From contig NC_043003.1 of NCBI RefSeq assembly GCF_006345805.1, positions 47,492,001 to 47,556,000 of the forward strand: 64,000 nt of DNA. The letters run 5' to 3'. The notes under the pieces are model-generated. The model was not told the DNA's origin, searched no databases, and saw nothing but the letters and a program-made list of their open reading frames with translations. This document shows, in pieces, positions 1 to 64,000 of the stretch. The DNA is from Octopus sinensis. Taxonomy: Eukaryota. The first letter of the stretch is position 1; each line of letters begins with the position of its first letter. Position numbers and translations under genes: made by a program.

Positions 1-2103
1 CAAGTACTTATTTTGTTGGTTGAAGCAAATGTAATTTAGGTTTTATAATAACGTTTCACTTCTGTCAAGGTTAGGACGTAACCAGATTTAAAAGAAATAG
101 TACGGTCCTTGACTAAATGATTTGCAATAGTTTCATCTAAGGTGGTGAGTTGGCAGAATCATTAGCACACCTGGCTTAGCAGCTGAGATTGATAAAATAA
201 GTACCAGCTGAGCACTGAGGTTGATGTGATCAACTTAACCACCTCCCGTGAAATTATTGGCCTTGTGCTAAAATTTGAAACCAGTATTTAGTTTCATCCT
301 TCTATGAACTAAGTTCAAATCCTGTAGAGGTCACCTTTGCCTTTCAACTCTGGAGCTGGAGACTATCAGTAAAATGTGTCTCAGTTGTAGTTGTCTGATT
401 GCCTAGTTCAAGTACTAGTAGCATAATTTGGTGCAGATAATCAAGTATATTTCCTCTCCTTCAAAACCCACTTTTGTTCCTGGTGAAAAAGATACCAGTA
501 ATTTATTGATTTTAGTTATATTGTTGCATTTTGCCCCAGAACTAACAAAATAGAATAATCTCTCCCACCCACAAACTTTTTATTTTTATGTCATAGTAAT
601 TTTCTTAGGATGTAAAAATCAAATAAAAAAAAATATGTAGAGAGTTCAAGGAGTTTGGATTTTGTCTGGAATTGAAACTGAATTTTAACTCATCAAAAGA
701 TTTCCTCATCTTCTCAAGTGCTCCCTATTTTGACAGCTACATTGATATTTGTTTTGTATGTGCTAGGTCCCAGATAATTAAAATTTTTTTATTAGAAAAA
801 AAACCCAGAATAGTATAAAACACATAAAATCCAGTCTATTACTGGTGCTTATTTCTTGGTATGCAGTGGGATTTGAACTCAAAACACAGAGGAAATATTC
901 TAACACATTTAATTTATTGCTTTACTATGAAAGATGTTACCAATTTCTTACTTTTTGCTGTGTTGATTCAACTTTGGTTTCAAATAATTAATATTTAATA
1001 TTCTAAAATGTGCATTTTTCTTGATTAATCTATCATCTGCCAGACTTTTAGAAGTAAATGTTGCTATTTCAGAGGAGACAGTAAAGTGGGGTGGGTGGAG
1101 TATTTTCTTTTTAATGTTTGAATTAAAAGTGTTGCTTTAATCAATCTGTTATGTATTGTGAAAATGAATCAGACTTTTTGACAAGCAGTGAACTATTCAC
1201 CTTTTTATATTCTTCTCAGATTTAATTTTCATGCAGATATATCAAAAATGTCCAAAATGGAAACATTTCCTTTATAGATTCATATGAATATTACACACAT
1301 ACATCTCCATTATTTTCCATACTAGCATCGCTTGGACTAGGTGTCACAAGCCAGGTCTGTTCTAATTTAGAATAGTGTGTATGTATGTTTGTGTGTGCAT
1401 ACAATGTGCATGTGTAGAAGTCTGACTGTGAACATATTTGTATGTGTTTCATGAATGTATAATTCTCTCTACTTATGTCTTTGTGCATGAGTATGTATAA
1501 TCTGTTTATAAATGTGTGTGTGTGAGTGCATGTCTGCACACATATGTATATGTGAGTGTTTATGTTTAGGTCTTTCATATAATCATTGTTAATGTTCCTG
1601 CCATCATTATTACCATCATTTTTGTGTCCATCTTATGCTTTTTTTTTTACACTTAATGTGAAAGAAGGATCAGTAAACTTGTATAGTAGAGGATATGACA
1701 GGTGATACACAATGGAAGGTTTTAGTTGAAGGTGGTATAGTATCATGATATTTGTGACAAAGAGATAGAGAGAAAAAGAGAGATAGAAATGAAGTGCAAC
1801 AGCTTTTGTCAGTAGAAGAAACAGAGAATGAGAAAAATAACACAACCTGGTGAGTGGCCTATGGTTGTTGTTACACCCTGATTGAGGTGATCTATGTATG
1901 GGAATATTTCAGCTGTGACTGTCTCATTTTTTTTTGCATGTCTGAACACCCCAACCTGTTTTGAGATTTGGCTGCTATTTCTAGTACATCAAGTAACCAT
2001 ATTGTGGATCCCTCAGTGGCCCAATAGTTAAGTAACGGTGATTTGAGGATTGATTGCTGGCAATGCAGTAACCTTTTATTCAGGTACATAACTTTATTTT
2101 CAT

Positions 2104-2447
2104 ATGGTGTAAAAGGTAAAGACTCCCTTCAGTCATGAATGACCATGGGATTGCTCTTAGGAAGTTATCCTCCAAGGTACAAGTTTGAGTGAGGTTGTTT
2201 ATGGAAGACCAGCAGTCGCCCATGCATACCCCTCTCCATGCCACTGATGTTATCCAAGAGAAAGGTAAAGGCCAATACAGCTTGGCACCAGTGACTTGGC
2301 AACTCATTTCTACAACCGAGTGAACTGGAGCAATGTGAAATAAAGTGTCTTACTCAAGAACACAACACACAGCCCTGTCCAGGAATTGAACTCACTACCT
2401 CATGATTGTGAGCCCAACACACTAACCACTGAGCCATGCGCCTTCAC
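2104..2447 (-). mobile_element. tRNA-derived SINE family D
   Basis: Minus head GTGAAGGCGCATGGCTCAGTGGTTAGTGTGTTGGGCTCACAATCATGAGGTAGTGAGTTCAATTCC; related heads at ~41380-41530(-) and ~56045-56150(+). Confidence 0.75.
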
Positions 2448-3409
2448 TTTGTATGGTGTAGTTTTCTGACAAAACATGAACTGGAAAAATCTGTCCGGTA
2501 ATACATTTACATCAGCACACACCTTCTCAACATATAATACTAAGACCCACACTCTTGACAGGAGCTTTCTGGCTAGAATTTGTGGAAAAAAGGAAAAGAT
2601 TTTCAGAGACTGTAACTAGAGGCATCTTAGCTGATGAGATACAGGTTTTTAAAGGCCAAATATGGAAACATCTCATTACTTTTCTCATCTAACATACAGT
2701 GAATCAATTATTGGTTTACTGAAAATCTATAACATTATTGTTCACAAATCTATAACATAACTTTTTTTTAATGGACTGGTAGTTTTTCAGAATTTAGTTC
2801 TCGGAGTGGTTGGCATTAGGAAGGGCATCCAACTGTAGAAACTTTGCCAGATCAGATTGAGCCTGATGCAGCCTCTGGCTTGCCAGTCCTCAATGAAACA
2901 GTCCAACCCATACCAGCATGGAAAGCAGACGTTAAACGATGATGACTGCTCTGTTGTGAATTCAGATCCATCTCAGGCCAATGTTGCTTTCAGTCTTTCC
3001 AGATACAGGAGTGAATACATTTGGATCTATCCAATTCTTACGAATTTTTGCCAGTATCTTTGTTATATACTCATACATACCAGTTTACAGGTAGGAGGAT
3101 GTCTGTTTATATAGGCACTGTACTGTTATACATTATTGGAGGAATTACCATCCTTTATGGACATTAAATATAATTGAATGATGTTTGCTGGGTTATAAAA
3201 ATGCTGTGATCTGGTGGTGGAAGGTAACTGTATAAAATAGAAAAAAGAACCCTAAATACACGGATCCCAAGGAAACTAGTGGTGATTTGCATTGAAAAAA
3301 TTATACAATGTGGAAAAAAAATTTCCCTTTCTTATCAGCTGAATAGTCAATACTAAAACATTAGATGCCTCTCTCCCTACAATCAAACTCTCAAACCTAA
3401 ACTAATAAT

Positions 3410-4076
3410 AATAGCAATCCTTTCTACTATAGGGACACGGTCTAGAATTTTTGGAGAGCAGGCTAGTCAATTACATTGACCCCACTGCTCAGCTGGTACT
3501 TATTTCATTGATCCTGGAAAGACAAAAGGCAAAGTTGATCTCAGTGGAATCTGTACTCAGAATGTAAGGACAGATAAAATGCCACAAAGCATTTTGTTCA
3601 GCATGCTAACAAGCTGCCAGCTCACCTCAATAATAATGATAATGATTTCAAATTTTTGCCACAAGGGCAGTAATTTTGATGAGTCGATTGCATCGACCCC
3701 AGTGTTCAACTGGTACTTACTTTATTGATCCTGAAAGGATGAAAACAAAGTTGACCTCTATTGAATTTGAATTCAGAATGTAGCAATAGATGGAATACTG
3801 CCATGCATTTCACCCAGTTTGCTAACAATTGTGCCAGCTCACCACCTTAATAATAATTATTTCTACTGTAGGCACAAGGCCATGAAATTTTTTGGGGAAG
3901 GGGTCTAGTCAATCACACCAACCCCAGTGCATAACTGGTATGTATTTCATTGACCCTGAAAGGATGAAAGGCAAAGTCAACCTTGGCAGAATTTGAACTC
4001 AGAATGTAGGGTCAGACGAAATACTGCTGAGCATTTTGCCCAGCATGCTAATGATTCTGCCAGCTTGCCACCTTAA
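3410..4076 (-). mobile_element. Three tandem family-A SINE copies
   Basis: Repeated GAAAGGATGAAAGGCAAAGT.GA.CT...ATTTGAACTCAGAATGT units at ~3410-3630, 3650-3850 and 3860-4076, separated by AAT tails. Confidence 0.8.
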
Positions 4077-4386
4077 TTATAAGGATGATGATAATATTAG
4101 TAGTAGTAAGCAAAGAAATATGGTGATCAATTTCTGGCAGCCCCAAAATAAGTGAATTGTAAAAATGATCATTCTTATGGCAGCTCCCATATTTACATAA
4201 ATTTCTCTCCTTGTAAATACAGCTTTATTCAGTTAGTTATAATATAAGTTTTTTCGAGATATTTTATATTGCATGTAGACAATCAATTCTTTTTAATTAA
4301 AGCAAAACCGAAAACAACAACGATAGTAATAATAATAATAATAAAATTCGATGTGATTTTGTGAGTAGGAAGATCAGATCACAAAA

Positions 4387-4482
4387 ATGTTGCTGATGAG
4401 AAGACCTAGGAATGAAGTCGATGGAGTGACATCTCGTAGAAGAGTTATAAATTCACAAGACGGGCTTCTAGGCTTAATAAAT
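4387..4482 (+). CDS. Candidate first coding exon (MLLMRRPRNEVDGVTSRRRVINSQDGLLGLIN), possibly an alternative RUFY start
   Basis: AAAAATG start context, 32 open codons, phase-0 donor AAT|GTAAGG, local CpG retention in an otherwise CpG-poor region. No homology recognised. Confidence 0.3.
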
Positions 4483-4639
4483 GTAAGGGGAGTAACTTTA
4501 TTTCTTTTACATTAAATAAGACATTTTTAATTATGTTATATGATTGTTGTTTGGACTTATGATATCAATAGTTTTGTTGTCTGTAGTCTTTTTCTCTTGT
4601 ATATTCTGTTTATTGTTGCTTAGCATAGGCCATCCCATT

Positions 4640-4674
<35 letters not shown>

Positions 4675-4675
4675 A

Positions 4676-4861
4676 CATGAAATTAAATATATGCCCAGTC
4701 ATAGAGAGACCAATGGCATCACATCCATAAAGTGCCTAGTTTTATAGATGACTTATCAGACTCCAAGGCATTGGAGTCTGACAAATCGTCTATAAAGCTA
4801 AGTGCTTTATGTATGTAAAACCACTGGTCACTCTGCGGCTGGACATATATTTAGCTTCATG
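4676..4861. repeat. Long imperfect palindrome, 91-bp arms, 4-nt loop
   Basis: Arms 4676-4766 and 4771-4861, loop GGCA; about 72/91 Watson-Crick pairs by eye. Confidence 0.9.
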
Positions 4862-4927
4862 CAAATACATTACCGCTCTAACTTTTAGAGTGTGCTTCTT
4901 TTTTTTTTTTATATAAGATCCAGATGA

Positions 4928-4964
<37 letters not shown>

Positions 4965-5774
4965 GCCCAGCCCTATATATTTCTGCTTCAAGGTTTTAAG
5001 GCAATAGCTTGTAAAATCGGTAATGTCAGACAGAACATATTTTGGTAGTTGCCTCCCTTCTCACTTTTCACTCTTTAACTTTTCCACTTTTCAAACTGTT
5101 GTGGATTTGTATTTATTCCTCAAAAATTATTGAAATAATTATCAGTCTTGTATTTCTATCAAATTAAAGTGCTCTGGCTTCCCCTTCTGCACCTTCAAAA
5201 ATTTTTTATAGTGTTCCATCACAAGTTATAATTTAGATGGATTCTCTCTGCCAACAGAAGGGCAGCTAAATTGTTTGGAGGGCAATAAGGCTCTTTGATG
5301 GCGATTACATGGAACCAAGGATCATATTTATGTTGTATTTTCTTTTAGAGTGTGTTATAGTCTATAGTTATTTTGTTTTCAATGGTAGAAAAAGATATCA
5401 AGTTGCTGACAGGCTGAGTTCACAAACCATTTTTAATACTAGCACAATCTATTCAACACACCTGAGCTGATAATGCTTTGAAAAGGGCATAATTATTACA
5501 CAATCTCATTTACTTATGCCTCCCATAATCTTTAACCTTGTTTCTCTAAGGAATTTTATTTCATTTATCCATTTATATTTTGACCAGTCATTCAATTGTT
5601 GGGAATAAATAAAATTCTTGTGTTCTCCTAGCTTTCTTTTAATTGCATAATTCTTTTGCTGTCCTTCCTAGTTCCTATTATGAAGTGTTCAGTTGGTGTC
5701 ATTGTGTCTTTTGGAGTTGTATTCTTTGTCTGTGAGTAGTGGAAAGTTTAAAATTTGTTCATAGATTGTTTCAT

Positions 5775-6006
5775 ATTTCTTTATTGCCCACAAGGAGCTA
5801 AACATAGAGAGGACAAACAAGGACAGACAAAGAGATTAAGTCGATTACATCAACTCCTGTGCGTAACTGGTACTTATTCAATCGACCCTGAAAGGATGAA
5901 AGGCTAAGTCGACCTCGGCGCAATTTGAACTCAGAACGTAGCGTCAGACGAAATACCACTAAGCATTTCGCCTGGCGTGCTAACGTTTCTGCCAGCTCGC
6001 GGCCTT
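5775..6006 (-). mobile_element. Octopus SINE family A, young copy
   Basis: Minus strand GGCAGAAACGTTAGCACGCC...GTTCTGAGTTCAAATT...GAGGTCGACTTAGCCTTTCATCCTTTCAGGGTCGATTGAATAAGTACCAG with CpGs retained; over 20 decayed copies across the window. Confidence 0.85.
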
Positions 6007-6929
6007 CATTGATAACTCATAGATAGTTTCTAACATCAACATTACTCAAGCGTAGATGGTTTTAGTAAATGGGCTGTATCTTTTTACTCCACTCTTAGTA
6101 TTTAACTGGTACTTATTTTGTCAATAAGAAAATAAACAAAGTTAACCATGACAGATAAGAAAATAAATAAAGTTAACTATGACAGATTTGAAATCAGAAT
6201 ACAATGCACTGCCCAAGGCTGGTGTATGATAAAGATAAATCTAGATCTGGAATGATGGAATCCCTCACCCTGTACAAATACACCAATAATTATAGTCCTT
6301 AAATATCAGAATTCTCTAGTAATTTATTTTTATTATCAATCAATAATAAATAAATAATTGATAATAAATTTTTATTATCAGTCAATCAATAATTGATTAT
6401 TTTTCATTTTAGAATATAGTCAGTTTTCTTCCTTGTCCTACAAATCAGTATCAGAATGCTTCTACAATCTATTTAGCATGAGTTTTTAATTTTTCATTCT
6501 TCTATGAATATGGTTTAGATTCTGCCAGCAAAAATCTGAAATAAATCCAGAATATAAATTCTTTACAACATGAATCAGTTGAGAAATGAGTTAATCTCTC
6601 CCTAGATAAGATGGTTTATCAGCAGTAGCATTCCCACAGGACTTGGTATCTACTCATGATAGCTAAGTGGGCTGATGCAATGTAAAACAATGTATTTATC
6701 ATCATCATTCATTGTTTTAGCATCCATTTTACTATGTTTGCATGGCTCAGAGTTTATTGAGACAGATCTTCCTGTTACAGCCTTCACTTGTTTCCAAGTA
6801 AGGTAATAATTTCTCCTTTGCTGTAAAATATTAGAAATGCATGATGCTGCTTGTATGACAGTGACAATTATTTACAAATATCCTATAATATCAAGACAAG
6901 AAGCCATAAACATCTGTGCATGCACCCCG

Positions 6930-6960
<31 letters not shown>

Positions 6961-7429
6961 ATGGGCTTCTTTCAGTTTCTGTCTACCTAATCTGTTCACT
7001 AGCTTTTAAGCGACCTGGAGCTATAGTAAAAGACACTTGCCCAAGGTTCCACATAATGAGACTGAACCTAAAACCATATGACTTGGAAGCAAACTTCTTT
7101 GCCATATCTGCACCTATGTATTCTGTATAGAAAACCAATAAACTGACTGCAACAGATTTGAAACTCTTGATCTTCACACAGGGAGTCCAGTATCTTATCC
7201 ACTCAGCCATCTCACCTCTACATTTTCCTGTGTATCTTTCAATTTTTTATGTTTATCCGTATGACTGGTCTCGTTCTAATGTTTGTTTTACTTTCCTTCC
7301 TAGTTTTTACATCAATGGGTACAAATATGTTCTGGCAGACATATCAAATAAAGTTGCAGTTGGCATGGAACTTTTCAAATAATGTTCAATGAACGTTTTA
7401 GAACAATTCTATAAAAACAAAACTAGCTA

Positions 7430-7575
7430 AGAGTGTGTATGTGCACACACACACGTTCACACACATACATGCTCACACACACACACGTTCACACACATAC
7501 ATGCTCACACACACACACATTCACACACACAAACACACATACGTATGTTCACACACACACACACCACGTTTACAC

Positions 7576-7616
<41 letters not shown>

Positions 7617-7660
7617 CTCTCTCTTTTTCTCTCTCTCACTCATTCATTCACTCACTCATA
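7430..7660. repeat. Compound (CA)n/(CT)n microsatellite
   Basis: Direct reading. Confidence 0.95.
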
Positions 7661-8229
7661 ATTGTGTATTTTTCCTTTCATTGATTTTCTTTTTCTTTTC
7701 AAGAAACATCTTAATTTCCTTATAAATATATGCTGTTTTTAGGATTTTTGATGCCTCTATCTGCTGCCCCAGTAGGTCACAGACTTTTAGATCACATTTT
7801 ACCCATATTTGTTGTTTATCCAAAATCTGTGCTGATCCATTAGGCCTACGGATAAAGACATTCCAGCTGTGATTTTAGCATCTGTTTGAAATTTATCTCA
7901 TGAAATCTCACTACTGAACTCATAACTAAACTTATGCATCTGTCAAACTCATAAGAAGTTTACTTTCACTCTCAGCCTACCTGAGATCCCACTATATTTT
8001 CAATGCAGTCATAGTTAGCAATGAGTACACCTTCCTTTTCTGCATGTGATATAATATACAATGAACTTATTGTATACAGTGCTCAGGTGTACAACAGCTC
8101 ATCAGAAAAAGTAACCAAAACTGCACGAACAGTACATAGAATATGCACAGGAAGAGAACAGTGAATAAGTCTTTAAAACAAAAAAAGAAAGAGGAATAAG
8201 AAATGGGAATGGGCGGGGGGCATCAGGTG

Positions 8230-8395
8230 AATTTCAGGAAGCATGGACCGCTTTTCAATAATAGTAGTAGTGTTTTGTCTTCTTTCCTCCTAAGTAAAAT
8301 TTTGAGGCTTCTTAATTCTAGGTTTTGCTTCCTAGTTTTGAATTTCTTTTCAAAATCTTCAACTGATTTAACTATGAGAAGGAAGTCACTGTCTT
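8230..8395 (-). mobile_element. RTE-X-like RT fragment
   Basis: Minus DFLLIVKSVEDFEKKFKTRKQNLELRSLKI resembles DDL.LIAES..EL..KF..WK..LE..GL.VN. Confidence 0.45.
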
Positions 8396-9939
8396 ACATG
8401 ATTTTTTTTCCCCCACAGATAACCAGTGTTAAACGATTTTATTTGGTCTTTAGGACCATAATAAATGTTAAACCCAAAGCCATGTGGCTGAGAAGCTAAT
8501 ACCTTAACCACACAGCCATACCTGTGTGTGTATGTTCGTCTATCTCTTTGTGTATCTATGTATTAGCCAAATGCTATGATTTGGAACTTTGTGCCAACTT
8601 GGATGCTGGTCGCTTCAGTTTCTCTGGCATACTTATGTGTTGTTTTCTAAGAGATGCATGGAAAAGCAACATTTTAATGCGAATCACATTCTTGAATATT
8701 CACATCCACACACAATTGTACACCCATCTTTCACACACACTTAAATACATACTCATTTGAAATATAGAAATAAATACCAATTAAATAAAGAAGCCAGGAC
8801 TCCAAAGATGGCAGAGTATTGAATATTTTATTCCACAAAACATTGTCTGAGATTATCAAAGGTACAGACATTAAGCTGATGCACAATTAATTGGCGAGTT
8901 AATTAGTTGATGAATTAATTATACATTAAAGTGGACATGTTTCAGACGGGATTTTTTTCATTTTTTACTCTCCCTTTTTTAATATTTGTATTTTTTCTTT
9001 TTTCTGTTTTGTGTAACCACTCCCACCACCCATGTGAAGGACCAAACACCACACGAGAGTCATCAGTCTCGTTCATTGCAGTTATCGTTCTCATCATCAT
9101 CATTGTTGTTGTCATCATCATTGTCATTGGTCTTGGTGTTTGTCGGAAGGGATATCTTTGCCAGTCAGGATTTCTCTCCAAAGTATATGCTATCTGCAAT
9201 AATACAAATATGATAATGATCAATAAAAGTAGTAGTAGTAGTAATAATAATAATAATAATAATAATAATGATATCTAACATTGTCACAGAACCACACATT
9301 TTTGAGGAAGTGTACTTGATTAGATTCTGGGATTTATATGGTAAATATCAGCGAAATACTGGTATTTATTTTATCAACTCCAGAAGGATAAGAAATAATA
9401 ATAATGATAATAGTTGTTTCTAATTTAGATACATAGCCAGCAATTCTGTGGGGAGGAGTTAGCCAATTTCATCAACCTCAGTATAACAAACACCACGAAT
9501 GTTGAGTTTTGTATAGTCTAGAGGATATTTTTGTAAATAGCTTGTCTTGTCAGTGTTTTTGTGCATTTGTTTTTCCATGCTGGCATGGGTTGGACAAGAT
9601 TTTTTGAGGCAGTGTTTTGCAGCTGAACATCCTTTGAAATGCCAACCCTTTTAGTCACCTCTAACAACATGCAGCGATATGATATACCTCTTCTAAAGAC
9701 TAGAATATATAGTTGATAAATATTATTATTATCACATAGTCATTCTTATTCTTTAGTAAGTTCATTTCTAAACAAAATATAGTATTATAGTAAGGTATTA
9801 ATAACATAATCTGAGTATTGTTAAATTTAACTTTATATGGTTATTGTAACCCTGAGATATTTCAATTCTGTTATTTACTAATAATTACAATTATTATATT
9901 TTTATGTATAGTTATCGGAAACTCACACTCAAATAATAT

Positions 9940-10173
9940 ACATGTTGAGATTGAAGTGTTTATTCTATAACATGAGTATAAATAGATTAATAGGGTTATA
10001 CTGAAATATTTGTCTGACATTTATTGATTTTAATAACAATGCGTAATGTCTTTGAAACTGTAATATCAGTGTAACCATGGTGCCATTTAGAAATTCAGTA
10101 TTAAAGTTGAACATAGAAAGAACGTTAGAAAAATGATGTAAATACAGAGTCTAGAGAACATTTTGTAAAATGT
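9940..10173 (-). other. GnRH: Putative last (3'UTR-only) exon of GnRH with poly(A) signals
   Basis: Donor TGA-AAG|GTAAAG at 10812/10811; strong acceptor ATTTCTCATTTCTACAG| at 10174/10173; AATAAA on minus strand at 10020-10025 and 9959-9964. The 3' end is approximate. Confidence 0.55.
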
Positions 10174-10814
10174 CTGTAGAAATGAGAAATTTATTTTATT
10201 TAATTTATTTTATTTAATTTTATTTTAAGGTAATAAATATTTTCTATTGAAAATTAGTATTCATTTCATAACTTAGTGTAAGCACCATGATATTTGATAA
10301 AAGTTAAATTATGGTTATTGTACATATACCATATTCCCTAATATTACCCATGGTGGCTAAAATATACTTCTTATTTTTATATTTGTGAAAAATATATGTT
10401 ACTATTTTTCTAACTTTTATCAACATGGACACAATGTACTACTTTGAAAACCTGTCTCATCAAAATTTGAATTCCTCCTATAACTGTTCTGTCATTTACT
10501 CTCTCTCCCTGCTCTTCTGTCTATATGATTCAGTCTCTCTTACTGTGTGGAATGTTCCTTTATTCATTGCCTGCTACCAAGCCTAGTATGTGCACTTCTT
10601 GTCTTAACTCTCTCTGTATCTTTCCCTCTCACTTAAAGTGTGACTGTAGAACTCAACCAACCAGTGTTTATATTAGCTATTATTCTATAGAGATTGTTAT
10701 ATCCAAAACAAAATGTCTTTTTTTTTTTTCTAGTTACAATGCATCTTTAAAAGAAAAAAAAGATCTTTCAATTATCAATTTTGCTATGCAGAAATAATAT
10801 CCAAACTTTACCTT

Positions 10815-10877
10815 TCATAGGTCTGCAATCTCATTGACCGGCCCGGTACATGTTGTGATAATACGGTTAATCTCTTC
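10815..10877 (-). CDS. GnRH: GnRH precursor, second coding exon (EEINRIITTCTGPVNEIADL-stop)
   Basis: Acceptor TTACTTCTTTCAG|GAA at 10878/10877, 20 codons plus TGA (10815-10817). Phase 0 fits the upstream exon and completes the known 89-aa precursor. Intron 10878-12232 (1355 bp). Confidence 0.96.
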   Translation of the reverse strand, partial: EEINRIITTCTGPVNEIADL

Positions 10878-12232
10878 CTGAAAGAAGTAAACAATATTAA
10901 ACAATATTGAATGTAAATATGCATGTTAAGCTGGAACAAACGGGTTTAATTTAAAAACTACTGAGTGAGAATCAAAACTGAGCAGCTAGTAGGAACTCAC
11001 CAGATATTCACCCAGTATTCACTGTTTATTCTCTTTTATGTATGTCATTTGTATCTGCAAGCTTACTTGAATTTAAATATGTATATGCAAACATGTAATG
11101 CATAAGTGCAAATATGTATATGCAAACACATAGCTTTAACCACCCAACATATGTGTGCGCTAAAAAGGGGCCCTCTTCTTCATGGTCATTCAAATTGCTA
11201 GAAATCTAAATTTTCATCAAATCACACTATATTGTTTTTTAAAAAAGGATGACACATTGTATAATGCAGTCTTAGATACACATGATACCAGAAGAAAATC
11301 TTTGATGGAACATTGGTCAGATAATAAAAAGTTGACTCTGAACATCAACAACAACAACAATTTATAAATATACATTTTTTTCATTCAATTCAATTCTAGT
11401 CATATAATAAATTTAATGAAACTAAATTTTATTATTTTACACCCAGTTCATCATGTTTCTATATACCTGGGTGGTATCAGTTAATTTTACAGCTGGCTAT
11501 GTACCTCTCAAATTCCTTTCACCAAAGTATGTGTTGCTGTTCCTAACCACTCCAGTTTATCTTTACTTTCTTTCCTTTTTATTTTTGACTACTTACCCTC
11601 CTGACACCCTTGAACCATATCAGGAGAGACGTAGCTGTTACAATCATAGTGAAGGCAACCTGTCTACAATCTTGGTTGCTCTAAGTTGCAAATGAGGGCC
11701 CTGAATCCAAGTTAGCATCTGTAGTGCTGTACTGCAATAAGACACAATGACTTTTTTTCCTTTGATGGGAGGTGTAGGCCTAATATGTTGCCTAACTTAT
11801 CACCATTCCCTGGCAGAGTTATGTTTAGCTCACATGCACAACAAAATGCTTCATAACATTAACAGTTTACACTCAAAGCCGTTTAGTCAATAGTGTAGCA
11901 CTTAAACTGTACAGCCATTGATTTTTAAACACTTGCTTTAGAATATAGATTGTTATGTATTATAGATTTTGTATAATAATCTGATAAAATACATATCTTT
12001 TAGGCTATACTGAATTTTCAACCAAAATTTGACATTGTATATAAATTAAGTTTTGTTGGTTCTAAAATAAAGCTGTTACAGAAGTAAGTTATCTAAAAAT
12101 TTGTAACTCCCTGCCTCCCAAACAAATCTTTCAGGGACTATCCACATTAGCAAGGTTTTAAAAGCTGTAAAGATATATTGAAATGGACAACAAATGACAA
12201 AAAGAAAATTATGAAGAATATGCCAAACTTAC

Positions 12233-12439
12233 ATCTAAAATTTTTTCTATCAAAGCCTTTGTTTGTTGTCTGAAGTGACACTGAATGTCTGAGAGTGCAC
12301 TGCGTTTACCTCCGGGGTGCCATCCATTGCTAAAGTGGTAGTTTTGTGCTTGAGTCTGCAGACACAAAGATAGCAGCAACATGGAGAATATGAAGAAAGC
12401 CATTTTTCTGGAGCTGGTTGTTGATGCAGTAGCTGACAT
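12233..12439 (-). CDS. GnRH: Octopus GnRH (corazonin/GnRH-type neuropeptide) precursor, first coding exon: signal peptide, mature peptide, GKR site and N-terminal part of associated peptide
   Basis: 69 codons: MSATASTTSSRKMAFFIFSMLLLSLCLQTQA-QNYHFSNGWHPG-GKR-SALSDIQCHFRQQTKALIEKILD. Ends at a phase-0 donor GAT|GTAAGT (intron starts 12232). Upstream acceptor TTATTTCAG| puts the exon start at 12474 (35 nt of 5'UTR). Matches the known oct-GnRH precursor from memory. Confidence 0.98.
12311..12346 (-). other. GnRH: Mature peptide coding segment pQNYHFSNGWHPG-NH2
   Basis: N-terminal Gln directly after signal peptide (pyroglutamate), followed by amide-donor Gly and dibasic KR (12302-12310). Confidence 0.95.
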
Positions 12440-12808
12440 AATGACGTTTGCTGGTAGAATTGGATAAGTTAGATCTGAAATAAACAGCAGAAAGCCTGAG
12501 AGGAAGTTTTTATGAAATGATGTAAGATAGCAATACATGTTTTCAAGAGAGAATCTCAGCACTTTGCTGCGGTGACAAATATTGGGAACCGATTCATCCA
12601 TTTTTACATTTTGCACTCAAATTCCCACAAGGTTGACTTTGCCTTTCATCCTTTGAAAGGTCAATAAAATAAATACCGATTGAGCACTGGTGTCATTGTA
12701 ATCAACTAGCCTTGTTCCTTGAACTTGCTGACTTTGTGCCAAAATTTGAAACCGTTATTACACAATAGATTTAATGTTTCACTTTGACTACTGATTACAA
12801 TAAATGTG

Positions 12809-13037
12809 TTTACCTGTCAGCATTCAGATTACTCTGTCAAATGTAATGTTTATTTATTCACATTGTTTTGAATTAACCATGCATTATCTCACAACTTCAA
12901 GAGTTCAGTGATATGATTATTTACTTTTAAAATGACATTGCAGAATTATATGTAAGAGGCCAGATACAGCCAATTTCAACATAAAACATGTAGAATATTT
13001 GGGCCAGATATTACTGGTTTAAATACTAAAGGGTTAA
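12809..13037. mobile_element. piggyBac-like (TTAA) MITE in GnRH intron 1
   Basis: Right end AATACTAAAGGGTTAA, degenerate left end TTTACCTGTCAGCATT; ~230 bp. Confidence 0.65.
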
Positions 13038-13396
13038 GCTGTTATGTAGTTGGAGATATATTTATCTCCAATAACAGCACCATATTTATCATCATTATCA
13101 TCTGCTTGTCTAAAATTTATAGTCTGTTAGCTGAATGTATTTTACTATAGTTATCATCATCACTGCCACATGCTGATGTTTAGTGTTTATTTAAACTGGA
13201 ATTATTATTGTGCAGATTTAGTTTTCTTCTGTGTACACGGTGTTGATATGTGAATGGATTATGCAGCTATTCATATATGTATATAACACAAACTACAGAT
13301 CTCTCTCCCTGATAATAAACTATAATTCTCTCTCTCTGATAATAAACTACAGATCCCTCTGTAGGAATTTGTTGCTATATATATATATATATATAT

Positions 13397-13431
13397 CAGA
13401 AATACTAAATTTCTAAATCTCTCGTAGAGAC

Positions 13432-13477
<46 letters not shown>

Positions 13478-13508
13478 AATACTAAATTTCTAAATCTCTC
13501 GTAGAGAC

Positions 13509-13511
<3 letters not shown>
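13397..13511. repeat. Exact 38-bp direct duplication separated by (TA)n
   Basis: CAGAAATACTAAATTTCTAAATCTCTCGTAGAGACATG at 13397-13434 and 13474-13511. Confidence 0.95.
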
Positions 13512-13544
<33 letters not shown>

Positions 13545-13856
13545 TATGTTGTATATATGTTTTTCTCTATGTGTGTTGGGTATACAAATTGCTATATCTG
13601 TGTGCTAGTGCATGCATATTGTTGTATAAATGTATTGAAATGTGTACTGTATTTTATATAAATTGTTATATATGTGGTTTAGATATGCACATTGCTGTAT
13701 GTGTGTGCTGGTGTGTGGCACATGTATGAAAGCAATCTCTTGGACAAACGAAATGATCAACAAAGCAAAACAGACACTGCTGTACACATTAACCGTTTGA
13801 CAGTTGAAAAGTTTTTTTTTGTTATGTTTTTTGTCATTATGTTCCTGTTATATGAA

Positions 13857-14390
13857 AGCCAGTGAGTTGGCAGAATCATTAGCATGCCAGATAATATGCT
13901 TAGTAGCATTTCGTCTGTCTTTACATTCTGAGTTCAAATTCCACTAAAGCTGACTTTGCCTTTCATCCTTTTGGGGTTCTTAAAATAAGTACCAGTTGTA
14001 CACTGGAGTCAATGTAAACAATTGCCCCCCCCCCCCCCCCCCGCCGCTACAGTTGCTGCCTTATGCCAAAATTTGAACCCATTATTTTCCTGTCACACAC
14101 ACACAACATTGATGTTCATTATTGGTAGATGAAACTAAAGCTTCACTGCATCAAGTCTGAAACATTCAGAATGAAACATTCAACAGGCAAAATGCTTAGC
14201 AGTATTTCACCCATTGCTACGTTCTGAGTTCAAATTCCACCAAGGTCAACATTGCCTTTCATCCTTTAGGGGCCAATAAATTAAGTACCAGTTGAGTACT
14301 GGGGTTGATGTGACTGACTTCCCCCCTCCTCACAAAATTCAGGCCATGTGCCTATAATAGAAAGGATTATTATTATTATTATTATTATAT
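13857..14390 (+). mobile_element. Two family-A SINE copies in GnRH intron 1
   Basis: Copies at ~13857-14085 and ~14185-14390. Confidence 0.8.
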
Positions 14391-14399
14391 CAACCCTTG

Positions 14400-15000
14400 C
14401 ATTCTATTGAGGGTTAGTGGTGAGCAAAACTGATGATGTTGAAAAGAGTCTAGGCATCAATGAAGAGAAACTTAACACTTTGTCCTGGAAGACCTACAGC
14501 CTGAGAAGTGTGGTTGACTTCCATGAATCCCTGGCTTAGCAGTGCTACTAGGAGAGCATTATCAGGTTGGGGAAAAAACTGTACAGAAATGGAAATACTG
14601 TCAGCTGGGCCTGTCTAAGATGTATGCTGAGTAATGAAACCACACTGTTTGCACATATTCAGTTCCAAACATTTCTGATTTCTGGAGTTATGTCAAACAG
14701 TTGCTGTCACATAAAAGACATGGTTCTTAGCTGAGTCTATTACGAGGATTACTTTGCCATCTTCCTTTGTCCAAGAAGGATAGGCAGTTTTCTTCTGCTA
14801 GTGGTTATAGTAAAAGAGATGTACTGTAAGAGCCAAGTTCTTAACTTCTTCAAGCTTCATTTGAAGAGGAAGGTAAGGGTTGAGAGGGAGGTGTCATCTT
14901 CCAGAAAATATGCTGGAAAGTAGAAATAGTTGTCTGGGGTTGTCAAAGTTATCTGGTATATGTGAGGATTTGTTCCTTTTTTGACCTCAGATGGTTGTCC
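14400..15000 (-). mobile_element. Possible CR1-like LINE remnant in GnRH intron 1
   Basis: Minus FLEDDTSLS (YADD-like) and a W...L..FQDKV tail; very decayed. Confidence 0.35.
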
Positions 15001-16084
15001 CCTATTGGGACATCTGTTTCATTTTCATATTTTCTACAAAAGTATTATATACTTTTGCTTTCTATGTTGGCTTGATTTCATACAAACATACATTTAGTAA
15101 TTTGTTTCTGTAATGTTGCCTTCATCTACTGCGCTTCTGGCAAATAAGAAATAACTTTTATCATCATTATGAAGGGCAAAAACTGTAGACAGGCTAAATA
15201 CCATTTAGCAGTCAATTACAGTCCTCCTTGTTCTTAGTTCAAACTTCATTGGATTTGATTTTGATTTTCATCATTGCAAGATTGATGAAATAAAGTACCA
15301 GTAAAGTACAAAGTCAGTTGAATTGACTGTACTTTTCCCCCAAAAATGTGGTCTTCTATCGAAATTAGAAATTAGTATTATTGAAGTTTGTCATTTGTTA
15401 CAAACAGTAGAGCACCAGATTAAATGCTTTGTAATATTTAGTTTCATCTTTTCATCTCTGAATTTTGAATTGAAATTTCCCAATGATTGAATTTATCTTT
15501 TAGGGTCAGTAAAATAAGCATAAGACATAAGCCAAGATTAATACAGCTGATTGACTGTTTACCCTCACCCTAAAAATCCTTGGTTTTTTGCTAGTATTAA
15601 AAATTAATGTTAGGATTAGAAAGTATAATGGAGTATATAAAATAGTATATAAACTAAAATCTTCCAGTATTTAGTTCAAATCCTGCCAGTGTAGGGCCTT
15701 ATTCTTGGGTTGATTTGTAAGTATCAGTAGTATGCTGTGGTGAATTCAGTTGACTACACAATTTCCCTATAAATACATGGCCTAATGATAATTATATATG
15801 TTATATTATAGACTAAACTGGATACTATTAAACACTTGAGTTGGATTTCAAAAGCGAAAAGTATTGAGCTTGATTCATTAATACATTTTGTACCATTCTT
15901 CCCTCTGAATAAGATATTGGTGTTCAGAATGTAGTTGTTGTGTGAACTTTAAACAAATAATTTGGTGTGAGAAGATATTTATATATAAATTAGTAAGAGA
16001 GAAAAAACGAGAATTAGAATACAGTAATTAAATCATATAATATCAGCTAAAGAAAAAGTAGTGTTATGTAATATCCTTTCTGCA

Positions 16085-16290
16085 ATACGCACAAGGCCTG
16101 AAATTTTGTGGAAGGAGGCTGGTTGATTACATCAGCTCCAGCATTCGAACTGGTACTTATTTTATCAACCCTGAAAGGATGAAAGGCAATGCTGACCTCG
16201 ACAGAATTTGAACTCAGAATCTAAAAGCAGAAGAAATGCTGTTAAGTATTCTGTCAAGTGGGGTAATGTTTCTGCCAGTTTGCCTCCTTA
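16085..16290 (-). mobile_element. Family-A SINE copy, opposite orientation, in GnRH intron 1
   Basis: CTGGTACTTATTTTATCAACCCTGAAAGGATGAAAGGC...ATTTGAACTCAGAATC. Confidence 0.8.
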
Positions 16291-16522
16291 TAGTGTGATG
16301 TAATATAATTTAAAAAAATTTTTAGTGGAAGCGTGGATTAGAAAACTCCAAAATACATATAGTATAGAAATAGCCCTCTTGTTTCTCTTTTTTTTAAGAT
16401 AGTTATTGAGAAGGAAAATCTATATGTGAAGTTAACAAATCAAGGTATAAGAGAGAGAGAGATAGAGAGACCATGTAAAAGAAATTTTGTTTTTTTAACA
16501 AAGGAAGATTTTGATATTTTAC

Positions 16523-16579
16523 CTTTAGTGTGGAACTTGAGTTTGTTCTATGTATCAGGTTCAGGACGCTGTTCAGAGT
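16523..16579 (-). other. GnRH: Putative non-coding exon 1 of the GnRH gene
   Basis: Initiator-like TCACTC (16576-16581, +1 A at 16579) 33 nt downstream of TATTTAAA; ends at donor CTAAAG|GTAAAA (intron starts 16522). The coding exon has an acceptor at 12475-12477, so an upstream exon is required. Not confirmed by transcript data. Confidence 0.6.
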
Positions 16580-16676
16580 GAAGGAATCTCCTGAAAGTGG
16601 TTCCTTTAAATAGAGAGATCTTGTCGCATCATCACCATCACTACAAGAACCACCTATTCTTCAGTGCTCCCGCCCA
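16576..16676 (-). promoter_or_regulatory. Putative GnRH core promoter: GC box, TATA-like box, Inr
   Basis: Minus strand TGGGCGGGAG (16667-16676), TATTTAAA (16605-16612), TCACTC (16576-16581) in canonical order and spacing. Confidence 0.55.
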
Positions 16677-17264
16677 AACTGTTGCATAAATCTAGAAACA
16701 AACACTGACAACAACAACATCAACCACAACAACAATAATACTGATGCAGTATAAGCAATAGGTGGTCATGATGACAATGATAATGATGATGATAGAGATG
16801 AGGATGATGTGCAAATGTATTATTTAGCAACAAAGGTGGGAAGGCCATGGAATTGCCCAAACAAATCATTTCTGACATTGTCAACCTGGTGGTGGTGGAG
16901 GTGTCAATGATGCTGCATTTTTGATGATGTAGTGTTGTTGTGATGGTGAAAGAGGTGAGTTAAGGAAAGTGAAAGTTAGTGGATTGGGTGAGTGTGGGGT
17001 CTGAAATTTTTATGTGTCTCTACTGCGTATGTATGTGTATTATGCCTGTATTCACGAATAATTGTTTTTATGTGTGTGTCTTGGTATATGCTTTTATACA
17101 CACACACACACACATTTGTATGTATGTCATGTTACTCTTACCATAATTGATATCCATTTGTTTTTTTCCATACATAATGCATAATAGAACTATGTAACAT
17201 GCCTAGGTACATATATATTTGCATGTATAAGCAAATACACATATACACACTTATATAAATAAAG

Positions 17265-17310
<46 letters not shown>

Positions 17311-17659
17311 TACACTTATATAAATAAATAAATACACATACATATGTGTGTGAGTGTATTTTATGTATGTATGTAAACATACACATAAACATACATACAA
17401 AAGTGATGGAATTATGTCCCTCCCCACCTTATAGAATTTTTCAGCTCCACCTCCTCATTGTTGGTGATGCAGCATGCTACTGGTTTGTGTCCATGTGATG
17501 AGGATGCAGTCAGAGTGCAGGCGTAGATGCCTGTGGAGAGGTGTGGCAGAACTGTAGCGAGGAAGGAAAAGGAAGATGAGGAGGGAACTTAGTGCTGTGG
17601 GTTGTCTTTATACTCTCTGGCCACTGGTCAGTCACTTGTTCTCGGTACATGCATACATA

Positions 17660-17788
17660 CACAAACACACACACACACACACACACATTCAGTTATACAC
17701 CCATTCATTTATAACACCCACTCATTTGATCACACCTTCACATACACATGAACAGACACACGCACACACACATCAATGCATACGTACA

Positions 17789-17831
<43 letters not shown>

Positions 17832-17954
17832 CAAGGTAAATATTTATGTACTTGTGAAAATGTAGAAAATTCAAATGCATATATATATATATATATTACA
17901 TGTGTGTACACGCCTGCGTGTGTGTGTACATGTATATATATATATGTGCATATA

Positions 17955-17998
<44 letters not shown>

Positions 17999-18175
17999 TA
18001 TATACACATACATACATGTCATTCAATTATCGTGTAAGTGGTTGTGTACATACACACACACACACACTGACTAACAAACACATTGTTATATAAAAGCACA
18101 CATTTAAAACAATGACACATACGCATATACAAATATGTCAATAGTATAATAAATGCATAATCTTTATAAATGCGT

Positions 18176-18220
<45 letters not shown>
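17660..18220. repeat. Compound (CA)n/(TA)n/(TG)n microsatellite block
   Basis: Direct reading. Confidence 0.95.
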
Positions 18221-18222
<2 letters not shown>

Positions 18223-19439
18223 GACATGCATGTATGTTGTAAATGGTTCTGCATCAATTTCAACGATGAATATTCCTTTTGTTTTGATCAACTAAACTAA
18301 CTAATCTTTGAATTAGAATGTAGGTGGCTGTGTACTCCACAGATGCATATACACTTAATTTAATTCTCAGCCAGGATTTGCATGGCAGTGTGTGACAAGA
18401 CTGGTCCTTTGAATTATAGATTCTGTCCATCCAATAGGCTTCTATGGTTTGCGTCTACACTTTTTCACTTACAAAGCTTGAGTCGACCCAAGGTGATTGC
18501 AAAAAGTACTTTGCCAAGATGCTGAGTAGTGGGATTGAACCTTGGATCTCATGAATGCAAAGTAGAATTCTTAACTACTTGGATAGTCTACATCCTGTTA
18601 TACACATTAAACAAACATATACCTGCATATTGTATACACTAAAAACAAAAAAAAAACACCCTTACAACTACGCATATGCAAAAATATAAATATACATATA
18701 TAGTTATCAATACATTCATATTGATAGATACATGATCATCACCATCACTGTCATCATTTTAAAGTTTGCTTTTTCCACATTTGCATGGGTTGGATGGAGT
18801 TTATTGGGGTGGATTTCCTATGGCTGGATGTCCTTCCTCTTGTTAGCCCTCACCTGCTTCTAAGTAAGGTAATATTTCCCCTTCCTCCATGGTTAGTCAT
18901 ATTTTTGCAGAATATTAGAAATGAATGACTCTGCTCATATGAGAGTGAAAACTGATTCATGACTACTACGCAATGCCAAGACAAGGGGACAGACAAGGGG
19001 CACACACACACACACATGCACACTCAGAGGTTTCTTTTGGTTTCCATCTATCTAATCCACTCACAAAGCTTTAGGTGGCACAGAGTTGTAATAGAAGACA
19101 CTTGCTTCCAGGGTGCCATGCAGTGGGATTGAACCATGGCACTGAAGCTATGTGGTTGGGAAGCAACCATATTTACCACGCAGCTATGTCTGCACCTATA
19201 TATATTCATGCCTTAATTGATTAGATTTGTAGATCAGGCCATTGAATGATAATACATGAAACGAATTCACCCACGTTGTCACAACAGATGTAGCATCCAT
19301 GAAAACTACACAAAACATATATATTGCATGCTACAAAAATAACTCATAAGCTAGAACAGTTCATGTGTCTCACCAAACTACAAACTCGTAGTTGTTTTAC
19401 AAAAACCACATGAATGAAAATTATTCTTTTCAACATGAA

Positions 19440-19660
19440 ACCACAAACTAGCAAACCACAGAATGTACCTCAGGAAACAAATGTCCTGTACAAAATCGTG
19501 GAAGTTGTAAATTTCGTAACTAAGACTTCATAGCATTGGATACAAATCTTCACCTCTCATCCATTTAACTTGTATTTACAACAAGGAACTTTCACAACTC
19601 ATGATACAGTCATGAAAATACTAGTTGACAATCTACAATTTTGCATAGAATTCTTCAAAA
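19440..19660 (+). mobile_element. Possible Penelope GIY-YIG region remnant
   Basis: CTSGNKCPVQNRGSC...FHNS*YSHENTS*QSTILHRI resembles the Cys-rich pre-GIY-YIG segment; decayed. Confidence 0.3.
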
Positions 19661-19929
19661 AAGAAAAAAGAAAAAAAGATGAATAACTGTGTGAAATTTC
19701 CTCAGATTGAATAGTTGTATGATGTTTATGTGTATGCATGTGTGTGTGTATATATCATCACCATCATCATTTAACATCCATGTTCCATACTGGCTTAGAT
19801 TGGATTACTTAACAGGTTCCATTGGGTCAAAGGACTACATCATGCTCCAGTGTCTGCTTTAGTATGTTTTTTTTTACTGGATGCCCTTTCTAACATCAAC
19901 CAATTTATAGTGTGTTCTGGGTGCTTATA

Positions 19930-19968
<39 letters not shown>

Positions 19969-20032
19969 ATTAGTGAATTGAAGAAATGGAGTTGAACGAA
20001 GATTGAACAGAAATCGTTTTATTGCATTCCAC

Positions 20033-20079
<47 letters not shown>

Positions 20080-20092
<13 letters not shown>

Positions 20093-20264
20093 TTAGAGAC
20101 AAAACCACTATTTTGCAAAACAAACAAGGAAAGACTTAATCAATACATAAAATTTTAATAAAAAGTAAAAAATAAAAAATAAAAAGTAAAATTTTATGTA
20201 TTGATTAAGTCTTTCCTTGTTTGCTTTGCAAAATAGTGGTTTTGTCTCTAATTAATATTATATA
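20080..20264. repeat. Near-perfect inverted repeat, 78-bp arms
   Basis: Arms 20080-20157 and 20187-20264, 1 mismatch, 29-nt A-rich spacer. Confidence 0.95.
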
Positions 20265-20598
20265 ATATTTTACTATAAAATTGGATTTAATCCTAAATCT
20301 GATTTTTTTTCCCTATAAATTTGGATTTATTCCCTAATATTTATTATTATATATATATATAATATAATATAAAGAGAGGAGATTGACATCCATATAATGA
20401 TAATCATTTCACAGCCTTAGTCATGGAAAAATAATTTATTTTAGTGTATAATAGATAATAAGTATCCTATATGCAGTATCAATATATACATTATTTATAT
20501 ATAGCAGTTGTTTGATTTATAAATTAATATGGGTAAAAAAAGCTTGTTCATCAGGTCAAAGAAAATTACGGTTATTTATATATGTATATATAGTATAT

Positions 20599-21003
20599 AT
20601 TCTTTTATTTGTTTCAGTAATTTGTCTGTGGCCATGCTGGAACACTGCCTTAATGAGTTTTTTAGTCAAAGAAATTGACCTCCAGCACTTATTCTTTGTA
20701 AGCCTAGTACTTATTCTTTGTAAGCCTAGTACTTATTCTCTTGGTATTTTTTGCTGAACTGCTAAGTTACGGGGGACATAAACGCACCAACATCGGTTGT
20801 CAAGTGATGGTGGGGAGACAAGCACAGACACACACACATATATGGCAAGCTCCTTTCTGTTTCTGTCTACCAATTCCACTCACAAGGCTTTGGTCAGCCC
20901 AAGGCTGTAGTAGAAGACACTTGCCCAAGGTGCCACGCAGTGGGACTGAACATGGAACCATATGGTTGGGAAGCAAGTTTCTCATCACACAGCCATGCCT
21001 GCA

Positions 21004-21005
<2 letters not shown>
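20599..21005 (-). mobile_element. Family-B SINE, full length, with 22-bp internal tandem duplication
   Basis: Reverse complement of the 37933-38348 layout; ACTTATTCTTTGTAAGCCTAGT repeated at ~20687-20730. Confidence 0.85.
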
Positions 21006-21060
<55 letters not shown>

Positions 21061-21210
21061 AAATTCAGTCATTCTATAGAGATCCATGTAATGGTGGAGG
21101 TGATAAAATTAATCAATTAAAAACTGCTGAATACAGCGCACCACCATGGCCACTGCCTGAAACTGATATAAAAAAATATAAGATAAAGAATTTATTATTA
21201 TTATTATTAT

Positions 21211-21528
21211 TCAGTAGTCTTATTTTTATCACATGCTTTCACTGCACTACCATGTACAGCTCTGTGTGCCTTGGGGATATGCTGTGGTTTGTTGTGGTGC
21301 TCTTATTTTCATGTATTGAAAGTGCTTTACGTAGGATGTGTGCGGTACCTAGTAGTGCTGTTTTCTGTATGTTATATACATTCATAAGTCCTAATGATTT
21401 TGTTATGTATTTATCTGAATGTTTTTTTAATCATACCTAATGCACCTACTATTATAGGAATTGTTTCTGTCTTTAGGCTCCACATTCAAGTTACTTCTAT
21501 TTCCAAATCTTTGTATATTGAGAGTTTT
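21211..21528 (-). mobile_element. R4/Dong-like LINE 3' end (restriction-like endonuclease tail)
   Basis: Minus: KLSIYKDLEIEVT*MWSLKTETIPIIVGALGMIKKHSDKYITKSLGLMNVYNIQKTALLGTAHILRKALSI; embedded in (TAA)n on both sides. Confidence 0.8.
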
Positions 21529-22260
21529 ATTATTATTATTGTTGTTACTGTTGTTATTATTATTATTGTTGTTATTATTATTATTGTTATTATTATTTTT
21601 TGGTTGGTTTTTGCTTTTTATTTGTACAAGTTGACTCCAAGTCTCACCCAGAGGCCTCAAGAGACAACAAGTTAGAAGTTCAAGTCAGTCTTATGACTAG
21701 GGTACCATATTTTTGATTTTGCAAAGAATATTGTTCTTGGGATTGTCTGTCAAAACATAAGAAAATTAAAATTATTATTATTATTATTATTATTATTTTG
21801 GTTTGGCTCAGATTTGGTCTTATTCCCAGTAGGATTTATGGGGGTAACAGGTTATTATTATTATAATTATTTCTATTATTATTATTATTGTTATTGTTAT
21901 TGTTGTTATGGCTGGGTTCCAACCTAGGCCAAAGAATATATGCACATCTGTTTAATGAGTTGGATGTTTTACAAAGATTTTTTATTGCACCAATCATAAA
22001 CACATGCACTGGTTCTGTTTCACTTCTTTGTTATTTGCCTTTTGGTTGGTTATTTGACCAACCGAATGAGCATTTGCTTGCTTAATTAGACAATTAAATA
22101 ATCAGTCAGTTGTCTTTCATTTACAACCTCATCAATGACACACTCGTCTCCTCTGAGACTGCTTCAAATCTGTTTGTCTTCGAATTGATACCTATGTTTA
22201 TGTAGTTGTGTGGTCATGTACTTGAGAAGAGAAGGGTGTGAGAAAAGGATGTATATTATA

Positions 22261-22446
22261 CTAGCTTCAGTTGGTTTGATCTCTAATTATTTACTAGTTT
22301 CAATTAGTTTGATCTTTGATTGTGCACTGGTTTGATCTCAGTTAGTGTATTAGTTTCAATTAGTTTGATCTTTAATTTATGCTAGTTTCAATTTGTTTGA
22401 TCTCTGATTGTATACCAGTTTCAGCTGCTTTGATCTCCGATTGTGC
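22261..22446. repeat. Degenerate ~33-bp minisatellite, about 6 units
   Basis: Recurring CTAGTTTCAATTAGTTTGATCT(C/T)TGATTGTG. Confidence 0.8.
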
Positions 22447-23159
22447 ATATTCAGAACACCCAAATAGTACTTAGTTGGATTTCAATTAGTAACCTTTATT
22501 TTCTGTGCTAAGGTTAATAACTATTATAGATTGAATCCTGTCTGTACTCTGTACTACTTATCTGGGAATAAAACATCTGATGGTGACCAGAGATCAAACT
22601 AATTGAAATGTCTAGATGTTAATATAAAAATAAAAATGTTCTACCTCTAGAGATGAGATTACTGGTTTGAAAAATGATGATCTTATTAACAACAATTTAT
22701 TCAGATATTTATATCTTTAATGTACTAATTCACTGTCGATTATTTAAGTTATTAGAAATGTTGCACATGGAATAATGGTCTACTACTTTACTGATTCTAT
22801 GATATTTTAGGTTGTGCACCAACAAAAACCATATAACTACATTATTTAAATCTTCTGAAGAACTAAGTAAATTTATATTTGTGTGTGTGTGTGTGTGTGT
22901 ATGTGTCTGGGTGTTGTCCAACACTTGCAGGCATGGGGAACAAGGACATAAAATGGTTACAGTGGTATATTCATGTTAAATCTTCTAATTCATATGTTTT
23001 CAGTATATTAATTGTCACAAAGTGCTATGTAAAATGCGGCGTGGAGTTGTACATTGAAATATACTGGAGAATAACGCAATCTATATGCATTGATATTTAA
23101 CGTAATATTTATAAACATAGATTGTGTATGGTATATGTAAGTGCATAACTGTGCAACAC

Positions 23160-23211
<52 letters not shown>

Positions 23212-23769
23212 TTTTCAGCAAGCAATAACCATGCCTCTAAAAATTCTCATTGTTCAGGCATGATTATGTGGATACAGACTTTTGTAGCGGAACTTCATAG
23301 TTTTGAGTTCAATATCATTGCAAGGCACCTTGGGCAAATTCTTTCTTGGAAGCAGGATTGGTAGATGGAAACTGTATGAAAGCCTCTTGTATGTGTGTGT
23401 GTGTAAATGTTTATTTTCCCTTGAGAAAAACTGGTGTTACACTAACATTCCCAGTCCTGCAAGTCTGTACTTTTGATGATAAGTAGAAGAAACAAATCTC
23501 TTGAAAAGGAAGTAAAGGTTTTTGATAGGAAGGACATCCAGTTGTAAAATAAGCTTCAGTAATATGTATTAGTCGAATCCATATTAGCATGGACAAATGG
23601 ATCAACTCTGTAATGTCGTTGGCATTAGGAAGGGCATCCAGCTGTAGAAACCTAGTCAAAATTGACAGTAGAGCTTGGTGTAGTCCTCTGACTTGTCAGC
23701 TCCTGTCAAACTGTCCAACCCATGCCAGCATAGAAAACAGATAATGATAATGACAATGATATATTTTGT

Positions 23770-25150
23770 GAACTGTTGAAATAGCTGATGTTTTTTTCTT
23801 TCTCCTTTTGTTGACCACCAGTATTGTGGTGTCAAATTTTCTACACATAACTTCACTGAGGCTAGCAGAGTCATGTACCTTGTCTAAGAGTCACTACACT
23901 GCTCCAGACAGTTGTTAAACTTAAATCAAACTTCCCAATGCTGTAGCTATTCAGCTGTTCCTAAAAATGGTTTCATGAAGTTTTCTTTGCCCATAAATCC
24001 AGACTATCCAATTATTGTCTTATTTCATTTAGGTGTCTCTGTTTCCTTCGTCCTTCTCTTCTCCCAGCCCTTTGTGTGTGTCTTCAGATCAAAGATAAAT
24101 ATACAGCCTGGAGCTTTACGCATACATCTATTTACCATTTCCTCTGTTCAGACTATATTACAATGAAATCAATAAAACACAATTTTTCTGATTTCTTAAT
24201 TTTTATTTTAGTTGCAATTTGTTTCAGACTATTTGTAGTCAGTGCTTTCCTTTCTTTGATTTTGGTGATTCAGTTCTTGTTAAAGTGACCATCAGTATCT
24301 AGTCTCATTTGTGGTTTAATTACTCTGGTATTTTGCCATCTCTTATTCATTGAGTTCCTTTTTTATTTTGTTTTGGGGTTTCTTTTTCTTGTTTTTATTT
24401 CCACTGTCCATGGTGGTCTACCATCTCTGTTAATTTTTCATCTTCTCCTTGTCATTGCCAGATAATGTGAATTATGCTGAAGAACTCACTTTTTTTGTTT
24501 GTTTTTGGAACTGAGGATAACTTGATCTCATCCATTGTTTCTGGAATTAAGATCAGTGGTACTTTGAGAACATCATTTTCTGCTGGTTGTAGCTTTTGTT
24601 GCAGTCTCTGCCGCTCACTTATTTACCATTCAATCTCAATTGAATTGAAAGCTCTCGGGTGCTTCTCTGTTACATGTGTAGCAGTTGTGTTTTCTGCCCT
24701 GCATCTCTAGTCTTATAACTTTTCTTTTTACATTCTTGATAGATCACATCTCCAGAATAGCTCTGTAGTTTTTGCAAGTCATTAGGACTTGTATGTCCAT
24801 ACATACCTACCTCACTGCAATTTATTCCTGTTAACCTTGGTGCTTACCCTTTGCTGTGTCACAAGAGCCAAAATAAGCTAAAGGTTCAATGTGCCAGTGC
24901 CAATATCTTTCACCTTGACACCACATTAAGTACTGTGACACGAATCTCTGGGATGGTGTGTTACACATCAGATCAACATACCATTTTGTTTCATCTTCAG
25001 TTTTGAATACCATGCACATTGTTCCTTACACTCTATTCCAGTTAATAGATGAGATATTGTTCCATATATTGGTGAGCATTACTTTCAGTTTTTGCTTTGA
25101 GATCACAAGGATCCCCACTCTGCTTCTGTTTGTGGCAAGACAGAAGTATG
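23770..25150 (-). mobile_element. Possible degenerate R4-like LINE middle region
   Basis: Scattered weak motifs (INW..., HPRD...GVKVKD, HD...MCRKF); heavily decayed. Confidence 0.3.
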
Positions 25151-25249
25151 TTATTATCCTTTTTGTCAGTTATTCAGTGAATTCTTAGTAAACATAACCA
25201 ACTGACTCTGTAGGGGCAGGGTAAATTAAAGAAAGAAGAGAAAGATAGT

Positions 25250-25915
25250 TTAGAGGAATTGTATCATATAAGGAAAAAGGAATTTGGACAATGATTGAAA
25301 AAGAATACAGTAATGGAAAAAGCTGCCAAAATTAGAAAATATAAAGAGACAACCATTGTAAGCAAAATCAGTTCTTTCAATCAAGCCAGAAACAGCTTTT
25401 TGATGTTTTTGAAGATTGCATAAGACTGAATGTTGAAGTCAAGCAAACTGGTGAGAAGTTTGGGGAAAAAATGCCAACCACAATAATAAAGTTCAGTGGA
25501 TAAAGCAAGTGGAAAATTATTCTGAAAATGTTGAGGCACAGAAAAATTGTAGTATCACAAAAGTAATATAAAAAGATAGGAAAGTGGAAAAAGCAGGACC
25601 AAACCCGGTCCGTGGTTACTGGCTGAAAGAGTTTGTTTGACAAGTATATGCATACCTATAAAAAAAGGGAACTACCACTGTGGTACTCCCCCTTTTGACA
25701 GGCACTCAATATGATGAACCTGCCTAATGCTGAGTGACAAATTGAAAGGAAACTCTGTCTCAAATTACCAACCAAGTTGGTGTTTACAAATTATGTGGAA
25801 ATTCTTAACAGGAATAATTGTAAAAGAGGTATACCAACACCTGTATGAGAAACACCTAATACTTGATGAATGAAAAAGCCATTGAAAAGAAGTGTAGGAG
25901 AACAAAAGGCCAGTT
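25250..25915 (+). mobile_element. Degenerate R4/Dong-like reverse transcriptase fragment
   Basis: NQKQLF..., KAGPNPVRGYWLKEF, YQPSWCLQIMWKFLTGII, EKKCRRTKG resemble the R4-clade motifs PGPDxxxGYWLK, NYRPITCL..WKLLTGI and EQKGC; many stops. Confidence 0.6.
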
Positions 25916-25919
25916 TCAT

Positions 25920-26255
25920 CATCATTGTTTAAAGTCTGCTTTCCATGCTAGCATGGGTTGGACGATTTGACTGAGGTCTGGTGAATCAGATGGCTGCACC
26001 AGACTCCAATCTGATCTGGCAGGGTTTCTACAGCTGGATGCCCTTCCTAACGCCAACCACTCCGAGAGTGTAGTGGGTGCTTTTATATGCCACCGGCACG
26101 AGGGCCAATCAGGCGGTATTGGCAACGGCCACGCTCAAATGATGCTTTTTATGTGCCACCTGCACAGGAGCCAGTCCAGTGGCACTGGTAACGACCTCAC
26201 TCGAATGTTTTTTCACGTGCCACCAGCACAAGTGCTAGTAAGGCGACATGACTGA
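25920..26255 (+). mobile_element. Interspersed repeat family C (LINE-tail-like, CTGGATGCCCTTCCTAACGCCAACC core)
   Basis: Young copy. Others at ~2795-2945, 19775-19925, 23605-23760, 32640-32880, 35775-35940, 39270-39475, 45330-45610 and 51785-51945, ending in (GAT)n/(CAT)n. Confidence 0.8.
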
Positions 26256-27979
26256 CAAAGAGAGAGGGTGACAAATTTATGCATTATGTAGTCTGGTTAT
26301 AGAAAAGCATATGACCTAGTCCCACACTCCTAGAAAAAACTGGTGTAAAAATGAATGAAACTGAGAAGTTGTACATTTAATAAGTATTATCAATATTAAC
26401 CATGTACAAGATGGCAAGCTGGCAGAATCATTAGCATGCTGGCCAAAGTGCTTAGTGGCATTTCATGTCTTCACATTCTGATTTCAAATTCTGCTGAGGT
26501 TGACTTTGCTTTTCATTCTTTTGGGGTTGATAAAATAAGTACCAATTGAGAACTGGGCTCAATGTAGTTGAGTTACTCCCTCTCCCAAAATTGCTGCCTT
26601 TGTGTCAGAATTTGAAATCAATACTAAACATATAGAGAGAATTTATTCCACTAACAAAACCTTCTTCACATTTGCCAAAAGTGAGATGTCACTTTGCAAA
26701 GCTATATTAAAATACATTTTATATTAATAATCTCAGGTATTCTATTCTTAATTTTAGTACCCGTACTAGTTTTTGTGCTCTTACTACATGGCCATGGGTG
26801 TGTAGCCAAGAAGTTTGCTTCTCAACTACATGGTTTTAGATTCTCTCCCACATGGTTTTAGATTCACTTAGGCAAGTGTCTCTAGCTGTAGTCTTGGGCC
26901 AACCAAAGCCTTGTGAGTGGATTTCATTTACAGAAACTGAAAGGTGCTCTTTGTGTGTATGTGTGTGTTCTTGTCTTGATATCATGTGATGCTTGTGAAT
27001 GATTATCACCATCATGCAAGCAGTATCCTTCTATGAAACATGTCTGCTTATGAGGAAATATTATCTTGCTTGGAAACTGGTGAAGGTTGGCAACAGGAGG
27101 GGCAACTGACCATAGAAAATCTGCCGCAGTAAGTTCTGTGTGGCCTATGGAAACATGGAAAAAATGGACATTAAAATGACAACAACAATGATTAGAATGT
27201 TGTATGTGTGATACACAGAACATACACTTGGCTGGAGTGAAGTAAGATCAGTTGGTGGCGTGGGGAAGATGTTATAATTTGGTTTCCTAAAGTGACTCCC
27301 TTCTTTTTATTCCAGCTACTATCAGGACGACAAGGGAATGAATAATTATTGAATTTTAAGTTTTATTTCTTTAATAATCATTAAGAAATTGTCATCATCA
27401 CCTCCATTATTATTGTCATCATCATCTTTGGCATCATCATTGTCATCGGCATCATTATTATTATTCCCTTGTGACAAATAAAGAACCAATTATTGCTGGT
27501 GTTGATGCTGTTATCTTTATTGTTGATGTTTTTTTTTTCAATTTTTTTTTTTTTTTCAATTGATTGACTGTCTACTAAAAGATTTCTAAAAATAGTGTGA
27601 ACATTCTGGAATGTTCTTGGGAAATGCTATTAAAACTATGAAGATTTTCAAACAAGTTCTTGGCTGATGGTTGGTCGTCATTGTTTCATTTTTGATGTTT
27701 TTCTTTTCCGCTTCCGTACTTTGTTTATTTTTGTTTCATTTTCCTCTCATATTTTGTTTTGTCTTTCTTGTGTGCAGATAAGTGACTGTTCTCTTTCCCA
27801 CTCACATTTACTCTCACTCACTTGCTCTCTCTCTCACCCTCTCACTCTCACTCTCACCCTCTCTCTCTCTCTCCCCTTTGTTGTTTGGCTGCTCTAATTG
27901 ATGAGTAAGTGAACTCTATCTGTTGTTTCTTGTTCTTCATCTTTTTTCTATCACATGTATGTGTGGGTGTGTATCTTCA

Positions 27980-28051
27980 TATATACATATATACGCACAC
28001 ACATGCACACACACACACACACACACACTCTCTCTCTCTCTATATATATAT

Positions 28052-28108
<57 letters not shown>

Positions 28109-28142
28109 TATATATACTATATATATATATATATATACACAC

Positions 28143-28173
<31 letters not shown>

Positions 28174-28352
28174 ATATATATACATATATATATATATACA
28201 TATATATTTATATATTTGTACTTGGAACAACATAAACATCAACATAAACGTGTGTGTGTGTGTGTGTGTGTGAACGTATGTGTTGCTGTACATGTGTGTA
28301 TATATATATATACACATGTACAGCAACATATACGTTCACACACACACACATG
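27980..28352. repeat. Compound (CA)n/(CT)n/(TA)n/(TG)n microsatellite block
   Basis: Direct reading. Confidence 0.95.
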
Positions 28353-30459
28353 TTTATGTTGATGATCACCTGTTGTCTTGAAACAATGCCCTTGTTTCTC
28401 ACCTTTTCCAAAATTTGTACACAAATCCAAAAATCCTCTCAGAACAACACATAAAAAAAAAATCTCATGTCTGAGCTCCTTCAGAGTGATGCAGGGAGGA
28501 TTCAAGGGATTGTTAGTTGTAATGGCGTGATAGGAGGAAGTATTAGGGTGAGGTGCAGAAATGGTGTTCGTTTATTCTCTCAAACTCTCTGGTTTTCTTT
28601 CTCTAGTTTTTCTTTAATTTCTCTCTCTCTTTTTCCTCAACTCTTCCTTCTCTCTTCGTCTCATTCTGAGTCTTTCTCTCACACTGATGCAACACACACA
28701 CACACACACACACTTTCTCACTCATCTCTTGAAATGACAATGTACAAACAGTATTTACTGGAACACTGTGTTTATTAAAATTCTCATTTTAAAACTCAAA
28801 GATGATAGAAAATCATATCTTCTTTAATTATTTTTACTTTTAAGTGTGTTTACATTTTAAAATATTTGAGTATTATGCTGAATGAAGCTAGTTAGCTCTT
28901 TATGGTTCATAAATGTGAGTATAGGAATACTATCTTTGTTTAAAATGGTTTGATGTCATACTGACGTTGGCCTTCAAAGTATGATTTGTTTGCGGAGTGA
29001 TTTGTGTTGTGTCCTTAATTATACATATTCAGTTTAAAAGCATAAGTCATGTTTGAGGCAGTTTGCTAGACTTTTGTTTCATTTTTGTTGGTTTTGAGAT
29101 GCTGGAGTTTGCAATTTTGGGGACAAAATTTGAGGTAGAAAGGTATGAGAATTTAATAGTGTATTTTTTAAAAATTATGTATTTGTGTTGTGTTAAGATA
29201 TTTCTAATGATTGAAGACTACTCTGGTTGCTGAGGTTTTGACTGCTAAGTTATAAGATGACTTGTATTAGCTAATGTTTTCATGTTTGTGTATTTTAGGG
29301 CTCTGGGTTGAGTGTCAGTGTAATCTAACTTGCCCTTAAAGCCACTATCAGATACATCATTAAAATATTGTGGTGAGCCTTTAGAAATTTGTGCATTAGT
29401 TGATAACTATAAAATTCTGAGGAATATTCTTTTAACTTTTTAATCATGTATTTTGGGTGATTTGATTGCAATTGAATGTAGTGTAGGTACTCATTGGCTT
29501 TGTATAATGTATTATATAAAAAAGTATTCAGTTCAAGAATTACATGTATATATAAAGGTACGAGAGTGTGAAGAGAGGAGTATTGTGAGATAGAATAATA
29601 AATAGCAATGAAAATGGATGAAAGTAAAAGAATAGGAGTAATGGATAGTGTTTGATACCAATAATGAGTGATAATTGGGTAGGGAATAGAATATGAAGTT
29701 GTGCTAGTAATAAAGAATGGGCAGTGGAAAAGGGGATATTGAATATGGACAGATCCAGTGTGATGGGAGAGAAATAGAGTGAAAGAGGGAGGTTAGTAGT
29801 AGAGGACAAAGTAATGAAGGAGTGGGGAGAATGGTGTATAGAAACTTTTTGAATCTAATTGTCAAAAGCCATGGATGTATAATACAGTCAAATCTCCATT
29901 ACCACTATCATTTTATATCCTATTTTTGCATTCTTGCATGAGTTGGCTGGGTCCTCTCCTGTATGGCACAAGAAATGACATAGAATCTCTCTTCAGTCTT
30001 TTTTCGTCTCCTTGAGATTCAGCCTCTTGAGTTTATTCCTCATCACTTTGTCCTATGTTTTCTTTAGCTTCCCTTTTCCACAAATTCCATCCACTTTGAG
30101 TGCTTGGCATCTCTTTATAGAACTGACAGCCAAATACACATGCAAATTTTAAAATAAGATTACTGTAAAGCATGTTTGATAATAATATCAAAGCATTTAC
30201 AATAACTGTGTGTGTGTGTGCATGTGCACATGTGCTTGCAGTGTATTCTTGTCAGTGACTAGGTTACAGTTCATACAATGAAAATTTTGATACTCTACAG
30301 CAAATAATAAATGTTTAAGTGAATTTAAAACTTTTCTGTGCATTTTTGAATGGCTAACATGTCTCCCATATTGATTGCTTTAGTTTCAGTGCATAATGCA
30401 GATTAAATCACTTGCTTAGCAAGTATTCCACACACACACACACATACACACACACAAGA

Positions 30460-31089
30460 CCACAGGTGCTAAAGCTGGCTAATAAGGCAGGTGAGGAAGT
30501 GATACCATGTTGCTTTCGGCAAGAAATTCACAAGTGAGGAGAGCTTGGTGACAGGGCGCATTATCACCATGAAGAATCCAATTCTTTGTGCTCCACAGAT
30601 CAGCCACTTTCACCGAATGTCCTCCCTCAGATGCTTTAAAACGTTGCTGTAGAACTCTCGATTGACTGTTTGGCCCCGGGGGTGGGGATTTTCAATGCAC
30701 AATACATTCCTGAGGTTGATGCTTGTGACAGGTCTTCCAGATCACTTATTGTCTTCCAGGGATATACTTCCACTCTTGAAGTACCCGTATCACTCAAAAC
30801 ATTGTGTATGACCCATTGCCATATCACCGTAAGCTTGCAGAAGCATACTCAATGTCTCTGTAGCAGACTTCCGAAGTTTAATGTAAAATTTCACATTGGC
30901 TCTTTGTTCCCATCCATGACAAAATCACAGACATGATCACCAAAACACAAATTTCACAACTTGCTAAGTAAACACAGCTGTGTCACTTGGCACACTGCCT
31001 CATGAAAGTCACTGTTAGCTCTCACTGTGCATGTAACCGTGTGCTGCCATCTGTTGGTGTGCTCAAGAACTTTTTGATACCACCTGATA
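30460..31089 (-). mobile_element. Internally deleted, degenerate mariner (Tc1/mariner) transposon
   Basis: Minus strand EQRANVKFYIKLRKSATETLSMLLQAYGD...CFE*YGYFKSG...SGRP (HTH) joined directly to GQTVNREFY...WILHGDNAPCH...LPHLPY*PALAP (DDD domain), with stops. Mariner-like end TATCAGGTGGTATCAAAAAGTTC at ~31067-31089. Confidence 0.9.
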
Positions 31090-31134
31090 TGTATGTGTGT
31101 TCATATATACATATATGCATACATACATTTCAAT

Positions 31135-31345
31135 ATGTGACCGCATGTGTATTGTTGGCGATTTTCTTTCTCCATCTTCCCTTCCTTGGACTTTTCCTTT
31201 TTCTATGTTTCTGACGAAGAGCTCCACTCGAAACGTTAAATCCTCCATCTTTCTTTCCTTTTCTGAGCGTCCAGTAACACCATACTTGTTCCATGTCCTC
31301 GCGTTGTGTTTTCTCTTTGTTCATGTTTGGATTAACTATACATAC
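31135..31345 (+). mobile_element. Short Penelope-like terminal-repeat element, copy 1
   Basis: ~200-bp pyrimidine-rich unit carrying the hammerhead, ending GTTTGGATTAACTATA; homologous to 32099-32308. Confidence 0.55.
31207..31241 (+). ncRNA. Minimal type-I hammerhead ribozyme motif (Penelope-like)
   Basis: GTTT-CTGACGA-A-GAG-CTCCA-CTC-GAAAC-GT-T-AAAT: conserved core CUGANGA...GAAA, 3-bp stem II, palindromic ACGT stem III, 4-bp stem I. Confidence 0.65.
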
Positions 31346-32098
31346 ATATGTATGTACATACATACATTCATTCATTCATCAAACATTCATGTTGGCATGA
31401 GTTGGACAGTTTTACCAGGAGCTAATAAGCCAGAAGACTGCCAAGCTCCACAGCCTGCTTTGAGAGAGTGTGAAAGTATGACAGAGGGATTGAAACAGGT
31501 GTCTTGCTGTGGAGGAGATTCATGGTTATCCCAGTCAGAGGGAGAGAGTGAGTGAGCGAGTGAGAGACATGGTGGCAATGTGCCAATGTATATTCTCAAG
31601 GTACAAGAATGAAAATATAAACTGGATGGTAGAGGAATATCCAGGGTACAAGGGAGTTCATGTGTGTATTTTATATATATATATATTATATAAATAAATT
31701 TAAGTCACAATATATGGATTCAAGTAATCCAGTAGTACTCATAAAAGAAAAAAAAAACTCCTTGATGTATCATCCTACAAAACATATAGAATATATAGTA
31801 CGATACAAGAGAAAACGATAAGGAGTGTATAAAGTCATAAATGGCAGAGAAATAGTTTGACAAAATTTTATTTAACAAAGACATTCTTTCACCTGAGGAT
31901 GAAGCATAAATTCTGCATTATTTTGAAGGACTTTTTGCATTAATGCAGGCATGTAAGTAATTTATTTATTATTAAATATAATAATATAAATTACTTAAAT
32001 GTTTTTAAATTATGAAACAATTTGTCATGATTTTAGAATTTTTTTTTTATTGTTAATGTTCTCTGTCATCATTTATGACTTTATATATATATATATAT

Positions 32099-32308
32099 GT
32101 GACTGCGTGTGTATCATTGGCGATTTTTTTTTCCTTTGTCTTCCCTTCTCTGGATCTTTCCTTCTCCTATGTTTCTGACGAAGACCTCCGCTCGAAACGT
32201 TAAACCCTCCTTCTTTCCTTCTTTCCTGAGCGTCCAATAATACTATATTTGTTCCACGTCCTCGCATTGTTGTGTTTTTTTGTGCTTTCTTGTTTGGATT
32301 AACTATAT
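32099..32308 (+). mobile_element. Short Penelope-like terminal-repeat element, copy 2
   Basis: Direct, diverged homologue of 31135-31345, flanked by (TA)n on both sides. Confidence 0.55.
32171..32205 (+). ncRNA. Second minimal hammerhead motif (stem II mutated)
   Basis: GTTT-CTGACGA-A-GAC-CTCCG-CTC-GAAAC-GT-T-AAAC: perfect stem I (GTTT/AAAC), one mismatch in stem II relative to copy 1. Confidence 0.55.
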
Positions 32309-32413
32309 ATATATATAAGTTCAGCAAAATTTAGATTCAAATGAATATGGTACTTAAGCTTGATGCACCAGAATTTTGTATGGTGTTATCCATATAAATC
32401 CATGGGGTGATTA

Positions 32414-32627
32414 TAATCAAAATAAGCAACAAGAATATCTTCAGTAATTTGGTACGATCGTTTCATGCTGCATCATTTTTGATGTATTGATGGAAAACCT
32501 CTATAAATGGCTGATGATTGCTCAACATTTTAAAACTGTTGTAATACTTACAATGTTTAATAAAATGATGTAGCATGAAACGATCGTACCAAATTACCGA
32601 AGATATTCTTGTTGCTTATTTTGATTA
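32414..32627. repeat. Near-perfect inverted repeat, 66-bp arms
   Basis: Arms 32414-32479 and 32562-32627, 2 mismatches, 82-nt spacer. Confidence 0.95.
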
Positions 32628-34200
32628 AATATATATATATGGCGTTGGGAAGGTCATCCAGTAGCAGAAACTATGTCAAATCAAACTGGAACCTGGTGCA
32701 GCTCTCTGGCTCATCAGCTCCAGTCAACCTGTCTAACCCATGCTAGCATGGAAAGTGGACATTAAACAATAATGATGATGATATATGCATATGAAGCTTG
32801 GTGCAGTTCTCCAGCTTGCCATCTCTGGTCAAACCATCCATTCCATGCACAACGGATGTTAAACGATGATATGCATGCATGCACACATACACACACACAC
32901 ACACACTTGGTGGCAATTCTTCTCACATTGGTGTGTGTGTATGTGTGCATGTCTGTACAGATGATGCTCTTAGATGATGTTTTTAAAAATCGGCATCACC
33001 ACCACCACGTGGGTTCACTTTATCCAGAGATAAACTTCAAAGGTGAAATAAAAAGAAAATCTTTAATTATCTTGGTGCATTAAGTTGATGGAGTGTTGTT
33101 GTCACCATTGTTTTTTAATCTTATATTGTATTTTAGTTATTTTCAATTGTTGATGTTGGTTATTGTTTGTGTTGTTATTATTGGTGGTGGTGTTGGCGAT
33201 GATGATGTCAGTGTTGTTGTTTAACCAAAAGTCAGCTCCAGCCATGACAATCCAATTTTTATGTCTTTCACTTTTTTTGAAGACAACAGTGTTGTGATTT
33301 GTAGATGATTTGACAGCTATTTCTAGCAAGTGTTGGTACTTGCCAGTAGTACTGCTGTTGTTGTTGATCATAGTTCATGATGGTGGTCATGTTATTGTTG
33401 GGAAATGTAGTTAATGTCGTTTTTAGTAGGTTGTGGTGGTGGTGGTGGTAGTGGTGGTGGTGGTATTCTCATTGTAAATAGGTATATAATCTTTTTATTT
33501 CACCTTATCATCAAAGCACACCTCAGTGGGATGTTTGAGGCTTATGTGTTTATGAGAGATAATCTGTGTGTGTGTGTGTGAGAAAGAGAGAGAGAGAGAG
33601 AGAGTAAGAGAGAAAGAAAGAGATTCCTAGTTAATTTTAATATGATACTTTTATTGTTCTCACCTAAAATTCCATTTGCATTTATTGTTTTTTTGTGGGT
33701 TAACAACTTTCTGATGCCATCCTACACTTTGCTATGATGATGTAGTGCTGGTCTTGTGCTGATTGGCAGTGGAATAGTATTTGTAGTGTTTTGTTTTTCT
33801 GTTTTCCTTTTTTTTTGTGGGTTGTTTAACCACTCCCAGACAGATTAAATTGACTTTTTTAAGCTACTGTTAACAAGTCCCAATCTAAAACCTCTGGCTT
33901 CATTTATAGTGTAATAGCATGTAGTTATGAGCTAACCTCATTTTGAAAAAGTGACCACAGCTCTCTTCTGCAGACTAAGGTTTCTTTCCTTGGTCTGTGC
34001 TAGAGTAACACACTTAACCTTGAATTCCTCCTTTACTATTTTACTCATTTTTTTTTTCTTGGACATAATCCTTATCATCTATTGATTGCACTTACATTTG
34101 TGTCAGACCAGACGACCAGTGTGCCATACTTCATCAGCGTCCTATAAGTTCATAAGAAGCCATTCCACCACTGCCCTCCACCAGGATTTTTCACTGACAT

Positions 34201-34375
34201 TTTAACCCTTTCATTACCATATTCCTGTTGAAACACACTGCCTTTGTTTCAATTAACTTTGAAAATAAGGAAGAATTTAATAAAAGTAACTTTGTTGTCA
34301 TTAAGTTGGTGTTGGGAACATGAATTAACATGAAATTTCAAGGGAGACTTTAATTTAGATCACTTTAACACAAAT
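34201..34375 (+). mobile_element. piggyBac-like MITE end fragment
   Basis: Begins TTAACCCTTTCATTACC; no clear second end seen. Confidence 0.4.
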
Positions 34376-35082
34376 TTTTTTTTATCTTAGAACCATAGGA
34401 AGTTTCAGGTGGATCGGCCTCAGTGATTTATCCTCCCATTGGTGTCCTTGAGCTGCTGTCATGTTGATCAGCTGTTGAGCTTCCCTGCTGTCAATGCTGA
34501 TCAACTGGTTAGGTCTTCATACAGTTTCTTTGATAGCCACGCAGTACATAACCAGCTGGGTTAATTTGGAGTCACTTCAGACTTATTCACACTAAGTCCA
34601 GAAATGATGATTTCTTTTGACCAAGCGGGATCTATCAACCGCTGATCATATTATTATTATTTCAAGGAAAAAAATGGCGAGCTGGCAGAGTTGTTAGCAA
34701 GCCAGGCAAAATGCGTAGTGACATTTCGTCTGTCTCCATGTTTTGAGTTCAAATTCTGCTGAAGTCAACCTTGTCTTTCATCTTTTCAGGGTTGATAAAA
34801 TAAGTACTAGTTGAGTACTGGGATCAATATTATTGACTTACCCCTCCTCCCAAATTGCTGGCCTTGTACCAAAATTTGAAATTATTATCATTTCAGGGAA
34901 ATTTTGGGTGGAGGGGTTTCTTAGTTATCCCTAGAGGTCCCCTGTATCAGGAAGACCACATTACTATCACCTTTCCTTTTTTTTTACTGTTGTATACTAT
35001 GTGTACTTTCTTTCTTTGATTTATTGTATACCAACTATACTTCCTACAATGTTTTAATATATCATCTCACTTATTATTATTA

Positions 35083-35135
35083 TTAGTAGTAGTAGTAGTA
35101 GTAGTACTAGTAGCAGTAGTAGTAGTACTAGCAGC

Positions 35136-35167
<32 letters not shown>

Positions 35168-35202
35168 CAGTAGTAGTAGTAACTGTAGCAGTAGTAGTAG
35201 TA
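35083..35202. repeat. (AGT)n/(AGC)n microsatellite
   Basis: Direct reading. Confidence 0.95.
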
Positions 35203-35405
35203 TTTGGCAGTATCATTAGAGTATCAAATAAAACACTTTGCAGTATTTGTTCTGGCTCTTTATGAGTTCAAATCCTGCCAAGGTCAACTTTGCTTGCCGT
35301 CCTTTCGGGGTCGATAAAATGAGTGACAATCAAGTACCGGGGTCAATGTAATTGAGTTCCCCCTCCCCTCAAAAACTGCTAGCCTTGTGCCAAAATTTGA
35401 AACTG

Positions 35406-35437
<32 letters not shown>

Positions 35438-35673
35438 GTATGTGATACATATATATCAGTTTTGTATCATAAGCATACTGGGTACTCTTAGTGGTCCTCC
35501 TGACTTTGTATCCGTGAATATCTAACACACACACACACACATATATGATATGAGTGTTTCATGTAAAATCATACTTTAAAAAATCATGCAACAAGTACAT
35601 TTTATCTTGGGCAAAACTTTCGAGTCACTGTCAACATTTTGTTTATATAATAAATATATATGTTTATATAATA

Positions 35674-35704
<31 letters not shown>

Positions 35705-35737
35705 CATAAATATAATATATATAACATATATATATAT

Positions 35738-35770
<33 letters not shown>

Positions 35771-37408
35771 AAAAACACCCACTACACTCATGGAGTGGTT
35801 GGCGTTAGGAAGGGCATCCAGCCGTAGAAACACTGCCAGATCAGACTGGGCCTGATGCAGCCTTCTGGCTTCACAGACCCCAGTTGAACCGTCCAACCCA
35901 TGCTAGCATGGAAAGCGGACACTAAATGATGATGATAATTATCAAAACTGCAAAAACTTCACAAAATATCATATGTATGTATATTGCCTTACTTACTCTT
36001 CACTCACTCACTCACTCACTCACCTATTGTCTAGAGAATCTTGGAAACTTTTATCTTCATATGTTAAAAAATACTTTGAGGATAGACAGAAAGTGTGTAT
36101 GATATACTGGGTTTGATTGAATCAACTGGCCAGCTGTAGCCAGCTTCTTCAACTGCTGCCCCATTCTCTTCTTTATGTTCAGCACTTCATATCATCACCT
36201 GCTTTTCGTGAGCCAATAAGGAGCCTTTATGCAGCCACTAGACCTGTACAAAAAAAAAAGCAACCAAATCTCCCTTGAATTATGGCCTACCATTTAAAAA
36301 AAAAAAAAAAAAAGGAAGGACATATTGGATAATGATACACGAGATGCACAATGTTTGAGTAAAAGAAGGAATGGCCACCATTGGAACACCATTGACCATA
36401 GATCTGCTCAGTCACTGCTGACCCGGGGCTAAAGAACAAGAACAGTTTGTAAGCACCCTTTGATGCAGCTGTCTGCTCCTCCTGCTTATAGATACCATCA
36501 TCACCAGAACCACCATTATTCTCATTGTTACTTCCATCACCTGTGACTTCCATGACCATTACCACTGATTTCATCCAATCCACTCTATTGTGGATTAAGT
36601 ATGAAGAGCATCTTTACTATTGGTAATGTTAACCACTCTGTGTGTGTCAGTACCACCATCACCACCTCCACAATCATTACCACCATCACAATTGTCATCA
36701 CTCTTTCCTCTGCCACCACCACTATGATTATCACATCACAGTTTTATCAATGCTGCTGCCATTGTCACCATCATAACTGCCCCCTTCCACCCCCCAACAC
36801 CGCTGCCACCACTCACCATCATTACTGCCCCTCTCCCTACTACCACTCAACCATCATCACCTGCCCATCTCCTCCACCTTATCCTCCTCCTCCTCGTTGT
36901 CCTCCTCCACTCTCTGTCTTTTGTTAATGTATGTGCAGCAGCTGAATTAGTTCCAATTGACAGTTTACGCCACCATAACTTCTGATTGATGTCACCGACT
37001 AGGCTGAGAGTGAGAGGTTTTCAAGGGTGGAGGGAAAGAGGGTGTCTTTAGTGGGTTGAAGAAGGGCAGAGTTGATATTGGTTTTTATATTTTATTAACA
37101 TTTTCAAAATTGTTTTCTGTAGATGCTTCCATAAATTGCCCTTCTTATACCTGCACACATACATACACAACATGCCCAGGCAAACTCCTTTACACATACA
37201 TTCAATCATGACAGCATATAATATACACACATACTCTTAGGTACATACTTACACATGTACAGACACACACACACACACACACACACAGAGCTGTTTTGAT
37301 GTACAATACATACACATACAAAGACACTATCTGCTTACACTCTTTCACATGTACTTACACATTTATGTTCCTTCATCCACAAACAAAAGGATACATGATA
37401 CTGAAATG

Positions 37409-37443
<35 letters not shown>

Positions 37444-37932
37444 CACACCTCTTATAAAATCTTTTTTCACACACATGCATATTGATAAGACTATTCCTTT
37501 ATGGGTTTATTCATAAACACCCATATGCAAATGAACAGGCATGCACATTCTTTTACACTCCCATTTGGGTATACAAACCCCTATACATATAAACATTCAT
37601 GTCAATCTAGCTATCTCTCTGGATACCCACATGTATAAACATTTCTAAACACTGCCATAAGCACTTCTGTTCACACGCATACTTATACGTGTATATCACT
37701 ACTCAAAAGGAAATACCCATGGGTAATATGTGCATACATATGGTCATTACATGCAGAAAATCCCTCGGTTGCTCCAACCCAACTTGTCCCAACAGTGTTT
37801 TCTCCATCACCTTCAATCAGTGTGTTCTAGAATTAGCATGGATCTTTGGCAAACTCTGTCACCCCCCTCTCTCTCTCATGTCCCATCACTCCATTTGTAT
37901 TTCAGTTTGAGAAGAAAATATATATGCATATA

Positions 37933-38095
37933 GCTGCAGGAGTGGCTGTGTGGTAAGTAGCTTGCTTACCAACCACATGGCTCCTGGTTCAGTCCCACTG
38001 TGTGGCACCTTGGGCAAGTGTTTTCTACTATAGCCTCGTGCCGACCAAAGCCTTGTGAGTGGATTTGGTAGATGGAAACTGAAAGACGCCCATCG

Positions 38096-38132
<37 letters not shown>

Positions 38133-38348
38133 ATGTTTGTGCATCTGTGTTTGTCCCCTCCAGCATCACTTGACAACTGATGCTGGTGCTTATATGTCCC
38201 CATAACTTAGTGGTTTGGCAAAAGAAACTGATAGAATAAGCACTAGGTTTACAAAGAATAAGGCCTGGGGTCAATTTGCTTGACTAAAGGCAGTGATCCA
38301 GCATGGCTGCAGTCAAATGACTGAAACAAGTAAAAGAATAAAAGAATA
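37933..38348 (+). mobile_element. tRNA-derived CORE-like SINE family B, full length
   Basis: A box TGGCTGTGTGG, B box GGTTCAGTCCC, CORE-like GGCACCTTGGGCAAGTG, internal (GT)n, tail AAAAGAATAAAAGAAT. Other copies at ~6900-7110(-), 18420-18570(-), 19020-19200(-), 23260-23400(+), 26790-26990(+), 46460-46720(+), 47038-47310(+), 53035-53180(+), 56882-57255(-). Confidence 0.85.
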
Positions 38349-38464
38349 TGTGTGTGTGCATTTAAAGGTTGTTGTGTGCATTTAAAGATGTTGTGTCTGT
38401 GTACACAGATAGATAAATAGATTGATAGACAGAAGAAATGTTTATATATATAAGTACTATATGT

Positions 38465-38615
38465 ATAAGTGGATGGAACTTTTGGAAGAGAGAGACCCAG
38501 GAAAACATGGGATGAAGTATTGAAGGACAATCTCAAACGCCGAGCCTCTCAAAGGATTTGACAAAGGACCAAGATCTGGCACTTTGCTGTACTCAAGAAG
38601 ACACTATCACCACAG
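38465..38615 (+). mobile_element. RTE-like LINE 3' ORF end
   Basis: VDGTFGRERPRKTWDEVLKDNL...LTKDQD.W matches the RTE GRPRKTW motif; a similar fragment lies on minus at ~29930-30125. Confidence 0.55.
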
Positions 38616-39699
38616 CAGAATTCATATCCTAAAGCCACCTTACTAATGCATGTCCATGAGGGGCTCTACCCCTTCACCTTTGTTCTTCCAACCACATTTC
38701 ATTCCCTGACATCCATCAATCTCTCTTTCACCTGGGAGCAGAATAGGCACATATTACACCCACTGGCTTTCTCAGTTCCCTTTCTTCTGCCACCTAGTGT
38801 CTCCACTAATCATCTCCTTTCTGAACCTTCTCTCCCCTCCCTGTGCTGCTTTCTGTCATCAACTGCTTAACTACCTGCTATCACCTTCAATGCCCTCCAC
38901 CTTCAATGTTCTCCACCTTAAATCTACTGCAATCCCCACCCCTAAGCATCTTTTATGTTTCTCTTCATCATTTGCTACAGTCACACCATCCTGCTCACTT
39001 ACCCAGCCCAAACCTCTACAGCACCTATTCTCACCATCCTCAATGTCCCTTGAGGGCATATCCCAACACATTCCCACCATCATTTCACTCACTATCACTC
39101 ACTTTATCTTACTCTCCAACTCACACACTTTTGTTTTCCAGCTGCAATATCCATGTATTTACTCTACAGCAGGACATCTATATCTGTCCCCTCTATATCT
39201 TAAATCTCTCAACTGACTCAAAGACACACCCTTCAATACTACTCCCCCATCCCAGTTGAGGGCCCTTTGTTTTGCAAGGAACTTGGTGACTCTGCTGGTG
39301 CCACATAAAAAGCACCCAGTACATTTTGTAAAGTGGTTGGTATTCGGAAGGGCATCCAGCTGTAGAAAGCATGCTAAAACATACAATGGAATTTGGTGCA
39401 GTTTCTGGCCTTGCTAGCTCTTGTCAAACCAACCAACCCATACCAACATGGAAAATGGACATTAAATGTTGATGATAATCTTTGTACATCCAAATGAGTA
39501 TGTCAAGGAATGTGTGTACATGTTCATTTATACATAGATGTTTGAGTAAATCCATATAAGAATAATTCTGTCAATATTAACATGTCTGTGTTTGTGTAAA
39601 AACAATGTAATCTCTGACTTTACCAACAATCAATCTATTGCTCCCACTCGTATTGAAAATAGTTTTAAACATTCACTTAACTCCATCACCTTGAATAAT

Positions 39700-40330
39700 T
39701 TTCCTCTTCAGTGGCTATTTGTATGGCTTTCCTAGAGTTAGACCGACTGTCAATTTAAACACTTACTACTTATTAGTGACTTGTAACCTTTGAGAACTTC
39801 TACGAAACTAATATCCTTACTGAGTATGTTTCTACAATGGGCACATACTAACCTTGTCTCTTTCATCATCACAAAGACACAATCAATGTTAGTATCCAGG
39901 AAACAGACTAGTACTGCACTGTCCCTAGTCATGAACAATACAACTAAAAGTTTCAAAGTCACTATAAGAGCCAGACTTTAAAATTGTTTATGACTTCCAT
40001 CCCTACATAACATTATCAAGATCCCATCACTGGAAATATTTCAGTCCTAAGAAGCTACTGGTCCTTTACAAAATACAAGTAAGACCCACACCAAAATACT
40101 GCTGATGCATTTAGGATGGCACTACTGCTACTGTACATACACAAACATTCTAGACCATTTCTAAAAGTTTCATTCAACAGAATAGCTGTGATTCACTCAT
40201 GAGACAATAACTGGCTCACAGATACATAGCTTCCACTTTTACCCATCAGTTTTCATTCTTCTACTACTCTGAACTACTGCATACTCCTCTAGCCACACCC
40301 ATTTATCTCCTCCATTTCCCCTTGCCCTAT
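39700..40330 (+). mobile_element. CR1/Jockey-like LINE RT C-terminal remnant
   Basis: LQWAHTNLVSFIITKTQSMLVSRK and YFSPKKLLVLYKIQVRPTPKYC*CI*DG match the W...N.V.FN..KT and LYK..VRP.LEY motifs. Confidence 0.7.
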
Positions 40331-43300
40331 CACCCACATATGGTTTCACCTCCACAACCCAGTATGGAACCCTTTGCCTAATCCTTCCTTCTTGTTTGCA
40401 CTATTCTACACCTCAAACATTAACTCATAATTCATCAAAATGAATATGAACTACATTACTGCTGCCAATCTATGAGAGTGGGCTTACAAAGGTCATGGAT
40501 ATTGCCCCTCTTTCCTTGATTTATCAACATCATCAATATTTTTATACTTCTTTTCTATAATCGCATGAGTTAGATAGAACATTTTGAGATAGTATTTTAC
40601 AGATGGATGTCTTTCTTGACACCAACTGTTTTAAATATTTCTTAGAACATGAATAGCTACAGTAAACCTAATCTAAAAACCAAGATATACACAGCAACAT
40701 ATACACAGGTTTGTGTTACACATAAACACATTCTCTTGAAATGACTGGAAAGTGCATAACTACATAACCTCTTGAAACATGTATATCATTAAATGTATTT
40801 GAAATACCTGAATTACCAATAATTGGTTTCTGTCACTTTTCAAATATTATGGAACTCATGTTTCCAACAATCTAGTCTACCTTTGCTGAGAAGTAGGATG
40901 TTGATTTAAACACTGATACTGAAATATCTGGAAATGTACATTGCATTAAAGCAAACTACTAAAGATATATGTATAATCAAGAGAATTGATTATACGATTT
41001 CTCACAGTAATTTACCAATTCTATCTCTTTCCTTAGTTGTATATGTATGAATGTGTGTAGAACATTACTGACCTCTGTCTAGTGATGTTCTAACTTTCAC
41101 TGCCTACTTTTTCTTTTTACAGACATAGCGTATCTTTGACTATACTATCATATGTGTCTGATTTGAAGATAGTAAATAGGATGTGGTTTGAGGAATATTT
41201 GGCTCCTATTTCTAGAAGGTCAAATGACCAAGTAGCCACCACAAGATCCAGTCTGTGTTGCAGTGGTACTGGCTTGTGTCTTAGTTCTTAGTTACCTTCT
41301 GAAGTCATACTGACTCATAAGGACCAGGTTTCATGGTATATATATATTTCCCACCTAGACAGGATGTAGGTCTGTTGCAGGATTACTCATTTTTGCCAGC
41401 TGAGTGAACTGGAGCAACATGCAGTAAAGTGTTTTGCTCAAGAACACAAAGTGTCGCCCAGTCTAGGAATTGAAACCACAACCTTACAATCATGAGTCCA
41501 ACACCCCAATCACTAAACCATGCACCTCCACAGTGGCTCTGTGCCTCAAAGACTCTGAGAGCTATGTTAGTAGAGCACAAGCTCCTGTTAAGGGCCATTC
41601 ATGTTGGACAGGTCAAAGATTAGCGGCCAGAATAATATAGACCACCTCTTTTCAGTGGTAAAAATGCTTTTGCATAGGACAAACAGCTGCACCCAGGAAA
41701 AAGGCTAAGTTACAGAAGCATCAATGACCATCCAAAACCAACAAGACTTGGAAGAAGAATGCCTTCTCTCAGGGAAATATATTGCAGTGCCGCAAAATCT
41801 GAAATGAAAAACATATTCTGAAGTGTAAGCAGTGATTGATAGGCCATACATTAAGGAAGCCAGCATCCTGCATTACATGTTAGGCCCTGCTCTGGAACCC
41901 ACAAGGGACACAGAAGAGCGGATGCCATAAAAATAGCTGGAAGTGAGATACTGAGTCAGAGCTGAAAAAGCAGCAATCCAGATGGAAAGGAGTTTACAAG
42001 ACAGTCCAGATATGAGAAGAGTGGGAAAAAATTGATGGTCTATACTCCATAGGGAGTGAAGGGCTTGAGTAAATGACAAATTCTTACAACGACCTATTTG
42101 TATTGTTGCTGTAGTGTAATTGTTTAGCCCTGATTCAGGAGGATGTTTGACCAAAACATGCCATCCATGACTATCCCATTTATGTTTTGTTTTCATATGC
42201 ACTATATCTGAGACTATTTGTATTTTTAGATCCAACATTTATTTGTATTTTTAGGATGGTAGGATATGATTTGAGTAAATATTTGACTGCTATATCTTGC
42301 AGGTGAAGAATGTAGATGCTCTTTAGTTGGCCGTTAATAGCAGTGGCTAGTTGACTTTGCATTATTAACAGTGGGTGATAATAAAGGCAGTGTTAAAAGT
42401 AATGTTCCTATTGCTGCTGGTGTCCATAAGGACAATGATGATGATAATGCTTCTGTTGTTGCTGTCAGTGTTTGTTATTGTCTTCCATTGTACATCAATG
42501 AAGCTGTGATTTCAGTGGAGGCAGCAAGAGTGTTGGTGGTGGTGGTAATGATGAGAAGGAGGGGCTGCAATTCTACATCATCCTGTAAATTATTCCCTCC
42601 AACCTACCACCCTTTCTGCTCTCCTCCCTGAAGATCTAGTGACTTCCGACAATAATAATTAAAGAGAATATGGTTGAAGTTGACAATTTAATTAGTAATA
42701 CTTAATTGCCTCATAGATTCGGAAATCACACCCTCTCTGTTTCTCTCCCTCTTTCTCACTTTATATGCTTTATATATATATATCTATATATATATATATA
42801 TATATAATATATGCATACATACATACATACATACATACACACAAACACACACAGATATTTATATATATATATGTATATTTTCCTCTTCCATCCTGTTCCC
42901 CATCTATCTTTCCTTCCTCTTCCCCTGATCTCTGTTTTTTTTATTTTATATATTTTTTGTTTATGTATGTTTTGTGTGTTTTGTCCGTAATCATGTGGCT
43001 AATTATTGTTGCCATCATTTTCACTACACTCACACATACACACACACACACTTACAATATTTTATAAACACCTCTTAATAATGTCAACAGATTTTTATGA
43101 CTTTTTCTCGTATTTCTTTGCTTTTGTAACTAGTGATGGTAACAATGGGAAAAACAGTCATCCAGTTTTAGTGTTGTTGTTATTGTTCTTGCTATAGTAT
43201 GAATGATATATTTGTATTCAGGTTAACATTTTGGTATTTTAGCTCAAGAATTAGTTGTCTGGAAATTGATAAATTTCTCCTCATCCTCAAAATAAAACTT

Positions 43301-44651
43301 GTGCAAGTATCGCTTTGAGTTCAGCTGTTTTCAGAGTACTTGTTTCTCTGTTTATCAGTCCATCTGTTTGTCTGTTGGATTCTTTCTACTCCTAGTTCTC
43401 TCTTACTTCTTCCCATAATGCCCCACTCTATCTTTCCTCACCCAGATTCTCTTTTTAGGAATTAACAAGAAATTTTATTTGTTTATTACATAATTGAATT
43501 CAGGGCAAGTTTTAAAAATTCTCCCTTTTTCTCTCTCCTGCTAACCCAGTCACTCTGTCTACCTTGGTTACCAAGTCCCCCTGGTAAATAAGTCACTCTG
43601 TTCATTCCAGCTGATCAAGTCTCTTTTTCCACTCCAGCTGACTAAATGTCTCTGTCTACTCAATCGGGCAAAGTCCCTCTGTATTCTCCAGCTGTCTAGT
43701 TCCTCTGTTTCCAGAGGATCTATCCCTTTAACTGCTTTTTGATTATCAACTTTCTAAAGATTGATAGTCAGTTCAGTTATTAATTCACAGTTTTTTTGTT
43801 TTTGTTTTTTGTCTATATGCACATACATATTCAGATATTTACAGAAAAAGTTTTAGGATCTGGTGATTTAACAGTGGATTTTTTTTTTTTCCTTTCCCTA
43901 ACACTCTTCCACTGCGAGACATAAATGGTATTGGTGATATCTATTTTTCAGCAAGATATGTTAAAATACCTTTATGCTAGTGTGTTTTTGATTGAATGTA
44001 AGCTTAGTTAACATATAAACCTTGAATGTAGGGCTGTCATCTCTGACCAGTGGCCATACCATAATCCATTTGCTTTCCTTTACAATCATCAACTATATAA
44101 TTTAATCATTAGTCAGAAGATCTTTGTGATCTATCTCACCCTTCATGATACAATCCACTATCAACATTTACATCTTTAGATTACATTAGACTAACCCAGC
44201 CTCAAAGGATTTCTTTGGCCAACCCTTTTCTGTATTCCTGTATTCTCTGAACTTTTTCTGCTCTGTTTTTACTCTGGCTGGTACACTTTTGAACACCCTC
44301 CAGTTTGGTATGCATGTGTGTGTGTGTTCCCAGCAGACCACCCTGTTCTGTTGGACACACCCTGCCTTGTCTTCTGTGTTATGTCCTTAGTCATCATCGA
44401 CAGTGATGGACAAATTGTGTGTGTGGCATGACAGATTGTTACAGTAAGGTCTAGTAAATGGGGCCAGTCATGGTACCATGAAAAAGGAATGGTCCAGTGA
44501 ATCATTTTGATGATAAGCTATACCATTCTGTAACTCCTGGTAAATTAGCATGATGCTCCTCTGTAATATGTAGATTCTCAAATCCCCAGCAGGTGCAATT
44601 GTGGTGATTAACTGAACCATTTAATTTAAATGTAACCTCATCCCTCTAAAC

Positions 44652-44975
44652 CAAGGGTTCTCAAACCATTTTTTATCTATGGACCCCTTTGATTACCATT
44701 TTATTCTGGTGGACCCCTGTAGCTATTCGATGTTTAAAAACTAGTTTTATAGAAACTTCTTTCAAGATTTCTATTTTGTTTTTCACACACTAACTTCTAT
44801 AGATTGAACTATGTAAAATGTTAGAGAAACATGCAAAAACATACATCTAAAGTAAACTTTTTCAGGGGCCCTCAAAATACTATTGTGGTTTCCCAGTTTA
44901 CTATTTTGTTGTATGCACCCCAAAAATCTTATATGAACCCTCATGGGCCATGTGAAGCCCAGTTGAGAACCACTG
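44652..44975. mobile_element. hAT (Charlie/Buster-like) MITE, 324 bp
   Basis: TIRs CAAGGGTTCTCAA / TTGAGAACCACTG and a perfect 8-bp target-site duplication CTCTAAAC (44644-44651, 44976-44983). Confidence 0.9.
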
Positions 44976-47900
44976 CTCTAAACAGTCTTTGTTGGCAAGT
45001 GTGCATCTTCTTCACATCTTGCCAAGTACTGCTCACAAAATTCTACTCTTTGGTCTGGAATCATCTTTATACAGAATATGGGCAATTCTTGGAATGTAAC
45101 TGCTTGGCTTGTAGGTTTAAAAGTCTGGTTTCTTTTTAGACAAACCTTGTGTTATATGATACTTCAACATCATCTCTCTCTTGCTCTCTCTCTCTCTCTC
45201 TTTGACCAGATAACCAAGTACCTCCTCTATAACAAGACACCTGTTTCTCTCTGTCACACTCTAATCTTCTATGATCTAACTCAAGACCACCTACTCAAAT
45301 ACCACAGGTTCTTTGTCTTGCAAGTTACTTGGTGACCCCGTAAAACACATACAATCCATATTGTAAAGAGGTTGGCACTTGGAAAGGCATCCAACAGTAA
45401 AAACCATACCAAAACTGACCTCACCTTTGCATGTGCCACGTAAAAAGCACTCAGTCCACTCTGCAGGATGGCTGGTGTTAGGAAGGGCATCCAGCCGTAA
45501 AAAGCCATGCCTAAACAGACACAGAAATCTGATGCAGGCTTCAGTGTGGCCAGCTCCTGTCAAGCTGTCCAAATATGGAGAGCAGATATTAAACAATGAT
45601 GATGATGATATATATATATATATATACATAGATAACTGTGTGATCGAAAACTTTTCAGGAATTGATTCTTTTTCCATTACATCACCAACTTTTTTTGTTT
45701 CTGTGGCTAATAATTTTACTTTGCATCATGCTTTAAGTATTTCCATATTGAAACTTGATTATCATCATATTTTTATCACTTGTATGTATGTTTAACTTTT
45801 TATCACCGTCATCAACTGTGTAATTTTATTTTTTCTCCTCAATTACACTTGAGCAGAATACAGACAATTGCACAAATTCAATGGAAAGCTAGTCAAACTA
45901 ATCACCAAAAGATTCACTGCATATTTAACTTCAAGACAATTTCTTTTATCGGAAGATATATGATGATTATTGAAAGTCCTCTTTTTGCCTCAACAGAACT
46001 CAGAGCAATGGTATTAATGATATATTTAGTCCTTTGTGCTGTTGTTGGACTTTCATAATTATGAAAGCTTTGGGTAACATTTTTTATATAATCACGGAAA
46101 TGATTAACACAGATTTTATAGTGAAATTGTTTCTAGAATTATTACAGGTTTTCTTCAGCTATTTCCCAGGGGATAACAACTTCATTAAGTTCATCAAGAA
46201 TCTGAGTTAACATCGTTTACCAATACAAACATTTCACTGCTAGTTTCGTATGGATTATTGCTTGAGTGTATGCTATGAAATTCCATCAACCTTAGTTTTA
46301 TCTGTTTTATTATTACATCTTATAATCCTTGGTGTGGAAAAATTATGTTTTTAATATTTCTTAAACTCAATGTTCCAAAATACTTCAGTTGCTAAATCCT
46401 TGTTTTCAAAGCCCCCTCCCCCACCCCCATTTGCTTTGAAATTTTTTTAATGATTTGATCACAGGCATGGCTATGATTAAGAAGCTTGCTTTCCAACCAC
46501 ATGATTTCAGGTTCAGTCTCATTGTGTGGCAACTTGAGCTTGTGTCTTCTACTATAGCCCCAGGCCAACCAACTAAAGTCTTGTTTGTGGATTTGGTAGA
46601 AACTGAAAGAAGCCCATTGTATATGTGTGTTTGTGTGTGTCTGTGCATGTTTGAGTCTACCCTTGTTTTGACATCATGTGATGGTTATAAATGGGTATCA
46701 CTGTCATACAAGTGATGTTTATTTCTATTCCCCTTTGAAAAACATGTTTGACCAAGGAGAAATGTTACCTCTTTTGGAAACAAGTGAAGGTTGGTGGCAG
46801 GAAAGACATCAGACTGAAGAAAATCTGTCTCAACTGGTTATGGCTGACCCATGCAAATATTATCCTCTTCATTAATTTTTTCACTTTTTGATAAACTGAA
46901 TATTTTGATTGTTAAGTGTTTAAATAAAAGGAAAGTTCTTGTAATATATCCTCCAGAAAAGATATGCTGGGAAAATGGTTAGCCATTCTTAGAAATTTTC
47001 CCTTTGTAGAAAGAAATTCAAACAATCCTAGGTAAGAGGGCACAGGCATGGCTGTGGTAAGAAGCTTGCTTCCCAACCACATGGATCTGGGTTCAGTCCC
47101 ATTGCAAAGCACCTTGGGCAAGTGTCTTCTTCTATAGCTTCAGGCTGACCAAAGCCTTGTGAATGGATTTGGTAAACAGAAACTGAAAGAAGCCCGTCAT
47201 ATGTGTGTGTGTGTGTCTTTGTGCTTGTCCTCCCATCACTGCTTGACAACCAGTGTTGGTTTGTTTACATCCCTGTAACTTAGTGGTTCAGTAAAAGAAA
47301 CTGATAGAGGAGTCGATTTGTTCTCTCTATCGACTCCTTCTGAGATTAAAATTGCCTGAAGTCAATTTTGTTTTTCATCTTTTCAGGGTTGATAAAATAA
47401 GTACCATTTGAGAACAGGAATCAATGTAATTGATTTATCTCTCTCCTTAAAATTGCTGGCCTTGTGCCAAAAGTAGAAAGAATTATATATAGTTACTAAT
47501 AACTTTTATTTATTTATTTATTTATTTTATTTGCTAGCTTATTTTATTTTGATCTTTTCATTTTATCTTATTTTGGATAACCTGGAGCTAACAGCCCAAA
47601 TGTAAAATTTCCAAAAATATTATTAGAATGTTTCATTAGAAATTTTATTTTAAACACATTATTATAATACAAAGCAAATTTTAATTTAAGCACATAATTA
47701 TAACACAAATAGAGATTTCATTGAAACAAGTTATGATAATACAAACAAAAAGTAAGAATTAAGACTGATATTTGCCTGTAACCATTTTGAATCAGGCTGT
47801 CAAATGACGCACAGACTCATTGGCGGTAGTAAATTTTTAAAAACTAAGCTTGATGCTTGCAATATGATTGTGTAGAAATATATATTGTTGCAACTGCAAG

Positions 47901-49297
47901 TGGTTATAAGTCACATAAGTTGCAAGTTGAAGAGTGTCTGTCAGTGTGTGCTCGTGGTATGAGATAGATTTACATGCTGATAGTAATACATAAAATAGTA
48001 AAGTCTTTGGGTAGAATGCTTTGTGGTATTTGCTCCAACTCTCTTGCACAAACACACAAATTGAGGACAGTAGATGTGCAAAATTGTAAAAGGGTCAATA
48101 AAATGCCTTGTATCTGTTCTGGCCCTTTGCAATCTACAGCAATGCCTGCAATGACACTGTGACACTGCTTTATTGGCTCATGTCTGCAGCCTTTCCCTTA
48201 CATAGACATTGGTGGCACAAGAAGGAGAGATTTGTATTAATAGATAACTGTCAGTCTTCCTCTAAAAATCTTGTCCACATCTATGCATGCATGTACAAAT
48301 GCATGGTCAACTTTGACAAACAGAGCCCCTACATACATGAGTAAGTGTGTGTTTGTGTGTGTAAACATACATACATATAATCCCTTCTACCATAAGCTCA
48401 AGGCCTGAAATTTTGGAGGAAGAGGCTAATCAATTGCATCGACCCAGTACTCAACTATACTTGATTTATTATTAAGGTTACCTGTGCAACTTGTAAATAT
48501 ACAGTTCTTTTTCCTACTTGCACTCCATCATCACATGACTAAAAAGAGGCAACGATCACGCTGGGATGGTGCTCTTATAATTTAATGCAAAAAGAAAACC
48601 TAGAAAAAAATGAATTTAATTATTTTATCATGACTTTCATTCCTTTTTCTGTGATCAGTGATTTAATGTGGAAGTTTAAATTGTCATATAATTTGAATAA
48701 TATTGTCAAAGAAGTAGAATTTTTTAATTTATAAAGAGACAATATTTAAGCAATAACAACAAATACAACAAATTTTATAAGTATTGAAAGCTCCTTTTTT
48801 TGTATAACTACTCCCCTGTAACATTATTTTTTGGCATAATATCAAGTAGGTCTTTACAATTGCAAAGTTATTATTAAGAAGACAATTTTTACTGCAGTTC
48901 TCTCTCCATGAGCTACTAGCATTTTTTAAACCATTATACAAAAAGCATATAATATGCAAATCAAAATATTATTGAGTATCAAATGTGAACAGTGCCAACC
49001 GCAAACATACATAAATAATGACTAATCACATACCTCTGAAAAATTAACAAAATTAATAAAGGTTAAGAAGTCTGTTTTTAAAAAAGGTCTTCCATATCAA
49101 ATTGATATTTTTAATTTGAAATTATTGGAAAAATGTTCACGTTTGCACCCCAACTGGAAATTATGCATTTGATATGGGGAAATGTTTGATTTTTAGAACT
49201 CTACAGAGTTCTATGATTTAATTTTAGTAACTGCTTTGTGACTGAATCCTACCATAATACATACATCCACACATATATACATGCGCACATTATATAC

Positions 49298-49340
<43 letters not shown>

Positions 49341-49470
49341 AGGTGATACCTTGCAGTACAAGTTCAATTCGTTCCATGACAGAGCTTGTTTTACGATTTA
49401 CTCGTTTTACAAATCAATTTTCCCCATTAAAATTAACTAAAATATAGTTAATCTATTCTAGCCACCCCAA
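49341..49470 (+). mobile_element. Tigger/pogo-like transposon terminal fragment
   Basis: After (TA)n: GGTGATACCTTGCAGTACAAGTTCAATTCGTTCC...CAATTTTCCCCATT...GTTAATCTATTCTAG resembles recalled Tigger-type termini. Confidence 0.55.
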
Positions 49471-49659
49471 AACCACCCAAAAATAACTTCTTATGGGTTT
49501 TAAAACAGAAAAGGTGCTGCACGGAATTTTGTCAGTGAATAGGTGATGGTCTCAAAGCGACGAATAAATTTTGATAAATTAAATTTAAATGTTGAAGTGA
49601 ATCTAACGGATTTTGTGTGTTTCTTAAATGGCTTTTAAACACCTTCCACACTGCAATTG

Positions 49660-49724
<65 letters not shown>

Positions 49725-50672
49725 GGTGGTTGTCTACTCCTTATGCATAGTTTGAGCATCTCCTGTACCTACACCTCAGCACCATCATGGCGTCTGATGT
49801 GGCTTTTTAAACCAGACAATGTTCTGAAAAGACACCCACATAGATTGCACATCTGATGTGGACCACCAAGAGCTGCAGATAAGTTCTGATCTTTGTGGAT
49901 CTTAAGATGTCTTTTGAGGTCTCTGTTGGATTTGCAAACCTTCTAGCATACACTGCATTCAAAGGTGTGCACAGACATATAGGCAGAATAGTTGGTGGAG
50001 GTTCGTTTTCCATGGGTTCACAGATGAGATTTGAGCCCAGCAAGAGACAGGCATTGTCTGTCACAAACTGTGCACACAAAAGGTCATTGTCATTTACCTT
50101 CTCGATCACAACATTCTTCCTTAGATCTCTTTTGAGTTATCCTGGCCTCTTCAAATGCTTTCACTCCACTCCACACTTTTGTTCTCCATCCAACTTGATT
50201 GGAAGCAAGGGTTTCTATGTTTTCTGAATCCATTCCAAGGGACTTCATAGTAGTCCTTATGCCAGCCTTAAACCTTTTTTTAAGTTTATGCTGTTTCTCC
50301 TCTGCAAGCTCACAAAAGGATGGAAAAATACAGGTGCGAATTAAAAGGGCAGCAAAAGCATTTGGTGGCTTTGAGTCACATGTTTGGTGCCAGTGATGTA
50401 TAAATGAGAATACAAAGCTGGCTCTTTACAAATCATTTGTCTTACCATCCCTGTTGTAATCTTGTGAATCATGGACTTGTTATGAAAGGCATTTTAAATT
50501 GTTAGAACAATTCCACCAAAAATGCCTTCATTGCATTTTAAACATTAAATGGAGTTCTTTTACTCCATTGCATCTGCTGACATCACCTCAATTAAAGCTA
50601 TGATTTTGAGGAGCCAAATGATATGGTGTGGCCATATTGTTCGAATGGTTGATGAACGCATGCCAAAACAGC

Positions 50673-50680
<8 letters not shown>
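49725..50680. mobile_element. RTE-clade LINE 3' fragment with inverted 5' segment, inserted in (TA)n
   Basis: Plus 50315-50680 encodes DGKIQVRIKRAAKAFG...LYKSFVLPSLL*SCESWT...WCGHIVRMVDERMPKQLFY. Minus 50314-49725 continues (C)ELAEEKQHKLKKRFK...WRTKVWSGVKAFEEAR...CNLCGCLFRTLSGLKSHIRRH. Both are typical RTE ORF2 C-terminal motifs. (TA)n at 49661-49724 and 50678-50707. Confidence 0.85.
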
Positions 50681-50712
<32 letters not shown>

Positions 50713-50849
50713 GAGCAAAACGCCCTCCTCCTACCCGTCCAGTGGACGGTGCTGAATCATATCTGCTGAATAAAAAGCAATTAGTGTTTTCTTTTCATTA
50801 AAAATAATTAAGCATGCCTTCATTTCAATAAAATTTTTGGTTTTGTTAA

Positions 50850-51262
50850 ATGAAGTTAAGGCAAAAAAAAACTTCTTGAGAAACCAAATAGTCTTTCCTT
50901 CATGCGAAGTTTGAAGAAAATATCTCTTTTGCATCTTACTTTTTTGGTCTCTTAAATATACTGCATTTTGTGGCATTATTTCAAGCCAGCCAGTTTTTTT
51001 TTTGCATAAACTGCATGTGCATTTTTCTTGTGTATGCATAGTATCGATCGCAACAGCTGATGTACTTGTGCATACAAATGCACATTCCCATGGCTTTATC
51101 AATCGCATTCTCACCTGGAATCGTCTTTTGTAATTTTTTCAAGACTTATACACACCCTGATACCATTGGTATCTACATGTCAAATTTGAGCGCAATCAGA
51201 TGGAGGATGCCCGAGATCCTTGAAGACACACACACAGACAGAACGGATTTTATATAATAGAT
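50850..51262 (+). mobile_element. Possible Helentron-associated (DINE/HINE-like) non-autonomous element
   Basis: Ends CAAATTTGAGCGCAATC...ACACACACACAGACAGAACGGATTTTATATAATAGAT, a 3' layout typical of that class. Left boundary uncertain. Confidence 0.35.
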
Positions 51263-54245
51263 TTCCGAATTTGTGTGAATGTGTATAAAATAATATATCA
51301 GTTGAATAAAGTTAAAACATGGTCTGGTTTTCACATTTTTTTTTAATGGTATTTTAACATCAAAAAAATATTTTGTAATGTTCATAAAGTTCAATTAGCA
51401 CTTTCATACGTTCATAGTAATCATCAGATTTCAAAATGTATTTAACTGACAGTCGAGTTCTTGACAACTGTAGCACCTCTTAGAACACTCCAACAAGCTG
51501 AGTTTTTGGAATATGGTTTTGGCCAATCTCCTTGCAGCTTAAACATCATCGTTTTCTAAGCGTACTGATATTCTGTAATTTGTTTATATTCAAATGTTAA
51601 GGATATTTTTTAATCCAGATCATTAACTGGTTGTTATATTATTGTTGTTATTTCCGTTCAGAACAGGTTTGAACATTTTAATAAACTGTTTTATTTTTTA
51701 TCTTTCTTCCAACCTCACTTGTGTTCTGTAGTTTGTGGAAAGGAAAAAATCATATATATAATATTATATATAGCATGCATTATACTCTCAAAGTGGTTGG
51801 CAATATGAAGGGCATCCAGCCATAAAAACCATGCCATATCAGACTGGAGTCTGGTGTAGCCTTACATCTTGCCAGCCCTGGTCAAACTGCTCAACCCATG
51901 CCAGCATGGACAACAGATATTAAATGATCATAATGATGATGATCCATGTATATGTATGTATATTTGTATGCATATATGTATGTATATATATTATACACAC
52001 ATACACTCATCTAGTGTGTTTGCTCATTTGTTGTGACTAATGGCTGTACAAATGGTGTTATTTACTTGCAGTCAACTGCAAAAGCATGTTTGGTCTTCTT
52101 AACATGTTATGCGATGTTTGTAAAGAAAAGACTATTTCATGTGGTGTCATTTATTCTCAGCTCTCCATTTAAAAATGTTTGGATTCATTGTTCAACAAAT
52201 TTATTATTAGTTCTCCTGGAAACAAGTGGGTGACAAGAATTGCATCTGGCCATAGAAAACTGCTGTAACATACTCATCTGACCCATTCAAGCATGATAAA
52301 CCAAATGTTAAATCATTGCTGCAGCTGCATTTGTTCATTTAAGATTCAATTTTTTTTTTTTACAGAATTTACTTAATTGTCCTTAATCTCAAAAAAAATG
52401 TTTCCATCTTCTTTAGTATAGAAACATTAGGGGGTTTTATCTCCAAAAAGTAGATACAAATCAATGTTTGTAGTCATATTTTTTTATATTGATTAGCTTC
52501 TGTTCATTTATTTTCATTTGAACCCTTCATGTTTCCAAACTCTATCCTCTGGATATGGAGTAAGTTATATGTTATATCACTGGGGCAATTTTTTTGTGTT
52601 TTTTTTTTCATCCTTGCTTTTTATCCATCCCTAATACACTATCATTGGTACTGTGTTTTTTGTTTTGAATTTTTTTTAATATTCCTATTTCTATTTCTAA
52701 ATCTTAAAAAGTTTCTAAAATTAGAATTTCGTTCAAGGAGATATTTTCCTCAACCAAATTTTGTAACATCTGTAAGAAAGCAAATGTTTCGTTATATTTT
52801 TGCTTCTGTTGTTATTGATAATGATGTCTGATCTCACTACTAGTCTGCACAAGTAGCTTCCATATTTTAATGTCTCTATCATTTTATTATTTTTGCTATG
52901 AAGTTGTGACAAAGACTCTTGAAGTTGATGTACAGTATAATAATTTGTGTGTGTATAGACAATACTAGTCAATCTGAGATGATGAGGCCATACAAATGTT
53001 TCTTTGTAGGTTTCATACAGTACAAAGTCATTGTAGTTGTGGCTGTGTGGTAAGAAATTTACTTCCCTACTACAACTACATGGTTTGGGGTTCAGTCTCA
53101 TTGCAGGGCACTTAGGGGTAGTATCTTCTACTACAGCCTTGGACCAATCAAAGCCTTGTGATTATGTTTGGTAGACATAAGAGTAGATGTTAAATGATGA
53201 TGATATATATATGTTATTTTTTATTAATATTTAGTACAAGCAACAAGTGACTCAGTTGCTGAGAGGTTCATGCATTAGCTACTTATTAAATCTGTATATG
53301 TATATATGTATGAATGAATAAATGAATATCTCCTTGCTTTGACTTCATGTAATAGTTGTAAACATGTGTCACCATCATGTAAGCAGTGCCTGTCATTTTC
53401 AGCCTTCTGTAAAGTCATGTCTAGCCATGGGGGAATATTTCCTTATTTGGAAACAGCTGAGGGTTGCCAACAGGAAAAGCAGCCACCTGTAAAAAAAAAA
53501 AAAAAACCTGCTTGACTCATGCAAACATGGAAAAATGAACATTAAAACAATAATGATGCAATCATTGCAGGTCATCTTGCTTACGGTTTTTGTTAGGTGT
53601 GCAAAGCAAGTGACTTAACATCTGGTGAGCTGTAATCGTTTATTAAATTCTTCCATAATATAAGTTTTTACAAAAGAAAGACAAAAAAAAGAAAAAAAGT
53701 GGAAAAAAAAAGAAAAAAGTAAGAGAGAAAAAAAAACATCAATTCAGTACCGAGTTCTTCATTAGTTGCGCACCCATCTTGTATAACTGAAGCAAAATCT
53801 TACTGGTCTATGTTTGCTTCTCATGTTCTAATAGAGTACTGTTCATCAAAAGTCTTTCTTCTTACCATGCTTTTCTAGGATCAATCCCTAAGTATGCCAC
53901 CTTGGGCATGTGTCTTCTACTGTTGCAATAGATTGATCAAGATGTTGTGTATGAAATGTATGCATGTGTTTTGCTACACAAAGCAATAGTTTGTAAATTT
54001 GAATTGAGCAGCAGGAAAGGCATTTCCAGATTACCAGCCTTTTGTTATTATTGTTGTTGTTGTTATTGAAGAAGCTACTTCAGACAGACAGGCCCAAGAT
54101 ATTGATATATGTTTTAGCAAATCCTGGTAAAAGTGCCTTGGCCCTTTTCAGTTCAAATTTAAATTTCACTGAAGCCTTCTGCATTTACTTGAACTATTGT
54201 TTCCTGTATCGAACTAATATTTAAAAACTGTGTTCTGTCTTTCAG

Positions 54246-54343
54246 ACTTGTGATAGTAATTTGAAACAAAAGACTGAAGTGGTTGCCAAACTAGAAGAGA
54301 AAACTGAACAACTAGTAAATACACTGAAAGAAATGGAGAAAAA
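54246..54343 (+). CDS. RUFY2: Internal coding exon of a RUN and FYVE domain-containing protein (RUFY1/2-like), second coiled coil
   Basis: Acceptor TGTCTTTCAG|, donor AA|GTGAGT, 98 nt open, phase 0 to 2: TCDSNLKQKTEVVAKLEEKTEQLVNTLKEMEK. Aligns by eye with recalled human RUFY2 [33 protein letters not shown] (shared LEEKT, same spacing). Assignment is from memory, not a database search. Confidence 0.72.
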
Positions 54344-54819
54344 GTGAGTCTTTGTTTTTTGTTTGTTTGTTTTTAAATTTTTTTTTTCTATTTGAGTACT
54401 GTTCTTTTAAATTCTTGTCCTCGTTGTTCTTGTTACTGTTATAATTTCTTATTATCATCGTCAGCAGCATCATTGTTGTGTAAACATTTTATGATTGCTA
54501 AAAATCTTTCTACAACACTTCATGAATACACTTCCCTGAAGCAAGATATTTAGGGAAGAAAAATTTGTTTTTTTTTATTGCCATTATTATTATTATTATT
54601 AGTAGTAGTAGTATATTTTCAATCTTTACGTTCTGAATTCAAATGCTGCCAAGGCTGACTTTACCTTTCAATCTTTCGGGATCAATAAAATAAATACCAG
54701 TTGAGTACTGGGGTTGATGTTATTGACTTGCCTCCTCCCACAAAATTTCAGGCCTTGTGCCTATTGTAAAAAGGATTATTATTAGGGAAGGATAGGAAAA
54801 TAATAGATTTATAAGCCAC

Positions 54820-55078
54820 GGGTATATGGCGTAGTGGTTAAGAGCGTGGACTACTAACCCCAAGATTCCAAGTTCGATCCCAAGCAGTGACCTGAATAAT
54901 AATAATAATAATAATAATTATAATATTGAAAAATACCTTAGGAATGAGAACCCAGGTTCGAAATTTCCCCAAGACACCTGATGAAGGCTGGAGGGTATAT
55001 CAACAAACAAGATGAGGACAAATATCCGTTAAGTGTAAATAATGTACATAATTCCTCATCTCTTAAATATAGAACTGT
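54820..55078 (+). mobile_element. tRNA-headed SINE with (AAT)n linker and Penelope-like tail
   Basis: GGTATATGGCGTAGTGGTTAAGAGC...AGTTCGATCCC head; tail contains ACACCTGATGAAGGCTG. Confidence 0.6.
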
Positions 55079-55094
55079 AATATTATTATTATCA

Positions 55095-55128
<34 letters not shown>

Positions 55129-58100
55129 AGGCAGTGAACTGAGACAATCATTAGCGTGCCGGACAAAATGCTTAATGGTATTTCGCCTGTCGCTGAGTTC
55201 AAATTCCGCCAAGGTCGACTTTGCCTTTCGTCCTTTTCAGGGGTCAATAAATTAAGTACCAGTGAAATACTGGGGTCAAAGTAATCAACTAGTCTCCCTC
55301 CCACCAAGTTTCAGGCCTTGTACCTTTTGTAGAAAGGATTCTTCTTCTTATTAGGGTAGTGGATTGACAGAATTGCTAGAGCACTGTATTAAATGCCTTG
55401 CAGTTTATCATTTTGCTATTTATAATCAAATCCTGATGAGGTTAAATTTAACCTTCATCTGGTCAGATTTGATAAAATAAAGTACTTGTGAAGTACTGAA
55501 GTCGGTAGGATCAACTAACACTCTGCCATCAAAAATTTCTGACCTTGTGTCTAAACTGGAAACTGTTATTATTTATTAAGACTGGTATTACTATTGATAG
55601 TAGGTGACAGAATTGGTGAAGCATCAAATTTTGTTTTTAGACATTTTAAATGGTTTTGTTAAATTATCTAATAATAATGATGATAATAGTTTCTTACATT
55701 AGTAAAAGATCACAAATTTTCTAGGGAAGGAGGGTGAAAAAAAGACATCTTCCAATGAGAGCAACTTATTCTCTTTTGAAACAAAGAGGAGGCCTCAATT
55801 TTATCAATGGCCTACAAGAAATAGCAAGTAATTGTCCCTCAAATGAAACCTCACCATCTTAAGGAAAGAAGAAAGGACACATTGAACCTTGATGTAAAAA
55901 AGAGACAGGATGGTCATAGTTGAAATACCTTTAATCATAGATCTGTTTGATCAGAATTGACTTGAAGCTAAACAACTGCAAACGATGACAACAACTTCAA
56001 CCTACTCTCTTTCAAAAGAGAGAGAGAGAGTGTGTGTGTGTGTGTTAAGGCATATGGCCTACTGGTTAGGGTGTTGCACTCAAAGTCATGAAACTGGTTT
56101 TGATTCTTGGACCATGGATTGTGTTGTGTTCTTGATTAAAGCACTTCTAATACAAAGAGAATGGTGTAATTTCAATCACTTGTAAGCCATGAAACTGGAT
56201 AACTGGTCTGATGAGTCCTAGGGCTCAATGGTATCTCCATGTATGTATAACATTACCAAAACCACATCACAATGACCAAATTCTTGTTTAGAGTCAGAAA
56301 ATACTTCAGCCCCTGATTAGTTTGCTCCCACATAGGAGAAAGTCTATATGGGACAGTGCTGCTGTTTTTCATGAATAAAAGTATATTTACTGATTGGAAT
56401 AAAAACTCACTCTTTAGAGTACGTGGGCTAAAACCACAGCGGTACTACTTCCTCTTTCTGCTTCTTCTTCTCTCACTACAATAATGTCTTCCATTTCTGT
56501 GAATCAGCAAGTTGTATACTCTATCTGTTGCATCCTCCTGTCTGACCCTATTTGTTGCATCCGCTGCTCTCACCTCCTTGTTAAGGTTCCTGTATCCTCT
56601 TCCCCTAAACCTTACACTAAAAGCCTTTCTTAGTCTTTCTTTCTTTCCAGAACTGCAGCCCTTTGGGATTCATTACCCCTTTCCTTTGAACTTTGAATTA
56701 AACAAGAATCCCATTACACTGGAAGAGCCTACACATATCATGGGTGTTAGCCTTACTCCCATGACTAAGTGATGATATGAAGAAATAGATAATTGAATTG
56801 GCCCTATTACATTACTGGTATTTTTTTATGTTTGAAAAAGAATCCCAAAATTTGAATGCAGTCAGTATCTTGTATCATTTATCATTTACTTAAGTCTTGA
56901 GACTATGGCCATTCTAGGGCACCACCTTGAAGAATTTTAGTTGAATATATTGACCCCAGTTGTAGCTTTTTTTTAAAGTCTGGTACTTATTCTATCAATC
57001 TGTTTTGCTGAACTGCTGAGCTATGCACACATAAACACACCAACGCTGATTGTCAAATGGGAGTAGTGGACAAACAGACACAAAGACATACATAGATATC
57101 TATGATGGGATTCCTTCAGTTTCCATTTACCAAATCTTCTCACAAGGTTTTGGTCAGCCTGAGGCTATAGTAGAAGACACTTGCCCAAAGTGTCACACAG
57201 TGTGACTGAACCCAGAACCATGTAGCTTGGAAGCAAACTCCTTACCACACAGCCACAAAATTTAATAATGTGATGCATTTTAGTCTGCACTCTACTGCTT
57301 TGGCCATCTACAAGAATTTTAAAGATTTCTAAAACCAGTCCAAAAGGCCATGTTTTTGTCGGGAAGATGTAGCAGGTAGTAAACTGAATGGCCATCATCA
57401 TCATATTACTAATACTTATTTCATTGATTGAAGGGATGAAGGAAATGATGATCCCAGCTGATTCGATGTCGGAACAAAGGAAGATCAAAGTAAATATGAA
57501 ATAGGTGTGGGGATTCAGTTTGTTGGCATGCTACCACTTTTATCACTCTACCACTGAAACTACTACTACCACAATAATAATAATTATCATGAATCTCATA
57601 ATAGTCATCATAATAAAGATGATGACATAAACATAGTCTCAACTTCCAATCCCACCCAGTCCCTTTCACCCTCCCCTCTCAGATTATCAAATTGACAAAT
57701 TAATTTCTGATTTATGATCTCGTTTATTTTCTTTATGATTATCAGCTCTAATTAACTATTCTGGTGTGCCTAAATATTTAATATTTAAAGTCTAATCACA
57801 CAATCCATTTTGTGTGGTTCCTTCCAACACCAACACCACCACCACCACCACCACCACCACCATCACAGCAACAACAACAAAAAAAGAAGAAAAACCAGCA
57901 AATATTTTTTTAGGTTGAATATTTTTTTTGCTTGTGTGTTGCTTATTGTTTTTTGTTATTCCAAATCATAACCTGGGTCATCAAAATAACTTTATGTGTA
58001 CTACTACTACCACTGTTATTATTGTTATTTCTTCTGACTCATTACATTCTGAGTTCAAATCCCGCCAAGGTTGACTTTGTCTTTCATCCTTTCGGGGTTG

Positions 58101-58504
58101 ATAGAATAATTACCAATTGAACACTAGGGTTGATGTAATCAACTTAGCCCCTCCCTACAAACTTATTGGCCTTGTGCCAAAATTGAAACCATTATTATTA
58201 TTATCATTATTATTATTACTATTATCATGATGGTGAACTAGTAGAATCATTAGCACACTGAACAAAATGCTTAGTGGTACTTCATCTGTTGCTACATTGT
58301 GAGTTCAAATTCTGCTGAGGTCAACTTTGCCTTTCATCCTTTCAGGGTCAATGAATTAAGTACCAGTGAAGCACTAGGATCAGTGCAATTGACTTGTCCT
58401 CTCCCCCCAAATTTTAGGCCTTGTGCCTTTAGTAGAAAGGATTATTATTATTATTGATATCACATAGTATCCAATATTATGATGTAGATTAAATATATTG
58501 TGTG

Positions 58505-58770
58505 TATCAGAGGTTTGTACTGTCTGTCAAGTCGCAACAAGGACCTCAGACAGACATTACTTTATGCAATATGCATGCAGCTCCAAGTAAAGCCAATTTT
58601 TGCAATACACTAAGATTGTAGGGTATTTCTAAAGTGTCCGGGTGTTTCTTTAGGTTGGGTGGTATTGAACTCAATGTTCTGATGACAGCAGGAACAACCT
58701 TTACATTTGACTCTTACTGCTGCCACATCTTAGCAATCTCAGTTCTCAAGTCTCTGTATTTGTCATTATT
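58505..58770 (-). mobile_element. R4/Dong-like LINE 3' end, older copy
   Basis: Minus: KYRDLRTEIAKMW...VKVVPAVIRTLSSIP...LQKLALLGAACILHKVMS; ATT-repeat flanks. Confidence 0.7.
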
Positions 58771-58971
58771 ATTATTATTTTGGCATTTCTTCTGGCTCAT
58801 AACATTCTGAGTTCTAATTCCACCAAGGTCAGCTCTACATTTCAAATCTCTGGATCAATAAAATATAATATCAGTCCATTATTGGGATCAATGTAATTAA
58901 CTGACCATTCCTCTAAAATTGCTGGCTTTGTGCCATAACTTGGACATTATTATTATTATTATTATTATTGT

Positions 58972-59497
58972 TGTGAGAGCAGCGCATGCCATCAAAGTGA
59001 CACTGGGGTACAAATATATGAAGCCCAATATATCCATCATGATTACATGTCCAATAAGAGTTCACTAGGTACATGCACCACAACCATTTGTGCATGATAT
59101 GGTGATATCATATAAAGATAAACAGCACATGACCTTGCAGGTGGGGCCCAATTAGATTTCTTCAGGTCAAGTAGCCCATCCCACTCAAAAGGTCCCTGAA
59201 ACACCCATATCTCCAGAGGTGAATTATTCAGACCCCTAAAGAATTCCTCTCAACATATGGCTATGATGCTCTCCCACTGCTTCTGCTTGTGATCAGAGAT
59301 ACACATATCATCAACCACCAAGGGACATGCTCAACTGGTTAAAGTCAAACAACTGACAAGCAAATCTGTGGTATTGAGCAGAATATTTGCTGTAGCCCAT
59401 CTTTTACACCAAAACAAAGCATGTACATAATAGCACTTTCAATCAGTTAAGATCAAAAGCCATGAGAGCCATTGCCTGGTACTGAATCAGGGCATTT
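58972..59497. repeat. ~525-bp unclassified element inserted in (ATT)n
   Basis: GC-richer block bounded by ATT microsatellite on both sides; resembles a recurrent octopus repeat from memory. Confidence 0.45.
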
Positions 59498-59526
59498 TAT
59501 TATCATTATTATCATCATTATTATTA

Positions 59527-59567
<41 letters not shown>

Positions 59568-62500
59568 TTGTTGTTGTTGTTGTTATTTGGATTGGCAGAA
59601 TTGTTAGAGCATTGGACAAACTGCTTTGTGCTATTTCTTTCAGCCCTATACAATCTGATTTCAAATCCTGCTGAGATCAACTTTGCCTTTCATCCTTTCG
59701 GGGTCAACAAAATAAAGTACCAATCAAGTATTGGGGTCGATGCTGTCATCTAATCCTCTCCCCTCAAAATTGACGTACTTGTGCCTAAATTGGAAGCTAT
59801 AATTATTGTTATTGTTTAAATCTTCTTTATTTCTCTTCAACCAACACAGTTAGATTTCAGCAAACTCTGTATATTGTGTATTACTGATTATAAATATTTA
59901 ATATAAGACGCAAGAGTTGTTTTGTTTTATTTTTTATTTTATTTTTTATGGAAGTTGGTCACTGTAGGAAGGCCTGTGCCCATGACCTTCTTCAGACTCT
60001 CCTACACTGGAAACATACATACAGCTGATGCCCGTCCAGCTTTATTTTCTGCAAGAGAAACACGGATGATGAGTAGGGGCTTGGTTTGATTGATCGTAAT
60101 AGTGCAAACACTTCAAAAGATACCCAAAGACCACATGGTAAGGTTAAAACTGGTAGCATGTTAAGCCTACCACCCAAAAGATTAGAACAGATTAAAGCCA
60201 TTATATAATTTATTTTTGAGGTTTTGCTTTTAAAGATCTTACTTGGGTCGCTTTTGGTTTTTTGGGCTCTCTTGGCTGGACGAAACCAGCAGGTCCATGA
60301 AAAACTGGTAACAGGCCTATGGCAGATGTGAAATGTAGGTCCTGTTTCAACTACTCTTCATATATTTTAATGATATATACTAAATGCTCATGATTTATAT
60401 ATGGCTACAGTCATATACATGAATATACCTATACTGTACATGATGTGCTTAAAAGCAATGGAAAAGAATAGAAGAATTAGAATGAGTTATAAAAATGATA
60501 ATTCTTTATCAAAGGTTCATTGCTTTGCCTCTGACTGGCAAGAAAAGTCTCCATTGAAATTGTAGGCTCCTGCCTACTAGTCCAGCTGGACCCTGCTCTG
60601 CACAGACCTACAATTACGCTCCAGTGATATACAGGAGCTTGTTAGTTGATGTTTCCACACACTTCAGGGGTCAGTTGAACTAGAACTTCAGTGGCTGTAA
60701 AACAAATCTATCTCCGGATAGGATGTCATCCTATCACAACTCACTCAAATGTTCTAGCTTCTATTTCTGAAAGATAGAAATATTAAAGCATGTAGAATAC
60801 AGCATGTTCTGCTATTCGGCACAATCAAACACTGGCTGTGCATTTGTGAACTAGTGAAACACGACCTGGTAATCTAGTAGTAAATCCAATTCACTATTTT
60901 GTCTTGACTTCCAGTATTTTTCTATCTGTCTTTCTCTCTGTCTCTCCTTTTCCCTGACTTTATCTATCTTTCTGTCTCTTTCTTTGTATTTCTGTTTGTC
61001 ACCCATTCCCTTTATCTTTCTACCTCTTTGTCTTTAAGTTGTCTTTAATTTCAGACTCTCTACCCATGCATGTTTTTCTATTTCTATCTTCCAGTCTCTT
61101 TCTGTCTCAGTGTGTCTGTTTTATTATCTCTGTCTGTCTGTTTCTCAATGTCTGTCTGAGTGGTCAGCATCTGAAGTCTATGTTTACCTGTTTTGTATGG
61201 AAGTCTCTTACTTTGCAGCTTCATTTCTCTTGAACACAAAACTGATGGTTCCAAATGTCTCAGTCATCTTAACCCCCTCTCAAATATCTTTTGTCATACA
61301 AAACATGTATGATTTATATGAATACATAAAAATCACTCAGGACTTCTTAAAATCTGTAATATTGGAAGTTAAGTTTTAGAAAATACTGATGCACAACTTC
61401 AAAATTTACCTACAATCACTTTAAGGGCTCCCCTGGAGGGGGAAAAAACCACTATCATTACAGCAAATCCCTCAAATGACTTGTACCATTTAGCACTACA
61501 GCATTAGATATTTACATGCCTAATGCCTGAAATGAGTTGTTAATAAGGTCGTTATTTTCCTGTCAATTAACTTAAGGCTCAAAGTACATATTTGTAATAT
61601 TGATATGTCTACAATGTTTTAATCACTTTCATTTCTGTTTCTCATCATTTGTCTTAATTCTCTTATCAACCAAGAACTGGTTTAGTAGATAAAGAACATT
61701 GTTACCCTTAGTTTAAAAATAAAGATTCCTAGTTTGAATCCAACCTGTATCTATATGTGAGGCAATAACATGCTTGATGATGACTGAAGATCACATTGTT
61801 CAAGAGACACAGCTGATAGTCCAGAAAACAAGTAATCTTGCTCTTAGGTGGTAGAACCAGTAGTGCATCTGACAAAATAATTTTGTTTGGTTACTGTCCT
61901 CTTTTGTTTTGAATAAAACCCCTCGAGTTTATTTTTGTCTTTCATCTTTTCAATAAAGTTAGATATCAGCCAACTACTAATCATCATTTCTTGTCTCTAT
62001 GTCAATGGGTTCTGCTTGAAACACTTCAAACATTTATCCTAAAGTTTGGGAAGGGAAAAAGCATCCAAGAGCTCAGGTTTGTTACTGGTTCTTATCAGGA
62101 TTCAAACATAGTTGTCAGTGTATGTGATATAGGTCTAAAATAATTGTGTATTGAGGAGAGAAAGGTACCTGGCTCCTACATTTCCTCATTAGATATTCTC
62201 AGTTCTGTGAATTTCATGGCTACCAAGAAGAGGTGAACTTTTCAGACCTGGTTTCTGATGGAGGAGAAGTAACCCCTCCTTCATCTGTTCCGCAAACCTT
62301 CTCTTAAGGTTAGCTTTCCTTCATTAGGATCTCTTTTTTACTATTTTCATATTTTAATGCTACTCTCAACAATTGTCACCTAGTTTTTTTCTACATGCCT
62401 TCTTCACTGACGATTGGCATTTGAGTGGAATTACTGGTTGTAACCAAGAGAGGCGGTCTACTTCCATCTGCTGGTACATAACCCTGTATCTTTCTTTCCT

Positions 62501-62876
62501 TGGTACAAGATTGTTTTAGACCAATATGAAATACACTGACAGCCAAGTTTGAATCCTAACAATGATCAGTTACAAATTATCTTGCTGGCTTCTTCCTGTT
62601 CTGGAAGGCTGAAGCAAAAGTGTTAGCAAATAATTTCCCACCAGTTACATGCTTGAATTACGAGCAAAAAGAAAATATATGTACATATAACTGGATAAAT
62701 AAATCATGAGTTGGAATGTTGCTTCAGTGGTGATGCACCAGCAAATGAAATTCAACTGTTTCTGATAAACACTGGATCCAGTGAATGAGCTGCACACAAG
62801 TAAAGAAGGTTGCTTGGTGCTAGGTATGATAAATAGAAATTATCTGTTTAATGTTTTATAATCAGTAGCATCAGTA

Positions 62877-63260
62877 GGCTCAGGTGTGGCTGTGTGGTAA
62901 GAAGCTTGCTTCCCAACCACATGGTTCTAGGTTCAGTCCCACTGCATGGCACCCTGAGCAATTTTCTTCTACTATAGCCTCAGGCTAGCAAAAGCCTTGC
63001 AAGTGTATTTGGTGGATGGAAACTGAAGGAAGCCTGTTGTATACATGTGTGTGTGTGTACTTCTGTGCGTGTCTTTGTGTCTGTTTGTCCCCCCACCCCA
63101 TCACTGCTTGATAACTGGTGTTGGTGTGGCAAAAGAAACCAATAGAATAATTATTAGGCTTTAAAAAAAATAATTCCTGGGGTCAATTTGTTTGACAAAA
63201 ACTATTCAAGGCGGTGCTCCATCATGGCCACAGTCAAATGACTGAAGCAAATAAAAGAAT
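62877..63260 (+). mobile_element. Family-B SINE, full length
   Basis: Same head, core and tail motifs. Confidence 0.85.
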
Positions 63261-64000
63261 CAACTAATGGGTGATTAGTCCTGTTGATTTCCATTGAAGG
63301 AAGCTGCAGAGGTACTTGGAAGGTCAGTGTTCTTGAGTTTTTCCAATAACATCTAGAAATAACTTCAGATGGGGATCAAATACTTATTTTCAAACTAAGA
63401 TATATTTTTTAATGTCTAAAATTCTTGGAAATGAAGGCTAAATCTAAAAACTTTCATAACATTGATTTTTTAACAATAGCTCAAAACCAGATAAATTATT
63501 GGGAAGAGCCATGTTAATTCTAATGGATCTTCAAGGTACTTCATAAATTCATACACCCTCTCTCTTTTGAAAGAAGAACTGTAAAGTCAACTCCAGTGGA
63601 CTTGAAAGTTGTAGGCAAAAAGTTGTAACTACATACTACAAACTATTGTTTATTTCAGTATTCTACTTTCTTGCATTTACCATGCTGAGAGATCATTAGC
63701 AACACAAATGAAATATTATATATATATATATATATGTATATAAATATATGAATTTACAACTAGGTTAGCTGCAGACTTGGCTTTGTGAATTCTTCTTTCA
63801 ACTTCATAGTGCTTACCTCAACAGTTCAAATGCGAAATCTGAATTTGCAGAGCTGTTCAACCAAAACTCAAGTCATAAAATGTTAAAGATACAAAATAGG
63901 CTTTACCATATTATTTCTAATTTTCAATCGTTTTTGTTTCATTAGGAATTTTTATTGATACCTTTATTAGTTATTTTTAATATACTTTTTATAGTTTTTT

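What the first reader, a model, noticed from the sequence alone, without database searches (positions are those of the whole stretch)
9940..54343. GnRH/corazonin-type neuropeptide gene apparently nested antisense in a >50-kb RUFY intron
Seen: the complete GnRH gene is on minus (about 9.9-16.6 kb), and an internal plus-strand exon at 54246-54343 has an acceptor, a donor and a phase-0 start. Known: in RUFY1/2 this segment is preceded by the conserved MKLLEKD.HEKQDT...LRQQL..K.IN..M.QK.Q stretch. Inference: I could not find that preceding exon anywhere in 1-54245, so it probably lies left of the window. The intron would then span the whole GnRH locus. A key reproductive/cardioregulatory neuropeptide gene hosted antisense in an endosomal trafficking gene raises questions of transcriptional interference, sense/antisense dsRNA in an ADAR-rich nervous system, and conserved synteny.
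Basis: partly seen in the sequence, partly recalled or inferred. Interest (0 to 1): 0.75.

Follow-up and report, generated by a model that had tools for sequence, protein, structure and literature searches.

The report
Octopus GnRH gene beside lone RUFY exon
The known octopus GnRH neuropeptide gene lies about 38 kb upstream, on the opposite strand, of one genuine internal exon of the endosomal gene RUFY, so it very probably sits inside a giant RUFY intron; this is an ordinary nested-gene layout and the window cannot prove it.

Summary
Both observations hold. On the minus strand, two coding exons (12439-12233 and 10877-10815) splice into an 89-aa protein. It is 100% identical to the Octopus vulgaris oct-GnRH precursor Q8T8D2.

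On the plus strand, 54246-54343 is a clean 98-nt exon with AG/GT borders and one open frame. Real RUFY sequences from the database hit it (tblastn E down to 2e-7). Its length, borders and phases are the same in three other animal genomes. In one of them (L001) the later RUFY exons, including the start of the FYVE domain, follow on the same strand.

The nearly invariant preceding RUFY exon (MKLLEKDIHEKQDT...) is absent from the whole window on both strands (profile of 119 real sequences, best E 1.6). RUN and FYVE exons are absent too. If the gene is collinear, its 5' exons lie left of the window and the intron is over 54 kb, about 22 times the O. vulgaris median. That intron would contain the GnRH gene in antisense.

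This rests on inference, because sequence left of the window could not be reached. Opposite-strand nested genes are common. The suggested interference, dsRNA and editing effects are untested. Interest is low to moderate.

The parts
16523..16590 (-). Putative oct-GnRH exon 1 (5'UTR). A TATTTAAA box lies just upstream at 16612-16605. The 5' limit is approximate.
   Evidence: Sequence reading only: the TATA-like box, and a donor AAG|gtaaaa after 16523. Inferred, because no cDNA was available.
12233..12474 (-). oct-GnRH exon 2. It carries the start codon (12439), the signal peptide, QNYHFSNGWHPG, the GKR processing site and the start of the associated peptide.
   Evidence: The spliced product is 100% identical to Q8T8D2.
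10812..10877 (-). oct-GnRH exon 3. It encodes EEINRIITTCTGPVNEIADL and the stop codon (TGA at 10817-10815). A possible donor follows after 10812.
9940..10173 (-). Putative oct-GnRH exon 4 (3'UTR), with AATAAA at 10025-10020 and at 9964-9959. Alternatively the 3'UTR runs on unspliced from exon 3.
   Evidence: Acceptor tttctacag before 10173 and the poly(A) signals. Inferred.
54246..54343 (+). Internal coiled-coil exon of the octopus RUFY (RUN and FYVE domain-containing) gene. It is 98 nt long, starts in phase 0 and ends in phase 2.
   Evidence: splice sites and frame. (homology to real RUFY sequences). (the same 98-nt exon with AG/GT borders in three other genomes). (followed by later RUFY exons in L001).
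1..54245 (+). Probable 3' part of a RUFY intron longer than 54 kb. It is rich in repeats, depleted of CpG, shows no other recognisable coding exon, and contains the GnRH gene in antisense.
   Evidence: No RUFY exon on either strand. No Rfam family or tRNA. The longest ORFs have no Pfam match passing the curated cutoff. Dispersed repeats. CpG o/e 0.12-0.33 in every 4-kb bin. Intron status is inferred.
54344..64000 (+). Start of the next RUFY intron. It is at least 9.6 kb long, and no later RUFY exon lies in the window.
   Evidence: No match to downstream RUFY exons from L001, L002 or L005. No FYVE motif.

Best explanation
The window is Octopus vulgaris (or a near-identical relative) genomic DNA and holds parts of two independent, already known kinds of gene.

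(1) The complete oct-GnRH (GnRH/corazonin-type) neuropeptide gene is small, about 6.7 kb, with probably four exons and its own TATA-box promoter. It is transcribed leftwards on the minus strand.

(2) One internal 98-nt exon of the single-copy-type RUFY gene is transcribed rightwards on the plus strand.

The RUFY exons that must precede this one encode the RUN domain and the invariant MKLLEKDIHEKQDT coiled-coil segment. They are not in the 54 kb to its left. They therefore most probably lie beyond the left edge, which puts the GnRH gene in opposite orientation inside a RUFY intron of more than 54 kb.

Shown: both gene identities, the exon borders and phases, and the absence of other RUFY exons in the window.

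Inferred: collinearity of RUFY across the left edge, and hence the nesting.

Most likely way of working: the two units are transcribed independently. RUFY polymerases would read through the GnRH locus from its 3' end towards its promoter. Any interplay, such as head-on interference or intron/mRNA duplexes, would be confined to cells that express both genes. Nothing here indicates that such interplay is selected for.
For: GnRH identity and structure.

RUFY identity of the exon: the profile search returned proteins named RUN and FYVE domain-containing protein 1/2 and RUFY3-like. In these, the homologous 33 residues follow ...INxxMYxKxQ. tblastn of those real sequences gives E 2e-7 to 2e-4 on 54243-54344 only. 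The Logan transcript L003 carries a RUN domain, then MKLLEKD, then ECESSLKHKTE... in one molecule.

Conserved 98-nt exon with AG/GT borders in L001, L006 and L009, with similarity ending exactly at the splice sites. Fish ORFs that read through the intron show it at the same position (P0012, P0015, P0059, P0122).

In L001 the exon is followed on the same strand by three further RUFY exons, including the start of the FYVE domain (E 4e-12). No MKLLEKD exon lies in the 10 kb upstream, so the upstream intron is the long one there too.

The upstream exon is absent from the window on both strands: HMM of 119 real fragments, best E 1.6. A real invertebrate RUN-domain sequence finds nothing.

The window has no N gaps. 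CpG o/e is uniformly low (0.21) from end to end, with GpC about 1 and an excess of TpG/CpA. In O. bimaculoides methylation is reported on bodies of broadly expressed genes and not on intergenic DNA (PMC9476566). This is weak support, because I had no genome-wide baseline.
Against: No RUFY exon is seen to the left of GnRH, so the defining feature of nesting is unobserved.

An intron of more than 54 kb is about 22 times the O. vulgaris median of 2,467 bp, and exceeds the median gene length of 20,288 bp (PMC10700109).

No protein in the 5.8-billion-sequence collection contains this exact exon, although that collection does hold O. bimaculoides UniRef proteins. So no annotated octopus model that includes the exon was seen. 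This word-indexed search also missed P0002, which shares words with the query, so the negative result is soft.

Expression and splicing of the exon were not testable. The octopus genome baseline for CpG o/e is unknown to me.
Confidence: 0.7

Rival explanations
1. The exon is a stranded piece of RUFY: a relic of a partial duplication, rearrangement or misassembly. The RUFY 5' exons would not be upstream on this chromosome segment, GnRH would be an intergenic neighbour, and the exon would be unexpressed or used by another transcript.
For: Only one RUFY exon occurs in 64 kb. The implied intron is far in the tail of the octopus length distribution. No database protein carries the exact exon.
Against: The exon has an intact frame, a strong polypyrimidine tract with CAG acceptor, a GTGAGT donor and the ancestral 98-nt length and phases. 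A decaying fragment would be expected to lose these. In L001 the orthologous exon is also at least 10 kb from its upstream partner while clearly part of an ordered RUFY gene. The window has no gaps.
Confidence: 0.2
2. RUFY transcription starts from a promoter or first exon inside 16.7-54.2 kb. GnRH and RUFY would then be divergent (head-to-head) neighbours and not a nested pair.
For: Short non-coding first exons cannot be detected by homology, so one in this interval cannot be excluded.
Against: A transcript starting there would lack the RUN domain and the invariant MKLLEKD segment. These are present in every RUFY sequence recovered, vertebrate and invertebrate, and absent from the window. No window of 500 bp combines high GC with high CpG in that interval. 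At most this would add a truncated isoform to a full-length gene that still spans GnRH.
Confidence: 0.06
3. The 54246-54343 frame is a chance coiled-coil-like ORF or belongs to a different coiled-coil gene, not RUFY.
For: It is short (33 aa) and rich in K/E, so composition inflates scores. It gives only noise against PDB sequences.
Against: It aligns position for position with the RUFY segment in many real sequences (45-50% identity to invertebrate RUFY, 64-70% to three other genomes). The similarity stops exactly at the splice sites, the exon length is conserved, and later RUFY and FYVE exons follow in L001.
Confidence: 0.02

Closest known systems
Octopus vulgaris oct-GnRH precursor (GnRH-related peptide, UniProt Q8T8D2 / BAB86782.1)
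   Same: The spliced window product is 100% identical over all 89 residues. The mature peptide pQNYHFSNGWHPG-amide is the one listed for octopus, cuttlefish and squid in PMC5592718.
   Different: Nothing differs at the protein level. The window adds the genomic exon-intron layout: two coding exons, plus inferred 5' and 3' UTR exons.
RUFY1/RUFY2 (RUN and FYVE domain-containing proteins), coiled-coil region
   Same: The exon aligns with the 33 residues that follow ...KAINxxMxxKxQ in real RUFY proteins. Intron positions and phases on both sides are shared with fish genes and with three invertebrate-type genomes.
   Different: Only this one exon is present. RUN, FYVE and all neighbouring coiled-coil exons lie outside the window. 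The flanking introns (over 54 kb and over 9.6 kb) are much longer than the downstream ones in L001 (about 0.5-4 kb).
Opposite-strand host/nested gene pairs in animals (for example mammalian H13/Mcts2, and C. elegans opposite nested pairs)
   Same: A small gene with its own promoter would lie wholly inside an intron of a larger gene on the other strand. [quoted passage not shown]
   Different: Here the left-hand host exon is not observed. No expression, methylation or interference data exist for this pair.

Membership tests
GnRH/corazonin-type neuropeptide precursor (oct-GnRH) | N-terminal signal peptide, then Q-initiated GnRH-type peptide QNYHFSNGWHPG, then a Gly amidation donor and a dibasic KR cleavage site | tested here: met
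   MSATAS...LQTQA|QNYHFSNGWHPG|GKR read from 12439-12233 on the minus strand. The peptide matches the published oct-GnRH (PMC5592718).
GnRH/corazonin-type neuropeptide precursor (oct-GnRH) | Full-length identity to a characterised precursor | tested here: met
   100% identity and 100% coverage to Q8T8D2, E 1.5e-52. 72% identity to the cuttlefish/squid precursor cluster.
RUFY gene (RUN and FYVE domain-containing) | Sequence homology of the exon to the RUFY coiled-coil segment, at the right position in the protein | tested here: met
   tblastn with real RUFY fragments gives E 2e-7 to 2e-4. The aligned residues directly follow the MKLLEKD...INxxMY.K.Q segment.
RUFY gene (RUN and FYVE domain-containing) | Conserved exon borders, length and phases | tested here: met
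   The exon is 98 nt with AG/GT borders in the window, L001, L006 and L009. Fish read-through ORFs show the same junctions.
RUFY gene (RUN and FYVE domain-containing) | RUN-domain exons upstream on the same strand at the same locus | not testable with these tools
   They are not in the window. Sequence left of the window could not be fetched. The RUN domain and this segment do occur together in one transcript of another species (L003).
RUFY gene (RUN and FYVE domain-containing) | FYVE-domain exons downstream on the same strand | tested here: inconclusive
   No FYVE motif or later exon lies in 54344-64000, so they must be more than 9.6 kb away. In the orthologous locus L001 the FYVE start follows 6.6 kb downstream on the same strand.
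Opposite-strand nested gene pair | A host exon on the 3' side of the nested gene (in host orientation), on the opposite strand | tested here: met
   The RUFY exon is at 54246-54343 on the plus strand. GnRH is at about 9.94-16.6 kb on the minus strand.
Opposite-strand nested gene pair | A host exon on the 5' side of the nested gene, so that the nested gene lies within one intron | not testable with these tools
   No RUFY exon lies in 1-9939 or anywhere else in the window. The exon must lie outside the window if the gene is collinear.
Opposite-strand nested gene pair | Host transcripts actually splice across the nested gene | not testable with these tools
   No transcript data for this species were reachable.

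The most novel reading that the evidence does not exclude
The GnRH-in-RUFY arrangement may be an old, conserved microsynteny, perhaps shared by other molluscs or reflecting an ancestral GnRH-RUFY linkage group. In that case host transcription or intron-mRNA duplexes would tune GnRH output in neurons that express both genes.

From memory only, and untested here: human RUFY1 (5q35) and RUFY2 (10q21) lie on two of the four chromosomes of the EBF/GnRH paralogy group (8p21, 20p13, 10q, 5q).

The only hint here is indirect. In L001 the intron upstream of the orthologous exon is also the long one (over 10 kb, against about 0.5-4 kb downstream). No GnRH-like motif lies within the 10 kb that I could read.
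Probability: 0.08. Interest if true: 0.55.

Novelty: new member of a known kind. Interest (0 to 1): 0.28.

Why it matters
If confirmed, the result gives the genomic context of a much-studied cephalopod neuropeptide gene. That is practical information for three purposes: designing knock-outs that do not damage the host gene, interpreting antisense reads over GnRH in RNA-seq and single-cell data, and annotating octopus RUFY, whose isolated exon is easily missed by gene models. It does not by itself reveal a new mechanism, because opposite-strand nested genes are frequent in animal genomes and usually have no demonstrated functional coupling.

Tried and rejected
1. Direct homology search with the exon. 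With the 40-aa open frame no candidate was found. This negative result is soft, because P0002 shares three 5-residue words with the query and was still not retrieved.

2. The exon against PDB sequences gave only designed coiled coils and noise.

It was later validated indirectly, because the profile containing such segments retrieved proteins named RUFY. All conclusions rest on the retrieved real sequences.

4. Attempts to read beyond the window or see annotated neighbours all failed. Q8T8D2 and the O. bimaculoides protein are not on record. Ten window ORFs from both ends are not in the collection.

5. Other genes in the presumed intron were not found. There is no Rfam family and no tRNA. The ten most protein-like long ORFs gave no Pfam match passing the curated cutoff. 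tblastx against L001 shares only the exon and a LINE reverse-transcriptase fragment.

6. Later RUFY exons taken from L001, L002 and L005 were not found in 54.3-64 kb.

7. Literature: no paper in the library holds RUFY together with GnRH and synteny, or RUFY together with octopus. I found no octopus genome-wide CpG o/e baseline, so the CpG-depletion argument stays weak.

8. The species of L001, L006 and L009 could not be determined. Their GC content (45-49%) and the lack of nucleotide similarity outside the exon show that they are not close octopus relatives.


Full report
**What the window is.** The window is AT-rich (GC about 0.29-0.40), has no gaps and is full of repeats. It encodes the Octopus vulgaris oct-GnRH precursor exactly, so it is octopus nuclear DNA, from O. 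vulgaris or a near-identical relative. The O. bimaculoides protein differs at one residue.

**The GnRH gene.**
- A six-frame motif scan finds QNYHFSNGWHPGGKR once, on the minus strand at 12346-12311.
- The exon that carries it starts after a tttcag acceptor at 12474. Its ATG is at 12439 and it ends at 12233 before gtaagt.
- A scan for acceptor plus open frame plus stop finds one convincing partner, 10877-10815: ctttcag|GAAGAG..., encoding EEINRIITTCTGPVNEIADL and a stop.
- The two pieces give 89 residues that are 100% identical over full length to UniProt Q8T8D2 / BAB86782.1, 'GnRH-related peptide precursor [Octopus vulgaris]' (E 1.5e-52).
- The mature peptide is the published oct-GnRH (PMC5592718).
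- A TATTTAAA box at 16612-16605, followed by a donor after 16523, fits a non-coding first exon. A donor 3 nt after the stop codon, an acceptor before 10173 and AATAAA at 9964-9959 fit a 3'UTR exon ending near 9.94 kb.
- These UTR exons are inferred from sequence only.

**The plus-strand exon.**
- 54246-54343 is 98 nt. It is preceded by a strong pyrimidine tract and cag, and followed by gtgagt. Only one frame is open.
The named ones are 'RUN and FYVE domain-containing protein 1', '...protein 2-like' and 'RUFY3-like'.
- In these real sequences the residues that align with the exon follow directly after ...MKLLEKDIHEKQDTxxxLRxQLExxKxINxxMYxKxQ.
- Used as tblastn queries, they hit 54243-54344 with E 2.2e-7 (P0019), 4.3e-7 (P0011) and 1.0e-6 (P0017). 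Nothing else in the window is hit.
- Two Logan transcripts tie the segment to the RUFY architecture. L003 encodes a RUN domain, then MKLLEKD..., then ECESSLKHKTELLSKLE... in one molecule. L002 continues into the downstream coiled coil.

**Conservation.**
- An exhaustive HMMER scan of 1.84 billion representative proteins with the 32 residues gave only three hits, at 68-74% identity. All are short ORF calls on genomic contigs.
- Their contigs (L001, L006, L009) carry an exon of exactly 98 nt with AG/GT borders. Protein similarity begins and ends exactly at those borders.
- Between L001 and the window nothing else is conserved except a LINE fragment.
- Fish ORFs that read through the intron (P0012, P0015, P0059, P0122) show the intron at the same place.
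- L001 is decisive for gene context. The exon at 10121-10218 is followed on the same strand by:
  - ...ETDLQIEREWRSTLQKTLEQEKEKV... at about 14.3 kb,
  - a further exon at 14.94-15.04 kb,
  - ARSKLKMEDLREAHQQTREFQWASDESVTQCKQCTKEFSISRRK at 16.83-16.97 kb (E 4e-12). This last exon is the start of the FYVE domain.
- The exon is therefore a genuine, ancient internal RUFY exon. A chance coiled-coil frame is excluded.

**Where is the rest of RUFY?**
- I built an HMM from the upstream-exon segment of 119 retrieved RUFY fragments and searched all six frames of the window with filters off. The best hit was E 1.6 at 6.5 bits, which is noise. Motif searches for LE[KR]D, EKQD and similar patterns gave nothing relevant.
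- tblastn with the real invertebrate RUN-domain and coiled-coil sequences found only the one exon.
- No FYVE signature exists in any frame. Later exons taken from L001, L002 and L005 are not in 54.3-64 kb.
The window holds exactly one RUFY exon, with at least 54.2 kb of non-RUFY sequence before it and at least 9.6 kb after it.
- In L001 the upstream partner is likewise absent from the 10 kb before the exon, whereas the downstream introns are about 0.5-4 kb. The long intron sits on the same side there.

**What fills the interval.** There is no Rfam family and no tRNA. The most protein-like long ORFs give no Pfam match that passes the curated cutoff. About 19% of the window is dispersed SINE-like repeats with up to 17 copies. 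A degenerate LINE reverse-transcriptase fragment lies at 50.4-50.7 kb, and there are many microsatellites. This composition is what an octopus intron or intergenic stretch looks like.

**CpG depletion.** CpG is depleted evenly from one end of the window to the other. CpG o/e is 0.21 overall and 0.12-0.33 per 4-kb bin. GpC o/e is about 1 and TpG+CpA is in excess. In O. bimaculoides, methylated CpGs are reported to cluster on bodies of broadly expressed genes and to be comparatively depleted from intergenic DNA and transposons (PMC9476566). A uniform methylation footprint therefore fits the idea that the whole window lies inside one broadly expressed transcription unit. I could not obtain a genome-wide baseline, so I count this as weak support only.

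**Interpretation.**
- RUFY is on the plus strand, and its 5' two-thirds are not in the window. A collinear gene must therefore have those exons to the left. That places GnRH (9.94-16.6 kb, minus strand) in antisense inside an intron of more than 54 kb.
- Such an intron is about 22 times the O. vulgaris median (2,467 bp; median gene length 20,288 bp; PMC10700109). This is unusual but within what a 2.7-Gb-class genome shows.
- I put about 0.7 on the nested layout and about 0.2 on a stranded or misassembled exon. The remainder goes to an internal promoter or a non-RUFY reading.
- I could not read sequence left of the window or any octopus annotation.

**How it would work.**
- GnRH has its own TATA promoter and is known as a neuron-restricted peptide gene. 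RUFY is an endosomal adaptor gene.
- If the pair is nested, RUFY polymerases cross the GnRH unit from its 3' end to its promoter, head-on to GnRH transcription. The RUFY pre-mRNA intron would be complementary to GnRH RNA.
- Whether this matters depends on co-expression, which was not tested.

[quoted passage not shown] No paper in the library links RUFY with GnRH or with octopus. The finding is therefore a new example of a known kind of arrangement. It is useful for annotation and experimental design and is not surprising in itself.

Noticed in passing
window 1-64000: CpG is strongly and evenly depleted. CpG o/e is 0.21 overall and 0.12-0.33 in every 4-kb bin, with GpC o/e about 1 and TpG+CpA o/e 1.26-1.59. 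This is a footprint of germline methylation across the whole window, including the GnRH locus and the repeats.
   Followed up: partly
L001 13519-14440: In the RUFY gene of the unidentified L001 species, the 5' part of the 'ALETDLQIEREWRSTLQKTLEQEKEKV' exon occurs in about 5-6 tandem copies separated by (ATG)n/(GAT)n tracts. This is either a real tandem expansion next to a coding exon or an assembly artefact.
   Followed up: no
L001 1-10120: In this other species, too, the exon upstream of the orthologous 98-nt exon is more than 10 kb away, while the downstream introns are about 0.5-4 kb. The upstream stretch holds a LINE with endonuclease, RT and RNase H ORFs at 682-4539.
   Followed up: partly
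window 50412-50680 (+): A degenerate LINE reverse-transcriptase C-terminal fragment. It has frame shifts between 50460-50600 and 50549-50752, and is similar to the sequence just downstream of the RT ORF in L001. It has no Pfam hit.
   Followed up: partly
window, e.g. 3388-4109, 13847-14388, 16065-16292, 34649-34900, 58016-58459: A dispersed SINE-like repeat family of about 200-400 bp has up to 17 copies in the window, in both orientations. Copies lie inside the GnRH introns and next to its promoter. Together with other dispersed repeats it covers about 19% of the window.
   Followed up: no
window 7400-7730, 17550-18100, 27900-28400, 59480-59600: Long microsatellite tracts of (TG/CA)n, (TA)n-like and trinucleotide type generate many of the longest spurious ORFs.
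   Followed up: no
window 36000-41000: The most GC-rich stretch (GC about 0.40) has a strong negative GC skew (-0.18 to -0.29, C-rich on the plus strand) and almost no CpG (o/e 0.0-0.2). It holds no recognisable gene or domain.
   Followed up: no
window 10812-10817 (-): The GnRH stop codon lies only 3 nt before a good donor site (TGAAAG|gtaaag). The 3'UTR may therefore be split by an intron, which would give a four-exon layout like vertebrate GnRH genes. This is unverified without a cDNA.
   Followed up: partly
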